IMG/VR virus record: IMGVR_UViG_3300042887_003034
Location: 1-55,341 of that record
Source: a virus
Taxonomy: Duplodnaviria; Caudoviricetes
DNA length: 55,341 bases
Reading direction: 5' to 3' (one strand)
Numbering within the stretch: the first letter of the stretch is position 1; each line of letters begins with the position of its first letter. The position numbers and the translations under genes were made by a program. Shown here piece after piece: positions 1 through 55,341 of this stretch. The notes under the pieces were generated by a model. That model ran no database searches and was not told the origin of the DNA. It was given only the letters and a program-made list of their open reading frames with translations.

Positions 1-132
1 GATGATGTTAAAGATGTTTCTGATGCAGTAAAAAAATATGGTAGGCTGTATACTCTGTACAGCATTTTGCAATACAGAGAAACTAATGTATTAAAAATAC
101 AATTACTACAGAAAAAATTAGAAAATTTATGA
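1..132 (+). CDS. DNA primase, C-terminal fragment (runs off window start)
   Basis: Frame 1 reads DDVKDVSDAVKKYG... (Toprim-type KDxxD) and stops at TGA 130-132, overlapping the helicase ATG. Confidence 0.6.
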   Translation, partial: DDVKDVSDAVKKYGRLYTLYSILQYRETNVLKIQLLQKKLENL

Positions 133-1565
133 ACAAACCTAATTATAATTTAGACATGCAAAAACTGTATCTAGAAATGTTTTTATCAGATGCAGAAACA
201 TTTATAAGATGTCAAAACATTTTTGATCCCAATAACTTTGATAAAAAATTACAGGAAATTGCTACCTTTATCACGGAATATGTTGATCAGTATCGGGTCA
301 TGCCCGAAGTTAAAATTGTTAATTCTGCTTGCAGCAGTGAATTAGAATCAGTGGCCCTCCCTAAAGAAAATTACGAATGGTTAATGAATGAATTTGAAAA
401 ATTCAGCAGACACAAAGGACTAGAAAGGGCCATATTACAATCAGCAGATCTATTAGAAAAAGGTGAATATGGTCCTGTAGAAAAACTAATCAAAGATGCT
501 ATTCAAATCAGTTTAAACAAAGACATGGGCACTGACTATTTCAGTAGCCCAAGAGAAAGATTAATGAAATTAAAAGATAATAACGGACAAGTTTCAACCG
601 GTTGGCCCAGTGTTGATAAAAAACTATATGGCGGTTTTAACCGTGGAGAACTTAATATCTTTGCAGCAGCATCGGGCGGCGGTAAAAGTCTATTCCTTGC
701 TAATCTAGGAGTCAACTGGGCACTGATGGGATTAAATGTTGTTTATCTAACTTTCGAACTCAGCGAAAATCTAGTCAGTATGCGACTAGATTCAATGATG
801 ACTGGTATTAATACTAGGGATATATTTAGAAGCATTGATGACGTGGAAATCAAGGTAAAAATGCTGGAAAAACGCAGCGGAAACCTGCAGATCAAGTACA
901 TGCCCAGCGGTAAAACAGTCAACGACATTCGTGCTTATCTCAAGGAGTATCAGGTTAAAACAGGATCTAAACCCGATGTATTATTAATTGACTATTTGGA
1001 TCTAATGATGCCTGTCAGCGTCAAAGTCAGCCCCAGTGATCTATTTGTCAAAGACAAGTATGTGTCAGAAGAAATTCGTAACTTGGCCATGGAAACGCAG
1101 TGTATTACTGTCACAGCCTCGCAGTTAAATCGCAGTGCCGTAGAAGAAATTGAATTTGATCACAGTCACATTTCAGGTGGATTAAGTAAGATTCAGACCG
1201 CAGACAATGTCATAGGTATCTTTACCAGTCGCGCTATGAAAGAGCGGGGCAAGTATCAAATTCAGTTTATGAAAACACGCAGCAGCAGTGGTGTGGGGCA
1301 CAAAGTTGATCTTGACTTTAATGTTGATACATTAAGGATCACTGACAGCGGCGATGAAGAAATAGAATCCAGTTTAAAAGATATGAAATCTTCGGTCTAT
1401 CAAGGACTAAAGAGAACCAGTACTGTGACCACAACCACAGACAGTGAAACTGGTGAAATTAAAATGTTGGACCCAAATCAAGGATCGGCTTTGCCTAAAA
1501 TTAAGACCAAGCCAGTGTCGGATATTAGAAATCTTCTAAATACTCTTAATAGCGAGCGTGATTAA
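129..1565 (+). CDS. Replicative DNA helicase, DnaB/T4 gp41-like
   Basis: Walker A AASGGGKS, LIDYLDLM, TASQLNR and KTRSS motifs; 478 aa. Confidence 0.93.
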   Translation: MNKPNYNLDMQKLYLEMFLSDAETFIRCQNIFDPNNFDKKLQEIATFITEYVDQYRVMPEVKIVNSACSSELESVALPKENYEWLMNEFEKFSRHKGLERAILQSADLLEKGEYGPVEKLIKDAIQISLNKDMGTDYFSSPRERLMKLKDNNGQVSTGWPSVDKKLYGGFNRGELNIFAAASGGGKSLFLANLGVNWALMGLNVVYLTFELSENLVSMRLDSMMTGINTRDIFRSIDDVEIKVKMLEKRSGNLQIKYMPSGKTVNDIRAYLKEYQVKTGSKPDVLLIDYLDLMMPVSVKVSPSDLFVKDKYVSEEIRNLAMETQCITVTASQLNRSAVEEIEFDHSHISGGLSKIQTADNVIGIFTSRAMKERGKYQIQFMKTRSSSGVGHKVDLDFNVDTLRITDSGDEEIESSLKDMKSSVYQGLKRTSTVTTTTDSETGEIKMLDPNQGSALPKIKTKPVSDIRNLLNTLNSERD

Positions 1566-2124
1566 ACCAGTGTTTAGTTTCAATTTTAGTGGCTTCATTG
1601 ATCACATGCCGCCACTGTTGATCTTCGTCGTAGTCAAACACTGATTCTAGATCAGCAGGCACTGCGAGCCAAGTTTGACTTAATTGAACCTGGGGTTTTA
1701 GGGGCAGCAGTTCTTTTTCTAATTCACTGCTGTGCCATTTGGTAAATCCAGCAACGACTCTGAAATAGTCAGGTCCCTGACATTCGCTGATTGCAGCCAG
1801 TATGCTGACATCGTGGCTGACTCCCAGATCCTCTGTGAGTTTAACAGTATTGCCAGTGTACCAATCTAAACTGTGTATGATATTGACTCGATTTTGCCCT
1901 TCAGTGCCCCCATTATACAAGGGCCTATTCTCGGGCAAACTCAGTCCAACGTTGTGCATCACAGTTTCGAAACTAAGTTCGTTGTTATAGGGCCTATTGA
2001 TCTGTAGTGCAATAGCGCCATGCGAATCATGATCCACTACAAACAACACGCTTTTGGCCATTTCCGCCATACCCTGCCTTAATGGATGCGCGGCTAATAA
2101 ATATCCTTGAAAACTTTGACTCAT
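1546..2124 (-). CDS. YqgE/AlgH (DUF179) family protein
   Basis: GYLLAAHP, SVLFVVDHDSHGAIALQINRP, LYNGG and VAGFTKW..ELEKEL match the family pattern; start taken at ATG 2124, just after TAAATA. Confidence 0.8.
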   Translation of the reverse strand: MSQSFQGYLLAAHPLRQGMAEMAKSVLFVVDHDSHGAIALQINRPYNNELSFETVMHNVGLSLPENRPLYNGGTEGQNRVNIIHSLDWYTGNTVKLTEDLGVSHDVSILAAISECQGPDYFRVVAGFTKWHSSELEKELLPLKPQVQLSQTWLAVPADLESVFDYDEDQQWRHVINEATKIETKHWFNHARY

Positions 2125-2219
2125 GAGATTATTTAACTCAACCTCATCGGCCAAAAAAAATATTCGCGAAGCGAACCGGGGAAAAGCGATATTTTACCCC
2201 CGGTTAAATATCAACTTAA

Positions 2220-2780
2220 TTAAAAGATATCCAAGGATAAATTACGTAGCCGCAGTAGACTGAGTCTACGTGACAGATCCTGTTGTAGTTGAGGCAGTAC
2301 AGACATCAGTGTATTGCCAGTGACATGAAATGCTAAACCTCCACGATCACGCCACTGAGCACAGTTACTGGTTCGATCATCCACTAGAATATCCCCGGCC
2401 CTACAGTGCTGTTGTTTGTCTACAGCATAGGGACCAAAACGCACACCAATATCGGGAAAGTGATCTCGGGCCCACGCGACTTTGTCGCTGAAAGCATCGG
2501 GCACATCGTTTTTACTGGGTATGGCAGTGAGAAAGTACAGCCCCCAGCCTAGAAGATCTCTATACTGTCTAGCAACAGTGACCAGTTGATCCACTGACTG
2601 CATCAACGGTAAATTTCTATACAAGTTTGGATGCTGTTGACAGAGTCTAACCCAGGTATCAACGTCTACTGTATAAGTGCTGCCAGCGCGAGCACGAGTA
2701 ACATAGCCCAGTTCACGAACCCCACGATCCCAATCAGCACAGACTCCGTCCATGTCTAGATAAAAAATATTTTTCTGCAT
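2220..2780 (-). CDS. 5'(3')-deoxyribonucleotidase, HAD superfamily
   Basis: YLDMDGVCADW motif I, FLTA, K, ILVDDR motif IV. Confidence 0.8.
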   Translation of the reverse strand: MQKNIFYLDMDGVCADWDRGVRELGYVTRARAGSTYTVDVDTWVRLCQQHPNLYRNLPLMQSVDQLVTVARQYRDLLGWGLYFLTAIPSKNDVPDAFSDKVAWARDHFPDIGVRFGPYAVDKQQHCRAGDILVDDRTSNCAQWRDRGGLAFHVTGNTLMSVLPQLQQDLSRRLSLLRLRNLSLDIF

Positions 2781-2798
2781 ATTATAAATTGTCCTTGA

Positions 2799-3293
2799 TT
2801 ATCTGGCAAAAATTTGAATGGTCAGCCTTGGTTGATCTGTTAACACTGGTGTAACCCAATGGCTGAGTCTGCTGTGATTTATCACAGCAGTATTTTCACA
2901 GGGTGTTAAACTGTGAATTAGAGAATTTGAATCTGTCCAATGAAAAATTCCACCCCACTGTGGATCCCAATAAGAGTTAAGATAGACAGTAGCAGCCCAT
3001 AGATATTTACTGTCTCGATGGGAATTTATAGCACTGAATTCTAACCAACGATAGTAAAAAATTTCTAAATTTTCACAGTTTAAATGAGGTCTTTGACGCT
3101 GTACAGCACGTTGTACTAGACCATTGATCCAATGATTAGCGGGAGCCATTAAAACCTGTCCCAAATGTCCTTGATATAGTTCAGGCGCCCAACGAGAAAA
3201 ATTTGAAAAAAACTGTGAATCCGGGGGCATATGTGCTAGTACAAATTGAAATTCACGTGGTGAGAATAGATTTTTTATTATGTCCATACACAT
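2799..3293 (-). CDS. 2OG-Fe(II) oxygenase (prolyl-hydroxylase-like)
   Basis: HRD, YLNSYWDPQWGG, HWVTPV and RLTIQ motifs. Confidence 0.8.
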   Translation of the reverse strand: MCMDIIKNLFSPREFQFVLAHMPPDSQFFSNFSRWAPELYQGHLGQVLMAPANHWINGLVQRAVQRQRPHLNCENLEIFYYRWLEFSAINSHRDSKYLWAATVYLNSYWDPQWGGIFHWTDSNSLIHSLTPCENTAVINHSRLSHWVTPVLTDQPRLTIQIFAR

Positions 3294-3544
3294 GAGATTA
3301 TACTGTAAAACAAACTGAAAAACAATAGTCTGTGACTATTTACACAGTGTAGACCGAGACATATACAGAGATTAAAAAAATTGCTGCGCAAAATTTTTAA
3401 CTACCGAAATCTATGTTTACTGAAAGTTTTTAACAGTGTGGGAGGTCTATACAGCAGTTTAAAATTTTGCGCTACAAAATAAAAATGGTACGGAGATCTC
3501 GGCCCCTGGTGATTTCTGACCACATACCCATGGTATTTTTGGGG

Positions 3545-3633
3545 TTTTTGAGAGAATTTTTGAGAGATTTTTTGAGAACTTTTGAGAGATTTTTTGAGAG
3601 AATTTTTGAGAGAATTTTTGAGAGAATTTTTGG
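3545..3633. repeat. Tandem repeat, about 7 copies of an 11-12 bp unit TTTTTGAGAGAA, at the left edge of the GC-rich island
   Basis: Read directly from the sequence. Confidence 0.95.
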
Positions 3634-3706
3634 CAAGCGGTTGCTAGCACCGCTTGCTGACTGTGTCAACTGTGACCCCCCATGCCCTGGGGAGCCCCAG
3701 GGTCTC

Positions 3707-3991
3707 TCAGATGGCCTCAGCCACCACCGAGGCCGCCGCAGCCCGCTTGGCAGCGCGGGCTTCCCGCTTGCGGATCGCGTCCCGGCTCATGCTCAGCGTC
3801 TTGGCGGGCTTGCTGGGCTTCTGCTCCACGACCACAGCGGCCTCCACGCGGTCCCAGTTGCCCAGGATGTAGGTGCGGGCCAGTTGGCGCTTCATGCCCA
3901 GGGCCATCACCGCGGGGATCAGGCTCACGGCGTCGTTGCCCAGGGCCTTGGCTTGGGCGATCATCTCACGGACTTGCAGTGCCTTGCTCAT
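3707..3991 (-). CDS. Hypothetical early protein; N-terminal domain shared with the C-terminus of the SprT protein at 9524
   Basis: Promoter repeat and AGGAG upstream; SKA..VR..IAQAKA.G...LGM...LA.TY..GNW shared. Confidence 0.75.
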   Translation of the reverse strand: MSKALQVREMIAQAKALGNDAVSLIPAVMALGMKRQLARTYILGNWDRVEAAVVVEQKPSKPAKTLSMSRDAIRKREARAAKRAAAASVVAEAI

Positions 3992-4061
3992 TTGTTGCTC
4001 CTAGTTGCGTTACAGTTCTTGCAGTATAGCACCAGTCAAAGACCCTGTCAACCGCTGGGCT

Positions 4062-4460
4062 TTAGGCCGCAGCCCGGAAAAAGCCGTAGGGCAGGCCGTT
4101 GAGGTAGCACAGGTACTCCCAGTCGCCACCGGCCTCGTCGGCTTCCATGATCCAGCGCAGCGCGGTCTCGCGGTCCTTGGCACCAGCACGGATTGTCTGC
4201 TCAATCCGCTTGCAGAACTTCACCACAGCACGGGCCTCGTCCTCACGGCGGGCACGCTCACCGCGCTCGATCTCCCGCGCCAGGTACTGGAACTCCTCCT
4301 CGAAGTCCTGCTCGGTCCAGTTGCTGGTGTCGATGCCACGCGGGCGGACACCGTGGGCGTCCTTGTACATGTCCCAGTAGGTGCAGGCCATCTGCTCGAG
4401 CACGGTCATCTCTTCCCAGGTCTTGAACTGTTCCATCGTCTGCTCCGTTGCGTTCATCAT
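4062..4460 (-). CDS. Hypothetical phage protein
   Basis: ORF directly under a promoter repeat; YKDAHGVRPR motif; internal GGAG-ATG alternative start. Confidence 0.75.
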   Translation of the reverse strand: MMNATEQTMEQFKTWEEMTVLEQMACTYWDMYKDAHGVRPRGIDTSNWTEQDFEEEFQYLAREIERGERARREDEARAVVKFCKRIEQTIRAGAKDRETALRWIMEADEAGGDWEYLCYLNGLPYGFFRAAA

Positions 4461-4512
4461 GTCAGTAGTATATGATCGAACAAAGACCCTGTCAACCGCT
4501 GGACTTGGGGCT

Positions 4513-4543
4513 GGAGTGCCGGGGCTGTGGCTTGTGTGCCACA
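4513..4543. promoter_or_regulatory. Composite element GGAGTGCCG-N4-TGTGGC-N6-GCCACA (first of at least 8 copies, both orientations)
   Basis: Other copies at 10769-10799, 14502-14532 and 24674-24704 (same orientation) and at 12980-13010, 22121-22152, 23100-23131 and 28654-28684 (inverted). Confidence 0.8.
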
Positions 4544-4551
4544 GCCTAGGA

Positions 4552-5169
4552 TCACACGTACTGCATCTGCCGGGGGCTCAGCGGACGCTGGAACCGGGGC
4601 GCCGGGTCCTGTGCCCAGTCGATGATCTGCTGCCGCAGGCTCTTGCGGAAGCCGCTGCGCAGGTTGCTGGTGATCAGCTTGCTGACCTGCGTCCAGAAGC
4701 CCAGCCCCACAGCATCACGCAGGCGCTCCACCTGTTGGCGGGTCAGCCCTGCCTTGCGGGCCGTGTCAGCATCTTGACGGCGCTGGTTGCGGCGCTGCAG
4801 GACTTGGTTGCGGCGCTGCCGGTAGGCCAGGTAAGCCTTGTACTCAGCCTGCACTTCGGGCGTGGCATCCACCGAGGATGCGTAGCAGGGGTAGCTCCAG
4901 CCGCGGGTGGTGGCGAACATGATCTCGTGGGCGGTGCGGCTCACCGGATCCCACACGGTCATGAAGAAGTCGCTGTCGTCGTACATGTTGCGCTCACGCT
5001 CGGCCACGCACAGCCCGTGGTGCGTGGTGTACAGGGTGTCGCCCTGGCGCTGGTCGTTCATGCCGCTGACGCCGGGCAAGGGGCAGTACTCGCCCGGGTG
5101 GAACTCGGTGCGCAGAGTGCGGGCACCGTTGGAGTAGTCAAAGGAAGAACCCAGGTTGATGATCGGCAT
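4552..5169 (-). CDS. Hypothetical phage protein
   Basis: 205 aa ORF with promoter repeat and AGGAG RBS. Confidence 0.75.
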   Translation of the reverse strand: MPIINLGSSFDYSNGARTLRTEFHPGEYCPLPGVSGMNDQRQGDTLYTTHHGLCVAERERNMYDDSDFFMTVWDPVSRTAHEIMFATTRGWSYPCYASSVDATPEVQAEYKAYLAYRQRRNQVLQRRNQRRQDADTARKAGLTRQQVERLRDAVGLGFWTQVSKLITSNLRSGFRKSLRQQIIDWAQDPAPRFQRPLSPRQMQYV

Positions 5170-5424
5170 CGTCGACTCCTTTGTTTCAGTGTCAGTAGTA
5201 TATGATCGATCAATGACCCTGTCAACCGGTGGGTTATTGCTCCTCTACCTCATGCCACACATCATTCCACGGGTTAGAATCGTCGGCTTCATCGGCGTAG
5301 TCCCACGCAGCCTGCGAAGTTTCAAATTCAGCAACCGCGATCCGAATCACATCTCCGTAGTCCCGAACGCATCTCTTTACAACCCACATCATCTGCTCCT
5401 TGTGGAGGTTCAGTGCCAGTGGGC

Positions 5425-5586
5425 TCAGCCCAGGACCAGCGAGTCCAGTTCCACTTCGACCTGCTGCTGCTTCTGCAGGTCGGCGATCTCCTGCAGTTCG
5501 AAGTTGACTTCGATGCGCACGCCCTCGAGGAACTCAGCCCAGAGGTCCTCGCCGTAGAACTCTTCGCAGGTGATCTCGTCGAACAT
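5425..5586 (-). CDS. Small acidic hypothetical protein (MFDEITCEEFYGEDLWAEF...)
   Basis: Translated by hand; AGGAG and promoter repeat upstream; below the ORF-track length cutoff. Confidence 0.65.
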   Translation of the reverse strand: MFDEITCEEFYGEDLWAEFLEGVRIEVNFELQEIADLQKQQQVEVELDSLVLG

Positions 5587-5844
5587 CGTTTTCTCCTTGC
5601 TACAGTTCTTGCAGTATAAGTTCAGTCAGCAGTCCTGTCAACCGCGCTTGCGATCGTTGATCCACAGCAGGATGCTGGCAATGGTCACAGAGATCACAGT
5701 GACCGCTGTGATGGCCAGGGCAGTGCCCGCAATCACGTAGACCAACAGCAGCAGGTTGTCCAGCATCATCAACTCCTCAGTGTCCTTGCAGTATAAGTTC
5801 AGCGAGCAGTCCTGTCAACCGGGGCTGAAGTGCCCCGGTGTTGT

Positions 5845-6198
5845 TTAATCGCCACGCTTGTCAGTGTTCAGCGAGGGCTTGACAGCACGGCGGATTTCGA
5901 CTTCCCTGCGGTGCGCTTCGGCCTTGCCGCGCACAATCTCGTGGACAACGATCTCGATCTCGTTCTTGTCGTTGAGTTGGCGCAGGGCGGCGCAGAGCGT
6001 CCAGTCCTTGCTCTCAGTCTTGGCGCGGTAGAAGTGCTTGGCAGCACGGGCCCGCACACTCTTCAGCACCGTGCTCTCGGTCTTGGCAGTGACGCCAATG
6101 TAGTTCCCACCTGCGACACGGAGTTCGTAGATGATGTGATTGCGGTCGCTGCGCTTCTTGCGGGTTGCTTGGGCTTCGGTCATCGTGTGCTCCATCAT
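5845..6198 (-). CDS. GIY-YIG-like nuclease domain protein
   Basis: IIYEL...NYIGVT, R..KH and AHRREVEI pattern. Confidence 0.55.
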   Translation of the reverse strand: MMEHTMTEAQATRKKRSDRNHIIYELRVAGGNYIGVTAKTESTVLKSVRARAAKHFYRAKTESKDWTLCAALRQLNDKNEIEIVVHEIVRGKAEAHRREVEIRRAVKPSLNTDKRGD

Positions 6199-6243
6199 GT
6201 CAGTAGTATAGCACCCCTCAATGACCCTGTCAAGTGGTGTGAT

Positions 6244-6627
6244 TTACCAGTTGAACTCGCTGCTCAACCCCAGCGCCTGCTGCTCTTCTGGGCTCAACTT
6301 GGCAAACGCTTGCCGCCGCAGGTTGCGTTGACGCTTCTCTTCACGAGCCTCTTCTTCCTTGATTTCCACACGCCAATCCAACTCATGCAGGGCTTCTTGA
6401 TTCTCCGTAGAGTAGGTCAGAGTCAGCTCTACGGAGCGATCACGGCAGCCGTCACGATCGCTCAGGACGAACTTGGCATCGCGGACAGCCAGTTCCCAGT
6501 TAGTCTTTGTGGCACGCTCTAGCATAGCCATCAGCCGTTGCGGGTAGGTAGCAGCCTGCTCTGCTTGGTATGCAGCTCGCTCTGCTGCTTCACGGGCCAG
6601 TCGTTCTGCTTTGGTTTCGCGTGCCAT
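6244..6627 (-). CDS. Hypothetical phage protein
   Basis: ORF with promoter repeat and RBS. Confidence 0.75.
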   Translation of the reverse strand: MARETKAERLAREAAERAAYQAEQAATYPQRLMAMLERATKTNWELAVRDAKFVLSDRDGCRDRSVELTLTYSTENQEALHELDWRVEIKEEEAREEKRQRNLRRQAFAKLSPEEQQALGLSSEFNW

Positions 6628-6686
6628 TTCGTGTGCTCCTTGCTGCTATGTCTGTACTATAGCACCCCTCAAAGACCCTGTCAACC

Positions 6687-7091
6687 TTAGGGCTTTTGGT
6701 GGCACAGGTCCACGGATTCGGAGTAGTAGCCGTTGGACTCGCCCAACCAACGAACGTCCACATAGCCCTTACGGGTAGCGAACTTGTAGAAGGTAAAGGT
6801 GTAGGACTCGAACATTTCGTCCTCGATGTCTGCAGGCACTTCACCTTGAACTTCTTCGGCGATCAGCAAGGGCTCACCTACCAAGTCCTCGAGATCACCA
6901 ACGATGTCGTTGATGTCCACAGACTCACAGCAGGACTGGAAGTGGGTGAACACAAAGCGCTCGCCGTTCTGATCAACGAACACCATCTCACCCGAGCCCA
7001 CCGAACCTTCTACACGAACGAAGGTACGACCAACCATCGAGCGCAGACCTTCTTGGGTATCAACCATATCGTTCCAGTTCAGTTCCATCAT
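6687..7091 (-). CDS. Conserved hypothetical phage protein (HxQxCCExV, WLGESNGYYSE)
   Basis: ORF with promoter repeat and RBS; motif recalled from phage proteins. Confidence 0.75.
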   Translation of the reverse strand: MMELNWNDMVDTQEGLRSMVGRTFVRVEGSVGSGEMVFVDQNGERFVFTHFQSCCESVDINDIVGDLEDLVGEPLLIAEEVQGEVPADIEDEMFESYTFTFYKFATRKGYVDVRWLGESNGYYSESVDLCHQKP

Positions 7092-7155
7092 CTGCTCCTG
7101 TTTGCTTACTGTTCTTGCAGTATAAGCTCAAACAAAGACCCTGTCAAGTGGTGGG

Positions 7156-9460
7156 CTATCGACCGATTGTTTGCTGGCGCTTGAGCAGAGCCCGTTCAGC
7201 GTCAATCAGCGTTTCCACACGGTTGATCAGGTCAACGTAGTAGTCCGAACGATGACGGGCATGGGTCAGCCGTTGATCAAGATCAGCACACTGTTCCAGG
7301 CTATACCGAACACCCAAAAGGGTGTCAATCAGATCGTCCCGGCTGTTAAAGGTAAGATCGCTCATTTCAGCACTCCCCGCGATAGACGACTTCTTGGACA
7401 CCGTAGGGCATGAAATAACTGGCCCGAACCAGTTCTTCGGCATGTTGCTCGTCTTCGGCACGAACTCGCACATAGTCGACAAAGGTGCCCTGATCATCTT
7501 CGCATTCGAAGAACACATCGTAGAATCCCAGAACTGCTTGGTCCATCTCGTCTGCTCCTTGTTTCGCTATGTGTGTATTATACGGCAGGATGGATCAGGT
7601 GTCAACTCCAGATGCGATTTGGGATTTATTGTCAAATCTTCTTTACCTTGCCGAGAACCGGATCGTTGGCAATGTAGCCCTTGTAACCGTTGTCCATATC
7701 CCGGGCGGAACCAAAAGTGTAGATCATTTTGTTGTCGTCAGGGCGAACAAAGACCCATTCGAAACTGCTGTTCTTTACGGTGTAGACCACACTTCCTTCG
7801 TAGAACCTACGGAAAGCATACTCGACCCGAACACGATCACCAGCAGAGAAAACTTGATTCATTTCTTGCTCCGTTATCTAATCAATCTTCTTAGATAGAG
7901 GCCACAGCAGTCAGTGCCACTACGGTCCAAATTGCGATAAGTTGAGCGATGCCAAAGTAGAACAGGGCCCAAACAACAGTACAAAATCCGATCAGTTTCA
8001 GCATGGTCAGCTCCTTAGTGTTCTTGCAGTATAGCACCAAACAAAGACCCTGTCAATCAACCTTTGGGATCAACAGAGTCTTACTCCATAGAAAAATTTG
8101 ACCTATCGGAATGCGCCATGCCGTGTCTTCAAGAATCTCAAAGACCACTGTCTCAGCGGCGTTGTCTACCTTGTATGGACGAAAACGACCTTTTGAACCT
8201 CGGATGATATGCTGTGCCGCTTCATTACTGATCTCCATCAGCATGATGCCGTTTTCGTCCCGAACAATATAACCCACCGTGTGCTCCTTGCTGCGATGTC
8301 TGTACTATAGCAGGAAACAAAGACCCTGTCAACCTCTGAGCTATTTTCTCAGGATGCGTATCTAGTGCGCTCGTACTCGATGTCTCGAATCATCTCGAAG
8401 GCTTGCTCGCAGTCGGCATTCACCTCATCTACGGTCTTTTCATAGATAAAGGCAATCTCACTGCAGGGGACCACATTGTGGTAATCATAGGCGCCGCCCA
8501 TGTAGGCATCATAGATCCTGCGGCCCGCCCGTTCAATGACTGCTTGATAGGTTTTCATCAACGCTCCTTCAGACGCTTCATCACTGCCACAGCCTCGGGG
8601 CTGTTCATAATCTCGCGGAACTTAACTTTGGGATCGTACCACTCACCGGTCTTGCGATCCTTGACCCAGCCCATGTCTTCGCGGAGGTTGGCGGCAAGGC
8701 CTTCTTCCCGGGCCTCACGCTGCTTGGCCCACTTTGCTTCTTGCTTCTTGCCCCACTTCATGGTCTGCTCCTTGCTGCGATGTCTGTACTATAGCAGGAA
8801 ACAAAGACCCTGTCAAGTCTCGGCTCTTTGGTTCTTGATCTTTTCAAGCGCCTACGTAGATTGCAGTCAACCGCAAAGCCAAACTCAGCGCAAAACAGAC
8901 GATACCAAAAATGGAGAGTATCTGTTCAACTCCAGGTTTGGCTTTAGTTGCCCACGCGGTCAGAAAAATGATTCCAACGAGATTGAATATCGAGAGGGCG
9001 AATTCGAAAGTAGTCATGATTTACTCCTTGCTGTCTTGCTTGCTCAGTTCTTGTTCACAGTGGTGTGGCTCTTGAACAGGAGACCGCAGAGGAACAGTAG
9101 ACCCCAGGCTTGGAACCAGGTAATCTCCGGCAGTCCGAAGATCGTAGGCATGAGCCAGTCCCAGAGCAGCATCACGGGCAGACTCATCAGAGCCGCCACA
9201 ACGAACAGAACGAGGATACCACCAACGATAAGACCGATTACGTTCATTTCGAACTCCTTGTTGCGATGTCTGTACTATAGCAGGGATCAAAGACCCTGTC
9301 AACCGAGCGAGTAAGTGTCGCCTCGGCGCACGCCGATCTTGTCCAGCAGGCCGTCGATGACCGTTTGGGACACCACAGCCCGGCCTTCGACGAACCGAGC
9401 GTTAACCAGGTACGAGTACTTGCGGCCGTTGTAGCGGATAGAAACAAAAACCTTCTTCAT
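7156..9460 (-). CDS. Run of about 10 small hypothetical genes (e.g. 7156-7365, 7632-7862, 8053-8277, 8349-8561, 8558-8761, 9044-9247 membrane)
   Basis: Short minus-strand ORFs, each with AGGAG and mostly with a promoter repeat; ATGA overlaps. Confidence 0.65.
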
Positions 9461-9523
9461 TTGGCACTCCTAGTTGCGATGTGTGTATTATAGCGTAGGG
9501 CCTGAACCCCGTCAACTTTTGAT

Positions 9524-10258
9524 TCAGGCCTTGTGCCAATTTCCAGCCACGTAGGTCTTGGCCAACGACAGCGACATCCCCAGCACGGTGACTGCGAAGT
9601 TGACCACCACCGAACTGCCTTCGCCGCGAGCCTTGGCCTGCGCGATACGAGCCCGCACAAGAGCAGCCTTGCTAGCACCCTCGGGCTTCTGAACCGGCTT
9701 CTGAACCGGCACTCCCGTGGTCACAGGCTTTACGGTCTGCACCGGCTGCTCTCCAAGCAGGCTGTAGGCGCTGCTGATGTTGATTGCACCCTTGCCGTCA
9801 CGGAAGCGGTAGACCACACCGCTCTGCACCTTGCGATGACGGGTGGCACTGAGGTGAACAGTGGCCCCGGTGCTGGTGGTGTAGACGTAGGTTTCGCCCT
9901 TGGCGTAGACGACCTTTTCCTTGTGGTAGGTTTCGCCACTGCCGCCCAACCACTGGCAGGTACGGCGCCAGGCCCAACCGTGACCGCGATCGCTGCCGTT
10001 GGCAAAGCAGATCACGTGCGCCAGTTCGTGCGGCACGGTGTCCTTGAAGAGGTGATCCCAGGCCTCGTTCTGCATCATGTCGGTGTTGAACCGCATGAAG
10101 TAGTTCCAACCGCGGCGTCCTGCAATGCCGGCACTGCGACCACGAAGATCGAAACGCACATCGATCTGCGGGATCTTTTGGCCGGGGTGCCCTGCTTCGT
10201 ACTTGGTGATCAGTTCTGCAATCTTGGCACGGACCTGGGCGATGCGCTCTTGAAGCAT
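9524..10258 (-). CDS. SprT-like zinc metalloprotease domain protein
   Basis: LRGRSAGIA, TVPHELAHV (HExxH) and HGWAWRR; start after AGGAG. Confidence 0.85.
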   Translation of the reverse strand: MLQERIAQVRAKIAELITKYEAGHPGQKIPQIDVRFDLRGRSAGIAGRRGWNYFMRFNTDMMQNEAWDHLFKDTVPHELAHVICFANGSDRGHGWAWRRTCQWLGGSGETYHKEKVVYAKGETYVYTTSTGATVHLSATRHRKVQSGVVYRFRDGKGAINISSAYSLLGEQPVQTVKPVTTGVPVQKPVQKPEGASKAALVRARIAQAKARGEGSSVVVNFAVTVLGMSLSLAKTYVAGNWHKA

Positions 10259-10308
10259 TTCAACTCCTTGCTGCAATGTCTGTACTATAGCAGGAGTTGG
10301 AGAGCCTG

Positions 10309-10686
10309 TCAACCGAACTTCTTCAGAATCGGCAGCAGCGCCTCGACCAGTTCGTAGTCCTCGCGAAGCACCGCCTCGCTGGTCAGCGCACGGAGGCTGT
10401 CCACAGCCGAAGTGCGATGCTGGTTGACCTCCACCAACAGACCCATCACTCGCAGGTCACGCACGGCACCGTCGAAACGCTCCTGTGCAGAGACCAGCAG
10501 GCCCGTGGCGTAATCCTCGCGCGCCTCACACTGGATCGCGATCTTATGCACGCCGGGCACTTCGCTGAGGTCCTTGGCATCCTTGAGCCCGAGATTGGTC
10601 AGCGTCCGGAGTGTCTTGATCACTGCGATCTTGTTGATCTGGCCGTAGTCGTTGGGAAAGTTGACGGTGATGCTCTTGGGGATCAT
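10309..10686 (-). CDS. Protein with a ribosomal protein bL12 (L7/L12) C-terminal-like domain
   Basis: NKIAVIKTLRTLTNLGLKDAKDLSE matches the bL12 signature KxxVIKxVRxxTGLGLKEAKDLVE. Confidence 0.7.
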   Translation of the reverse strand: MIPKSITVNFPNDYGQINKIAVIKTLRTLTNLGLKDAKDLSEVPGVHKIAIQCEAREDYATGLLVSAQERFDGAVRDLRVMGLLVEVNQHRTSAVDSLRALTSEAVLREDYELVEALLPILKKFG

Positions 10687-10807
10687 TTCATTTACTCCTG
10701 AATGCGTTTTGCAATGTCTGTACTATAACAGGGAACAAAGACCCTGTCAACTGGTGAGACTTGGGTATGGAGTGCCGATGATGTGGCAGAAATGCCACAT
10801 CATCTGT

Positions 10808-11113
10808 TTAGGCAATGCCTCGCGTATCCGCTACTTCGAAGTGGAGACTCAGTTGCGGTTCCGAGTTCTTGAACTTGTGAATCCGTGCAACGAATCCGCC
10901 TGTGGAGCAGGAAGTGGATTCACCTTCTTTCTCGTAGAGTCGAATCGCAGCGTGAATCATTTCCAGCGCAGTGGCCTGCAGTTCTTCCACAGTGGGGACG
11001 GTCGGGGTCCACCACCAGGTCCAGTTCAGCGCGGTCATGACCTTTTGAACTCGATCCCACTCGAATCGTTCCATGATGTCAGCAGTTTCAGCGATCCAGG
11101 TCTTGCTCATCAC
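10808..11113 (-). CDS. Hypothetical phage protein
   Basis: ORF with promoter repeat and RBS. Confidence 0.7.
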   Translation of the reverse strand: MMSKTWIAETADIMERFEWDRVQKVMTALNWTWWWTPTVPTVEELQATALEMIHAAIRLYEKEGESTSCSTGGFVARIHKFKNSEPQLSLHFEVADTRGIA

Positions 11114-11161
11114 GTGCTCCTTGTTGCAATGTCAGTAGTATAGCGCCGAACAATGACCCTG

Positions 11162-11431
11162 TCAAGTGATGGGGATTTCTTCCGCTTCCCATCGTTCGAG
11201 GCTAAAGTCGTAGCCTTCTTCCTCGAGTTCTTGAACTGCTTCGTTAAATGCGCTCTGAAAGTCCCAAACCAATTCAGCCCTACGAGTATCCTTCTTTCGC
11301 TTTACTGCGGTTCCTTTTTGGTATACTGACCAAACGTGTTCTTCACAGTAACTTCGATCTTTGACAGTATCTTTTCCGCAATAGTGATAAGGCACTGTGG
11401 TTTGATCACCGATCCATTGACACCCTTTCAT
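11162..11431 (-). CDS. GcrA C-terminal-domain-like Cys/His protein
   Basis: CQWIGD....HYCG......SYCEEH...VYQ resembles GcrA CxWPxGDP..FCG...PYCxxH...AY. Confidence 0.55.
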   Translation of the reverse strand: MKGCQWIGDQTTVPYHYCGKDTVKDRSYCEEHVWSVYQKGTAVKRKKDTRRAELVWDFQSAFNEAVQELEEEGYDFSLERWEAEEIPIT

Positions 11432-11649
11432 TTCATACTCTCCTTGAGCAGTTTCTTAATCTTTTCCTGCTCGTTATCCGGCATTGATAGGAATTTAATT
11501 ACTCCTTCAGTTGCGCCGGCAATTCTACCAATTCGTTCCACAGCCCAGTATGTTGCAAAGAAACACCAGAACTGCCAACTATCGACGGTATACCCTACTG
11601 CGGTGAGTAGGGCACCCACCGTGGCCCAAAGTAGTATAGGCTGTACCAT
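11428..11649 (-). CDS. Small membrane protein
   Basis: Hydrophobic N-terminal half; translationally coupled to its neighbours. Confidence 0.65.
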   Translation of the reverse strand: MVQPILLWATVGALLTAVGYTVDSWQFWCFFATYWAVERIGRIAGATEGVIKFLSMPDNEQEKIKKLLKESMK

Positions 11650-11650
11650 A

Positions 11651-12526
11651 TTATCGTTTCATGCAGGTCGTAGCAGCCATGGATTTCCAAGTCTTAGGAA
11701 AACTCTTGCGCAGATCAGCCAGTTTCAATACCATGCGCAGGCTGAGTTCGCGCAGTTTCTTGGCATTATCTTCGACAAACTTGATCAGTTCGACTTTGAC
11801 TGCATCTTCAAAATCATAACGATCCAGCATGCCGCAGTCGCGAACAACCTGCTTGATACGCAGCAGTTTCTCGCGATTAGTATCCATCTGCAGGTCGATA
11901 TAATGGCAACGGCTTTCCAGCGCATCCAAATGCACTCGCAGTTTCTTACTGCGAACGTGCTCGAACTTGATATTGGTGATGAAAATGGCAGCGCCCTTAA
12001 ATTCGAAACGGTCCGGAATACCTTCGCTGCGCAGCAGTCGGCTATCAGTATTCCACGAGATGAAACGACGCTCGGAACTGTCCAAGGCACCCTTGAGAAT
12101 ATTCAAACTCAGTTCTTCGCCCAGAATAGTATCGCAGTCGTCGAAAACAATCACCGAACCCTTTTCGCTGAATTCGAAGAGTTTGGCATAAAGGCCAATG
12201 CTGCTCATTGCACCCTTGACCACTTCAAACCTGGGCTTGCGTTCGGCCAGTTTGTCAAACAAACCGTCCTTGTTAAGTACTGCCTCAACGCCGTAGGATT
12301 TGCCAACACCGGGCGGGCCAGAAACAATCATTGCACGAACGTCGCCGCTGCGCACAGCACGAGTCATTTCGTCCAGGATTGCAAAACGCTCGGCCAGTCG
12401 ATCGTAGATCTGCTGATCAGTTTCTTTGGCAACTTCGGCTTCACGCTTGTTGATAGCGTCTTGGTCGAAATCGAAAGTAATAACTTCGCCTTTGCTGGGC
12501 TTCTTGACGGCTGCGGTGCGCGGCAT
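11651..12526 (-). CDS. AAA+ family ATPase
   Basis: Walker A GPPGVGKS, Walker B IVFDDCD, sensor ITN, arginine finger ALESR. Confidence 0.85.
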   Translation of the reverse strand: MPRTAAVKKPSKGEVITFDFDQDAINKREAEVAKETDQQIYDRLAERFAILDEMTRAVRSGDVRAMIVSGPPGVGKSYGVEAVLNKDGLFDKLAERKPRFEVVKGAMSSIGLYAKLFEFSEKGSVIVFDDCDTILGEELSLNILKGALDSSERRFISWNTDSRLLRSEGIPDRFEFKGAAIFITNIKFEHVRSKKLRVHLDALESRCHYIDLQMDTNREKLLRIKQVVRDCGMLDRYDFEDAVKVELIKFVEDNAKKLRELSLRMVLKLADLRKSFPKTWKSMAATTCMKR

Positions 12527-12592
12527 ATTCTATCCTCTGTGTTAAGTAAAGTCTGCATTATACAGGGGAATTAATCCCCTGTCAATGACTTG

Positions 12593-14720
12593 TTAGTCCA
12601 TACGGCTTCCGGCGCTGGCCTCAACTCCCAGGCGCTCCCGCAGGATTTTCGCAGCCGCCTCAGCGCCCACTTCCTTAGCAGTGATCGCTTGAGTGTAGGA
12701 GCCCGACGGATTCCACCATTGCAGTCCGCCACCGTAGGCCTTGCGGAAGCCTGCCTTGAGCAGTGCCCGTCCCAACTTCGTGGAACCCTTTTCGTAGACC
12801 GTAACCCAAGCAAATCCGCAAGCCTCACGATCACCGTACTGGGCGAGGAAGTTCTCAGTGGCAACGGCTGCGGCGTTACGGGCTTCGTGAATGACGTTAG
12901 TGATGTCCATCTTTCGCTCCTGTGTGTTAAACTGTTCTTGCAGTATAGCAGGATCCAAAGACCCTGTCAAGTCTCGGGATGTTGCGTTGCTGCCACAGCC
13001 TCGGCACTGCGGGCTTCAAACAGACCAAGTAGATCCTGTTGCTCTAAGGCCATCTCTACACTGGTACGGATGTCATAGAATTGACGTGCATCGGTGTAAC
13101 TTTTTTGAAACATCCAATGACTACCGTGAGTGCGAACAATGTCCTCAGCCAAGATCAAGTCTGCAAGTCTGCTCATCGCCAATCCTTCTTGTCACCGAAC
13201 ATCTCGTTCCAATTGTAGCCTGCGGTGTAGGCAGTGATCTCCTCTGCAGTCATCTCTGCCAAAGTAACCTTCTCTGAAGTATAGGTATCACCCTTGAAAT
13301 AGTGCGGGTTATATCCGCGATGGTAATAACTATCGGCTGAACCGCGATCGAACGGACCACCGTGCCGTCGATCGTAGAGTTGACCTTCGAACTCGATGGG
13401 CTTACCGGTCAAATCGATCATCATTCAGTTTCCTTATTCATACTTTCGATCACTTGGCGTTCTTGCTTTTGAGCAGCACGGACTATGTCTTCGATGAACC
13501 GCTTTTGCAGTTTCTTAGGCAGGTACCCGAACATCTCGTTGCACATACTTTCAAAGTATCCTGCTTGATAAGCATACCCGTAGCCACCGTAGCTGTCGGG
13601 ATAGTTCTTGCCCGCAGCAGTGGAAAAGGCCTTGAGCACATCGCGGAAAGTGTCTTGGTTCTCTGAACTGAACAGTCCCATTTCTTGCTCCTTGTTGCTT
13701 ACTGTTCTTGCAGTATAGCACTAGTCAAAGACCCTGTCAACCTCTGGGACTCTTGAACTTGTTCAGTAGATCTTTAGCAGCCTGCTGACTTTCCTGATCT
13801 TCTTCAGCCTCTAGCACAGCCAGCATGATCAAATTCAATACCGCCTTGGCCTCGTTTCGCATTGTTTGCAAAGGCAGGCTATTGATAAAATTATCTACCT
13901 GATCTTTTTCATCACAGGACCAAATGATATCGGCAAAGACCCGTTGACGGGAATTCATTCCCGCAATGGTAATTTCATTTTCCATTAAACCGCTCCTCAA
14001 CGATTATTGCAACCAGCATCAACCAAATGGGTGCCGTGATGATAAACAAATTGATCAACCACTGCATGACTGCTCCTTATTTGATACCGAGTTCGAATTC
14101 CAGTTTGATAATCTGATCGCGGATACGGCGCAGGCGGGTAGCAAAGCCGGGCTTAGGAGGATTGCGGATCAGTGCTTCGTATTGCTCTTTGAGACGAGCC
14201 AACTTGGTGTGTGCGTTCATCATGTCAGTAGTATAGCAGGCTTCAAAGATCCTGTCAACCCAGCGTATAGACGATGACACCATCGTAGGTGTCAACGACC
14301 TTTACGGTCTTGCCTGCGTACCAAACCCAATGCTGGGCAGCAGCCTTGTAGGCACCTGCGGTGTAACCAGGATCAACGCCGATCAGATCACCGTTATCCG
14401 CATCATAGACATAGATATCGAACATCTTGCTCTCCGCTGCGTTCATCATGTCAGTAGTATAGCAAAGAGCAAAGACCTTGTCAACTGACTGGGTTCTGGG
14501 CGGAGTGCCGGGCCTGTGGCGGCCTTACAACAGTTCAGTAGTCGTCTCGACTGCGACGACGCCAGTGATCACGGCGTGCTTCTTCCCAGTCGCGATTCTG
14601 TTCGCGATCCTTGCGAGGAATCTTTTGTCCACGGCGATTGCGAGGTTCGTCGTCTTCGATTTCGAATTCGTTGGGATCACCCCATTCATCGTCAAATTGA
14701 TGAGTAGGAATGCGAGGCAT
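12593..14720 (-). CDS. Run of small hypothetical genes (12593-12910, 12967-13182, 13173-13424, 13421-13681, 13737-14000, 14077-14223, 14255-14449, 14535-14720)
   Basis: Minus-strand ORFs tiled between promoter repeats. Confidence 0.65.
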
Positions 14721-14751
14721 GATATATAGTTTCCTTTAGTTTATTAAGAGT

Positions 14752-14826
14752 TGGCCCGGCTACCAGGACTCGAACCTGGATTTAGGGTTTAGAAGACCCT
14801 TGTTCTATCCCTTGAACTATAGCCAG
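14752..14826 (-). tRNA. tRNA-Arg(TCT)
   Basis: Cloverleaf: acceptor CTGGCTA/TAGCCGG, anticodon loop CTTCTAA, T-loop GTTCGAGTC, encoded CCA. Confidence 0.92.
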
Positions 14827-14832
14827 GTGAGT

Positions 14833-15195
14833 TTATCTGCAACCATCAAACACGTAGTAGATTCTACCGTAGCGATCGATCCTTTGGTTGAAGAACGCGG
14901 CCAGTCCTTGTGGGCAGACAATGCCGGTATTTTGAAGTATGATCGGATTCTGCGGTGCAGGTTGATAGACCACAGGAGGTTGTTGCACAACCACCGGAGG
15001 CTGCTGCACGATCACAGGCCCGGGAACATAAACAGGTTGGGGATGTGGTACTTGACTAGCATGAGAATTTCTATGCATCTGTTGCAGGATCAGTGTGCCA
15101 ACGATGCCCTGTAGGACACCTTGTTCACGATCGCCCCAAGCAAGGGTAGGGGTAGCCACAGTGGCTGCGAGGATCAGTGCTAGTGCTTTCTTCAT
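14833..15195 (-). CDS. Secreted Pro/Gln/Val-rich protein
   Basis: Signal peptide MKKALALILAATVATPTLA; repeated QQPPVV. Confidence 0.75.
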   Translation of the reverse strand: MKKALALILAATVATPTLAWGDREQGVLQGIVGTLILQQMHRNSHASQVPHPQPVYVPGPVIVQQPPVVVQQPPVVYQPAPQNPIILQNTGIVCPQGLAAFFNQRIDRYGRIYYVFDGCR

Positions 15196-15226
15196 AATTC
15201 TATTGTACCATCAAAATTATTTAGTG

Positions 15227-15601
15227 TCAACGAACATCTCTACCATAAAGATCCTGTTGTATTTCCGCCACATGCTTACAGGATCCGCGGAATTTGAAGC
15301 CCGGGCAGGTGCAACTCCAACCCTGCCAACCTTGGCTCTTGTCCTGAGAAATGTAGTATTTTTCGCCCTTTGATCCTACACGTACGATCACATCAGGATC
15401 GGGCTGCTCGGGCTCGCTGTCCTCAAGTTCCACAAAGGTCCTGCCGCGAGTGTCAATGCTCAGCGGGCTCTTGAACCGAAACAGTTCTTTGGTGCCTGCC
15501 CTAACATAGGCCATGGCCTTGGTCATGCTGTCATTGAACACGTAGACATGATTTGGAACCATAGGATCGTCCCAAACCGTGGTCTCAAGCATGATCTTCA
15601 C
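15227..15601 (-). CDS. SWIM zinc-finger protein
   Basis: GSKGEKYYI...WSCTCPGFKFRGSCKH (CxC-xn-CxH). Confidence 0.75.
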   Translation of the reverse strand: MKIMLETTVWDDPMVPNHVYVFNDSMTKAMAYVRAGTKELFRFKSPLSIDTRGRTFVELEDSEPEQPDPDVIVRVGSKGEKYYISQDKSQGWQGWSCTCPGFKFRGSCKHVAEIQQDLYGRDVR

Positions 15602-15809
15602 TGGGCACGCTCCAGGCGGTCCAACATGCGGGTGATCTTGCGCTTGTGCTGCTTAACCGTGACCTTGCGGTTCTTGGGCGCCGGGCCGCAGCAGGTGCAG
15701 AACCAGCCGCCGGGGCCCACGCGGGCGTGATGACGAGCGTTGAACATGTTGGTCTTCATCTCTCGCGCTCCTTAGTGTTCTTGCAGTATAAGCCCAAACA
15801 AAGACCCTG

Positions 15810-17974
15810 TCAACCAAAAATGTCGTCTGCAACAAAAAATTTCAGTTGCCTATCTGCCACACCATAGCGATCGCGGGCAAGGCTTTTGAACTGGGGATCG
15901 TAGAGCATGGCTTCTGCCACATCAAAGCCGATCTTGTTGCGAAACTTGAAGCAGTCGGCGACCGTTCGAGCGTCTTGAATGTATTCTTCGTAGGTCTTCA
16001 TCTCTCGTGCTCCTTAGTGTTCTTGCAGTATAAGCCCAAACAAAGACCCTGTCAACTGGTGGGAAATCAATCTATCTGGATGTCAACCAAGTGCCCTTCG
16101 CGGAAGATAAAGTACTCGTTGATGGGGCAACTCGATGACCCAGAGGCCACCCAGACGCAGTCGTTGCCTTTGTAGATTGTGGCGTATCGGGTACCACGCT
16201 TTTGGAGGTAGTCTTGTACCACGATGAGTTCGAGTTCATTGATGTCCTTGTCAGCGATCTTAATCATTGGGATGATTTTTACGAATCAATGTTTCAAGGG
16301 TGGTAGAGTCCAACCACGAACATTTACGAAGTGTTTCAACAGTAATCATTTCATTCAACTCCAATTAATTCGTCCTTGCGACCTAGTAGACTACGAACCG
16401 TATCGTTGGACAGCCACTTGGGGTCTCCACCACCCGTAGGTAATACCAATACCCTGTAATGTACATTCTTCATCGTAGACAGTACTACATGAGCGCGGCC
16501 GTCTATGCGAAAGACCTTAGGAATTTCTTCATCACTGATCAACTTGTTATTCATCATTCAACTCCAAAATGTTGTTTTACCAAATCAACGGCTTCATTAA
16601 AAGCCTCTGCTTTGGAATGTTCGCAGTAATCACTTCCAACAATATAATATTCTTCACTTTCTTTTTTCAATAATTCAGCACACTCCCGGACAATCAACTC
16701 GGCGAATTTCTCTCGATCAAACTCCCACGATTGAGTGTCTTCATTATAGAAAACAGATTGAATCTCAAGTTCTTTGATTCGTTCGTTCATTTCAGACTCC
16801 AGTTATTGCTCACTAGAAATACAGTATAACACTAGCCCGATTTATTGTCAATTTGGTTTTATAGTGAAAACCCGAACTCAGAGGCAGCGGCTTTAATACC
16901 AGGAAAAACGTAATCTACTTCCACTTCTTCATAACGACCATGACTTATAAGAGCAACTTTATGAGCAATTTCCTTGTCAGTGTATGCACCAACCACATCA
17001 CTCTCCATCGCATCATCCCGTACGTAACTGCGACAAGTACGATGAACTACATAAACTTTCATTCTTCAACTCCGAAATGTTTTTCAATCGCATCACATAC
17101 CCTGTTTGTGCCAACTTCAAGTTTAGCAACTCGGCTACATTCCCGAACAATCAACTCGGCGAACTTTTCTTTGTCAAAGGTCACACGGTCAAAGCCGTTA
17201 TCCACTCCATACTCAATGGTTGTGGCTTGTTCAATAAGTTTTTGAATTCGTTCGTTCATCGCGCCAGCATCCTAATCAGTTGGTTATCCAGGAATTCAAC
17301 TTCTTCGTTGGAGAGGTAAAAGTCCGTCTTGGGATCCCAATACTTACCTTCACGCGGGTCGTAGTAGACAACTCGGTTGCAGCCCTTGAGGAACGGACCT
17401 TCCAGGCCCTTGATCTTGCTATAGCCCTGGAACAGTTCTTCGGTCTTGCCCAACACCTTGTAGCCCATGTGCCGCTCTCCTTACTGTTCTTGCAGTATAA
17501 GCCCAAACAAAGACCCTGTCAACTACTGGGCTTTAGTCTTTTCTCGGCATTCGAACACTTTGCCATTGTTGGCGAAAGCACCAAAGACTTCGCAATCTCG
17601 TTGAATATCGGTTCTGCCATTGTGAGCACTTACCATTACTATTACGAACATCATCAAAACACAAATGATAGTGAATCCGATTTTTTGAAAATCATTTGAA
17701 GTCATATTATTTCTCCTTAGATCCAAAGATAAGCGATGGTTGAAACACCGTAAGCAAAAGATAGGGCTAGGGCATAAATGGCGTGATTTTTGTATTGTTT
17801 ACTACGAAGCCTCCATAGGATTTTCTCCAGTAGGAAGTTAAAGATGAGGAATGAAACAATGAACACTCCAATACCAACCATGGTAGGCCAGGTTGCGGTA
17901 CTGTTCATCAACCCTTCCCAGAATGCTTGTTCCACCGGGTTACGGTAAACAATGATGCTTTGCGTTTGGCTCAT
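15810..17974 (-). CDS. Run of small hypothetical genes, including paralogs 16554-16790 and 17059-17259 (MNERI..L...EKFAELIVREC...HFGVE)
   Basis: Tiled ORFs with RBS; the two paralogs align by eye. Confidence 0.65.
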
Positions 17975-18118
17975 CGTGTGCTCCTTGCTGCGATGTCTGT
18001 ACTATAGCACCAATCAAAGACCCTGTCAAGTCTAGGGATAAAGATGAACCCCGCGGTGCTTCCCAGCATGGCGGGGTTCGGATGCCGGGACACTACCCCC
18101 GGACTTAGGAGCGACCTT

Positions 18119-18388
18119 TTAGACTAGACCTAATTGAATCGCGCGATAACCAGCAGCAACGATTCTACGGCTAGCATTGCTCAACTCATACTCGGTAACA
18201 ACAACACCGTTACCAGCCTTACGAGTATTCGCATAAACAGGATAACCTGCTTGGCGAATACGTGTTGCTTCGGCACTGATATTCTTGATACCAAAACGCT
18301 TTTCTGCTTGACTTGCGGTAAACTTCTGACCTTCTTTCATTGCAGAAAACAACTTATGTGTCTTCGTGTTAGGGTTAATTCTTTTCAT
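18119..18388 (-). CDS. Putative winged-helix DNA-binding protein
   Basis: FTASQAEKRFGIKNISAEATRIRQAGYPVY, an HTH-like pattern; basic. Confidence 0.5.
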   Translation of the reverse strand: MKRINPNTKTHKLFSAMKEGQKFTASQAEKRFGIKNISAEATRIRQAGYPVYANTRKAGNGVVVTEYELSNASRRIVAAGYRAIQLGLV

Positions 18389-18440
18389 TATTGTTTTTCC
18401 TTTAAAGTGTTACAATTATAGGAAAAACAACACCTCCAGG

Positions 18441-18659
18441 TCAAGAACTAATTTTGCCAAATTCTTTGTCTACATAATGACTGATCAACTCTCGTTGTAT
18501 CATCGTTAGTAGATCCCCATGATCATCATTGACGACGAATCGAACCGGACATCGACCCCAAGTTCCCGACTTCTGGAACTCTGCAAACCAACGCCTGTGC
18601 TGTTTGTTTTCTGGATCAAAAACTACCCAAGGACGACCAAATAATTGTAGTTTGCTCAT
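18441..18659 (-). CDS. Hypothetical phage protein
   Basis: 72 aa ORF (RPWVVFDP...WGRCPVRF). Confidence 0.7.
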   Translation of the reverse strand: MSKLQLFGRPWVVFDPENKQHRRWFAEFQKSGTWGRCPVRFVVNDDHGDLLTMIQRELISHYVDKEFGKISS

Positions 18660-18730
18660 TTTTAGAACACAGTATAGAAACCCGGTCTTACTGCCCCAAT
18701 GGCACGCCGGGCGCCTTCACACGGCAGTTC

Positions 18731-19171
18731 TTAGAAGGGAGCGTCTTCCATTTCGGCCAACTGCGCCTTGACCTCAGCCTTGGTAACGGTGCTCTTGGGA
18801 GCAGTCTTCTTTGCAGCAACCTTGGCCTTAATGCCCTCCATGGTCGGCTTCTCAGCCTTGACCTTAGGAGCCTTGGCGGGCTTCTCAGCCTTGGCGGGCT
18901 TCTCAGCCTTGGGCTTTTCGGTACGCTTTTCCAGCGCGGTTTCCAGAGCGGACTTGACCTCTTGATTGGTGACCCCGTCGCGAGTGGCAAAGTCGATGCT
19001 GATCAGAAACTTGATAGCCTCGTCCTTGGTCATCGGGTGCTTGAGTTCGATAAGGTCGATATCCTTGTGACCGTGCTTGGCCAGGACCTTGACGCGGAGA
19101 GAATCGTTGGCAAAACGAACCTTCATTTCACCGTTGTAACGGCTGACGCCTGCATGAGAAAAATTAGACAT
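18731..19171 (-). CDS. Protein with a Lys/Ala-rich histone-like C-terminal tail (putative DNA-binding)
   Basis: KAEKPA repeats; own promoter at 19227-19255. Confidence 0.7.
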   Translation of the reverse strand: MSNFSHAGVSRYNGEMKVRFANDSLRVKVLAKHGHKDIDLIELKHPMTKDEAIKFLISIDFATRDGVTNQEVKSALETALEKRTEKPKAEKPAKAEKPAKAPKVKAEKPTMEGIKAKVAAKKTAPKSTVTKAEVKAQLAEMEDAPF

Positions 19172-19261
19172 GGAAAACTCCTTTGTGTGTGTTTGTCAAA
19201 TCTGCGAACCGTTTCGCATTGTCACTACTATAGCACTGGATTGGGCGTTTGTCAACCAGTT

Positions 19262-21190
19262 TCAGTGTTGTTTTTCTGCAACCACATCTGAAATCAACCG
19301 ATTCTGTGCAGCCTCATCCCACTCGTCGAAGGGTTTGCAACCTTGCTCCGCAATCCACTGAAGCACCAACTCAACGGGGCAGTCTAAGACTTTGGCAATA
19401 GATTTGGCTCTATGCCCGTCAATATAGAGTTGCTCAATATCGTAGGCCAGTTCTGCCATCTTGCTCATAGACCCACCCCGTCTTCCATTTCTTCATCTGT
19501 GAGTTCGATTAGTTTAGCATTAGCAAAGCGTCCGAGGAGGAATACCAAATCTTGTACCCCTAGACGATGACCCTCAAAAATAGTGTAATCGCCGTCCTTA
19601 ATATGGATCCAATCGCCACTGCCCAGGCTGTTAGTAATGACCTTGATCATTCTTCTCCCTCTCGGGCTTCGATAGCAAAGGCTTCGGTCAGCGGCACGAA
19701 GAACCGGTCTTCCGAAACATACCACTTACCGTCACGGCGCAGAATGTAGTTGTATTCTTCGAACTGGGCCTCGCGCAGATATTCTGTGTAATTCTTAAAG
19801 CGGCGTGCTTCACAACCAGGTTCGCCACGATCACGACCGTAGAAAGTAGTGAAATTGCGCCGGCGAGTCTGTTCAGCAAAAAACTCATCAGTGCCGTACT
19901 TGTGCGGATTATCGAAATCGTGCTTTTCGCCAATTCCCGGACCCAGCGAACTCATATCGCCCAGGTCAATGAGACTGCGCAGTTTGAACGGATCCGAATA
20001 GTGTTCCTGCAGAATCTTACCGTTGAAACTGAGGTAACCATCCCAGTGGCAGTAGACCTGCTGGACAGTACCGTCTGCGAATTCAAGGGCGATGGTAGAA
20101 CGAGTAGCCATTTAGTGCTCCTTAGCGTGTCAGTGTCTAAAGATTATATGACAGGGGCTGTGCCCTGTCAACATTAACCCTTGCGCTTCTCGGGCTTTTC
20201 CTTGACTTCCTTGACAGCGATCTTGCCGCTGTAGGCATTGCCTGCACGGTGGATCAAGCCAGTCTTGGTTACAGTCACAGTACCGCCCTGATGCGTCTTC
20301 CAAGTGTCGCCAACTTTCATTTCGTGCTCCTTTGTTTCAACGTGAATACAGTATAACAGGATTGGAAATCCCTGTCGTCTCTAGGGTTAATAGTCTGCTA
20401 CCAGTTCGCCGCTGCCGTTTTCCCAAACAAAGATCTTGGTTACAGCCATGCCGTTCTCGGCATCCGGATCAGGATAGACGATTTTGTAGACGAATTGATG
20501 TCCGTTTGAGATGCCCAGGAACTCTGAACGCAGCACAGTATCTGTAGGGTATTCCTTTCGAAGCAGCCCTTCTAGCGTGAGATTGTGCAGATAAGCACAG
20601 CGGCGGATAGTGTCTGCTGAAATCATAGTGCGCCCTCCAGTTCCATAACATCATAAGTCAAGTCGTCAACCAAGTCCTGGATGCGATTGTGGGTTTCAAA
20701 GCAGACATCCGTGTCGCCTAGTGCTTCTTGGATCCACGCATCTGCGTTTTCCAGGGCGGCGATTGCCATACGCAGGCGGGTTGCTTTTTGTGCGTTTGTC
20801 AACATTGTTTGCTCCTTACTGTCCTTGCAGTATAACAGGGAACAATGTCCCTGTCAACTGGCGGGTTTTTGGTGCTTACACTAACACGTCAAGCATTTCG
20901 TACACAGCACTCTGTGCTTCTAATGCTTGTTCGCCATTTTGGGCAATCAGTTGTGTGTTGAGCATTAGCATACGAATTGCAAACTGAGTTCTCCCATATC
21001 CCGAAAACGGATGGAATTTAAGTTTGCGTTTATTGCAATTTACAGCAACTTGGTAAAAGTGTTGCAAAGCATTAGCAAAGTCCTTGTTATTGATGCTTTC
21101 TGCCAAAAGGTCAAGCAGTTGATGTTGCTGTGCAATAAATTTTTGGGACATATGCTGCTCCGTTGCGTTACTGTCCTTGCAGTATAGCAC
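19262..21190 (-). CDS. Run of hypothetical genes, including 19647-20111 (MATRSTI...YCHWDGY family), 19262-19468, 20387-20626 and 20623-20805
   Basis: Tiled minus-strand ORFs with promoter repeats and RBS. Confidence 0.65.
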
Positions 21191-21248
21191 CAGTCAAAGA
21201 CCCTGTCAACCGATGGGGTATTGCTGCTACACAATACCCCATCACTGT

Positions 21249-21719
21249 TTATGCTACTGCAAAAGCAGCCCGCACTTCTTTTGCAAGTGCATAAGCGTCA
21301 TAACTAGCACGCCCCTCGTCCTGCATACCCCACTCGCTGCCGCTGACATCCTCAGCAGCCTCTGCGCTAAAGCCCGCAGCAGTGAGTATCTCGCGCAGCC
21401 GAGTATCAAAGCCGTGCTCCCAGTAAAACTCTCCCATTACTCGCGTAACGTCGTCGTCACTGTGCAAATTACGCAGCAGCAGCGTTCCCATCGTTTGTGC
21501 GTTCTCGTTATTGCTCAGTCCCTCAATATCCCAGTTAACAGCAAGGTCGCCGTCCGGATACCACTCTTCGTCAGTATCCTCATCTGCCCACTCGTTACTC
21601 TTTGCAATGTACATGCTTACAGTCTCAACGAGCACACCTGCAAACTCTTCGTTTACGGGGATTTCCAAGTTGTAGCCCTCGTCAGTTTCAGTAATGTACT
21701 GTGCAAACTTTGCAGTCAT
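21249..21719 (-). CDS. Acidic hypothetical protein
   Basis: D/E-rich ORF; AGGAG upstream of ATG 21719. Confidence 0.7.
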   Translation of the reverse strand: MTAKFAQYITETDEGYNLEIPVNEEFAGVLVETVSMYIAKSNEWADEDTDEEWYPDGDLAVNWDIEGLSNNENAQTMGTLLLRNLHSDDDVTRVMGEFYWEHGFDTRLREILTAAGFSAEAAEDVSGSEWGMQDEGRASYDAYALAKEVRAAFAVA

Positions 21720-21797
21720 CTCGCGCTCCTGTGTTAACAAGTCAGCAGTATAGCACTACACTTGCGCATCGTCAAGTGTAGTGCCCGTGCCACAGTG

Positions 21798-22061
21798 TTA
21801 CAGTCCTTGCTCAATTAGCCGCGCAACATCCGCCTTGTAGTGCTTGTCGCGTATAGTGTACAGCACATTCCAATTGTCATCGCACAGTAGCAAGTCCTTC
21901 GTCACTTTGTCGCGCATGTAAGCGCCATAGTGTTCGCCAAGCCACCAATCTCCGTGTGCCCATTCGCCTTCAAGTTCAAGTCGCACTTTACGCTTTTTGC
22001 TAGCATACACTGCGCCCGCATTGCTCTCTTTTGCAACAAAGTCTTTGTCCGTCGTTTGCAT
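21798..22061 (-). CDS. Hypothetical protein
   Basis: ORF with promoter and RBS. Confidence 0.65.
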   Translation of the reverse strand: MQTTDKDFVAKESNAGAVYASKKRKVRLELEGEWAHGDWWLGEHYGAYMRDKVTKDLLLCDDNWNVLYTIRDKHYKADVARLIEQGL

Positions 22062-22153
22062 TTTGCTGCTCCTTTGTGTTAGTGTGCAAGCATTATAGCA
22101 CTATGCACAAAAAAAGCAAGTGTGGCGTATTAGCCACACCCCCCGGCACTCCC

Positions 22154-22420
22154 TCAGTAGTCGCCCAGATCGTACTGGTCCTCGTAGGACGAATCCAGGT
22201 AACTGTCCTCGCCGCCCTCGGGCTCGTAGGGCTCGTCGTGATCACGCTCCAGGCTGTCGTGATGATAGCCTTGCTCGTACTGATCATCCATGATGTGATC
22301 AGCGGCTTCGTAGACCCAGCTCAGAGGCACGTCATACTTCTGAGCGATCTGATGATAACTCAGTTCGCCTCGGAGGATTTCGTCTTGCAGGTCCATTTCC
22401 AAATCACTGATACGGCTCAT
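22154..22420 (-). CDS. Highly acidic small protein
   Basis: D/E/Y-rich C-terminus. Confidence 0.7.
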   Translation of the reverse strand: MSRISDLEMDLQDEILRGELSYHQIAQKYDVPLSWVYEAADHIMDDQYEQGYHHDSLERDHDEPYEPEGGEDSYLDSSYEDQYDLGDY

Positions 22421-22485
22421 CGTCGGCTCCTTTGTTGCAATGTCAGCAGTATAACAGGGGCCAAAGCCCCTGTCAACTGCTATGT

Positions 22486-22698
22486 TCAGGCCAGCACCTC
22501 GCGGATGTTGTGCAGCGACACCATCTCCACCTGCCGGGGGCCCACCTGGACACCGATAGCGGTCCAGGTGCTGTTGCCCACCTTGACCACACGCTTCTCG
22601 GTGACCATGCCCACCTCAAAACTCAGCGGACGGCGCTCCTTGTTGAAGCGACCCAGTTGAACAACGGAACCCGGGGTAACAGCAGCGAACTTGACCAT
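22486..22698 (-). CDS. Hypothetical protein, copy 1 of a duplicated cassette
   Basis: Near-identical to 27538-27750, including flanks. Confidence 0.8.
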   Translation of the reverse strand: MVKFAAVTPGSVVQLGRFNKERRPLSFEVGMVTEKRVVKVGNSTWTAIGVQVGPRQVEMVSLHNIREVLA

Positions 22699-22788
22699 TT
22701 TGTGCTCCTTTAGCAGTTAGGTCGTTGGGGGAAACTTGTTTAAGTGTCAGCAGTATAACAAAGTTCAAAGACCCTGTCAACCGCTGTG

Positions 22789-24605
22789 TTATTGTTGCTC
22801 TTGTTCGAACTCGGCGATCATCTGCTCGGCCAGTCGCCGGTGCTGAGCACTGGAGGTATGCACCAGGCCGACATAGTGACCGAAATCGTTGCAGCCGATC
22901 TCAGTGACACGAGCCCGCTTGGCGCCCAAGCGATGCAGCAGATCTTCGATCTGCTTGAACTCGTGATAATCGGAAACTTCGACGGTCGTGGGCAACTTGA
23001 TCGTCAGTTCGGTGTCGGTTTTGATCTTCATCACACAGTCCTTTGCTACAGTTCTTGCAGTATAAGTTCTTTGAAAGACCCTGTCAAGTGGCGGGGTAAT
23101 GTGGCATCACTGCCACACCCCCCGGCACTCCCTCAGTAGTCGTCTCCTGCGGAGCCGTAGTCCTCGTCAGTACCCCAGCCCGCGGAGGCCAGCGCGGAGG
23201 CGTGATCACCGTCCATGCTGTCGTTGTACTCGCCCTCACGCTCTATCTCGTCCTGCAGTTCTTCGCTGAGGTTCATGAAGTCCTCGCAGGTGTTGAACAG
23301 TTCCTGGAAAGCACGCCGCTCGTCCTTGTGCATCTCCAGCAGGAACTGCGGGCCCTCTTCCCGCATAGCGTCGATGATCTGACGCATGGCCAGCAGGGTG
23401 TTGTTGCACATGCAGTAGCTCATGTTCGGGAAGTTGCTCATCTCGCGCTCCTTTGTTACAGTTTCAACAGTATAAGCTCAAACAAAGACCCTGTCAACTG
23501 GTGGGTCTTTAGACGTATACCTTGCAGATGCGCACTGCAAAGGCACGGCGCTTGGCATAGGGCATGGCGCGGTATTCTGCACTCTCATCGTACATACGGT
23601 CGCAGATGTAGTCTGCAAGGCTTTCAGCACACAGGGGTTCACCTGCTCCAGCACAGGCCTGCTCGAGGTCGTAATAGACTTCGTTGATGATCCTACGAAT
23701 TTGCTGTTCCATACTTGCTCCTTTAGCGTTGGTGCAGTATAACAGGGACCGAAGTCCCTGTCAACTGGTGGGGCTTTACAGCCGCTTCCAGCCCATTGAA
23801 GCGCAGAGGTAGTCCTGGCCGTTTACGTTGACGATATCGCCCACGCTGACGCTGCGGAAATGACCCCAACGCTCCTCGCGCTCTGCTTGCCGGCCGGGAT
23901 TGTTGGTAAGGTCGAAAATCTCCTCAGCAGCAGCCTCGCCCTGAAGTTCAGTGACCACACAGGGACCGGTCCTGCGGTAGTGACCCTCTGCAAGCAGACC
24001 GCGAGCAGTGGCTTCCTGGTCCTTGCGGAAGTAGAACTCGCCCATGAACTGCTCGTTGACCAACTTCACCGCTGCAATCATCGCTGACTCCTTTGTTACA
24101 GTTCTTGCAGTATATCGTCAGAGCAAACTCAAGTCAACCGTAGGGACTTTGAACAGGTCTTCTTCGTCCAAGAGCAGAACTTCGGCAGTCCTGCCAAAGA
24201 CCTCCATGGGCTTGTCCAACTTGACCGTGTGCTGAACAGTGCCGCCGTACTTGACACGGCTTTCGGTAACCAGCCCACTGACAGCATAGGCCTGCAGGTA
24301 CATGCCTGCAACTCGTTGACCTTCACGGTTCCACATTATTCCACCTCACAAAGGTTGATACGATACATCTGATTGTAGTGGTTCTCGTGCATGATCACGT
24401 AGGGGCCGTAGTCGTACACGGGCAGACCATTGCTGCGAGCGCACCATTCCATGTCGGTGACACTGGAATTGCTACGACTGATTCGAGTCCAGCCTGCGTT
24501 CTTGTTGCTGGCCCGCATGCCAACCATTGCACCCTTGCGGGTCTTGTAGCGAGCCAGCACATCGGGCTTGCCTCCCTGATTGCGACACAGTAGTACGTAG
24601 GACAT
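22789..24605 (-). CDS. Run of hypothetical genes (22789-23034, 23133-23441 acidic, 23509-23712, 23776-24081 YodL-like RSVSVGDIV, 24118-24336, 24336-24605)
   Basis: One promoter repeat per gene or gene pair. Confidence 0.65.
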
Positions 24606-24712
24606 CGCGTTCTCCTTAGTGTTTTTGCAGTATAGCAGAACTCAAAGACCCTGTCAAGTCTCGGGCTATGGGCGGAGTGCCGGAGGTGTGACATTGCTGC
24701 CACACCGTTGGA

Positions 24713-25285
24713 TTACTGATTAGATTCTTCGTCAGCCCGGGCTTCTTCTTCCCACTGAGCCATATTTTCGGAGATAGCAAATTGCTCGTCGACATCTGAG
24801 TCGATCAAACTGGAAACCGTTTCGGCGGTCATGTCACTGAGGTTCCAGAAATCGTCTAAGCCGTTGATCCAGCGACCGCAGAAAGCCATGCCGGGCTCGT
24901 AATACATGGCATCAATATCAAAACCCATTTCTACGAGTTGAGCATAAGCCCCAATGGGAGGCGACCAAGCACTATCGAAGAAAGCGCTGATCGAATTGTC
25001 GTCCATACGCTCGATACCTCCAAGTTCAATATCCCACTTGGTACCCCAATTGGCCACATTCCAATCATACCAGTCCTTGTATCCAAACTGTTCGAGGTTG
25101 GCTGCTTGTTGTGCAGCCTGTGCGGCTTGCTTGTCCTCACCGGGATAGCCTACAACAGTTTCTGTCAAGGGCTCAGGAGTCGGAAAGAATTCCATAAACA
25201 GCCCGTCCTTGCCTTTGAGCACTCGCTCAATCATGGCCGGATCTTTGTGACGAATCTGAATAAAGTTATTGCACCAATTAGGCAT
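24713..25285 (-). CDS. DUF1281/YubB ferredoxin-like domain protein
   Basis: MPNWCNN start, WYDWNVANWGTKWD, FDSAWSPP and YYEPGMAFCG. Confidence 0.7.
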   Translation of the reverse strand: MPNWCNNFIQIRHKDPAMIERVLKGKDGLFMEFFPTPEPLTETVVGYPGEDKQAAQAAQQAANLEQFGYKDWYDWNVANWGTKWDIELGGIERMDDNSISAFFDSAWSPPIGAYAQLVEMGFDIDAMYYEPGMAFCGRWINGLDDFWNLSDMTAETVSSLIDSDVDEQFAISENMAQWEEEARADEESNQ

Positions 25286-25439
25286 TTCAGTTCTCCTCAG
25301 GAAGGTAGGCTTCAAGCACACTGTCGGGCAGATGTGCAATCAGTTCTTGGATTGCGGTCATATCCCCATTGTCAACATCTCGTGCAATCTGCTCGAGCAC
25401 ATCGTCTAGCAACTGTTCGCGAATGGTCTTGGCCATAGT

Positions 25440-26872
25440 TTACTCTCCTACACGATCGTAGAAAGCGGTCTCAACAAACTTGTAGATCTGATCTTTGCTG
25501 CCCCAGGAATCAGCAGGCATCTGGTTGTAGACATACCGGACAATGTCAGGCAGGGCAGCAAGGTTCTCGCTGTCTGCACGTCCCACAGCACCGAACAGAT
25601 CGTTGCTGAGTACAGCCATCAAGAAGCCGCCGGGCAGCATCTTGTGCTCGACATAGCGGTCCAGGGCGGCCTTAGTGTGTGCTGGAATCATCGTCGGCTC
25701 CTATGTGTTACTGTTCTTGCAGTATAGCGTCAAGCAGCGGCGCTGTCAACCGTTCAATCAGTAGTGACTGCGGTTGCCCACATAGTTGAAGTCGTCCATG
25801 GGATCGGACTCTTCGTCCGGCAAGCCCACAAGTTCAAGCAGATCGTTCTTGCGAACAAACTCCTCAACGTCTGCTTCGCTCATCCAGCCCACGAGATCGT
25901 TGATCAGATTGTCCTTGTCAAACAGACCCTGTTCCACTGCGCTGAGCAGGGCATGACTGAAAACACGACTACGGCGGTAATTGCTCATCACTGGCTCCTT
26001 TGCAATGCCTGTACTATAACAGGGAACAATGACCCTGTCAAGCACGAACCATCTTAAACCCTGCGGCCTTCAGTACTTGTATCGCACGAGCGCAGTCATC
26101 GTCGATGGTGTTGTCTCGACTATAAATTGCATCGTTGAAGATGTCAGCGGCATCGCGGGCCCAGTTGGACAACTCCTTGTATCCTGGGACGGACATAAGT
26201 ACTTCGTCAACTTCCTCAATGTCCCAATACTCGTAGGGTTCATCCAAAAACTGTTGGCCATATTTCTGCACATAGGTGCAGATGAGATTTCGAAACAGGG
26301 AGTTTGCAGCCAGTGCTTGACTGAGATCATCGAGATCAAGACCAATGAAATCAAATAACTCGATATACTCATGATCTTGAGAAAAATCTTGGTAATGCTC
26401 ATCCCTGAATCTATCTGCAACAGTTTCTGCCACTGTTTCGACTTGCTCGGCACTGACAATAGTTTTGACAACAAGATCTTTCATTTTCAACTCCTATATT
26501 GAATTAAACGGCGGGCTTGCCCGACTCGACATCAACTTCAACAGTGACGTCGCTTAAACGGCCGTCAACGTCATATTCCAAACGCCGCACTCGTGCAGTG
26601 ACTCGGGCATTGCGCAGATACTGCAACATCTTTTCTTTGAAATACTCAAAATGATCTTCAAATGTGTCAGCGGCCTGTTCGCTGAGATTTTGAAATACCC
26701 GCTCAATATCGTCCTTGGACTTATACTCGTCAAACATGTCGACGACCATGTCAGTATTGCCCTCTGCCATGTCAACGATCATCAAAGTGGCCATTTTGCG
26801 AATGGCATCGTCGCTGCCGTAAAGGGCGTCGCGGGTTTTGACAGTTTCAATGCCGCTTTGAAAAACAATCAT
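25440..26872 (-). CDS. Hypothetical genes 25440-25691, 25758-25988, 26038-26490, 26504-26872
   Basis: ORFs with RBS and promoter repeats. Confidence 0.65.
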
Positions 26873-27034
26873 TTCACGCTCCGTTGTGTGTCAGTGTGTC
26901 TACTATAACAGGAAACAAAGACCCTGTCAAGTCTCGGGTTAAAGATGAGCAGCCGTCACGGCTTTCTGCTGCTCTCCCCCCGCGCCCGGGCCTTCCCGGA
27001 TTGTCCGAACCATCCGATGTGTGGGGGATAAATT

Positions 27035-27118
27035 TGGTGGAGTGTGATGGATTCGAACCACCGTGCTGTTAGGACCTGATTTACAGTCAGGCGCAATCGA
27101 CCACTCTGCCAACACTCC
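27035..27118 (-). tRNA. tRNA-Tyr(GTA)
   Basis: GGAGTGT acceptor, anticodon loop CTGTAAA, long variable arm, GTTCGAATC, CCA end. Confidence 0.92.
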
Positions 27119-27219
27119 AAATCTTTACCATAGTTCAGCACACTGCCCGCGCCCGCAAGCCCGGCATATCTACCAATACGTCTGACTGTGGTAGCAGTCA
27201 GTGCTAATGCGCTGAACTA

Positions 27220-27294
27220 TGGTAGGAGCACAGGGATTCGAACCCTGGACCAACGGATTAAAAGTCCGCTGCGCTACCGCTGCGCCATACTCCC
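27220..27294 (-). tRNA. tRNA-Lys(TTT)
   Basis: GGGAGTA acceptor, anticodon loop CTTTTAA, GTTCGAATC, CCA end. Confidence 0.92.
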
Positions 27295-27537
27295 AAGTTC
27301 TTTAAATCTCCAAACTCTCCAGTTCAGTGGCCCGTTGCAGATCTGCCACAACCTGGCACTCTGCGTTCACAAGCCAAAAGCCCCGACCTTCTTCGATGTC
27401 ACGGAGCCGATTGTACTCGTACTCGAACTCCATGATATCGTCTTGTGTCATGTCTTCTGGATACCACATGCTCTGCTCCTTGCTGCTCACTGTGAACACA
27501 GTATAACAGGGGACAAAGCCCCTGTCAACTGCTATGT

Positions 27538-27750
27538 TCAGGCCAGCAACTCGCGGATGTTGTGCAGCGACACCATCTCCACTTGCCGGGGACCCACCTG
27601 CACGCCAATAGCGGTCCAGGTGCTGTTGCCGATCTTGGTGATCTCCTTGCTGACCACCATGCCCACCGAGTGGCTCAGGGGACTGCGATCCTTGTTGAAG
27701 CGACCCAGTTGGACCACGGAACCCGGGGTAACAGCAGCGAACTTGACCAT
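27538..27750 (-). CDS. Hypothetical protein, copy 2 of a duplicated cassette
   Basis: Paralog of 22486-22698. Confidence 0.8.
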   Translation of the reverse strand: MVKFAAVTPGSVVQLGRFNKDRSPLSHSVGMVVSKEITKIGNSTWTAIGVQVGPRQVEMVSLHNIRELLA

Positions 27751-27845
27751 TTTGTGCTCCTTTAGCAGTTAGGTCGTTGAGGGAACGTTGTGTTTCAATG
27801 TGTCTACTATAACAGAACTCAGAGACCCTGTCAAGTGCTGGGTCT

Positions 27846-28130
27846 TTACATGCTCCAGTAAGTCTCACTGCTGGGACTGCAGAAGTAGGGCACATCGTAG
27901 CGCTCCCAGAACTGCACACCAGAGATGTGGTTGACTCGCAGAACCAAAGTTTCAAAGAACTCCAAGCGAAACTGGTCCTTGGGATACTGGCCCGAACTGC
28001 GCAGGTACATGACCAAGTCCATCATAGCAGTACCAGAGTAACCTGGATAATCCTGCTTGCTGACTAACTTTTCACCAGTGCGGCAGCGCCGATCCAGTTT
28101 GTAGATTTCCAGTGTATAGCCTTGTTGCAC
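27846..28130 (-). CDS. Hypothetical phage protein (PYFCSPSSETYWSM C-terminus)
   Basis: ORF with promoter repeat and RBS. Confidence 0.7.
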   Translation of the reverse strand: MQQGYTLEIYKLDRRCRTGEKLVSKQDYPGYSGTAMMDLVMYLRSSGQYPKDQFRLEFFETLVLRVNHISGVQFWERYDVPYFCSPSSETYWSM

Positions 28131-28192
28131 CTTCTGCTCCTAGCGTGTTACTGTTCTTGCAGTATAACAGAGTTCAAAGACCCTGTCAACTA

Positions 28193-28573
28193 CTAGAGAT
28201 TGTAGGGAAAGGTCAACTCCCAAACAGCATAGTGGAACAAGGGCTCGGGACCCATAGGATCAGCACCACCCAAATAAGTGTACTTGGCAATGTTGTCATT
28301 GTGTCTCAATATGCCTTCTACATCGCTGATCAAAAAGTCATAGGACTTTTTGTCCCTTTGCAGTGCAAGATTGTCAATGTGAACTTCCAAATGTGCTTTG
28401 AATTCGTTGACCCATTTTGTAGTAATTCTATAGTGTTTGGCTTTGAAAGCCCTGGGAAACTCTCGAGTAATTGCACTAATACTGTGCTTGAGAGCCCGTT
28501 CTTTTCTAGGAGAAACCTTTGTAGGTTCTGTGATTTCGTTTAGTCGCATTAGATTCACCTCGTCTGTTGCCAT
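28193..28573 (-). CDS. Hypothetical protein
   Basis: Lower-GC ORF; TAAATA immediately upstream; possible true start MRLNEITE. Confidence 0.6.
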   Translation of the reverse strand: MATDEVNLMRLNEITEPTKVSPRKERALKHSISAITREFPRAFKAKHYRITTKWVNEFKAHLEVHIDNLALQRDKKSYDFLISDVEGILRHNDNIAKYTYLGGADPMGPEPLFHYAVWELTFPYNL

Positions 28574-28783
28574 TATTTATTGCAGTCTACGAACTTAATT
28601 GCAGTGTGAGCCAAGTATAGCACTAGTCGCTGACGCTGTCAAATTCTGAATTTTGTGGCATCTCTGCCACACCGCCGGCACTCCGCCTGTGGCTTCTCCG
28701 CCACGATCGTTGTGAATCTGCCACTGTTGTGAATCCGCCACTGTTGTGAATCCGCCACGATCAACTGCAAACGCGAATCTGTC

Positions 28784-28930
28784 TTATTCTTCCTCGTCAA
28801 AGTCGAGATCATCTTCGGATTCACTTTCTTCTAATTCTTCTTCACTGTAGTCAAACTCATCTTCTAAACTGGATTCGAGATCGTCGAAAAAGTCTAACTG
28901 ATCGTTAGAAAAATCATCATCAGGTTCCAT
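28784..28930 (-). CDS. 48-aa extremely acidic protein (MEPDDDFSNDQLDFFDDLE...DFDEEE)
   Basis: Translated by hand; AGGAG RBS and TATAAATA upstream; absent from the ORF track. Confidence 0.65.
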   Translation of the reverse strand: MEPDDDFSNDQLDFFDDLESSLEDEFDYSEEELEESESEDDLDFDEEE

Positions 28931-29146
28931 AATTTTAATACTCCTAGTCTAGCACTGTATTTATAGTGTTAGAACTCTGTGATTTTTTTGGTGTTTTTTT
29001 GGTAGTTTTTTAAAGTTTTCAATGGTTTTTTCGGGGATTTTCCGGGGATTCGGGGACATTTTGGCAGGATTTTCACTGTGATTTCACTGTGTAGAACTGT
29101 AGTAACGGTGGTGGGGATGACAGGTAATGCTAAAATACTCAAACCA

Positions 29147-29290
29147 TTCCCCCACTGTTCTTCCAAAGTTCCCCCAAAGTTTTCCCACTGTTCTTCCAAA
29201 GTTCTTCCAAAGTTCCCCCACTGTTCTTCCAAAGTTCCCCCACTGTTCTTCCAAAGTTCCCCCACTGTCCTTCCAAAGTTCCCCCACTGT
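29147..29290. repeat. Tandem repeat of alternating 11-bp units CCCCCACTGTT / CTTCCAAAGTT (22-bp period, about 13 half-units)
   Basis: Read directly; lies in a non-coding zone with phased T-tracts (28980-29090) and further short repeats. Confidence 0.95.
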
Positions 29291-29503
29291 GCTCCTCGGG
29301 TGCTGCCCACACGCCGCGCCCGCTCAAATGCTATACGCACACACATATATACACGCACATACACGTATATACAGGGATCAACAGTTTTGGGTTTGGTTTG
29401 GGTTTTCCCTAGGGCTCGTTGTAGCGCAGCGCAGCGCATTTATATAGATCCCTACAGCGGGGTATTTGCTGTATATGCTGTATATGCTGTATTTGATATA
29501 TCC

Positions 29504-29899
29504 CTACAGCGGGGTATTCACAGTCTTATGGCTTTTTTCTTCTATGATGTCGCTGTTCATCAATATGTTAATTCTACGTTTGATCTGTGCTCTGCGATCG
29601 TTATAGATATATACTTCTCTAGCGGCTCGTATGAAATCACTGCCAAAGTTCTTTTCTTCTTCGCATCTGCGTTTGAAGTCTTCTATGTCCCATAGTCTAG
29701 CATTAACTTCTTTGAGTTCTTGGGCTAACCTTTTCACTTCTTGGTTAAATTCTAATTTTTCACCACGTAGAATTAAGTCTTCAAGTTCTCGATCAGTATT
29801 GGCCAGTTTAGTGGGATCACTGAGTCTGGCCTTTTTAATTTCCAGTATGCTTTTTCGATCGCAGTATTCGCCTGGGCTGATTGCTATTTCTATGTGCAT
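29504..29899 (-). CDS. DUF6165-like protein
   Basis: ISPGEYCDRKSILEIK, LKEVNARLWDIED, NDRRAQIKRRIN and EEKS. Confidence 0.7.
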   Translation of the reverse strand: MHIEIAISPGEYCDRKSILEIKKARLSDPTKLANTDRELEDLILRGEKLEFNQEVKRLAQELKEVNARLWDIEDFKRRCEEEKNFGSDFIRAAREVYIYNDRRAQIKRRINILMNSDIIEEKSHKTVNTPL

Positions 29900-29909
29900 A
29901 TTAATTTCT

Positions 29910-30677
29910 TTAATTGCTGGTAAAGATTCGTGCTCTTGGATTCAGTTTGGGATTGTCTAACCAAATCCAATCACTGGTATGTACCGGGGTTAACTGTATG
30001 TGATGCAGGGGGATAAAGTATTTTTCCACGGGTATTTTCAGTTGGTCCACTATATTGGCCATGCTGCTGTCGGTCATGACTATGGCCGCTGCACGTTCAA
30101 TTACTGTGAGCCAGTCTGTTAGATATCCTTCATTGGTTATGGGCACTACGTCGTGAAGTTCGGGGATTAGGCCGGGATCTAACTCCACTGTGCTTTCGCT
30201 GGCTGTGAGATGTGTCACTATGTAGGGTCTAGCATTGTCTCCTCGAACCCGATCATACAATGCCTGTTCTCTTTCTTGACTTCTGGATATACAGTCTGCT
30301 AACTGCCATTTTTCACTAAATGGTACACCGGCTCGGAGATACTTGTATTGGTCGAAACTGACATGCTGGAAATAGGGTTCGCTGAGGAATTCTCTGTGCC
30401 CCGACAGTGCTTGATACAGGGGTATGATTTCTTTGCAGCCCCGTTGTTTTAATAACTCTAGGGGGCGATCATAGAAGAATTCACCCCGATCTGGAGTCAC
30501 GGGTATCCACGTACACCAGGGTGCAATCTCTGTCATTTCTTCAACCCACTGAGTACATATGGGCCAATACACTGCTCGATCTTGGCAGTGATAATAGTAT
30601 GCTATGGGCAGGGCTATGAATATATCGCCCAGGCCGCGGCTCTGTATAATACCTAATTTTTCTCGTTTAATTTTCAT
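29910..30677 (-). CDS. Glycosyltransferase (GT9/heptosyltransferase-like)
   Basis: RGLGDI N-terminal motif; TDSSMANI C-terminal motif. Confidence 0.6.
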   Translation of the reverse strand: MKIKREKLGIIQSRGLGDIFIALPIAYYYHCQDRAVYWPICTQWVEEMTEIAPWCTWIPVTPDRGEFFYDRPLELLKQRGCKEIIPLYQALSGHREFLSEPYFQHVSFDQYKYLRAGVPFSEKWQLADCISRSQEREQALYDRVRGDNARPYIVTHLTASESTVELDPGLIPELHDVVPITNEGYLTDWLTVIERAAAIVMTDSSMANIVDQLKIPVEKYFIPLHHIQLTPVHTSDWIWLDNPKLNPRARIFTSN

Positions 30678-31468
30678 TCTCTGACTCCGGGAAATACTGT
30701 GGATCTTCCATGCTGTGCTATGTAACTTTCGTTGCGCTCCAGGGGTAGGTCTATTCTGGGTTCAAATTGATACTTGACACCCAGACCCTGGGCCAGGCTC
30801 AGGGCCAGACTTTGGTTACCTAAAAATAACTCTGCGGCCCCGATCCACTGCGCTAACTGCCCCATGGTACTGGATTCTGCATGGGGTATGCTGATCTTTA
30901 ACTCACGACAGAATTCTTCATACTCGCTTTTGAGACCCACGAATATGGCCCGTGATTCTAGCCCTTGTTCGCGGAGTTCATACCAGTGGGGGTGTGGCCT
31001 AGGGCCTGTGAACCCTCGAGCACTGCGATTAACAACCCAGGGTCTGGAATCCCAAGGTTTAGCATTGTTGACTGTTAACCAGGGTTCTCTGCTGACACGA
31101 TCAATGATCTCGGGATCTCTGATGTTTCTACTCCAGAAATTAACTGTGATGTAGTTGGCTGGGTGGCCAACAAACAAGGGTCTGAAATTGTCTAGGTTGT
31201 CAGTGATTTCTGTGGTCTGTGGATCTAGGGCAGCGACTTTGGTAATATACTGTTGCTGCTCTAGAAAGTCTCTAGCCCACTCAAGGTCATTGGCAGTCAT
31301 GCGCCCTTGATGATAAGGGTCACTGCTGTTTCCATAATAATATTTGGTGATCCAGTCTACTTGGTTTAGATGTAGATAAAATTCACCCCCACCTAGATAT
31401 CGCATTAGGCTCAGTGAGTAAATCACATCACCCCAGGTTCCGCTGTGTTTGAATCTTCGTTGAGTCAT
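30674..31468 (-). CDS. Glycosyltransferase (GT9-like)
   Basis: HSGTWGDVIYSL; AELFLGNQSLALSLAQGLG. Confidence 0.55.
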   Translation of the reverse strand: MTQRRFKHSGTWGDVIYSLSLMRYLGGGEFYLHLNQVDWITKYYYGNSSDPYHQGRMTANDLEWARDFLEQQQYITKVAALDPQTTEITDNLDNFRPLFVGHPANYITVNFWSRNIRDPEIIDRVSREPWLTVNNAKPWDSRPWVVNRSARGFTGPRPHPHWYELREQGLESRAIFVGLKSEYEEFCRELKISIPHAESSTMGQLAQWIGAAELFLGNQSLALSLAQGLGVKYQFEPRIDLPLERNESYIAQHGRSTVFPGVRE

Positions 31469-31556
31469 AGGTCTGTTAAAGCATCATTAAACTAGTATTT
31501 AATAGCCGTAAATTTCCTTGATAAAAATTCTGAATAAATAGTGCTGAGGACTAGAT

Positions 31557-32381
31557 ATGAGTTTCCCTATACCAACAACACCCGAAACCACTGTAATTGC
31601 ACGCCCCGATTATAACGATATACGAGACATTGTAGACAATATTATAGGTCTAAACACCAGCGGCTATGGTGTGGCCTTTTTGGGTGCTGTGCCCGTGACT
31701 GCACGTAACCAAATTACCACTAGCCAGTGGTCAGCGTTGATCTTTGACATGAACAACATACATCAGCATATCTATGATGCCACAACCAGTACGTTGGCTC
31801 CTACCACTGCTTCTGTGGTTTCGCCGCAACTGGCCAACTCGCTGTACAATTTGGCTCTAGAACTGAATTCAAATCGATATAATATTCACCCTAATCAATA
31901 CTTTATTAATACTGTTACCAACAGTAAAATTATCAATGTGGACTTTGACACTGACACAGTACAGGGCGTCAGTACCAGTACCAATACCAGTTGGCTACAG
32001 AGCATGAGTCACATAGTACGCATGGGTTTTGCCACTGAAGAAATTGCACAGTATTTCTTTAACACCGGGGGTAAATTAGTTTGGAATACCACGTTTGATG
32101 TTACCACTGGTGAAACTGCTGCTGACACTGCTTGGTCTAATTTTATTCTTCAACTACAGGCCTTGGCCAACCCGCCCGATGTTAACATCTATGAATATGG
32201 GAGAAATCAGTATCTTGCGGGCAATGACACAGTGATAATAACCAATACCACGGGCACACTGAGTATAACACTGACCGTGGAAAAAACTGAAGGTAGATTG
32301 TTTAAATTTACTGCACTTTATCAAGACCTCAAGGCTGGGGGTCTAACCATACAGCCCGATGGCTATACCTGGAGATTCTAA
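31557..32381 (+). CDS. Putative virion structural protein
   Basis: Thr-rich; YFFNTGG motif; TAAATA late-type promoter upstream. Confidence 0.55.
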   Translation: MSFPIPTTPETTVIARPDYNDIRDIVDNIIGLNTSGYGVAFLGAVPVTARNQITTSQWSALIFDMNNIHQHIYDATTSTLAPTTASVVSPQLANSLYNLALELNSNRYNIHPNQYFINTVTNSKIINVDFDTDTVQGVSTSTNTSWLQSMSHIVRMGFATEEIAQYFFNTGGKLVWNTTFDVTTGETAADTAWSNFILQLQALANPPDVNIYEYGRNQYLAGNDTVIITNTTGTLSITLTVEKTEGRLFKFTALYQDLKAGGLTIQPDGYTWRF

Positions 32382-32390
32382 GGAACTGAT

Positions 32391-33344
32391 ATGGCACAGG
32401 GAGATTTTACACTTACCAACGTGGCATTGACATCGGCCACTATCGTTAGTTTTAGTTTTAATGATAACCCGTCAATAACACACAGCGCAGATTTAACTAA
32501 TTTTGGCGAAGGTGCTAATGAAACAGCAGCATTGGTCACACTGTCAACTCCATTGGTACTGGCTCCTTTGGCCAGTACTACTTTTAACACAGAATATTTT
32601 ACTGCAACCAATGTCAATGGTTTTTATTATGGATCTATAACAGTAAATGCACAACGTGGGCTGCTCAGCGAATCTGTAACAGTTACCAACACTGTGGAAG
32701 TTTATTCAGTACCACCCCCACCCCCTGACCCAGATCCCAACTATGCTATCAACACTGACCCACTGGGGGTTACACAAGTTGACGAGGGTAACACAGTAAA
32801 TTTTAAGGTCACCACAGTGGGTGTGGCCACTGGTACTGTACTGTATTGGACCACTGTGCTGCAGGGTGGGTGTACTGTAGGCGATTTTGCAGATGCTAGC
32901 CTGCAGGGCACAGTTACAATTGACAGCATAGGTGAAGGTACTATCAGTAGGCCTATATCTTCTGATGGTATTGATGACCCTGGAGAAAGTTTTTATCTTG
33001 AACTAAGAGTCATAGACTTTACGGGTACAATCACTGCTTACAGTCCCCCAGTTTTGATTATAACTCCATATGTACCCCCACCTTACGATCCCGGTGACTC
33101 CGGTGGATGGGAAGGCCCTGCTCCTGGAGAGCCTGGGCCTGCTCCTGGAGATCCCGGCTGTCCTCCAGGTGAAACTTCGTCACCTTCTGGTTGCACAGCA
33201 CCGGCAGGTGAAAGCGCAGCAGTGGGCATTGGCGGAAACGACGGAGGAAGTCCCAGTGACAGTGGCGGCGGCCCTGATGGTGATGGTGGTGATGGTGGTG
33301 ATGGTGGTGATGGTGGCGGTGGTGATGGTGGCCCTGGAGAATAA
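32391..33344 (+). CDS. Putative virion protein with a Calx-beta/Ig-like domain and a Pro/Gly/Asp-rich tail
   Basis: VDEGNTVNF...DGIDDPGESF; GDG repeats. Confidence 0.6.
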   Translation: MAQGDFTLTNVALTSATIVSFSFNDNPSITHSADLTNFGEGANETAALVTLSTPLVLAPLASTTFNTEYFTATNVNGFYYGSITVNAQRGLLSESVTVTNTVEVYSVPPPPPDPDPNYAINTDPLGVTQVDEGNTVNFKVTTVGVATGTVLYWTTVLQGGCTVGDFADASLQGTVTIDSIGEGTISRPISSDGIDDPGESFYLELRVIDFTGTITAYSPPVLIITPYVPPPYDPGDSGGWEGPAPGEPGPAPGDPGCPPGETSSPSGCTAPAGESAAVGIGGNDGGSPSDSGGGPDGDGGDGGDGGDGGGGDGGPGE

Positions 33345-33352
33345 TTAAAACT

Positions 33353-34906
33353 ATGTCTATTTCAAATTTTATCAACAAACTAAAAATTTTTAGCAATTTT
33401 GGATATATGAGATCTGGGCAAATTATTCAAGGACCCCGTGCAACATTTTTAGAAACTACTAAGCATCTTTGGGAACCAGAAGAAAGACCTGTTTCATTTG
33501 TTGAACCCCCAGTTAGGATTATTCGAGTTACTCCAAATCCTATGCCGCAGTTTGTATTTCCACCGGGCAACACAAGTACACAAGTTTTTATTAATAATTA
33601 CACTAGCAGCACCGTTTACAACAGATTTAGAAGATTTACCGAGGCCACTACTCAAACATTATACATTTCTAATTTAGGAACTACTTCTGTAAACATTACT
33701 AATGTTCTACAGAATATCCCTCAACCGGGAGCCACTGTAGCAGTGTTTCATAGTACAACTACAATGACCATTGCTCCGGGGAATACTGGCACGGTTGTAG
33801 TAGGCTATTACGGAGATACTCCCGGGGAGTTTTCTAGTTTCTTAGTAGTTCAATCAGATTGGGGCTTGGGTAACTACAAAGTATTAACGTCTTCTAGTGT
33901 TCAAGAAACATACGATTTTAAAATCAATAGAATAAATCCGACTACTGAATTAACTACAGCATCAGCGTTTAGTCAGCAACTTTTACTAGATTATGGTGTT
34001 ACCCCAATTATTAACTTAATTGCTAGAAATAATGTAACTATTCCATTATCTGTAACTATAAATTCGGATAGTTCTGCATTTTCACCTGGACCGATCAACG
34101 GTAATAATTTTAAAGTAAGATTTAGAGCACAGGACATTAATAATCAAAATGGTGTTTATACTGCTACAATTACGGTCACCTCTTTAGGCGCTGTAAATAC
34201 CATAACCAGTGTTGTGAACTTAGATATTGACAAAGAAAGATTTGCTAATTTAGGTCGTTGGATCAGTGCTGCTGCACCAGATAATAGTGTTGTTGGAATG
34301 AGTTACGATATTATCGATAATCAAAGAACATTGACTATAGGTGTAGGCGTAGGTGGCGACAATGTTCCAGAATTGCATGAGGGTGGAATAGCCTATACCG
34401 CTACTGAAACATTAAGTTTTATTGGCACATATACAGATTATCCTTATTCGGGTTGGGCCACTGTTTATAGAATTCCTTTAACTGGAGAAAAGAGATCTTA
34501 CCTTACAGGTAAGAGAGACAGCGACGGAGTCTACGCTTACAGAGTTAAACCTGAAAGATTACCCGACGGACAGTACCCAGAAACTGACACTGAATATGAT
34601 CGATATTTTGGAGTTGAAACAGACACTGATAAATCTATGTTCGTAGTTAAAGATGACGGATATGGGAACTTGACCATTGCATTAAATCAATTACAGAGTC
34701 AATTGTCTGACAGCGAGTCATTTAATAAAACACTAAAGAATTTGACTAGATCATTACACTACTATTCCAATGCAGACATAGGTGGAAGATATTATCAATT
34801 AGATTCCGGTCCCGTACTAGACGGAACTGTAACCAGATTCTTCTATGGTTTTAATAATTCTGGAACTGTTCTAACTTCTTATGTAAATTTGCCTAGTTCT
34901 AATTAA
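33353..34906 (+). CDS. Putative virion structural protein with Ig-like domains
   Basis: Beta-rich and Thr-rich; ISNLGTTSVNI...TIAPGNT. Confidence 0.55.
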   Translation: MSISNFINKLKIFSNFGYMRSGQIIQGPRATFLETTKHLWEPEERPVSFVEPPVRIIRVTPNPMPQFVFPPGNTSTQVFINNYTSSTVYNRFRRFTEATTQTLYISNLGTTSVNITNVLQNIPQPGATVAVFHSTTTMTIAPGNTGTVVVGYYGDTPGEFSSFLVVQSDWGLGNYKVLTSSSVQETYDFKINRINPTTELTTASAFSQQLLLDYGVTPIINLIARNNVTIPLSVTINSDSSAFSPGPINGNNFKVRFRAQDINNQNGVYTATITVTSLGAVNTITSVVNLDIDKERFANLGRWISAAAPDNSVVGMSYDIIDNQRTLTIGVGVGGDNVPELHEGGIAYTATETLSFIGTYTDYPYSGWATVYRIPLTGEKRSYLTGKRDSDGVYAYRVKPERLPDGQYPETDTEYDRYFGVETDTDKSMFVVKDDGYGNLTIALNQLQSQLSDSESFNKTLKNLTRSLHYYSNADIGGRYYQLDSGPVLDGTVTRFFYGFNNSGTVLTSYVNLPSSN

Positions 34907-34943
34907 TTTATCAATGGTGGTAAAGATAGATAATTAGTAAACT

Positions 34944-37801
34944 ATGCTGACTAACACATCTTATCAAATTCCATCTGATCAAATAAAACAGGTAAAATTT
35001 TCTGGTGACGGGAGACATTACGATTTTGAACTGTATAAACTAGGAAAAAACAGAGCAAAATTTATTGTAGTTAATCCCGATCCTCAAATATCTTTTGATT
35101 GGGAAAATGAATTTCAATATTATGTTCCTAACGTTCCCTTACCAATTGGTGCCTGTCTAGTAATATCGTATCAGGGAGAGTGGTACGCAAAAGTTTTTTC
35201 TAAAAACTGGGATTCTAGGCAAACATATCTATCGTTCGAAATTCAAATTCCTAAAAAAAGAATTGAAAGAGTTAAATGGGAAAAGAACGAAGCCTTCCGT
35301 GATAATTTTACACTTTTAAATGATCCTAGGGAAAATTTTAATTTAAATGTTTGGGATAAAGACTACGACTTAGTTTGGTATATCGATCCTAAGTTCACAG
35401 GCGACAAAAAAATCTGGGCCTTTTCTTGCAAAGCAGTGAGTAACAAAAATTCCTTGGGTATTAAAGATATGGGATATGTAACTCCTGTAATTAATAGAAA
35501 TCCGGATTTAGGTAATATTAATTTTGAAATCAAAGATTATCCTGTTTATTATGATTTAAACTATAATTTCATTTGGTATATTGATACTGAATTTACCAAC
35601 AATAAAAAAATTTGGATTTACAAATTAGAAAATAAAAATTCTAATTTAGATAAAGAGATGGGATATTTAACTCCTAACCTTCCTGATATTTTAGATGTTA
35701 TTTTTATTTCTTATAACGAACCAGAAGCAGAAAAAAATTGGCAAAGAGTTTTAGAAAAAGCACCTTGGGCAAAAAGAATTGATGGAGTGCAAGGAATTGC
35801 CAATGCTCATAAATTAGCCGCAGAGATCAGTGATACTGATATGTTGTATGTTGTAGACGGTGATGCGTACCTAACTGATGATTGGAATTTTAATTTTCAA
35901 CCTGGAATATTTGATCGTAGTTTTACTCATATTTGGCATTCTAAAAATCCAGTAAATGATTTAGAATATGGATATGGTGGAGTAAAACTATTTTCTAAAG
36001 ATAAGATCTTATCTTTAAAAGAATGGACCACAGTTGATTTTACTAGTCAAGTTTCGGACAAAATTAAAGTTATTGAAAAAGTTAGCAATGTCACAAAATT
36101 TGATACAGACCCATTTTCTGTTTGGAGAAGTTCTGTTAGAGAATGTGTAAAATTATATCGACATTCAAAATTGTATCCAAAAGATACAATCGTTAAAGAA
36201 AGATTAGCAAAGTGGAGAAAAAACGATAAAGACCATGTTTTTAAAAGTTATTCTAGGTCTGGTGCAGAATTTGCAATTAACCTATTAGATTCTCCGGAAG
36301 AAAATATTGAAAAGAAAGTAAATGATTTTAATTGGCTGCGTGAACAGTTTGAAAAAAATCAAAAGAGAGATACTTTAAATATCAAAGGCGACGAAACTGT
36401 AGTTGTTGAGAATAAGATAGAATCTAAATATTATTTTGATTCAAATGTTATCATAGATAAATTAAATGAGGTAAGCCCAAGTTTCTGTTTAGCAAAATGG
36501 TTTAATACCAGTATTCATATTCCAACAGGACAAACTCATAGTTGTTATCATCCGCCCTCACACAAAATTCCTCTTGAAGAAATTAAAATTGATGTAAGTT
36601 CACTGCATAATACAAAATACAAAAAGCAACAAAGAAAAAAAATGCTCGATGGTGTTAGACCTGATGAATGTAATTTTTGTTGGCAAATTGAAGACAGCGG
36701 TAATCAACTCAGTGACCGTGCCTATAGAAGTAAAGATGTTTGGGAATTTGGTATTGTTGACGAAGCATTAAAATCTAAAGATGAAGGTAATGTAAATCCT
36801 AGATATTTAGAAGTTAATTTTAATCAAGCCTGTAATTTCAAATGCAGTTATTGTAGTCCACATCTAAGTACTGAGTGGATGAAGGATATTGAAAAAAATG
36901 GTCCTTTTCAATTGGGTAATAGATTACATAACGATTTAAATTGGATGAAGGAACATGATGTATGGCCAAACAACAGTCTTGATAATCCTTATCTATTAGC
37001 ATTTTGGGAATGGTGGCCTACAATATATTCAAATTTAAAAACATTTAGGATGACGGGCGGTGAGCCCCTAATGGATAAAAATACATTTAGAATTTTTGAT
37101 TACATCAAACAAAATCCTAAGCCTGATTTACATCTCAGCATTACTAGCAATTGTTGTCCGCCTGGCAATCAATGGAACAAATTTATTAACAGTTTAAATG
37201 ATATAACTGAGTCTACAATATAGATCATTTTATGTTATACTGTAGTTTGGATAGTTGGGGCTCTCAAGCAGAATACATTCGAACAGGTTTAGATTTTAGT
37301 ATTCTACTAAGAAATGTTAGAGAGTTTTTAGTATCTGGAAATGACAAACATAGCCTAACATTTATTTGCACTTTTAACGCACTAAGTTACTCTGGTTTTC
37401 TAGAATATATGAAAAACATTCTAGAATTAAGAAAAGAATTTAATACTACTAGGCAGTTAATTTGGTTTGATATTCCTCAGTTACAAAATCCAGAATGGTT
37501 AAATCCAAAGTTAATTCCTGAACTGGTCAGCAGTCTAGAAGAAACTAAACAATTTATGAGTGCTAATGCAGAAACAATAAAAAATCAATTTAAAGGTTTT
37601 AAGGATTTTGAAATTAGTAAAGTACAAAGACTTATAGATTGGATTAAAGATGATGCAAAATTTGATAGACAATCTGCAATGAAAAACTTTTATTCATTTT
37701 GGAAAGAAAATGATAAAAGAAATAAAACAGATTTCTTAATGGTATTTCCGGAGTTAGAAAATTTTTGGAATGAATGTAGGAAGCAACATGGACGAACATA
37801 G
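34944..37801 (+). pseudogene. Glycosyltransferase-like + radical SAM fusion split by a frameshift at ~37220 (ORFs 34944-37223 and 37232-37801)
   Basis: FISYNE...VDGD GT-A-like domain, CNFKCSYC and GGEP; the second ORF aligns with the C-half of paralog 37788-39152; removing 2 nt (AT) joins the frames. Confidence 0.7.
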
Positions 37802-39152
37802 AATTCAATTTGTAAAAAGCGTAAGGGATAGATTAAATGCAGTAAGCCCAAGTTTTTGTACTCAAAAATGGTTACATGAAACTTTGTACCTACATACAGG
37901 TGATAATCACAGTTGTTACCATCCTAGGCCCCATCATATAGGAATAGACGAAATTGCAAAAGATCCCAGTGCATTGCATAATACTGAATGGAAAAAACAA
38001 CAGAGAAAAGAAATGCTTGAAGGACAACGTCCTAAGGAGTGTTATTACTGTTGGAATATAGAAGACTTACCTGGAGAAAATCTCAGTGATAGAATGATTC
38101 ATAGTGCCAGTGATTACGCTGAAAAACATATTGAAAATTTAGGTAAGTTAGATTGGCGTCAAAATGTTAACCCAAAATATTTAGAAGTAAGTTTTGGAAA
38201 CAATTGTAATTTTCGATGTGGATATTGTTGCCCTCAAGCCAGCACACAATGGATTGATGAAATTAAAAATTATGGTAACTACGATTTGACTTATAATCAG
38301 TATGGGATAGAGTTTTTAAAACATGGAACTTACTATACATACAAAGAACAGAATCCATATATCGATGCATTTTGGAAATGGTGGCCCGATCTTAAAAAAG
38401 ATTTACACACATTAAGAATTACTGGTGGTGAACCTTTAATGAATCCAGCAGCAATGCATTTCTTTGATTTATTAGAAGATCAACCTAGTCCGCATTTAGA
38501 AATAACACTGAACAGTAATCTAGGTGTATCTTATGGAAAAATTGAAAGACTGTTGGCAAGAATTAAAAGTCTTTTAGATCAGAAAAAAATTAGAAAGTTT
38601 AGTTTCTTTACCAGTATAGACAGTTGGGGACCTGAAGCAGAATATATGAGAACAGGTTTAAATTGTACTCATTGGGAAAGAAACGTTAAACAGGTAATGG
38701 ATACCGGCGCCACAGTTAATCTAATGTGTACATTTAATGTGTTGTCAGTTACTAACTTTAAAAAATTATTAGAAAAAGTTATCGAGTGGAGAAAAGAAAA
38801 AGGATTTAAATCAGTGGCATTTGATACACCTTATCTCAAAGAGCCCCCTCACTGGATGATAAAAATACTCACTCCAGATTTTGAAAAATACATGGATGAA
38901 AATTTAAAGTTTATAGAATCTAACATGGAATGGTTTACTGGTGTAGAATTTGAAAAATTTAAACGATTAACAAACTATATGAAAGAGCATAAACTTCCTG
39001 AAGAAAAAATTATGGCAGGTCGTAGAGATTTTTATGTATTCTTTACAGAAAATGATCGAAGACTGGGAACAAATTTGTTAAAAATTTTTCCAGAGTATAA
39101 AGAATTTTATAATCTATGTAAGTCAGTTTATGAGAATTATCAAACACTATGA
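37788..39152 (+). CDS. Radical SAM protein with N-terminal twitch/SPASM-like Cys cluster
   Basis: CNFRCGYC, TGGEP, SIDSWG..AEYMR. Confidence 0.88.
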   Translation: MDEHRIQFVKSVRDRLNAVSPSFCTQKWLHETLYLHTGDNHSCYHPRPHHIGIDEIAKDPSALHNTEWKKQQRKEMLEGQRPKECYYCWNIEDLPGENLSDRMIHSASDYAEKHIENLGKLDWRQNVNPKYLEVSFGNNCNFRCGYCCPQASTQWIDEIKNYGNYDLTYNQYGIEFLKHGTYYTYKEQNPYIDAFWKWWPDLKKDLHTLRITGGEPLMNPAAMHFFDLLEDQPSPHLEITLNSNLGVSYGKIERLLARIKSLLDQKKIRKFSFFTSIDSWGPEAEYMRTGLNCTHWERNVKQVMDTGATVNLMCTFNVLSVTNFKKLLEKVIEWRKEKGFKSVAFDTPYLKEPPHWMIKILTPDFEKYMDENLKFIESNMEWFTGVEFEKFKRLTNYMKEHKLPEEKIMAGRRDFYVFFTENDRRLGTNLLKIFPEYKEFYNLCKSVYENYQTL

Positions 39153-40378
39153 ACACAATAAACGAAAGTACTTGGTGCGTTAATGCATTTCACGGAATGT
39201 CAGCAAACAATGATGGAAGCACCAAAACTTGCTGTATGATTAAAGAGTCGTACAACAAGTTAATAGGGCCTTCTAAAGTCAATTATAATTTGTTAGACTT
39301 GTCAATTCAGAAAAATTTTAATAATCCAAAAGTTATTGAAATAAGAAATAATTTGTCTCAAGGGATCAAAGATCCTGCATGTATTAGGTGCTGGGTAGAA
39401 GAAGATTCTGAAAGAAAAAGTAAAAGAATGCGAGACAATGAAAGGTACTTTCATGAAGTTCAATGGGGTCAGCGACAACCTTTTACTGGGCTTGCAAAGT
39501 TTGAATTAAACTTAGGCAATACCTGCAACATTAAATGTAGAACCTGTCATGCATCTATTAGCAGTCAATGGATGAAAGAAGACTTTGATTTAAATCATTC
39601 TAATCACAAAACATTTCAGCAATATAGCAGTGAAATGAAACGGTACCATCAGTCATATGATGATGAAAGTCCATTCTGGGAAGATTTAAAAAATAATTTA
39701 TCCACAATTAAGCAATTTGATTTTTACGGTGGAGAACCATTTTTAAGTAAAAAGATGTGGGAAATACTTAAAATTTGTGTTGAAAAAGGTTATTCTAAAG
39801 ATATTGAACTACATTACAACACAAATGGCACCACATGGCCTGCTGAAATAGAATTGTGGAAAAATTTTAGATCTATTAATTTAAGTTTTAGTATAGACGG
39901 AACAGATAAACAATTTGAGTTTATGCGTTTTCCTGCTAACTGGCAAGAAGTTTGCAAAAACATGGAAAAGGCTGTTGAATTTAAAAAAGAATATCCTTTT
40001 ATGAATTTGAGTTGGTGTGTAACACTTAGCACATTAAACATCTTTTATCTTCCAGAAATTTTAAACGAGTATTACCGATCATTTTTAGATTTTGGATTAT
40101 ATCTAAATCTAGTCCATGACCCTGTTCATTTTAACATGAGCAAAATACCTAACGGAATTAAAGATGAGATTATATCAAAGTTAGAAACTATCGATAAATC
40201 ATATACTCAAGCATGGTATCAATTGCCTGGAATTATAGGCTTCATTAAACATGGTACTCCAGACATGTCTAATTGGTCAAACTTTTTAAAAACTGTGAAA
40301 ATACATGATCAGTATAGAAAACAAAATTACTTTGAAATTTTTCCTGAATTTGCTGAGGTAATTAAAAAATATGAATAA
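39149..40378 (+). CDS. Radical SAM protein (twitch domain)
   Basis: CNIKCRTC, YGGEP, TNGT, SIDG. Confidence 0.88.
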   Translation: MNTINESTWCVNAFHGMSANNDGSTKTCCMIKESYNKLIGPSKVNYNLLDLSIQKNFNNPKVIEIRNNLSQGIKDPACIRCWVEEDSERKSKRMRDNERYFHEVQWGQRQPFTGLAKFELNLGNTCNIKCRTCHASISSQWMKEDFDLNHSNHKTFQQYSSEMKRYHQSYDDESPFWEDLKNNLSTIKQFDFYGGEPFLSKKMWEILKICVEKGYSKDIELHYNTNGTTWPAEIELWKNFRSINLSFSIDGTDKQFEFMRFPANWQEVCKNMEKAVEFKKEYPFMNLSWCVTLSTLNIFYLPEILNEYYRSFLDFGLYLNLVHDPVHFNMSKIPNGIKDEIISKLETIDKSYTQAWYQLPGIIGFIKHGTPDMSNWSNFLKTVKIHDQYRKQNYFEIFPEFAEVIKKYE

Positions 40379-41618
40379 TTTTTGGAACTTAGACGAACTT
40401 GAACAAATACACATTGAATTGACTAATGCTTGTAACGCTGCTTGTCCAATGTGTGTAAGATTTTATAATAACAGCCCTAATGTTAGGCCTGATTTAGAAA
40501 TAAATCAAATCACTTACGAAAAGTTTGTTAAGTATTTTCCTCCAAAAATTATTGAAAAATGCAATTTAATATTTTTCTGTGGAGTACATGGTGATCCTTG
40601 TGTTGCTAGAGATACTTACGAAATATGTGAATATATATCTCAAGTCGGACCTAATACAGCAGTGAGAATACATACCAATGGAGGAATGAGAAAACCCGAT
40701 TGGTGGGAAAAAATGGGAAAGTTATTTTCAAATTTTTCAAATAGGAAAAATAACCTTTGGGAAATAACTTTTAGCATAGATGGATTAGAAGATACAAATC
40801 ACGTTTATAGAAGAAATGTGGTATGGAAAAGTCTAATGGAAAATGTTTCGGCATATATTAATGCTGGTGGATCTGCTTCGTGGGACTATCTAATTTTCAA
40901 GCACAATGAACATCAATTAGCGGAAGCCAAAGAATTTGCAGAAAAAATGAAATTTAGAACATTTGTTCCTAAAAAAGCATTAGGTGTAGATGATGGAATT
41001 AGTCTTACAAAGATGCCTGTGCTTGATAAAAATGGAAACTTAGAATATGTTATTGAAGCACCAGAAAATCCTAAAAATAGAAATTTAGAAAAGCCAGAAG
41101 GAACCTTGCCGATTAGATTCTATCCTTTTAATTTAAATGATTATAGAAAGATTAAAGGAACATCTATTTTAAAAGAAAAATATCGTCAACAAGTAGAAAA
41201 TGTATATGAAGAAAGAATTTTAAATGAAGATAATTCAAAATTTAATAATTGTGAAATAAAATGTAAATCAAAAACTCTGTCTGGCGGTAAAGAAATATTT
41301 GTTGACAACTTTGGAAGAGTTATGCCTTGTTGTTATATTGGAACACACTTAAATGGTTTATATAACGATTTTCGATCTATGCAATTGCACAAGCATATGA
41401 ACGATTATGGGTGGGACAACTTTAGTTTGGATAAACATTCTTTAGAAGAAATTTTAAATAATCATCATCTAGATCGTGTTTTTGCAGATAGTTGGAAAAT
41501 ACCAAAAGTCGAAGATGGTAGATTGTCGTATTGTGCAGATACCTGTGGAAAGATAAGTAGTATTGATAAGATTTTTAGTCACGATGACAATCCAAATAAA
41601 TTTATTAGAAATGTATGA
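40371..41618 (+). CDS. Radical SAM protein with C-terminal SPASM/twitch domain
   Basis: CNAACPMC, GDP, TNGG, SIDG, GRVMPCC and CADTC. Confidence 0.88.
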   Translation: MNNFWNLDELEQIHIELTNACNAACPMCVRFYNNSPNVRPDLEINQITYEKFVKYFPPKIIEKCNLIFFCGVHGDPCVARDTYEICEYISQVGPNTAVRIHTNGGMRKPDWWEKMGKLFSNFSNRKNNLWEITFSIDGLEDTNHVYRRNVVWKSLMENVSAYINAGGSASWDYLIFKHNEHQLAEAKEFAEKMKFRTFVPKKALGVDDGISLTKMPVLDKNGNLEYVIEAPENPKNRNLEKPEGTLPIRFYPFNLNDYRKIKGTSILKEKYRQQVENVYEERILNEDNSKFNNCEIKCKSKTLSGGKEIFVDNFGRVMPCCYIGTHLNGLYNDFRSMQLHKHMNDYGWDNFSLDKHSLEEILNNHHLDRVFADSWKIPKVEDGRLSYCADTCGKISSIDKIFSHDDNPNKFIRNV

Positions 41619-42424
41619 AGCATAGATATAAGAGATTAATAGCCTATGGGTGTAGTTTTACCGCCGGAGCAGAAACTGTAGATCACGAGTATTGCCATCA
41701 GCAATATCGAGATAATCTTGATGAAATAAAAAGGAAAGGTGAAGCGAAGGATCTTAACGATGAAAAATATTTTCCTAAAGGTGCAGCATCTATTATTCTA
41801 GAAGAACAAAAAAAATATTCTTATGCTGCATTTATTGCAAAAAATTTAAATTTAGAATATGAAAATTGGTCAATCCCAGGTAGTTCTTTACAACATGCTA
41901 TTTTTAATTTTGAAAGAGATTTTGTAAAAAATAAATTTTTCGATACTGATATTGTACTTTTTGGTATAACATCTCCAGGTAGATGGTTTTGGTTGACAGA
42001 TGAAGGAGTTGGTAAAAGTGCAATATTTGGCTGGGAAAATAATTGGCCTACAAAAGAACTTCATGATCTGTTTTTACAACATCTATTCAATGATTATAAT
42101 GTTTTGTTTAATTTCTTCCACTCGATAAAATATATTGAGTTGCTAAATAGATCTTCAGATTTTTTAGTTCTTCAGCAATTTTGTCATGAGGACATACCTT
42201 ATTATATTAACAATTCTAATTTTAAAGAAGAAAAAAATAAAAATATTTTGATATCTATGTTAAATAATTCCAAGAGTTTTAATTCAATTGTTGATTTTAA
42301 TTTTTCATTTTCTAAAATATTGAATTGGTCAAATGATACGCATGGGTCATGGCATCCTAAAAAACATCATCACGAAATATTTGCCAACGATTTAACTACT
42401 ATGATAACTAGAAAATATTTATGA
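41615..42424 (+). CDS. SGNH/GDSL hydrolase-like protein
   Basis: AYGCSFTAG block I; D..GSWHP...H block V. Confidence 0.6.
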   Translation: MKHRYKRLIAYGCSFTAGAETVDHEYCHQQYRDNLDEIKRKGEAKDLNDEKYFPKGAASIILEEQKKYSYAAFIAKNLNLEYENWSIPGSSLQHAIFNFERDFVKNKFFDTDIVLFGITSPGRWFWLTDEGVGKSAIFGWENNWPTKELHDLFLQHLFNDYNVLFNFFHSIKYIELLNRSSDFLVLQQFCHEDIPYYINNSNFKEEKNKNILISMLNNSKSFNSIVDFNFSFSKILNWSNDTHGSWHPKKHHHEIFANDLTTMITRKYL

Positions 42425-43563
42425 ACACTTCAACATTCTGTGCATATCCATTTAATTCTGTATTTTTAGGAGCGGACGGTTTAGTAAAAACTTGTTGCTC
42501 CTCTAGCCAGCCCATCGGTGATATAAACAAAGATAGTATTGAAGATATAATTCAGGGAAACTTGGCTAAAGAAATTAGGCAGTCTATTGTTGAAGGAAAA
42601 TGGCACAATGCCTGCACACAATGTAAACATCTAGAAAGTTTAGGTGGTAGAACAGAGAGAACAGGTGTACTTTATAAGTTTGATGAATTTAAAAATTCAA
42701 CATCTTCTACATTTAGATTACAGCAAATAGATCTACGCTGGAGTAATGTTTGTAATTTGTCCTGCAATTATTGTTACGAATATTTTAGTTCTCAATGGGC
42801 CGCAATAAAAAATATCAAAGTTAATTACAATAAAAGCAATGCTGAAGAAAATTTATTGTTGTTTATAGATAAAAATAAAGAAACAATTCAATCGGTTAAT
42901 TTGTTAGGTGGCGAACCGTTATTGCAAAAGCAAAATTTAAAATTGTTCGATATTTTACCAAATAAAAAATATTATCTATTAACTAACTTATCTACAGATA
43001 TTCCAAATGGCCCTATAGCACAGAAATTAATAACAATGCCGAATGTTGCTTGGGCAGTAAGTTTTGAAACAATAAACAAAAAATTTGAATATGTGAGACA
43101 TGGTGCAAATTGGAAAAAATTATGTTCTAACTTAAAATATCTAAAAGAAAATAATGTTAGAGAAATAAATGCTCATCCTATGTATTGCACTTATTCGGCA
43201 TTTAATCTCTGTGAGTTCTATGATTTTATAGATCAATCAAATTATTTTACAAATATATATTGGTGTGTAATTCAAAACATAAAAGGAATTAATGTTTTTA
43301 CTTTATCTAAAAGTTTAAAACAAAAAGCCATAGATGAAATAAGCAAATGTGTTGAAAAATATAAATCAAAATACGACATGAGTGCATTGATTAACATCAA
43401 AAATTCACTATTAGAATCTTTAGAAAAAGAATATAAAAAATCTGATATAGAAGACTTCTTTGATTGGTTATACAAACTTGAAAATACACAAAATGTTAAT
43501 AAATCTTATGTTTTTAAGGACTTATGGCCAGAAATCTACGAAGAAATGTCAAAATTGACATAA
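42421..43563 (+). CDS. Radical SAM protein (twitch/SPASM domain)
   Basis: FCAYPF...TCC, CNLSCNYC, LGGEP. Confidence 0.88.
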   Translation: MNTSTFCAYPFNSVFLGADGLVKTCCSSSQPIGDINKDSIEDIIQGNLAKEIRQSIVEGKWHNACTQCKHLESLGGRTERTGVLYKFDEFKNSTSSTFRLQQIDLRWSNVCNLSCNYCYEYFSSQWAAIKNIKVNYNKSNAEENLLLFIDKNKETIQSVNLLGGEPLLQKQNLKLFDILPNKKYYLLTNLSTDIPNGPIAQKLITMPNVAWAVSFETINKKFEYVRHGANWKKLCSNLKYLKENNVREINAHPMYCTYSAFNLCEFYDFIDQSNYFTNIYWCVIQNIKGINVFTLSKSLKQKAIDEISKCVEKYKSKYDMSALINIKNSLLESLEKEYKKSDIEDFFDWLYKLENTQNVNKSYVFKDLWPEIYEEMSKLT

Positions 43564-43676
43564 AACCCTAAAAAATAATAGGGTTTAGCCTACTAAATAA
43601 AACTACCAAATTTCTTGCTTACAGCCAAATTTGGCTGTAAAGTCTTAGTTCCCACGTTTTTTAAAAAGGAGAAAAA

Positions 43677-44261
43677 ATGATGAATTCCTTGTTGTCTGAA
43701 AAAGAGATCACAATCGATGTTAATCCAAATTTGTTTTCAATACTGGGTTCCGTCGTTATGATCGCATTCGCAATGTTCTTATCCGGGATAATTCTTCATT
43801 GGGCTGTTAATGATAAATTTTCAAAATTTCAGATCGCATCACCATCTGAGATTACAGCCGAATTAAGGACTCGACAATTAGAGTGCTTGGCACGGAACAT
43901 TTACTATGAAGCAGGAATCGAATCCTTCGAAGGGAAAGTTGCTGTTGCACAAGTTACTATTAACAGATCAAATAGTGGAAAATTTCCAAATGATATCTGC
44001 CAAGTCGTGTATCAAAAAAACACAGTCCTACAAAAAACTGTATGTCAGTTCAGTTGGTACTGTGACAGGCCTGCGACCTTGAGGCCTATTGATAAAAAGA
44101 CATTTGACGAAAGTATGGTTGTAGCCAAAAAAGTACTACTTGAAGGGTTTAGGTTGCCCAGTCTAACTGAAGCAATGTATTATCATGCAGACTACGTGAA
44201 TCCTGGATGGAGGAAAGAGCGTATCACAAAAATTGGAAAACACATTTTTTATAAGGGTTAA
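43677..44261 (+). CDS. Cell wall hydrolase, SleB/Hydrolase_2 family
   Basis: CLARNIYYEAGIES, AVAQVTINR, CQFSW and IGKHIFY; N-terminal TM segment. Confidence 0.9.
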   Translation: MMNSLLSEKEITIDVNPNLFSILGSVVMIAFAMFLSGIILHWAVNDKFSKFQIASPSEITAELRTRQLECLARNIYYEAGIESFEGKVAVAQVTINRSNSGKFPNDICQVVYQKNTVLQKTVCQFSWYCDRPATLRPIDKKTFDESMVVAKKVLLEGFRLPSLTEAMYYHADYVNPGWRKERITKIGKHIFYKG

Positions 44262-44263
44262 CT

Positions 44264-44584
44264 ATGAATACGCTTGACTATCTAAAAACGATTCCGTCGA
44301 TGTTCTGGCAATTTTTGACAGTTCATTTGGGAAAGATCAGTGCCCATACTTTGGGTTTCCTTGCAATTATTATGCTGCACATGTCCAGCGTTCCAACTTT
44401 AATTGCGGTGCTTATGGGGCATAGTGACAAACTACCGCCAGTTGATCTAATGATCTTTATTCATGCTGCATTGATTACAATGTTCTTCAAAAGTTTAATT
44501 GAGAAAAATTATCTTTACATTACTACCATTTGTATTGGATTCGTTACGCATACCGTAATTATGAGTTTGATTTTATTCAAATAA
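44264..44584 (+). CDS. Membrane protein (about 3 TM segments)
   Basis: Hydrophobic segments; follows the hydrolase. Confidence 0.65.
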   Translation: MNTLDYLKTIPSMFWQFLTVHLGKISAHTLGFLAIIMLHMSSVPTLIAVLMGHSDKLPPVDLMIFIHAALITMFFKSLIEKNYLYITTICIGFVTHTVIMSLILFK

Positions 44585-44592
44585 ATAATCAA

Positions 44593-44835
44593 ATGCGCAT
44601 CAATGAACTTTTAGAAAAGAAAATAGCAGATCCCACACAAAAGCAATGCTCGGTTAGAAAACTGAGCAATGTTCGAAGAGCCCAATGCGTGAGCATGGGC
44701 CTTCGTTCTAGAACTTCGGGTCACACTGCTGGCACTGGAAAACAAGGTGTTAAGGGCAGTGGAATTAAGTTAAAAGGAAAAAAGGCTAAAAGTGTAACAA
44801 AGGGTGGGTGGGTTAAAGATTATTCTGGAAAATAA
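44593..44835 (+). CDS. Small basic hypothetical protein (MRINELLE...)
   Basis: ATG 5 nt after ATAAATA. Confidence 0.6.
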   Translation: MRINELLEKKIADPTQKQCSVRKLSNVRRAQCVSMGLRSRTSGHTAGTGKQGVKGSGIKLKGKKAKSVTKGGWVKDYSGK

Positions 44836-45156
44836 TTAAACCCTAAAACTTTCACCGCACCCACACCGATCTCTTTCATTTGGATTTTGAAATTCAAATC
44901 CCTCATTAAGCCCGTTGCGTACATAGTCTATGGTCATGCCTTCTAAATACGGACATGCCTTTGGGTCTACAAATATTTTGCAGTCCAAACAATCAATGCA
45001 GGTATCTTCTTGTTTAGGAGAATCAACGAATTCTAAAACGTAGGCAAGGCCCGAACAACCTGTGGTTTTGACACCAACACGTATACCGATGCCTTGTCCC
45101 CTACGTTGTATTTGTTGTTTGATCTTTTTAGCCGCTGTTTCAGTTAACGAAATCAT
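44836..45156 (-). CDS. iscA: Iron-sulfur cluster assembly A-type carrier IscA
   Basis: GVKTTGCSGLAY and CGCGESF. Confidence 0.9.
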   Translation of the reverse strand: MISLTETAAKKIKQQIQRRGQGIGIRVGVKTTGCSGLAYVLEFVDSPKQEDTCIDCLDCKIFVDPKACPYLEGMTIDYVRNGLNEGFEFQNPNERDRCGCGESFRV

Positions 45157-45538
45157 GTTTTTTTCGATAGTCTTCTATAGCAGCCTTGATCGCGTCTTCA
45201 GCAAGAATTGAGCAATGTATTTTAACTGGGGGGAGTGCAAGATGTTCGGCGATTTCACTATTCTTAATAGTTCCCGCCTCGTCCAACGTCTTACCCTTGA
45301 CCCATTCTGTAACGAGTGATGAACTTGCAATGGCCGACCCACAGCCGTACGTTTTGAACTTTGCATCTTCGATGATACCTGTTTCTGGATTAACTTTAAT
45401 TTGTAGTTTCATTACATCGCCAGGCTAACCGCAAGCCGGAGCACCAACCATACCAGTGCCGACTTGCGGGTCCTCCTTGGCGAATGATCCTACATTTCTT
45501 GGATTCTCATAATGGTCAACGACTTTGTCGCTATACAT
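45140..45538 (-). CDS. iscU: Fe-S scaffold IscU with an in-frame 9-nt insertion containing TAG (recoded or pseudogene)
   Basis: MYSDKVVDHYENPRNVG...GAPACG*PGDVMKLQI...FKTYGCGSAIASSS...LPPVKIHCS. Confidence 0.85.
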
Positions 45539-46124
45539 TTTTTTCTCCTAAAATGTTTTTAATTATTTCTTCTGGTTGGAAGCGATCCCATTTCTGCCTG
45601 TTTTCTTCCCCCAGGATCCATCTTAAATTTTTTCTACTACCTAATACTTTTGGATCAATACCTAACTCATAACCCTGAAGATAAGGAATGATGTGATCTA
45701 ATTGATACTGATCTTTTCTTTTTCCTGTATTACTAGGTATTGATCCTTCTTGTTTCATAGCATACCAAGAACGGTATGTTGCTTTTTTAACTTCTCTTTT
45801 ATAAGCAGTAAAAGCATCATCAACATAATTTTTTGGACGCATGTTATTTATTCGTCCATTTTTGTTAGGATTGTTTTCTTTCCATCTTATACGTTGTGCT
45901 TCGTTGGGAATTCCTTTGTTCCATCCGTGTCCTTTTTTTAGCCCTTCTCTGTTTTGTTTAGATTTCTGTTCTTCTGTAAGAGTTTTTCCTTTATTCCAAG
46001 GTTCATACTCACCTCTGTTTAAAGGGTTTTTACATTTTGTAGAACAATAGTCTAAAAATCTCAGGCGAGTTTCAAAACTACAGCCACAAAAAAGACACTC
46101 TTTAATGATACCATACTTCTTCAT
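45531..46124 (-). mobile_element. Free-standing HNH homing endonuclease (Zn finger + NUMOD3-like repeats + HNH)
   Basis: CLFC..CSTKC, PWNKGK/GWNKGI and QLDHIIP...NLRWI..EN; flanked by duplicated iscU 5' sequence. Confidence 0.75.
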
Positions 46125-46162
46125 ATAAGTATTTATCATCTTGGTGTGCCAGTATGTGAGTT

Positions 46163-46204
46163 TTATCTTCCTATAAAATCAATGACTTTGTCGCTATAAG
46201 ACAT
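46163..46204 (-). pseudogene. Orphaned 5' fragment of iscU (MSYSDKVID then frame lost)
   Basis: AGGAG RBS; 19/20 nt identical to 45516-45535. Confidence 0.75.
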
Positions 46205-46255
46205 TCTAATCTCCTAAAAAATACATTTTAACATATTTATTGATTAAATAATTGT

Positions 46256-46579
46256 ATGATTAATATTACAGAAACTGCTAAGAAAAAAATAGAAGAATTG
46301 CTCGAAGAAGAAGGTAATTCTAATCTCAAATTGCGAACTTTTGTTCAAGGTGGAGGCTGTAGCGGAATGCAATACGGATTTACTTTTGACGAAGAGCAAA
46401 ATGAAGATGACTTTGAGTTCACTACTGGTAAGTTCAAAGTTCTAGTTGACTCAATGAGTATGCAATATATGCAAGGTGCCGAAATCGATTACAAAGATGA
46501 TCTCATGGGCAGTAGTTTTGCAATTAGGAACCCAAACGCTGAAACAACCTGTGGTTGCGGATCAAGTTTTTCAGTATGA
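46256..46579 (+). CDS. erpA: Iron-sulfur cluster insertion protein ErpA-like
   Basis: [29 protein letters not shown] and TCGCGSSF. Confidence 0.85.
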
Positions 46580-46581
46580 CA

Positions 46582-46610
46582 TTGACTTCTTCCAAAAATT
46601 CCTGTATAAT
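46582..46610 (+). promoter_or_regulatory. Sigma70 promoter for DNA ligase
   Basis: TTGACT-17 nt-TATAAT. Confidence 0.7.
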
Positions 46611-46636
46611 TTGACTATGTACACTAAATTTACAGG

Positions 46637-47938
46637 ATGAGTATGTCCAAGCCTTGCTATCAAATTATTGCAGACCTTGAGGCTGATAACAGCCGATTGG
46701 CAAAAGAAGCAATTATTCAAGAACACGCAGACAACAAAGAACTTTTTGAAGGATTTAGGTGGTGCCTGAGTCCTTATTCAACTTTTGGCGTTAAGAAGGT
46801 GCCCTCACACGGAGGGCCCGATGGGCAAGGTTTGCCATGGGAAGCATTCGAAGAATTGCTCACCCTTCTTAGCACACGCCAACTCACTGGAGACGCTGCT
46901 CGAGATGCAATCGAATTGGCTCTATCTGCTAGCAAACAAGCAGAATGGAACTACTGGTATCGCCGCATTCTTATCAAAGATCTTCGTTGCGGTGTCAGTG
47001 AAAAGACCATCAACAAAGTCAAAAAGAATGCTGTGCCTGTTTTTGAATGTATGCTGGCACACGATGGCGCTAACCACGAAAAGAAAATCACAGGTAAGAA
47101 ACTGCTCGAACCCAAACTTGACGGAGTTCGCTGTCTTACTATTGTTGATTGCGAAAGCCAAACTGTTGTTCAATATACCAGAAATGGTAAAGTTCTAGAA
47201 AATTTTGGACACATTACTAAAAACATCCATGAACACATTGACCTAATTGGTCGTAGTTATGTTTTGGACGGTGAAATTGTTTCCTCCAGTTTTCAAGAAC
47301 TAATGAAGCAGGTTCATAGAAAAGATGATGTTCAGGCACAAGATGCACGTCTTATGCTGTTTGACATCATCCCTCTCAGCGAATTTAAAGCAGGCCGCAG
47401 CGTTATGGGTCAGCGTCGCAGATCTAATCTACTCAAAACCCTAAAGCCGGTTTTTGATAAAATTGGACACATTGATATTATTCCACAAGAAGAAGTTGAT
47501 CTCGGAACATATGTAGGTGAACTGCAATTCAAGCAATTCAATAAAGATGCTATTGACAAGGGCTTTGAAGGCATCATGATCAAAGACCCTGAAGCCAAAT
47601 ATGAATGCAAGCGTAGTACCAGTTGGCTCAAGCAGAAGCCTTTTATCGAAGTTAGTTTGGCAGTAAACAATGTAGAAGAAGGTACTGGTAGAAATGAAGG
47701 CCGGCTCGGTGCCCTTATTTGCGAAGGTGAGGACGACGGTCGTACAATCAGTGTCAATGTTGGCAGTGGATTCAGCGATGCCGATAGAGATGAATTTTGG
47801 TCAAACCGAAAAGAACTTCATGGACAAATTGTTGAAGTTCGTGCAGATGCTATTACACAAAATCAAGATGGCAGTTATAGTCTCAGGTTTCCGCGATTTT
47901 TGCGGTTTCGAGGATTTACTGCGGGTGAGAAAATTTAA
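46637..47938 (+). CDS. ATP-dependent DNA ligase
   Basis: EPKLDGVR, LDGEI, EGIMIK, WLKQK and SLRFPRF. Confidence 0.95.
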   Translation: MSMSKPCYQIIADLEADNSRLAKEAIIQEHADNKELFEGFRWCLSPYSTFGVKKVPSHGGPDGQGLPWEAFEELLTLLSTRQLTGDAARDAIELALSASKQAEWNYWYRRILIKDLRCGVSEKTINKVKKNAVPVFECMLAHDGANHEKKITGKKLLEPKLDGVRCLTIVDCESQTVVQYTRNGKVLENFGHITKNIHEHIDLIGRSYVLDGEIVSSSFQELMKQVHRKDDVQAQDARLMLFDIIPLSEFKAGRSVMGQRRRSNLLKTLKPVFDKIGHIDIIPQEEVDLGTYVGELQFKQFNKDAIDKGFEGIMIKDPEAKYECKRSTSWLKQKPFIEVSLAVNNVEEGTGRNEGRLGALICEGEDDGRTISVNVGSGFSDADRDEFWSNRKELHGQIVEVRADAITQNQDGSYSLRFPRFLRFRGFTAGEKI

Positions 47939-47956
47939 AGGAGATTAAATTAAATC

Positions 47957-48175
47957 GTGAGTAAAGAAGATGTAATTAATGTCGATGGCAGGGTAGAAGA
48001 AGTTCTACCCAATGCTATGTTTAGGGTGACACTAGAAAATGGAGCAAAAATTTTAGGCCATATCAGCGGCCGTATGCGTCAAAATAAAATTCAGATTCTA
48101 GCCGGTGACGCAGTTCGTGTAGAAATGAGCCCGTATGATCTATCAAAGGGCAGAATTGTTTATCGTAGCAAATAA
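47957..48175 (+). CDS. infA: Translation initiation factor IF-1
   Basis: [15 protein letters not shown]...HISGRMR...[21 protein letters not shown]; GTG start. Confidence 0.93.
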
Positions 48176-48245
48176 ACAACAGAGATGCTGGCAACGAAGC
48201 CAGCATCGGCACTCCGGAAACAAAAAAGGATCTCAGTAAGTTAGT

Positions 48246-48272
48246 CAAAAAAAAGCCCCTTTCGGGGCTTAA
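48246..48272. terminator. Intrinsic terminator between convergent infA and HNH
   Basis: AAAAAAA-GCCCC-TTTC-GGGGC-TT. Confidence 0.75.
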
Positions 48273-48782
48273 TTATTCTAAGTAGTTTGCCCAACTTGGA
48301 TGTTGGTAGTCCCACTTCATCTTTTTACGTTTTTCCACCAATTGAAAATACGTAGGCTTGTAAGGCTTAATTTTTGGAACAATTTTTTTGTTGTTTCCTT
48401 TGTTAGCATTACAGGTACCGCAGGCAGTAACAGTATTTTCATAGGTAGTTTTTCCACCGTGTGAAACCGGCAACACGTGGTCAAGTGTTGCTGTTCCTCT
48501 GGTTACATCTGCAGAGCAGTATTGGCAAACGTAGCCGTCACGGAGAAACACATTATGTTTGGAAAACCGAATAGTGGTTTTTCTTTTTTCATAATTGTGC
48601 AAAATCATTACGGCCGGGACTTTAGTTTCCCATCTTTGGCTGTGTACGATCCAATCATCGTACCATTCCAACACGGCGGCTTTTTCAAGCGTCATGTAAC
48701 CTATGGCATCTTTCCAAGAAATTACGCTAAGTGGTAACCAGGAGATTGGGGCTCCGTCAGCGTTCAAAATTAACGTACTCAT
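48273..48782 (-). CDS. HNH endonuclease (McrA-like)
   Basis: NVFLRDGYVCQYC, TLDHVLPVSHGG and ACGTCNANKG. Confidence 0.9.
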   Translation of the reverse strand: MSTLILNADGAPISWLPLSVISWKDAIGYMTLEKAAVLEWYDDWIVHSQRWETKVPAVMILHNYEKRKTTIRFSKHNVFLRDGYVCQYCSADVTRGTATLDHVLPVSHGGKTTYENTVTACGTCNANKGNNKKIVPKIKPYKPTYFQLVEKRKKMKWDYQHPSWANYLE

Positions 48783-48929
48783 TTTTCAATTTATTTATCA
48801 GGGGGTTTTTAACATACTGATTATACAGTCGAATACTGAAAAAAGCAACTAAATAGCAGTATGGAACATTCAAAATTTTTGAATCGAAGAACAATTACTT
48901 ATCAAAAAGTACCAACAGGACTAAAATAA

Positions 48930-50828
48930 ATGGCTATCCTAACAATAAACACCGGATCTGGACCAAATTCCAATGATGGAGACAGTATTCGTACTGCATT
49001 TCATAAAACAAATATAAATTTTCAGGAACTTTCTACACTGCTAGGAACAACAGGCACTAACCTAGTAGAAGTGGTCATCGATACTAATGCTCAACTATTC
49101 AATCATAACAGCCACACTGGAGTTTCAATTGTCTACAATGATCCTGCTAATATTTTAATAATGTCCGTAGATCCTGGTCCTCAAGGTCCAAGTGGATCTG
49201 TTGGGCCAAGCGGTCCTAGCGGTCCCAGTGGCGCTGCAAGTAATGTTTCTGGCCCAAGCGGCCCAATTGGAGTTACTGGCCCAAGCGGCCCTAGTGGTGC
49301 CGCAAGCAATGTTTCTGGCCCGACTGGTCCCAGCGGTCCAAATGGAGTCAGCGGTCCGACTGGTCCCAGCGGTCCTGCTACTAATTTTTCTGATCAAGAT
49401 TTGTATACAACTAGTTCTGTTATTTTTAATAGTATAGAGTCTACTAAGGTCACCAGTGTAGGCGGATATCCAATAAACAACAATGGAGAGGTGTTAGTTA
49501 GAAGTTCCGGAACTTATTCTCCGGCATTACTTGTATCAAATTATACTTCTGGCATATATCCGGAAATTAATATTCGAGGTTGGGCAGGAAATAATCCAGG
49601 CGGCAGAATTGCATTTGGTGGCAATCCTACAATATATTTTGATTCTGCTCGAGGGACGCACCTAGTTCCATCTGCTACGTTGCAAGATGATGTTTTATTT
49701 GCTATAACTGGTAATGGATATGATGGAACTAGATTTACCGGCGACGATGATAGAGGAGTGGCGCAAATTTTTGCACTAGCAGCCGAAAAATTTGCCAGCA
49801 CATCTACCGCCACAACTAATGCAGGATCTAGATTCGTATGGAGAATAATGCCACCGGGTGTAATAAAAGATTCTACATCTGGATTGATACATTACAACGA
49901 AGGATGGATTGCAGGGTCTGCATCAAACCCACCTCAGATAAGTATAAATCACGGACATGCCGGACAAACGGCGCCCACTCTTGTTATGAGTAATGGAATT
50001 GATTCTCACGTAGGGTTTGGTGCTGCTAACTTCCAATTCTTTAATTCAAAATTTAATATGTTTGGAGTACCGTTTGAAGATCATGCTGTTTTTACAGCAG
50101 ATTTTACTGGTACTACAATGACCGTTAATTCTGTTTCTGTAGGTGTACTAAGTGTTGGCCAACGAATTTTTGGAAACGATTTAAATTCTGGTACATTTAT
50201 AACTTCCCTAGGCACAGGTGTTGGGGGGACAGGAACATATGTTATTAGTTCAGCACATCCATCTAATGCTTCTGGAATAACTGTTAATTCTGGACCAGAC
50301 AATGAAACATTAAGAGCATCGAATGTATGGAAATTTATAACTCAAAGAAAAAATTCTGTATTAACTAGAAGAAATGCTCTTAGAAAAGATGACAGTTTAG
50401 GAGTGATAGAATTTAGAGGACAAAATGCAAATAACGCAAGCAATCAAGGTGTTGCTTCTGCTAAGATATCCGTGATTGCATTAGAAAACTTTACATCTAC
50501 TACTTATGGTTCATCTATAGTAATTTCTACAGTTAATTCTGGTACAACTACATTAACAGATAAAGTTCACATTTCGAATAAAGCAATTACATTGGTTACT
50601 GATGAATTTAAACTTTATGATTCTAGTAACAATTTAGTTGTATCAATTAAAGATGGAATTAACTTTAGCAACGGAACAACACAAACAACAGCATATGCTT
50701 TATTAGATACTATACCAACTTCTAGTACCAGCACAGGAATTAAAGGTCAGATTGCAGTCGATTCAACTAGCATGTATATTTGTGTAGCAACTGATACTTG
50801 GTTAAGATTTAACGGAGTAACATTTTAA
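48930..50828 (+). CDS. Tail fibre/baseplate-attached protein with collagen-like repeats
   Basis: N-terminal [21 protein letters not shown] (T4 gp9/gp10-type start), GPS/GPT triplets, C-terminal [15 protein letters not shown]. Confidence 0.75.
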
Positions 50829-50840
50829 TTAAATACAATT

Positions 50841-51125
50841 ATGAAAGCAACTGACATTATTAGAAACGTGCTTGATCTAGTTGATCAAGTCGAATGCGCT
50901 AAACAAGAAATGCAATCAGAGCCTGTTATTGGAAGTTTTGCACAAATTTTTGCACAACTATCTCAAGAAAAGCAAGGCTATGATAATAGTCCCAATCCTC
51001 ACGTTCAGGGAATTGCTAGTGTAACCACTGATGCCGGCGGAGGATTAAATGGACCTAAAAATCCTGCGGACATTAGAGCAGACAGTATTTCAATGTATCC
51101 AAATTATCAACATAGACCGGAGTAA
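50841..51125 (+). CDS. Hypothetical protein
   Basis: ORF after TAAATA; GGGLNGPKNP motif. Confidence 0.65.
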   Translation: MKATDIIRNVLDLVDQVECAKQEMQSEPVIGSFAQIFAQLSQEKQGYDNSPNPHVQGIASVTTDAGGGLNGPKNPADIRADSISMYPNYQHRPE

Positions 51126-51128
51126 TTA

Positions 51129-51560
51129 ATGGATATCTATGTTCAAAGTTTTCTTAATAGTGCGACAAAGTTAACTATATCAGTTAACACTACAACTACG
51201 TTTGCACAGTTGGCAGGTCTGGTGTCGACGGCTGAAGGAACTACCAGCACAGTTATGCAATTTTATGTTGGCGGAATATTAGCACCCTCAACAGCAACTA
51301 TGGCTATTTTTAACGTAACTACTGGCACATATGTTGGTAGTAGTAATGTAATTTCTACTTTAACAAATAAAGCAGATAGACAATTAGCAAAGTTGGAGTT
51401 GGCACAACTACGCAGACAAGCAGGCGGCAACACTACTACAAATTATTATAGAACTTATAATGTTTATGATGTTGATCTGTTAGCAGACAAGTATGCATCA
51501 AACACAACTACAGTAGGAACCACCAGCACTCTTGCTGTTCATAGACCCTGGACCACATAA
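51129..51560 (+). CDS. Thr-rich protein with a possible ubiquitin-like N-terminal domain
   Basis: Hydrophobic pattern parallels ubiquitin; C-terminal RPW motif. Confidence 0.5.
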   Translation: MDIYVQSFLNSATKLTISVNTTTTFAQLAGLVSTAEGTTSTVMQFYVGGILAPSTATMAIFNVTTGTYVGSSNVISTLTNKADRQLAKLELAQLRRQAGGNTTTNYYRTYNVYDVDLLADKYASNTTTVGTTSTLAVHRPWTT

Positions 51561-53254
51561 TGCCTGTTGATCGTTATCAAAATTCAACCAATTACGAACA
51601 TCCGCAGGAGAGCAATCTTCTAAATATTCATAGGACCATGCAGTACAACAGCCAGGGGCAACCTGTGGCTCGTGTGCATGTTGACGGTATTACATTAGAA
51701 GGTGATGTTATTGTTGATACTGTAAATTTAAGCACATCAACACTAGCTGCATTGGAAACAATAAATGTTGTACAAAGTTCCACACCTTGGGTTATTACAG
51801 GGTCGGTGATAGTTAGTAACTTTCCAACCACCTCCACAGTGTTCCAAGGTACAACACCTTGGGTAGTAACTGGTAATGTAACAGCAACTATCGCAGGTAC
51901 AGTCTCTGCCAGTATAGAGGGTGAAGTTAGTGTAGCAGAAATGAATCCTGACGCATTTGGTCGTCAGCGTGTCAGTGAACTGTTTACACTTGGCGACTAC
52001 AAGCACATCTATGCCATAGATCCAAACTTCCTTGACAGCACTGCTAATGGTGGTACAGTGACATTTGATGCAAATCAAGCCGCAGCCGTGTTGGCTACTT
52101 CTTCTAACACAGGCAGTTATGCTATACATCAAACTAAATTCTATCATCACTATCAGCCAGGCAAAAGTCAACTTATCTATAGTTCAGTAAACTTTCGTGC
52201 TCCACATCGTAATGTTACCAAGCGCACAGGATACTTTGATGATAGAGATGGCATCTATTTTGAACAAGTAGGCAGCGACACAGCGGATGGTACAACGGTA
52301 AGCACCAGCACACAAACACTAAACTGGGTCATAAGAACTTATGTAGGCGGTAGTGCTAGTGAAGCAACTTTCAACACAACTGTTAATGGATTGGCCTATA
52401 CTTACAAACGCCGTGTGCCGCAGAGTGAATGGAACATAGATCCCTGCGATGGCACAGGCCCTAGTGGTTTTAAATTAGATATTACTAAAACGCACCTATG
52501 CTGGATCGATTTTCAATGGTTAGGTGTTGGTCGTGTTCGCTGTGGATTTGTTCACAACGGAGCATTGATAACAGCACACGAATACTATCACAGCAATATT
52601 CTGCCCACTGTTTACATGAGCAATCCCAACTTGCCTGTACGCTGTGAAATACGCAACACTGGAACAACACCCGGCGGAGCATTTGATCAAATTTGTGCAA
52701 GTGTAATGAGCGAAGGCGGCTATGTGGAGTCGGGCATTGATTGGAGTGTCTTCAGTACAAACCGTGCTACTCCTACTCCGGGACAGACACGCTTTCCTTT
52801 GATTGCCATTAGATTGAAAAACACTTTCCAGGATTATCCTAATAGATTAAGTGTGCGCCCATTGAGTCTTGGCTTATTTGCCAAAACAGAACCCATTGTC
52901 TATGAAGTTGTTAAACTGACTAGTACGGCTAGTTTAAGCACTACAGCACCTGGCGGGCTAGTATGGACCAGTGCCAACGACAACAGTGGAGTTGAATACT
53001 GTGTAAATGCCACAGGATTTACTGCTGCTGATGTTGATAGATTTGCTTCTGGATATGTTCCGTCTGGCTCAAGCCAAAACAGTCTAAGTCCAGTGGCCAC
53101 AGGCCCGCTTACTGCGGCAAAGAAAAACATTATCAGTCAAAACATTGACAGCACCGACAGTGAAGTGTTTGTGGTCATTGTTAGCACTATATTTGCCGGC
53201 AATCAGTTGACCGCAGATGTAGCCTGTGCTATACAATGGCGAGAGATTTATTAA
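51560..53254 (+). CDS. Putative virion structural protein
   Basis: DAFGRQRVS, YQPGKS and WLGVGRVRCG motifs, recalled from phage virion proteins. Confidence 0.6.
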   Translation: MPVDRYQNSTNYEHPQESNLLNIHRTMQYNSQGQPVARVHVDGITLEGDVIVDTVNLSTSTLAALETINVVQSSTPWVITGSVIVSNFPTTSTVFQGTTPWVVTGNVTATIAGTVSASIEGEVSVAEMNPDAFGRQRVSELFTLGDYKHIYAIDPNFLDSTANGGTVTFDANQAAAVLATSSNTGSYAIHQTKFYHHYQPGKSQLIYSSVNFRAPHRNVTKRTGYFDDRDGIYFEQVGSDTADGTTVSTSTQTLNWVIRTYVGGSASEATFNTTVNGLAYTYKRRVPQSEWNIDPCDGTGPSGFKLDITKTHLCWIDFQWLGVGRVRCGFVHNGALITAHEYYHSNILPTVYMSNPNLPVRCEIRNTGTTPGGAFDQICASVMSEGGYVESGIDWSVFSTNRATPTPGQTRFPLIAIRLKNTFQDYPNRLSVRPLSLGLFAKTEPIVYEVVKLTSTASLSTTAPGGLVWTSANDNSGVEYCVNATGFTAADVDRFASGYVPSGSSQNSLSPVATGPLTAAKKNIISQNIDSTDSEVFVVIVSTIFAGNQLTADVACAIQWREIY

Positions 53255-53269
53255 GAGATAAGTAACATT

Positions 53270-53707
53270 ATGAAAAAACTATTATTAACCCTATTATTAG
53301 CAGCCTCGGCATTACCTGCCCTGGCACAAAAGACACCACAAGGTGCAACATATGACGCACAGATCGTCCGTGTAAGCGACGGTGATACTATTGTGATCGC
53401 AGCACCTTTCCTGCCAGCACCATTAAAGCCAGAATTGGCCGTGCGTATCTTCGGTGTTGACACACCCGAAAAAGGCCACCGTGCAAAATGTAATAGTGAA
53501 GCACAAAGAGGAGAGCAGGCTACACAATTTACAAAAAACATGATTTCTAAAGGACAAAAATTTCAAGTAATCTTGTATGGATGGGATAAGTTTGGTGGTC
53601 GTGTACTAGGAGACATTCTTGTAAATGGACAAAGTGTTCGTCAAGGTTTAATTGCAAACGGTCTTGCTAGAGAGTATTACGGCGAAGCAAAAACTAGTTG
53701 GTGTTAA
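53270..53707 (+). CDS. Thermonuclease (SNase-like) with signal peptide
   Basis: DGDT, VRIFGVDTPE, DKFGGRVLG and LIANGLA. Confidence 0.88.
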   Translation: MKKLLLTLLLAASALPALAQKTPQGATYDAQIVRVSDGDTIVIAAPFLPAPLKPELAVRIFGVDTPEKGHRAKCNSEAQRGEQATQFTKNMISKGQKFQVILYGWDKFGGRVLGDILVNGQSVRQGLIANGLAREYYGEAKTSWC

Positions 53708-53708
53708 A

Positions 53709-54089
53709 ATGAAAATTTTTGAACTTATTAACGAATCTATAAGTTCGAGAGAACTTGATCAAGTTGAGCAATTTGCTGATCAGTTGTGGGCAAAATTAGG
53801 AATTGATGTAGAATTTACCAGACACTTTCTAGATAGAGTAAATGATGAAAGAAATGGAAAACCAATTACTGTAGATGAATTAGTTTCTCTGTTTCAAAAA
53901 GAATTTAAAGTTAATGGAATGCAAATCTCTAACATGCGTAAACCAGAAGCAGTATTAAAAGATCTATTAACAAATATCAATATACCATTTGTTTTAAAAA
54001 ATTACGGAGATAAAAAACAGTTAGTTGGCAAAACTGTTATGCGTAAAAAGAATTTTATGAGTCCTGATCCTGCCTATGTGGTCAAATAA
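53709..54089 (+). CDS. Hypothetical phage protein (FTRHFLDRVND...KTVMRK)
   Basis: ORF starting MKIFELINE. Confidence 0.65.
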   Translation: MKIFELINESISSRELDQVEQFADQLWAKLGIDVEFTRHFLDRVNDERNGKPITVDELVSLFQKEFKVNGMQISNMRKPEAVLKDLLTNINIPFVLKNYGDKKQLVGKTVMRKKNFMSPDPAYVVK

Positions 54090-54237
54090 AAACTCAAAGA
54101 ATGATTTAGGATGGAAGTTCCACCTTTATCATATTTGTTGGACAGTAGGATTAATTTCATTATTCTTTATTTTTAATTGGTGGCTGGCTTTTATAATTTT
54201 AGGAATTTTATCTTTATACTTTGTATGGAGATATTAA
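54076..54237 (+). CDS. Small membrane protein
   Basis: Translated by hand: 53 aa with two hydrophobic stretches. Confidence 0.45.
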   Translation: MWSNKNSKNDLGWKFHLYHICWTVGLISLFFIFNWWLAFIILGILSLYFVWRY

Positions 54238-54330
54238 GAACCCCACCTTAGGGCCGGGTGTCGCTACGGTAACAGGCGTCCGCGAAATTTCACTGCACCG
54301 CGTAGTGTGCCCCGTATAAAGTAAGCGGGT
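54238..54330 (+). ncRNA. Candidate structured RNA
   Basis: GC-rich intergenic island in AT-rich context with several possible stems (CCCG..CGGG, CAC..GTG). Confidence 0.4.
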
Positions 54331-54340
54331 TAAATACATT

Positions 54341-54883
54341 ATGCGATTCTACGAATTCAAACTACCAAAAGATCAATGGGTATTAGACATCTCTAATGAT
54401 GCCAAACAAGATGTCGGTGATGAATTAGTGAGCTTAGTTCAAACAGCTTACAGTAAAACTCCGCAGGGCAGTTTTGTAAACAGTATTAAAGATGTAATTC
54501 CCAGCGGCTGGAATATAATAGATTTTGATGAAGATCCTGATGTTGATAGTTGTATTTTTTATAGAGGACCTCGTAGTAATGAATCGTGGCAAGGGCATAA
54601 AATTCAAGGATTAGGACACGATGGATCTCGTGCTAGTAAAGACAAAGCAATAGGTAAAATACGCGATCTTCTAGGATCGTCAGGTTGGTGGATTGAAAGT
54701 AGTGATGCTATGAGAGCAGTGTTAAAAAAATTAAATGTGCCTGCAATAACAGATGAAGAAACACTACGCAAATTGTTTAATGATCCTAATTTAAAAATGA
54801 TAGATGATGATACTTACACAAGAAAATTATCTACCGGTAGTCAGGTGTCAGAAACAGTGTTTGGTAATCCAATATTAAAATGA
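54341..54883 (+). CDS. Hypothetical protein
   Basis: ORF after TAAATA. Confidence 0.7.
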   Translation: MRFYEFKLPKDQWVLDISNDAKQDVGDELVSLVQTAYSKTPQGSFVNSIKDVIPSGWNIIDFDEDPDVDSCIFYRGPRSNESWQGHKIQGLGHDGSRASKDKAIGKIRDLLGSSGWWIESSDAMRAVLKKLNVPAITDEETLRKLFNDPNLKMIDDDTYTRKLSTGSQVSETVFGNPILK

Positions 54884-55341
54884 TAACATTATTAGCTATA
54901 ATTTTATTCACACATATTACTATTGTATGCGTTACACTATTTTTACATAGAGGACAAGCGCACAGAGGTATTGTGTTTCATCCTATACTAAGTCACTTTA
55001 TGCGAGCCTGGCTATGGCTTACTACAGGAATGAATACCAAAGCATGGGTCGCTATACACCGCAAACATCATAGGTTTTGCGAAGAAAAAGATGACCCTCA
55101 TAGTCCTTGGATATATGGACTGTGGCGTGTTGTTTTTGGAGGCGCATTCTTGTATGCTGTTGCTGCAAAAGATAAAAAAATGATTGAACAATACGGAGTC
55201 GGTACTCCTAATGACTGGATTGAAAGACGAATTTACACCCCACATCCATGGCTTGGTATAGTTTTAATGCTGATCATAGATCTTGTTCTTTTTGGATGGT
55301 GGGGGTTTTTAATTTGGGGTATACAAATGATATGGATACCT
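54880..55341 (+). CDS. Membrane fatty acid (acyl-CoA delta-9, DesA-type) desaturase, partial
   Basis: Hand translation MITLLAII...LFLHRGQAH...WVAIHRKHHRF..EKDDPHSP shows His boxes; runs off window end. Confidence 0.88.
   Translation, partial: MITLLAIILFTHITIVCVTLFLHRGQAHRGIVFHPILSHFMRAWLWLTTGMNTKAWVAIHRKHHRFCEEKDDPHSPWIYGLWRVVFGGAFLYAVAAKDKKMIEQYGVGTPNDWIERRIYTPHPWLGIVLMLIIDLVLFGWWGFLIWGIQMIWIP

Follow-up and report, generated by a model that had tools for sequence, protein, structure and literature searches.

Promoter units as candidate homology patches in a 25-kb small-gene array of an uncultured jumbo phage

Organization of the array

The window analyzed here, the whole 55,341-nt stretch of DNA, is a fragment of an uncultured jumbo phage, with a contig completeness of 15 % (CheckV). 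Between 4023 and 28642, a 25-kb array contains 47 credible promoter units, all co-oriented on the minus strand (Table 1). The units head 28 one-gene, 14 two-gene, 4 three-gene and 1 four-gene cassettes, for a total of 72 genes with a median product length of 77.5 aa (at most 100 aa in 52 of the 72), and three tRNA genes lie inside the array. This agrees with the earlier note, which described about 50 promoter-headed cassettes of one to four tiny co-oriented genes. The array genes gave no indication of host takeover or anti-defence.

The count of units rests on a generic σ70 scan of both strands of the window (TTGACA with at most one mismatch, 16–18 nt, TAyAnT). The minus strand has 53 sites, 50 of them within 3650–28710, and the plus strand has 8, only 2 of which are in that interval. 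Requiring a 17-nt spacer leaves 48 sites. One of these, a CTGACA match at 26119..26147 on the minus strand, lies inside gene 26038–26484, heads no gene and was judged spurious, leaving 47. A separate promoter scan found 51 promoter-like sites in 3300–23000, against 16.1 ± 3.8 in shuffles.

In 2-kb windows, GC content is 0.43–0.60 in the array and 0.29–0.46 in the flanks. Among cassettes GC ranges from 0.39 to 0.68 and GC3 from 0.38 to 0.88, and the GC3 differences between cassettes are real. The GC-rich island and its heterogeneous cassettes are thus as first described, but the island-wide excess is a clade-wide property of the array, and so does not by itself show the separate acquisition that had been read from it. 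The GC step, from ~0.30–0.45 to 0.43–0.60, would also be expected had a GC-rich stretch been misjoined to an AT-rich phage contig during assembly. Such a chimera is scarcely credible, as an independent contig, L018, spans window positions 1–7817, array/flank boundary included, at 99.3 % identity, and the same GC step and architecture are found in the relatives G001, G003 and G005, and at dozens of loci.

Table 1. Features of the array. Exact and mismatch refer to the start of the spacer; TG is the extended −10.
Feature	Position	Strand	Unit characters	Genes and remarks
Whole array	3707..28642	-		47 co-oriented units, 72 small protein genes, 3 tRNA genes
Unit	28614..28642	-	divergent spacer	28193-28549
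Unit	28161..28189	-	GGGTCTTTG exact, leader A, TG	27846-28130
Unit	27806..27834	-	1 mismatch, leader E, long leader	27538-27750, paralogue of 22486-22698
Duplication copy B	27499..27791	-		90-94 % identical to copy A, 5052 nt apart
Unit	27500..27528	-	1 mismatch, spacer palindrome	27302-27469, then tRNA-Lys and tRNA-Tyr
tRNA-Lys (ttt)	27220..27294	-		within cassette of unit 27528
tRNA-Tyr (gta)	27035..27118	-		
Unit	26902..26930	-	exact, leader E	26504-26872, 26038-26484
Unit	26013..26041	-	1 mismatch, leader B	25758-25991
Unit	25721..25749	-	divergent spacer, leader A	25440-25691, 25287-25436, 24713-25285
Unit	24629..24657	-	exact	24336-24605, 24118-24336; upstream hairpin and GGCACTCC box
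Unit	24109..24137	-	divergent (TTGACT), leader A	23776-24081
Unit	23736..23764	-	2 mismatches, 10-bp spacer palindrome	23509-23712
Unit	23469..23497	-	exact; -35 enclosed by 9-bp stem AAAGACCC/GGGTCTTT	23133-23441
Unit	23059..23087	-	1 mismatch, leader A	22789-23031
Unit	22752..22780	-	exact, leader D, long leader	22486-22698
Duplication copy A	22447..22739	-		distal leader, gene, next promoter as far as -10
Unit	22448..22476	-	1 mismatch, 10-bp spacer palindrome	22154-22420, 21798-22061
Unit	21747..21775	-	divergent (TTGACG), leader D	21249-21719
Unit	21181..21209	-	exact, leader A	20876-21151
Unit	20829..20857	-	2 mismatches, leader A, spacer palindrome	20623-20805, 20387-20626, 20174-20320
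Unit	20143..20171	-	TATAAT, spacer palindrome	19647-20111, 19465-19650
Unit	19227..19255	-	divergent, long leader	18731-19171, 18119-18388
Promoter-like site	18415..18444	-	18-nt spacer, TTGACC...TATAAT	just before 18119-18388; outside the 47
Unit	18001..18029	-	exact, leader B	17717-17974, 17523-17705
Unit	17494..17522	-	exact, leader A; spacer kept by orthologues in 4 relatives	17256-17468, 17059-17259, 16859-17062
Unit	16823..16851	-	ATAAATC class, dominant in G003 and G005	four low-GC genes, 16072-16790
Unit	16027..16055	-	exact, leader A	15810-16001
Unit	15785..15813	-	exact, leader A	15598-15759, 15227-15601
Unit	15202..15230	-	divergent (TACAAT)	region with tRNA-Arg and 14535-14720
tRNA-Arg (tct)	14752..14826	-		
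Unit	14456..14484	-	1 mismatch, leader C	14255-14425; upstream hairpin and GGCACTCC box
Unit	14230..14258	-	1 mismatch, leader C	13975-14067, 13737-13985
Unit	13712..13740	-	exact, leader A	13421-13681, 13173-13424, 12967-13176
Unit	12942..12970	-	exact, leader A	12593-12910
Unit	12557..12585	-	TATAAT, spacer palindrome	AAA ATPase 11651-12526 (most conserved array gene), 11162-11431
Unit	11137..11165	-	1 mismatch, leader C	10808-11113
Unit	10722..10750	-	exact, leader B	10309-10686, related to L7/L12-CTD-like extra gene of L018
Unit	10284..10312	-	divergent, leader B	SprT-like protein 9524-10258
Unit	9487..9515	-	TTGACG, TATAAT; -35 enclosed by 10-bp stem	9299-9460
Unit	9274..9302	-	exact, leader B	9044-9247, 8844-9017
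Unit	8788..8816	-	exact, leader B	8558-8761, 8349-8558
Unit	8304..8332	-	exact, leader B	8053-8277
Unit	8028..8056	-	exact, leader A	7891-8004, 7632-7862
Unit	7577..7605	-	full consensus TTGACA-17-TATAAT, unrelated spacer	7367-7546, 7156-7365
Unit	7119..7147	-	exact, leader A	DUF7448 protein 6687-7091
Unit	6656..6684	-	exact, leader B	6244-6627
Unit	6205..6233	-	1 mismatch, leader C; spacer 3' half as in unit 6684	5845-6183
Unit	5790..5818	-	GGACTGCT spacer, leader A	5638-5769; G4/C4 hairpin 5818-5839 directly upstream; site of 435-nt indel versus L018
Unit	5613..5641	-	GGACTGCT spacer, leader A	5425-5586, 5234-5392
Unit	5197..5225	-	1 mismatch, leader C	4552-5169 (GC3 0.88)
Unit	4467..4495	-	exact, leader C	4062-4436; upstream hairpin and GGCACTCC box
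Unit	4023..4051	-	exact, leader A	last array gene, 3707-3991

The promoter units

The core of the unit is TTGACA, 17 nt and TATAcT, mostly with an extended −10 TG (33–34 of the 47 units, about 70 %); an A follows 7 nt further on, and after it a short leader and AAGGAG. An A is present at +35 in 44 of the 47 units, the −10 box lies 20–35 nt from the start codon in 41, and a C-rich patch at −8 to −6 from the −35 box forms part of the ~55-nt unit. The 5′ leader of ~15–30 nt carries AAGGAG and is followed by the start codon; the intergenic spacers, ~60–90 nt, are mostly made up of the unit. The A 7 nt past the −10 box is probably the transcription start. Judged by sequence, the units have every feature expected of strong early promoters for host RNA polymerase, along with translation signals.

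Copies of the unit far exceed chance, as follows. TTGACAGGGTCTTTG, with up to three mismatches, has 38 matches versus 2.03 ± 1.45 in shuffles (largest 6), and 34 of these lie on the minus strand, from 4037 to 28189. One minus-strand match, at 7748, is not a promoter. With at most one mismatch, the same search gives 31 matches in reverse orientation and none in forward, and a reversed control pattern gives 0. The quoted core is found in 33 units within two mismatches (21 exact, 10 with one, 2 with two). The unit proposed in the earlier note is therefore present in numbers, but it needs correction in that it lies on the minus strand, has TATACT or TATAGT as its −10 box, and has a leader of at least three families, not one.

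Conservation beyond the needs of σ70, also proposed at first reading, is clearest at the start of the spacer, where the 9-mer GGGTCTTTG is common, within one mismatch, to 31 of the 47 units. Position by position, 32–40 of the 47 units agree in the 9-mer after the −35 box, and the information content, 0.93 bits per position versus 0.50 over the next 8 nt, gives it a sharp boundary. Stems of at least 8 bp occur in or adjoining 19 of 48 units, versus 7.8 % of control windows; G/C-tract stem-loops lie in or beside many units, 13 units have a palindrome across the spacer, and a GTGGCA..TGCCAC hairpin with a GGCACTCC box recurs upstream of several. The folding energy of the units is the same as that of control windows (−9.4 vs −8.9, p = 0.31), and canonical intrinsic terminators show no enrichment (25 vs 19.6 ± 4.5). 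This placement of stem-loops around the −35 and −10 boxes matches the PeSL cassettes of T4-type phages, whose stem-loops, according to the 2010 PeSL paper, lie between the two boxes or overlap them, and the comparison with PeSL cassettes was an apt one.

It is tempting to see in the 9-mer, at about −29 to −21, and in the TGACAGGG...CCCTGTTA palindromes the sites of a co-evolving phage-encoded regulator, either an activator or a repressor that shuts off early transcription, with this functional conservation lying atop any recombination role. The sharp bounds of the 9-mer, its pairing with all leader classes, the spacer-spanning palindromes and a weak GcrA-like Pfam hit in one array protein fit such a regulator, as does the expansion of different 9-mers in other lineages (ATAAATCC in G003 and G005, AAACCATTT in L073). 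We nevertheless regard it as unlikely. No candidate factor was found: neither the window nor G001 matched MotA, AsiA or sigma70-r2, the MotA and AsiA searches being run without a positive control. Moreover, the 9-mer is missing from 14 of the 47 units, and in L053 it is not the spacer that is homogenized but the leader together with a GCCACA upstream, which drifting conversion tracts would explain better than a single conserved operator.

Plasticity among relatives

The array’s ATPase is encoded by at least 589 related viral contigs. At 80 sampled loci, 818 promoter sites are co-oriented and 38 are on the opposite strand, and 43 of the 80 have at least 10 such sites, that is, the same array type; in these and all other locus counts, the loci are phylogenetically non-independent. 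In three relatives the arrays measure ~7 kb, ~13 kb and 28 kb or more. A homologue outside the window’s own strain was found for 49 of the 72 array genes, and L053 has 24 genes in common with the window, 14 of them colinear. Relatives differ greatly both in which genes the array contains and in their order.

Neighbours stayed adjacent in 9 of 240 cases where a promoter lies at the junction, versus 14 of 133 where none does, a window-wide test that is weak, as is the comparison by junction (3/38 vs 5/21; Fisher p = 0.12; one-sided Mann-Whitney p = 0.04). A single pair of junctions gives a sharper difference: 23 of 66 loci show an interruption or rearrangement at the promoter-bearing n47|n48, and 0 of 75 an interruption at the promoter-less n48-n49 (Fisher p = 2e-9). 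Junction n26-n27, promoter-less under the 17-nt rule, is variable in 23 of 44 loci, but it is not a clean control because the 18-nt-spacer site 18444 and an uncalled ORF lie there.

The units themselves are homogenized within lineages. One 9-mer occupies 66 % of the window’s units, versus a median of 11 % over 77 loci, the strongest case in the clade. Orthologues of GGGTCTTTG-headed genes have a promoter of the GGGTCTTTG class in 10 cases, of other classes in 34, and none within 110 nt in 27.

Recombination at the units

Comparison of 11 related pairs gave 25 events with 100 breakpoints, of which 30 fall within −30 to +70 of a −35 start, versus 7.0 % of random positions, an enrichment that alone cannot separate a recombination preference from selection for intact genes since nearly all intergenic DNA is unit. 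Between relatives, the array is hyperplastic. Three single-cassette indels have an in-register hybrid unit, in the pairs L109/L110, L083/L087 and L075/L085, where the overlap in the alignments is 37, 15 and 20 nt, respectively. The crossovers sit in stretches of plain identity whose position varies between the −35/spacer, the −10 and a combination of −10 and start region. In the window, a 340-nt internal duplication starts inside the upstream unit’s leader and stops immediately after the downstream unit’s TATACTG. The units are also mosaic, as the spacers TGGTGC and TCCTGC are combined with leaders A and B in all four ways, and neighbouring units are the more similar (0.658 vs 0.615, permutation p = 0.0011).

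The alternative is that the units are only strong early promoters, with breakpoints and homogeneity due to selection, for intact genes and for the best promoter for the host, rather than to recombination. The make-up of the intergenic spacers and the weakness of the window’s adjacency test are consistent with selection. So are the indels between close strains. The only one separating the window from L018, of 435 nt, contains one gene without its own promoter; with one end on a stop codon and the other ~16 nt upstream of a −35 box, it is not unit-to-unit. Two further micro-indels in near-identical relatives lie inside genes. Selection alone, however, does not predict the hybrid units, and it is also opposed by the duplication that halts exactly after the −10, by the mosaic segments, and by the identical 9-nt spacer of 21 units, which is unlikely to have arisen through independent point mutations. 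We judge this explanation improbable. That the units are recombination anchors, as the earlier note held, is borne out by the hybrid-unit indels, duplication and mosaicism, though not by the indel between the window and L018; comparison with relatives shows that the units also serve as portable homology patches.

Integron-like capture, in which a dedicated recombinase would recognize stem-loops in or near the units as with attC sites, is disfavoured and very improbable. The excess of stems and the recurrent upstream hairpin would suit it. However, neither the window nor the complete 383-kb relative G001 has a PF00589 integrase hit, as the phrase “without an integrase” in the earlier note had it; each cassette has its own promoter, which integron cassettes lack; and the crossovers follow plain identity at no fixed position.

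Proposed role of the array

We propose, as the likely explanation, that this is an early-gene hyperplastic region of a jumbo phage with a genome of ~370–380 kb, distantly placed within the T4 superfamily, and that the region is built from PeSL-type cassettes whose units would be both promoters and portable homology patches. Upon infection, unmodified host σ70 RNA polymerase would fire all array promoters simultaneously, yielding many short early mRNAs, mono- to tetracistronic. For PA5oct, a cultured relative, dependence on host RNA polymerase and TTGAC/TATAATA promoters are reported. That the units might also titrate host RNA polymerase, as the earlier note suggested, is purely speculative. 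Recombination between two units, mostly within the −10 to start region, is seen on comparison with relatives to delete, insert, duplicate or relocate a cassette, and each gene retains a complete promoter. The phage’s RecA/UvsX-type system probably carries it out; a RecA-family gene (RecA-type recombinase) is present in G001. Repeated exchanges or gene conversion may then have spread one unit variant through the array of this lineage.

The observation with which this analysis began is confirmed and its interpretation is, overall, partly supported, the PeSL-like reading being largely borne out in silico. Cassette shuffling through promoter recombination has already been described in T4-like phages, with RB49-like frequencies of ~1e-5 per cassette in the 2010 PeSL paper. 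The mechanism itself is thus known, and the window’s array would be an extreme case of it.

Organization of the Promoter Units

When up to three mismatches are allowed, the motif TTGACAGGGTCTTTG has 38 matches in the window, as against 2.0 ± 1.5 in shuffled sequences. At one mismatch or fewer, 31 copies are found, on the reverse strand only, and the reversed control pattern gives 0. A generic sigma70 scan yields 53 sites on the minus strand, 50 of which are within 3650-28710, versus eight on the plus strand, two of which are within that segment. In a separate promoter scan, 51 promoter-like sites were counted, versus 16.1 ± 3.8 in shuffles. Sites with a 17-nt spacer number 48, one of which is intragenic and heads no gene, leaving 47 TTGACA-17-TATAnT units on one strand. 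The array of about 50 promoters described in the earlier note is real, and its strand is the minus strand.

The units are laid out as follows. The upstream consensus is AAAAnCCCAnCAG, and a C occupies positions -8 to -6 from the -35 box in 26-30 of the 47 units. A 9-mer directly follows TTGACA, each of its positions being kept in 32-40 of the 47; it reads GGGTCTTTG exactly in 21 units, with one mismatch in 10 and with two mismatches in two, and the other 14 units have other spacers. Next comes a variable patch of about five positions and then an extended -10 TG, present in 33-34 units; the -10 box itself is TATAcT or TATAgT. The A seven nt past the -10 is nearly invariant (44 of 47 units), and we infer that it is the transcription start. 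The leader is short and carries an AAGGAG-type Shine-Dalgarno (SD) sequence, and in 41 units the start codon is 20-35 nt past the -10. The -10/leader regions group into family A (TATACTGCAAG, 16 units), family B (TATAGTACAG, 8 units), family C (TATACTACTGA, 6 units), and families D and E, with 5 units jointly; the remaining 12 units have other leaders.

Cassettes and Their Gene Products

The 47 units head 72 protein genes, with one gene in 28 cassettes, two in 14, three in four, and four in one. The encoded proteins have a median length of 77.5 amino acid residues. Cassettes range in GC from 0.39 to 0.68 and in GC3 from 0.38 to 0.88. Two minus-strand ORFs, 18441-18659 (72 residues) and 14833-15195 (120 residues), fall in gaps of the promoter-anchored gene map, from which they are missing because they are without a scored SD; the figure of 72 genes may be a slight undercount. 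An Rfam search found three tRNAs and nothing else. Since these tRNA genes lie within early cassettes, they are presumably transcribed from the promoters of those cassettes.

Pfam matches were obtained for about eight of the 72 array proteins at most, namely an AAA ATPase, a SprT-like protease, DUF7448, an L7/L12 C-terminal-like domain, a weak GcrA-like match, and a few others. The proteins match 22 PHROG families, none with an assigned function except one labelled 'membrane protein'. For nearly all of the array proteins, Pfam and PHROGs provide no function. GcrA, the cell-cycle regulator to which one array protein is weakly matched (3.8e-05), is an alphaproteobacterial sigma70-associated regulator, and the match might be a clue to the host or point to a transcription factor. 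The match of one of the 72 proteins to Pfam Ribosomal_L12 is at 9e-09. A strain that is 99.3% identical to the window over window positions 1-7817, L018, has at its positions 1975-2373 a gene that is missing at window 5834/5849. The product is a 132-residue protein with a segment like the L7/L12 C-terminal domain (TIGR00855, 1e-05, below the cut-off). Within the window, its distant paralogue is at 10309-10686 on the minus strand (41% over 54 residues). These L7/L12-like early phage proteins resemble the ribosomal stalk domain.

The Phage and Its Clade

The window, an IMG/VR record in its entirety, is rated 15% complete by CheckV, which for 55,341 nt indicates a fragment of a genome of about 370 kb. 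Its DnaB-type helicase has its nearest counterparts in two jumbo phages, PA5oct (54% amino acid identity) and Atu_ph07 (52%), and a complete relative of 383 kb, G001, has a capsid gene of the Gp23 family of T4 (1.3e-82). A megablast search of positions 3650-12000 against GenBank phages gave no match. The flanking genes encode a helicase, an AlgH-like protein, a 5'-nucleotidase, a 2OG-Fe(II) oxygenase, a ligase, and a block of radical-SAM proteins. The last of these regions, 34944-43563 on the plus strand, is the window's block of lowest GC, at about 30%. It contains tandem paralogues of the 'twitch domain-containing radical SAM protein' (NF033640), with four full-length matches and one partial match. 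A further copy is apparently split at 37223/37232 between the C-terminus of a 759-residue ORF (model positions 1-231) and the next ORF, of 189 residues (model positions 235-397).

The exact unit is found in 34 further viral contigs. The ATPase gene is the most conserved of the array, with relatives in at least 589 contigs. Across 80 sampled loci (1.21 Mb), 818 promoter-like sites are co-oriented with the ATPase gene versus 38 on the opposite strand, and 43 of the 80 loci have at least 10 such sites. Thus, the promoter array is a hallmark of a large uncultured clade. Arrays vary in extent. That of the relative G003 spans about 7 kb and has 10 promoters; the figures are 13 kb and 23 promoters for G001, and at least 28 kb and 26 promoters for G005. 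In contrast, the consensus promoters of the jumbo myovirus-type genomes that are the nearest cultured relatives by helicase are scattered: the 287 kb of PA5oct contain 22 forward and 7 reverse hits, and the 490 kb of Atu_ph07 contain 12.

The GC content of the array is 0.43-0.60, that of the flanks 0.29-0.46. The earlier note took this island-wide excess, together with the GC differences among cassettes, to suggest separate acquisition. Since array GC is above flank GC in all three of G001, G003, and G005 as well, the excess is a property of the clade's early region and no sign of recent import.

Evidence for Recombination between Units

A homologue outside the window's own strain was found for 49 of the 72 array genes. 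Among relatives, the array is very plastic in gene content and in gene order, in line with the earlier note; the best array-level relative, locus L053, has 24 genes in common with the window, of which only 14 are colinear. Synteny breaks across the window show a weak trend in the predicted direction, that is, they favor promoter junctions. Adjacency of window genes is only very rarely kept in relatives, in 9 of 240 cases at promoter-bearing junctions versus 14 of 133 at promoter-less ones or, counted by junction, at 3 of 38 versus 5 of 21 (Fisher p = 0.12; one-sided Mann-Whitney p = 0.04); here and in the comparisons of loci below, the loci are phylogenetically non-independent. The widely conserved genes n47 and n48 meet at a promoter-bearing junction. 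In 23 of 66 loci this junction is broken up or rearranged, and up to 14 promoters lie between the two genes; the promoter-less junction n48-n49 is interrupted in 0 of 75 loci (p = 2e-9). The n26-n27 junction, which the 17-nt rule classes as promoter-less, varies in 23 of 44 loci; it is a poor promoter-less control, having a promoter-like site with an 18-nt spacer at 18444.

Breakpoints in the clade are enriched in the units. In 25 gaps from 11 related pairs, 30 of 100 breakpoints lie within -30 to +70 of the start of a -35 box, versus 7.0% for random positions. Moreover, three pairs of loci differ by the presence or absence of a single cassette (L109/L110, L083/L087, and L075/L085), and in each the arrangement is as follows. 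The long form reads unit 1, leader 1, gene, unit 2, leader 2. The short form has one hybrid unit, made of the upstream part of unit 1 and the leader of unit 2. The crossover falls in 12-37 nt of common sequence that covers the spacer and -10, the -10, or the -10 plus the start. Selection for intact genes might be thought to place breakpoints between cassettes, but by itself it would not predict hybrid units joined in register; these are what homologous recombination between units would be expected to produce.

Probable traces of recombination between units are also found in the window itself. A 340-nt block, consisting of the distal part of a leader, a gene for a 70-residue protein, and the next promoter, occurs a second time 5 kb away, the two copies being 90-94% identical. 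The similarity starts inside the leader of the upstream unit and breaks off abruptly past the TATACTG of the downstream one. The spacer ends TGGTGC and TCCTGC are each found both with leader A and with leader B, which gives all four combinations of these unit segments. Adjacent units are more similar than random pairs (0.658 versus 0.615; permutation p = 0.0011).

The only indel counted between the window and L018 is of another sort. It comprises 435 nt with the L7/L12-like gene, which is without its own promoter. One of its ends is at the upstream gene's stop codon, and the other is within a hairpin/GGCACTCC element, about 16 nt before a -35 box. At the strain level, this event did not join one unit to another. 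Downstream of the last array gene, at 3562-3615, is a further small difference between the window and L018, of about 50-70 nt. In the near-identical loci L014, L038, and L042, a tandem duplication of 53 nt and an indel of 124 nt are both intragenic. For the window, then, the proposal of the earlier note that junctions lie in the units holds for the internal duplication and fails for the L018 indel. Its broader reading, a shuffleable library of early genes, is largely right where testable in silico, with the L018 indel, the two intragenic micro-indels, and the variable n26-n27 junction on the other side.

Homogenization of the Units

The units of the window are the most homogeneous of the data set: 31 of 47 (66%) have one 9-mer, versus a median of 11% over the 77 loci having at least eight units. 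Orthologues of the window genes headed by GGGTCTTTG have a promoter of the same class in 10 cases and one of a different class in 34, and 27 cases lack any promoter within 110 nt, these being counts of gene-by-distinct-unit pairs, which are non-independent. An orthologue may retain its leader with the -35-proximal part of the spacer swapped, as for the genes at 14255-14425 and 4062-4436. Other variants are expanded in sister lineages, ATAAATCC in G003 and G005 and AAACCATTT in locus L073. In L053 (810-16698), the homogenized parts are the leader, ACTTGAACACTAACACAACGGAG, and an upstream GCCACA; its spacers are dissimilar, with GC-rich palindromes frequent among them.

The pattern of homogenization fits repeated exchange, or gene conversion, from unit to unit, and it leaves room for a lineage-specific factor that would read the 9-mer. 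Profiles of MotA (PF09114) and AsiA (PF09010), the proteins behind the middle promoters of T4, have no match in the window or in G001, the positive control likewise being without a match, and a search for sigma70 region 2 found nothing. One may suppose, further, that the 9-mer would serve as a 'private' promoter code, with GGGTCTTTG as the version of the window and ATAAATCC or AAACCATTT as those of the sister lineages, which a lineage-specific phage factor would read in addition to the sigma70 consensus. Each lineage could then turn its whole early library on or off as one block, and incoming cassettes would be domesticated by gaining the resident 9-mer through unit-to-unit recombination. We consider this private code unlikely. 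If it existed, regulation and gene capture would be coupled through one 55-nt element.

Stem-Loops, Terminators, and a Second Small Repeat

A contiguous stem of at least 8 bp is present at 19 of the 48 sites versus 7.8% of 2000 control windows, and one of at least 7 bp at 26 of 48 versus 21.7%. The mean folding energy of the units is no lower than that of controls (p = 0.31). A universal stem-loop around the -35 was considered and rejected, since only a subset has one and the stem in the window is mostly of 4 bp (20 of 48 sites). Among 292 distinct units of the clade, 15 have a stem of at least 7 bp around the -35, with arms AAGACCC/GGGTCTT and ATAACCC/GGGTTAT. Canonical intrinsic terminators are not enriched between cassettes (25 versus 19.6 ± 4.5).

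Directly upstream of several units is a second small repeat, a hairpin of the GTGGCA-N4-TGCCAC type with a GGCACTCC box or its complement on opposite sides. It has 17 matches versus 7.5 ± 2.5 expected, and one copy adjoins the L018 indel. The repeat could be a terminator-like or a mobile palindromic element.

Coordinates of the tRNA genes and of copies of the second small repeat
Feature	Position	Strand	Context
tRNA-Arg (tct)	14752-14826	-	within early cassette
tRNA-Tyr (gta)	27035-27118	-	within early cassette
tRNA-Lys (ttt)	27220-27294	-	within early cassette
Hairpin/GGCACTCC repeat	4508-4520	-	
Hairpin/GGCACTCC repeat	5822-5834	-	
Hairpin/GGCACTCC repeat	10764-10776	-	
Hairpin/GGCACTCC repeat	14497-14509	-	
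Hairpin/GGCACTCC repeat	24669-24681	-	
Hairpin/GGCACTCC repeat	near 23124		inverse orientation
Hairpin/GGCACTCC repeat	near 28677		inverse orientation

Proposed Mechanism

We propose that the host sigma70 polymerase would fire all the units at the onset of infection. Beside this may be set PA5oct, which is reported to depend on the host RNA polymerase and to have 32 TTGAC/TATAATA promoters. Recombination between units moves cassettes in the clade, judging from the compared junctions, and presumably does so in this genome. The profile of the tyrosine integrases, PF00589, has 0 matches in the window and in the complete G001, the control being matched in 14 of 14 genomes; the likening of the array to an integron 'without an integrase' is in that respect borne out. 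G001 does have a gene for a RecA-family recombinase, which fits homology-driven exchange. Like an integron, the array is one-directional and made of small exchangeable cassettes. An integron, however, has an IntI-type tyrosine recombinase, promoter-less cassettes under one common promoter, and a fixed recombination site, whereas here PF00589 has no match in the window or in G001, each of the 47 cassettes has its own promoter, and the junctions in the clade are at stretches of homology.

Relation to the PeSL Cassettes

The closest known system is that of the promoter-early stem-loop (PeSL) cassettes of T4-type phages. These are described as near-consensus sigma70 promoters with an SD and start codon, in hyperplastic regions, with recombination between units (Arbiol et al. 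2010, PMC2839356). In the same paper, promoter and terminator activity and mini-circles are reported from experiments on the PeSLs of RB49 and phi1, and the concept was later extended to T4/PST and KVP40/nt-1 (Comeau et al. 2014, PMC4122927). Most of the sequence-level features of PeSLs are present in the window. Both have a near-perfect sigma70 promoter with a 17-nt spacer, units whose 3' end carries the SD and the start codon, and a concentration among small ORFans in hyperplastic regions. The stem-loops of PeSLs, with G-tract and C-tract arms, lie between the -35 and -10 or overlap them; such a stem-loop is clear in only about 40% of the window's units. Cassette indel junctions within units are common to PeSLs and the window's clade, and for neither is a dedicated recombinase known.

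The differences are as follows. The region upstream of a PeSL is AT-rich, whereas that of the window's units is C-rich. The window has one contiguous 25-kb array in which 47 units, all in one orientation, follow each other at about one every 0.5 kb, and one 9-mer is common to 66% of them, with a dominant variant that differs between lineages. The T4-like subfamily from which PeSLs are described is distant from PA5oct and Atu_ph07, the nearest by helicase, and the window's phage is in an uncultured jumbo clade, of which the complete relative G001 has the capsid gene of the Gp23 family. Finally, the activities in RB49 and phi1 are experimental, whereas the window is known from its sequence.

In SPO1 and T5, too, clusters of host-takeover genes and early promoters have many strong host-type promoters before small early genes. 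In phage 'morons', likewise, a gene moves together with the signals for its own expression. We know of no report of a comparable homogenized repeat unit, or of unit-to-unit junctions, for SPO1, T5, or the morons. In the limited library of literature searched, no description of PeSL-type arrays in jumbo phages or in this clade was found. To our knowledge, modular shuffling mediated by PeSLs is documented only in a few cultured T4-like phages.

The array is thus of the PeSL kind, in an extreme form, and not of a new kind; the concept is unchanged, its range is extended, and its statistics are improved. The array also offers dozens of compact, probably very strong promoter/leader parts and about 70 uncharacterized early proteins for screening. 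It is the PeSL architecture in its most extreme form, with 47 units in 25 kb, two thirds of them with one spacer, in a clade of at least 589 contigs. The natural variation of that clade supplies recombination junctions at nucleotide resolution, a ready data set for the turnover of early-gene repertoires.

Follow-up and report, generated by a model that had tools for sequence, protein, structure and literature searches.

Background

The closest described systems are the PeSL-type promoter/stem-loop cassettes, which occupy ORFan-rich parts of T4-like phage genomes and in which stem-loops, often of the form GGGG...CCCC, adjoin sigma70 promoters (PMC2839356, PMC4122927). In the parts of these two reports drawn on here, they are described from the T4-like myoviruses RB49/phi1, PST/T4 and nt-1/KVP40, with stems of the types GN-loop-CN, A3-4G3-loop-C3T3-4 and AGNA-loop-TCNT, and both terminator/attenuator activity and recombination have been demonstrated experimentally (PMC2839356, PMC4122927).

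The window analysed here is a stretch of 55,341 nt from a virus of the Caudoviricetes. The first-pass annotation of this stretch had described a repeated element composed of a 9-mer and a nearby dyad, and had read it as a two-part site for a regulator, a recombinase or a DNA-entry/segregation factor. The element is best read as a lineage-specific version of the known T4-like promoter/stem-loop cassettes and not as a new kind of DNA site.

The promoter island

The setting is best read as a hyperplastic region of early genes in a jumbo T4-like phage of fresh water (a lake). Its minus strand carries some 77 small ORFs that have strong ribosome-binding sites, and its promoters form one array:

4023..28642, minus strand: array of 50 sigma70-type promoters, TTGACA-N16-18-TAnnnT

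Each of these promoters precedes a small gene whose ribosome-binding site is of the AAGGAGC type, and TTGACAGGGTCTTT is present with at most one mismatch in 31 of the 50. Between positions 4000 and 23999, 54 promoter-like sites were counted, compared to 14.8 expected. The stem-loops sit between the stop codon of the preceding gene and the -35 box of the next minus-strand promoter, and the earlier observation that the island copies lie upstream of a -35 box is true for all of them. The 9-mer and dyad occur together within 75 nt upstream of 7 of the 50 consensus promoters, the copy at 22121 precedes a variant promoter, and a dyad-like hairpin is found at three further promoters. Other promoters are accompanied by other hairpins (e.g. 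at 21209, 18029 and 26930). Since the full element is present at only 8 of about 51 promoter junctions, it is not required for every cassette.

Judged by the same parts of the PeSL reports, this arrangement resembles PeSLs in its T4-like lineage and ORFan-rich hyperplastic region, in the near-consensus sigma70 promoter, Shine-Dalgarno sequence and ATG ahead of nearly all small genes, and in a stem-loop with a G-run and C-run that lies past the previous stop codon and just upstream of the promoter. Of the features by which PeSLs are recognized, three were found here: a T4-like genome (through a complete relative), a repeated unit of sigma70 promoter, Shine-Dalgarno sequence and small ORF, and, in the copies studied, a promoter-adjacent stem-loop.

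Copies of the element in the window

The 9-mer GGAGTGCCG occurs exactly at 4513+, 10769+, 14502+, 24674+, 22144-, 23123-, 28676-, 48207- and 9707-, the last of these within a gene and without a hairpin. Allowing one mismatch, 20 copies of the 9-mer were found compared to 6.44 +/- 2.52 in 100 shuffles, none of which reached 20, and TGTKGC-N6-GCCACA gave 20 strand-matches compared to 0.63 +/- 0.97 expected. The linker between 9-mer and dyad measures 4-5 nt, the base after the 9-mer, the tenth, is usually G, and the 6-nt spacer is different in every copy. The 9-mer and dyad were recovered at the positions given by the first-pass annotation, as perfect copies at 4513, 10769, 22121, 23100 and 28654 and in variant or degenerate form at the others. 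The copies and associated repeats are the following:

23084..23132, minus strand: complete palindrome, the sole one in the window, with left arm GGAGTGCCGGGGGG, TGTGGCA-GTGA-TGCCACA and right arm CCCCGCCACT
22121..22152, minus strand: left arm and inner hairpin, then a T7 run; precedes the variant promoter TTGCTT-N17-TATAAT
28654..28684, minus strand: left arm and inner hairpin without right arm, 10 nt upstream of TTGACA-N17-TATACT
28688..28705, no strand assigned: second dyad with one mismatch, CGTGGC-GGAGAA-GCCACA on the minus strand
28709..28759, no strand assigned: three tandem 17-bp repeats GTTGTGAATC[T/C]GCCAC[T/G], containing the GCCAC arm core
12980..13010, minus strand: degenerate left arm GCAGTGCCG and hairpin TGTGGC/GCAACA, poor fold
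27333..27363, minus strand: degenerate copy AGTGCCAG-N2-TGTGGC-AGATCT-GCAACG (16.7 bits, E 0.32), just upstream of tRNA-Lys
4513..4543, plus strand: 9-mer on the plus strand; minus strand reads hairpin-N4-CGGCACTCC-N17-TTGACA
10769..10799, plus strand: arranged as at 4513; linker lengthens the stem to 12 bp (GATGATGTGGCA/TGCCACATCATC)
14502..14532, plus strand: arranged as at 4513; second arm degenerate, ACAACA
24674..24704, plus strand: arranged as at 4513; arm variant TGTGAC, giving a G.U pair on the transcribed minus strand only
5827..5856, plus strand: degenerate copy GAAGTGCC-CCGG-TGTTGT-TTAATC-GCCACG
48187..48215, minus strand: exact 9-mer with a different stem, ATGCTGGC/GCCAGCAT
15844..15861, no strand assigned: dyad-only hairpin TGTGGC-AGATAG-GCAACT (minus strand), upstream of the promoter at 15813
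15255-15272, no strand assigned: dyad-only hairpin like that at 15844

The degenerate copy at 27333-27363 and the two dyad-only hairpins are additions to the first list. In the complete copy at 23084..23132, the right arm directly adjoins the -35 box TTGACA, the covariance model scores 48.9 bits (E 1.9e-9), and the predicted hairpin has about 23 bp (-33.1 kcal/mol, z -3.5). The copy at 48187..48215 lies 11 nt past the stop codon of a plus-strand IF-1-like gene, so that for this gene the order is stop-hairpin-CGGCACTCC; an HNH endonuclease gene, together with its terminator, is convergent with it.

Anatomy and orientation

The full unit was recognized in an unbiased orthologous sample of 80 loci downstream of a DUF2201/VWA-like gene, in which left arm, hairpin and right arm were found in 36 distinct sequences. 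It is an imperfect palindrome of about 50 nt, whose left arm, AGTGCC(G/A)G followed by a G-run, is the previously described 9-mer, whose inner hairpin is TGTGGC-N6-GCCACA, and whose right arm is a C-run followed by GCTGCT, or by GCCACT in the window. These parts pair into two nested helices that include two wobble pairs and a CxC mismatch that does not vary. Of 34 orthologous copies, 31 have CCCCGCTGCT as their right arm and 25 begin -1 to +6 nt after the stop codon; the full unit is placed 0-6 nt past a stop codon, ahead of the next strong promoter. Four further orthologous sequences are without the standard element; three have just GGGGC-loop-GCCCC and GCTGCT, and in L272 the left arm is of a variant form. 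Because the 9-mer is the outer arm of the palindrome, there is no independent second half-site. From the two-part site proposed at first, the conserved, sequence-specific unit is thus retained, and the separate half-site is dropped.

The 9-mer is on the non-transcribed strand in 23 of 61 contexts, and the earlier annotation had taken such a flip, in the window, as a sign of a DNA site. It reflects instead which outer arm survives: the other arm approximates the reverse complement of the 9-mer, and many copies keep only one of the two, leaving a fixed 9-10-mer on either strand. The second outer arm is present in 22 of 30 sense contexts and in none of the 23 inverted ones; at 4513..4543, for example, the transcribed minus strand carries the inner hairpin and right arm only. 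In both orientation classes, the transcribed strand runs from hairpin through C-rich arm to promoter.

Base-pairing

On 37 sequences, the model pairs 91.1% of cells, compared to 27-65% when it is slid. With 61 distinct but related sequences in an alignment fitted to the model, 90.8% pair, four pairs are changed on both sides, and the covariation score exceeds 500 of 500 shuffles. This covariation is thin because most alignment columns are invariant. Compensatory variants of the inner stem are TGTTG/CAACA and TGTTGT/ACAACA, and CCCCGCCACT, the right arm found in the window, replaces U.G by U:A and G.U by G:C; changes in the outer helix are mainly one-sided. Folding favours the sense over the antisense strand by a small margin (-21.8 vs -21.0 kcal/mol; better in 25 of 36, which are not independent), and wobble asymmetry in the inner stem, with six cases favouring the transcribed strand and two the other, is not significant. 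A search of the window with Rfam at gathering thresholds returned three tRNAs only, and at a permissive E <= 5, three orthologous loci gave only two chance snoRNA matches elsewhere.

T7 early mRNA has intergenic hairpins processed by RNase III, and lambda has the sib/tI retroregulation hairpin. The element resembles these in layout: a helix of about 20 bp, made of two parts and containing an internal loop or mismatch, lies between early genes, and flanking arms can lengthen a short hairpin.

Relatives and lineage

The wider scan suggested by the first-pass annotation revealed that the element is not confined to this contig, with exact copies in 26 viral and 70 metagenome stretches. Bacterial genomes (596 Gb) yielded only two, each on a short MAG contig. 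The complete relative G006 (353 kb, 98% complete) carries the element together with T4 gp23 (Gp23, 320 bits) and gp20 (Portal_T4, 354 bits). Fifteen of the 77 island proteins of the window are shared with G006, all within its own island, where 24 of the 48 consensus promoters of G006 and 6 of its 8 dyads are also found. The window contains no capsid gene; its virion protein has 66% identity to the counterpart in the T4-like cyanophage S-RIM32. By sequence comparison, the lineage is a T4-like myovirus of about 350 kb, an assignment that for the window draws on its relatives and this one structural protein.

The first-pass annotation had also suggested looking for inversions or deletions that end at the dyads. 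An indel was found at 5827, where the 99%-identical relative G011 has a perfect element and an extra 135-codon ORF in place of the degenerate copy; it is the one clear case here of the indels between near-identical relatives described in the parts of the PeSL reports used. No strand-changing joint was found among the 15 joints listed (77 more exist). Rearrangement joints in lake metagenomes fall in promoter repeats, but their sides are just 21-59 nt and prove nothing.

In contrast to the stems in the portions of the PeSL reports considered, which differ in sequence, the stem-loop sequence here is strictly conserved over many diverged phages, and it is often present as half an element, at few junctions. 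Such strict conservation of the arms with free loops is more like protein recognition than a plain structural hairpin and counts against the PeSL reading.

Alternative explanations

The chief rival is a sequence-specific site in double-stranded DNA, which we consider possible but rather unlikely. Here, a phage or host protein would read GTG(G/C)C cores, which form direct and inverted repeats spaced by roughly one helical turn, and would act as regulator or organiser of the early-gene island. The freedom of the 6-nt spacers within and between phages, next to conserved arms, is consistent with such a site, as is the enrichment of [ACT]GTG[GC]C[AG]G octamers (39 vs 14.6 +/- 3.2 expected). At the island head, three 17-bp iterons, two dyads and the 9-mer place cores at spacings of 17/17/20/11/12/11/11 bp, and this array is length-polymorphic, with one extra iteron+dyad unit of 37 bp in relatives. 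G006 has dyads next to promoters without the 9-mer, and it conserves all three small candidate proteins named earlier, whose matches include weak winged-helix and weak GcrA-like ones. TGT-N12-ACA is also the operator geometry of TyrR and PpsR/CrtJ, and the 18-bp dyad shares the TGT...ACA ends and variable 6-bp centre; unlike those operators, it is nested in a longer palindrome with compensatory changes, and no TyrR/PpsR-type regulator for it was identified. Several observations argue against a DNA site. The reverse complement of CCCCGCTGCT, AGCAGCGGGG, contains no GTGSC site, yet CCCCGCTGCT pairs with the left arm via U.G and G.U, and the compensatory stem variants preserve pairing, not sequence. 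The distance to the -35 box varies from 5 to 60 nt across contexts, with a terminator in between in some relatives, the near-consensus promoters need no activator, and no cognate protein was identified. A DNA-binding protein was also raised, as speculation, by the PeSL authors in the part of their report used here (PMC2839356).

It is improbable that the copies are ordinary intrinsic (factor-independent) terminators, forming a family that duplication has spread. Although they follow stop codons and form a stable hairpin, only the copy at 22121 resembles an intrinsic terminator and, with its T7 tract, scored terminator-like; the tract is missing in the other seven of eight window copies. The island shows no enrichment of terminator-like sites (24 vs 19.3 expected), and the relatives L243, L245, L248, L250 and L256 have their own canonical stem and T-run after the element. 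Moreover, sequence and not structure alone is kept across homologues at 75-100% protein identity. The initial view that these are not plain terminators is therefore upheld.

Even less probable is a mobile or recombinase-targeted hairpin, whether REP/RAYT-like, IS200/IS605-like, integron attC-like or a tyrosine-recombinase core site. In having arms on either side of a 6-bp spacer, the dyad does resemble recombinase core sites. As in REP/RAYT systems, a short hairpin adjoins a conserved unpaired flank and is found past stop codons in either orientation, and the fixed flanking motif, intergenic placement, unrelated neighbouring genes in different phages and the indel at one copy would fit as well. 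However, Y1 transposase (PF01797), tyrosine recombinase (PF00589) and serine recombinase (PF00239) were each found in none of five records including G006, with controls matching in 6, 14 and 12 genomes, respectively. Unlike REP/RAYT, the element thus belongs to a lineage without Y1 transposase, has only the two exact bacterial copies, and is sparse in relatives, with 1-3 exact 9-mers per contig. Since all spacers differ, recombination between sites would be blocked, and the joints listed include no strand change. The recombinase part of the original proposal is not supported.

A link to replication initiation or DnaA binding was considered because the arm GCCACA resembles the DnaA-box core CCACA and because DnaA-box-like arrays adjoin the element in relatives. 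At L166, directly upstream of the element, at least six 9-mers resembling TTATNCACA are repeated in direct orientation at 11-bp phase, together with two inverted ones; in G006, similar motifs lie next to its 327.4-kb copy; and the window has T-rich runs and iterons that contain TGTGAATC at 28.7-29.0 kb. Such a link is nevertheless highly improbable, as the cumulative GC skew of G006 tracks gene direction and does not switch at the locus, strict boxes (39 vs about 22 expected) form no cluster of three within 300 bp, the arm of the dyad invariably has G in place of the T that the box requires, and the window loops are not A/T-rich.

A lambda-type nut site (boxA + boxB) was rejected: the 9-mer is paired in complete copies and often on the non-transcribed strand, and the element stands at gene ends upstream of promoters.

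Conclusions

On balance, and with slightly better than even confidence, we take the element to be the stem-loop part of PeSL-type cassettes, which would act on read-through RNA and also serve as homology for recombination. Read-through RNA from the upstream gene would fold at the element into a hairpin of 17-23 bp, which may attenuate or end read-through, or protect or mark the 3' end for processing. By stopping or processing read-through, the hairpin would insulate the next promoter. The position of the stem-loops between stop codon and -35 box and the indel at 5827 are among the findings that support the assignment to PeSL-type cassettes. On DNA, the conserved block of stem-loop and promoter would provide homology for the gain, loss and exchange of cassettes.

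Copies of the element and their genomic setting

The window, with an estimated completeness of 15 % of the viral genome, has a G+C content of 50-60 % at about 4060-28930 and of 30-45 % in the flanks. This contrast between the island and the flanking core genes points to an island of other origin or under other constraints. A G+C contrast also occurs in G006, a T4-like relative (0.48 vs about 0.41). Small ORFs on the minus strand number about 77 in the island and have ribosome-binding sites of the AAGGAGC type, and almost every gene is preceded by a near-consensus promoter of its own. The promoter motif TTGACAGGGTCTTT was found in 31 minus-strand copies at up to one mismatch, a looser definition yields 50 promoters in the island, and promoter-like sites at 4000-23999 number 54 compared to 14.8 expected. 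No such excess was found for terminator-like sites (24 vs 19.3 expected).

The element is located after the preceding stop codon and before the next -35 box. The 9-mer GGAGTGCCG has nine exact matches in the window and 20 with at most one mismatch, compared to 6.44 +/- 2.52 in shuffles, and the dyad TGTKGC-N6-GCCACA has 20 strand-matches compared to 0.63 expected. The copies were found where the first-pass annotation had placed them, and further sites were added to these. Both 9-mer and dyad lie no more than 75 nt upstream in 7 of the 50 promoters, and the copy at 22121, the only one in the window with a T-tract, precedes a variant promoter.

Copies of the element and related sites in the window
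4513, 10769, 22121, 23100, 28654: perfect copies
24674, 14502, 12980, 28688: copies with one or two changes in the arms
5827: degenerate copy
27333-27363: additional degenerate copy
15844 and 15255: additional dyad-only hairpins
48187: exact 9-mer beside a hairpin of different stem
9707: exact 9-mer without hairpin, inside the gene of an SprT-like protein (Pfam), 9524-10258 (-)
23084-23132: complete copy matched by the covariance model; remaining window copies partial
28654-28705: two dyads and the 9-mer, followed at 28709-28759 by three tandem 17-bp repeats, with GTGSC cores in regular phase; also in a relative (L152:250-560)

In the SprT-like gene, the exact 9-mer is followed by the direct repeat CCGGTTCAGAAGCCGGTTCAGAAGCC (about 9680-9715), with no hairpin. 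The hairpin and 9-mer complement at 48187 begin 11 nt past the gene at 47957-48175 (+), which encodes a phage homologue of translation initiation factor IF-1 (Pfam eIF-1a, 93.6 bits). In relatives, a copy of the element lies between an apparent tRNA gene, judged by eye, and the next promoter.

Other genes in the window
14752-14826, 27035-27118, 27220-27294 (-): tRNA-Arg(TCT), tRNA-Tyr(GTA) and tRNA-Lys(TTT), among the small early genes
10309-10686 (-): protein with a ribosomal L7/L12 C-terminal-domain match (Pfam, 36 bits)
28784-28930 (-): 48-codon ORF just upstream of the iteron array, extremely acidic D/E-rich peptide, strong ribosome-binding site
1546-3293 (-): AlgH-like (DUF179), 5'-deoxyribonucleotidase-like and 2OG-Fe(II) oxygenase genes; a DnaB-like helicase gene adjoins
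34944-43563 (+): run of large genes in the part with about 30 % G+C, with proteins without family on either side
37770-39152, 39149-40378, 40371-41618, 42421-43563: genes with PHROG radical-SAM matches within this run
34944-37223: weak Pfam radical-SAM match only (19.4 bits, under the cut-off)

A nested palindrome in orthologous loci

Since the pattern scans had fixed the stem, an unbiased orthologous sample was taken. In G006, the element comes after a DUF2201 metallopeptidase/VWA-like gene, which a MoxR-like AAA gene adjoins. The sequence after the stop codon was examined in 80 loci homologous to the DUF2201/VWA-like gene (53-100 % identity). In 36 distinct sequences the parts follow one another in a single orientation: [N]AGTGCC(G/A)G, a G-rich linker, TGTGGC-N6-GCCACA, 0-14 nt and (G/A)(G/A)CCCCGCTGCT. 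The standard element is missing in four sequences of the sample; L260, L270 and L303 kept GGGGC-loop-GCCCC and GCTGCT alone, and L272 has a variant left arm. In homologues that are more diverged (53-55 % identity), and in a few further ones, the stop codon is not followed by the element. Although the core AGTGCC of the reported 9-mer is conserved, the exact 9-mer occurs in just 3 of 34 orthologous copies. The element starts at -1 to +6 nt from the stop codon in 25 of these 34.

The outer arms AGUGCCGGGG and CCCCGCUGCU pair as A:U, G:C, U.G, G.U, CxC, C:G and four G:C. The window copy at 23100 has CCCCGCCACT instead, which turns both wobbles into Watson-Crick pairs and keeps the CxC mismatch, and it folds into a hairpin of about 23 bp (-33.1 kcal/mol, z -3.5). 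Across 37 sequences, 91.1 % of the cells are paired, compared to 27-65 % for slid partners. In G006 and in the window, a covariance model matches a single complete copy each. Running this model over all fetched loci gave 61 distinct complete copies. These are 90.8 % paired with four pairs changed on both sides, and their covariation exceeds that of 500 out of 500 shuffles, where the alignment was fitted to the model and the sequences are related. The pair counts must also be read in light of the fact that most alignment columns never vary and changes in the outer helix fall mainly on one of its sides. RNAalifold prefers a shorter outer register, AGUG/CGCU; the longer one was kept, as it is the only register in which the copy of the window itself pairs.

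Two arms instead of a flipping element

The 9-mer appears on both strands, and the first-pass annotation had taken this for an element that flips while transcription does not. Classification of the 61 distinct contexts of an exact 21-base pattern contradicts this. In 23 of them an opposite-strand promoter reads away, 5-24 nt from the 9-mer, and the right arm is present in none of these "inverted" contexts. In another 30 the promoter is on the same strand and downstream, and the right arm is present in 22 of them; 8 contexts remain unclassified. Read along the transcribed strand, the two classes have the same order of hairpin, C-rich arm (CCGGCACT, or CCCGCTGCT/CCCGCCACT) and promoter. The "inverted" 9-mer is a perfect-complement version of the right arm and the "sense" 9-mer is the left arm; therefore, the orientation puzzle comes down to which outer arm of the palindrome survives. 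For motif reading in general, this calls for caution, as a fixed word on both strands beside a dyad can be two arms of a larger palindrome.

Spread and plasticity

The same exact 21-base pattern served as the search key for the spread of the element. It was found in 26 viral stretches, 70 metagenome stretches and, within 596 Gb of bacterial genomes, two contigs of 3 and 20 kb, both MAG, adding up to 118 instances including the window. With just these two matches on short MAG contigs, an origin from host REP sequences was rejected, and the element characterizes a phage lineage rather than hosts. Exact 9-mers number one or two per contig in five relatives of 43-162 kb and three in G006 (353 kb, 98 % complete). 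The major capsid and portal proteins encoded by G006 are of T4 type, and a virion protein of the window has 66 % identity to its counterpart in a T4-like cyanophage. Homologues of 15 of the 77 island proteins were detected in G006, all within an island at 310-327 kb that also contains six of the eight dyads in this genome and half of its consensus promoters (24 of 48). Among isolated phages, two window stretches of 9-10 kb had no megablast match, and blastn with the 71-nt element returned only a chance 18-nt match.

The close relative G011, with 99 % identity to the window over 3.8 kb, has a perfect element and a 135-codon ORF at the site of the degenerate 5827 copy. Its additional ORF L236:1966-2373 (+) has a motif similar to the L7/L12 C-terminal domain, by eye only. 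DNA contigs from four lake runs show many island joints, but these fall within promoter repeats and their sides measure 21-59 nt, so that they may be repeat artefacts. None of the 15 lake-run joints listed out of 92, on short contigs with sides of this length, changes strand. A 30-bp in-frame indel at 22377 (gene 22154-22420) sets the window apart from a close relative and two lake runs. An additional 37-bp iteron and dyad unit likewise occurs in a close relative and two lake runs.

Discussion

In two reports (PMC2839356, PMC4122927), the promoter-early stem-loops (PeSLs) of T4-like phages are described as composite cassettes of a stem-loop and a sigma70 promoter in ORFan-rich hyperplastic regions, with stems that are often GGGG...CCCC. 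Experiments on them showed attenuated transcription and recombination into mini-circles, and the authors raised the possibility of a protein targeting the stem-loop. The window shares this layout. Compared to the PeSLs as described there, the palindrome of this lineage is nested, conserved in sequence and common to many diverged uncultured phages, and it survives as half elements. The element is real and conserved, and it is somewhat more plausible than otherwise that it is best filed as a variant of the PeSL stem-loop module. Literature on PeSLs and jumbo-phage hairpins yielded no description of the element, a full-text search for the motif string gave only primers and unrelated uses among the matches listed, and Rfam had no match.

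Several features are in favor of an RNA or single-strand hairpin. Inner-stem variants are compensatory, G.U occurs on the transcribed strand in six cases compared to two the other way, the outer helix depends on wobble pairs, and the link with stop codons is tight. However, the strand asymmetry is weak, with sense folding on average just 0.8 kcal/mol better. Among RNA runs, none was listed as containing the window stretch 20000-29000. The main rival is a sequence-specific DNA-binding site, which agrees with the invariant arms and free loops, the enrichment of GTGSC octamers (39 vs 14.6), and the island head, where three 17-bp iterons, two dyads and the 9-mer lie in regular phase and the iteron array differs by one 37-bp unit between strains. 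We consider this rival unlikely. A-GNRA-T loops occur on the transcribed strand in four of eight window copies; the idea of a GNRA loop was dropped because the orthologous loops are A/T-rich, TTTTTA being the commonest (10 of 34).

Other candidates were rejected. An origin of replication or a DnaA role is at odds with G006, where neither a switch in skew nor a cluster of strict boxes was found. In two relatives (L166:290-400; L234:7330-7400, about 327.35 kb in G006), the element has beside it an array of 9-mers, which we take to be DnaA-box-like: TTATCCACA, TTATGCACA, TTGTTCACA and TTATACACA at 11-bp phase and inverted TGTGAATAT and TGTGGATAA, upstream of the promoter for a homologue of the window gene 5845-6183. 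A link to an HNH endonuclease was considered since one group of "inverted" copies comes after a 131-aa protein (L035:1523-1918, -) that is HNH-like by eye with no Pfam match; its gene ends in CGT GTG GCG TAA, codons that make up the first hairpin arm, with the stop codon within the loop. The link was rejected, as the element is limited to the 4 closest distinct homologues (at least 74 % identity) and Pfam finds no HNH domain in the genes preceding the window copies 4513, 10769 and 24674. The suggested recombinase site is not supported, as neither tyrosine nor serine recombinases were found in G006 and four further records with positive controls. A REP/RAYT element was rejected, with no Y1 transposase found in the same records and with positive controls, as were a nut site and an intrinsic terminator, which is contradicted by the missing T-tract in seven of eight copies. 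RegB (PF10715) had no match, which is uninformative as the control genomes had none either.

Invariant arms and free loops, together with conservation of the CxC mismatch and of two wobble pairs, also allow a more speculative reading, which we regard as quite improbable. The nested palindrome would be the specific recognition site of a lineage-encoded protein, either a nuclease specific for structure and sequence, a mediator of recombination or a factor that binds RNA. In that case, the shuffling of PeSL-type cassettes or the control of early-transcript boundaries would be active and targeted, integron-like without an integrase, and not a by-product of homology.

If the PeSL assignment is true, PeSL-type cassettes would be a feature not just of cultured coliphages and vibriophages of the T4-like group but also of an uncultured freshwater T4-like lineage of about 350 kb. 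The stem-loop of this lineage is a nested palindrome conserved in sequence and not any GC hairpin, which makes the element a concrete, searchable marker of cassette boundaries in the genomes of the lineage. It also provides a defined substrate of about 50 nt for the question that the PeSL authors left open, namely the recognition of the stem-loop by a protein.
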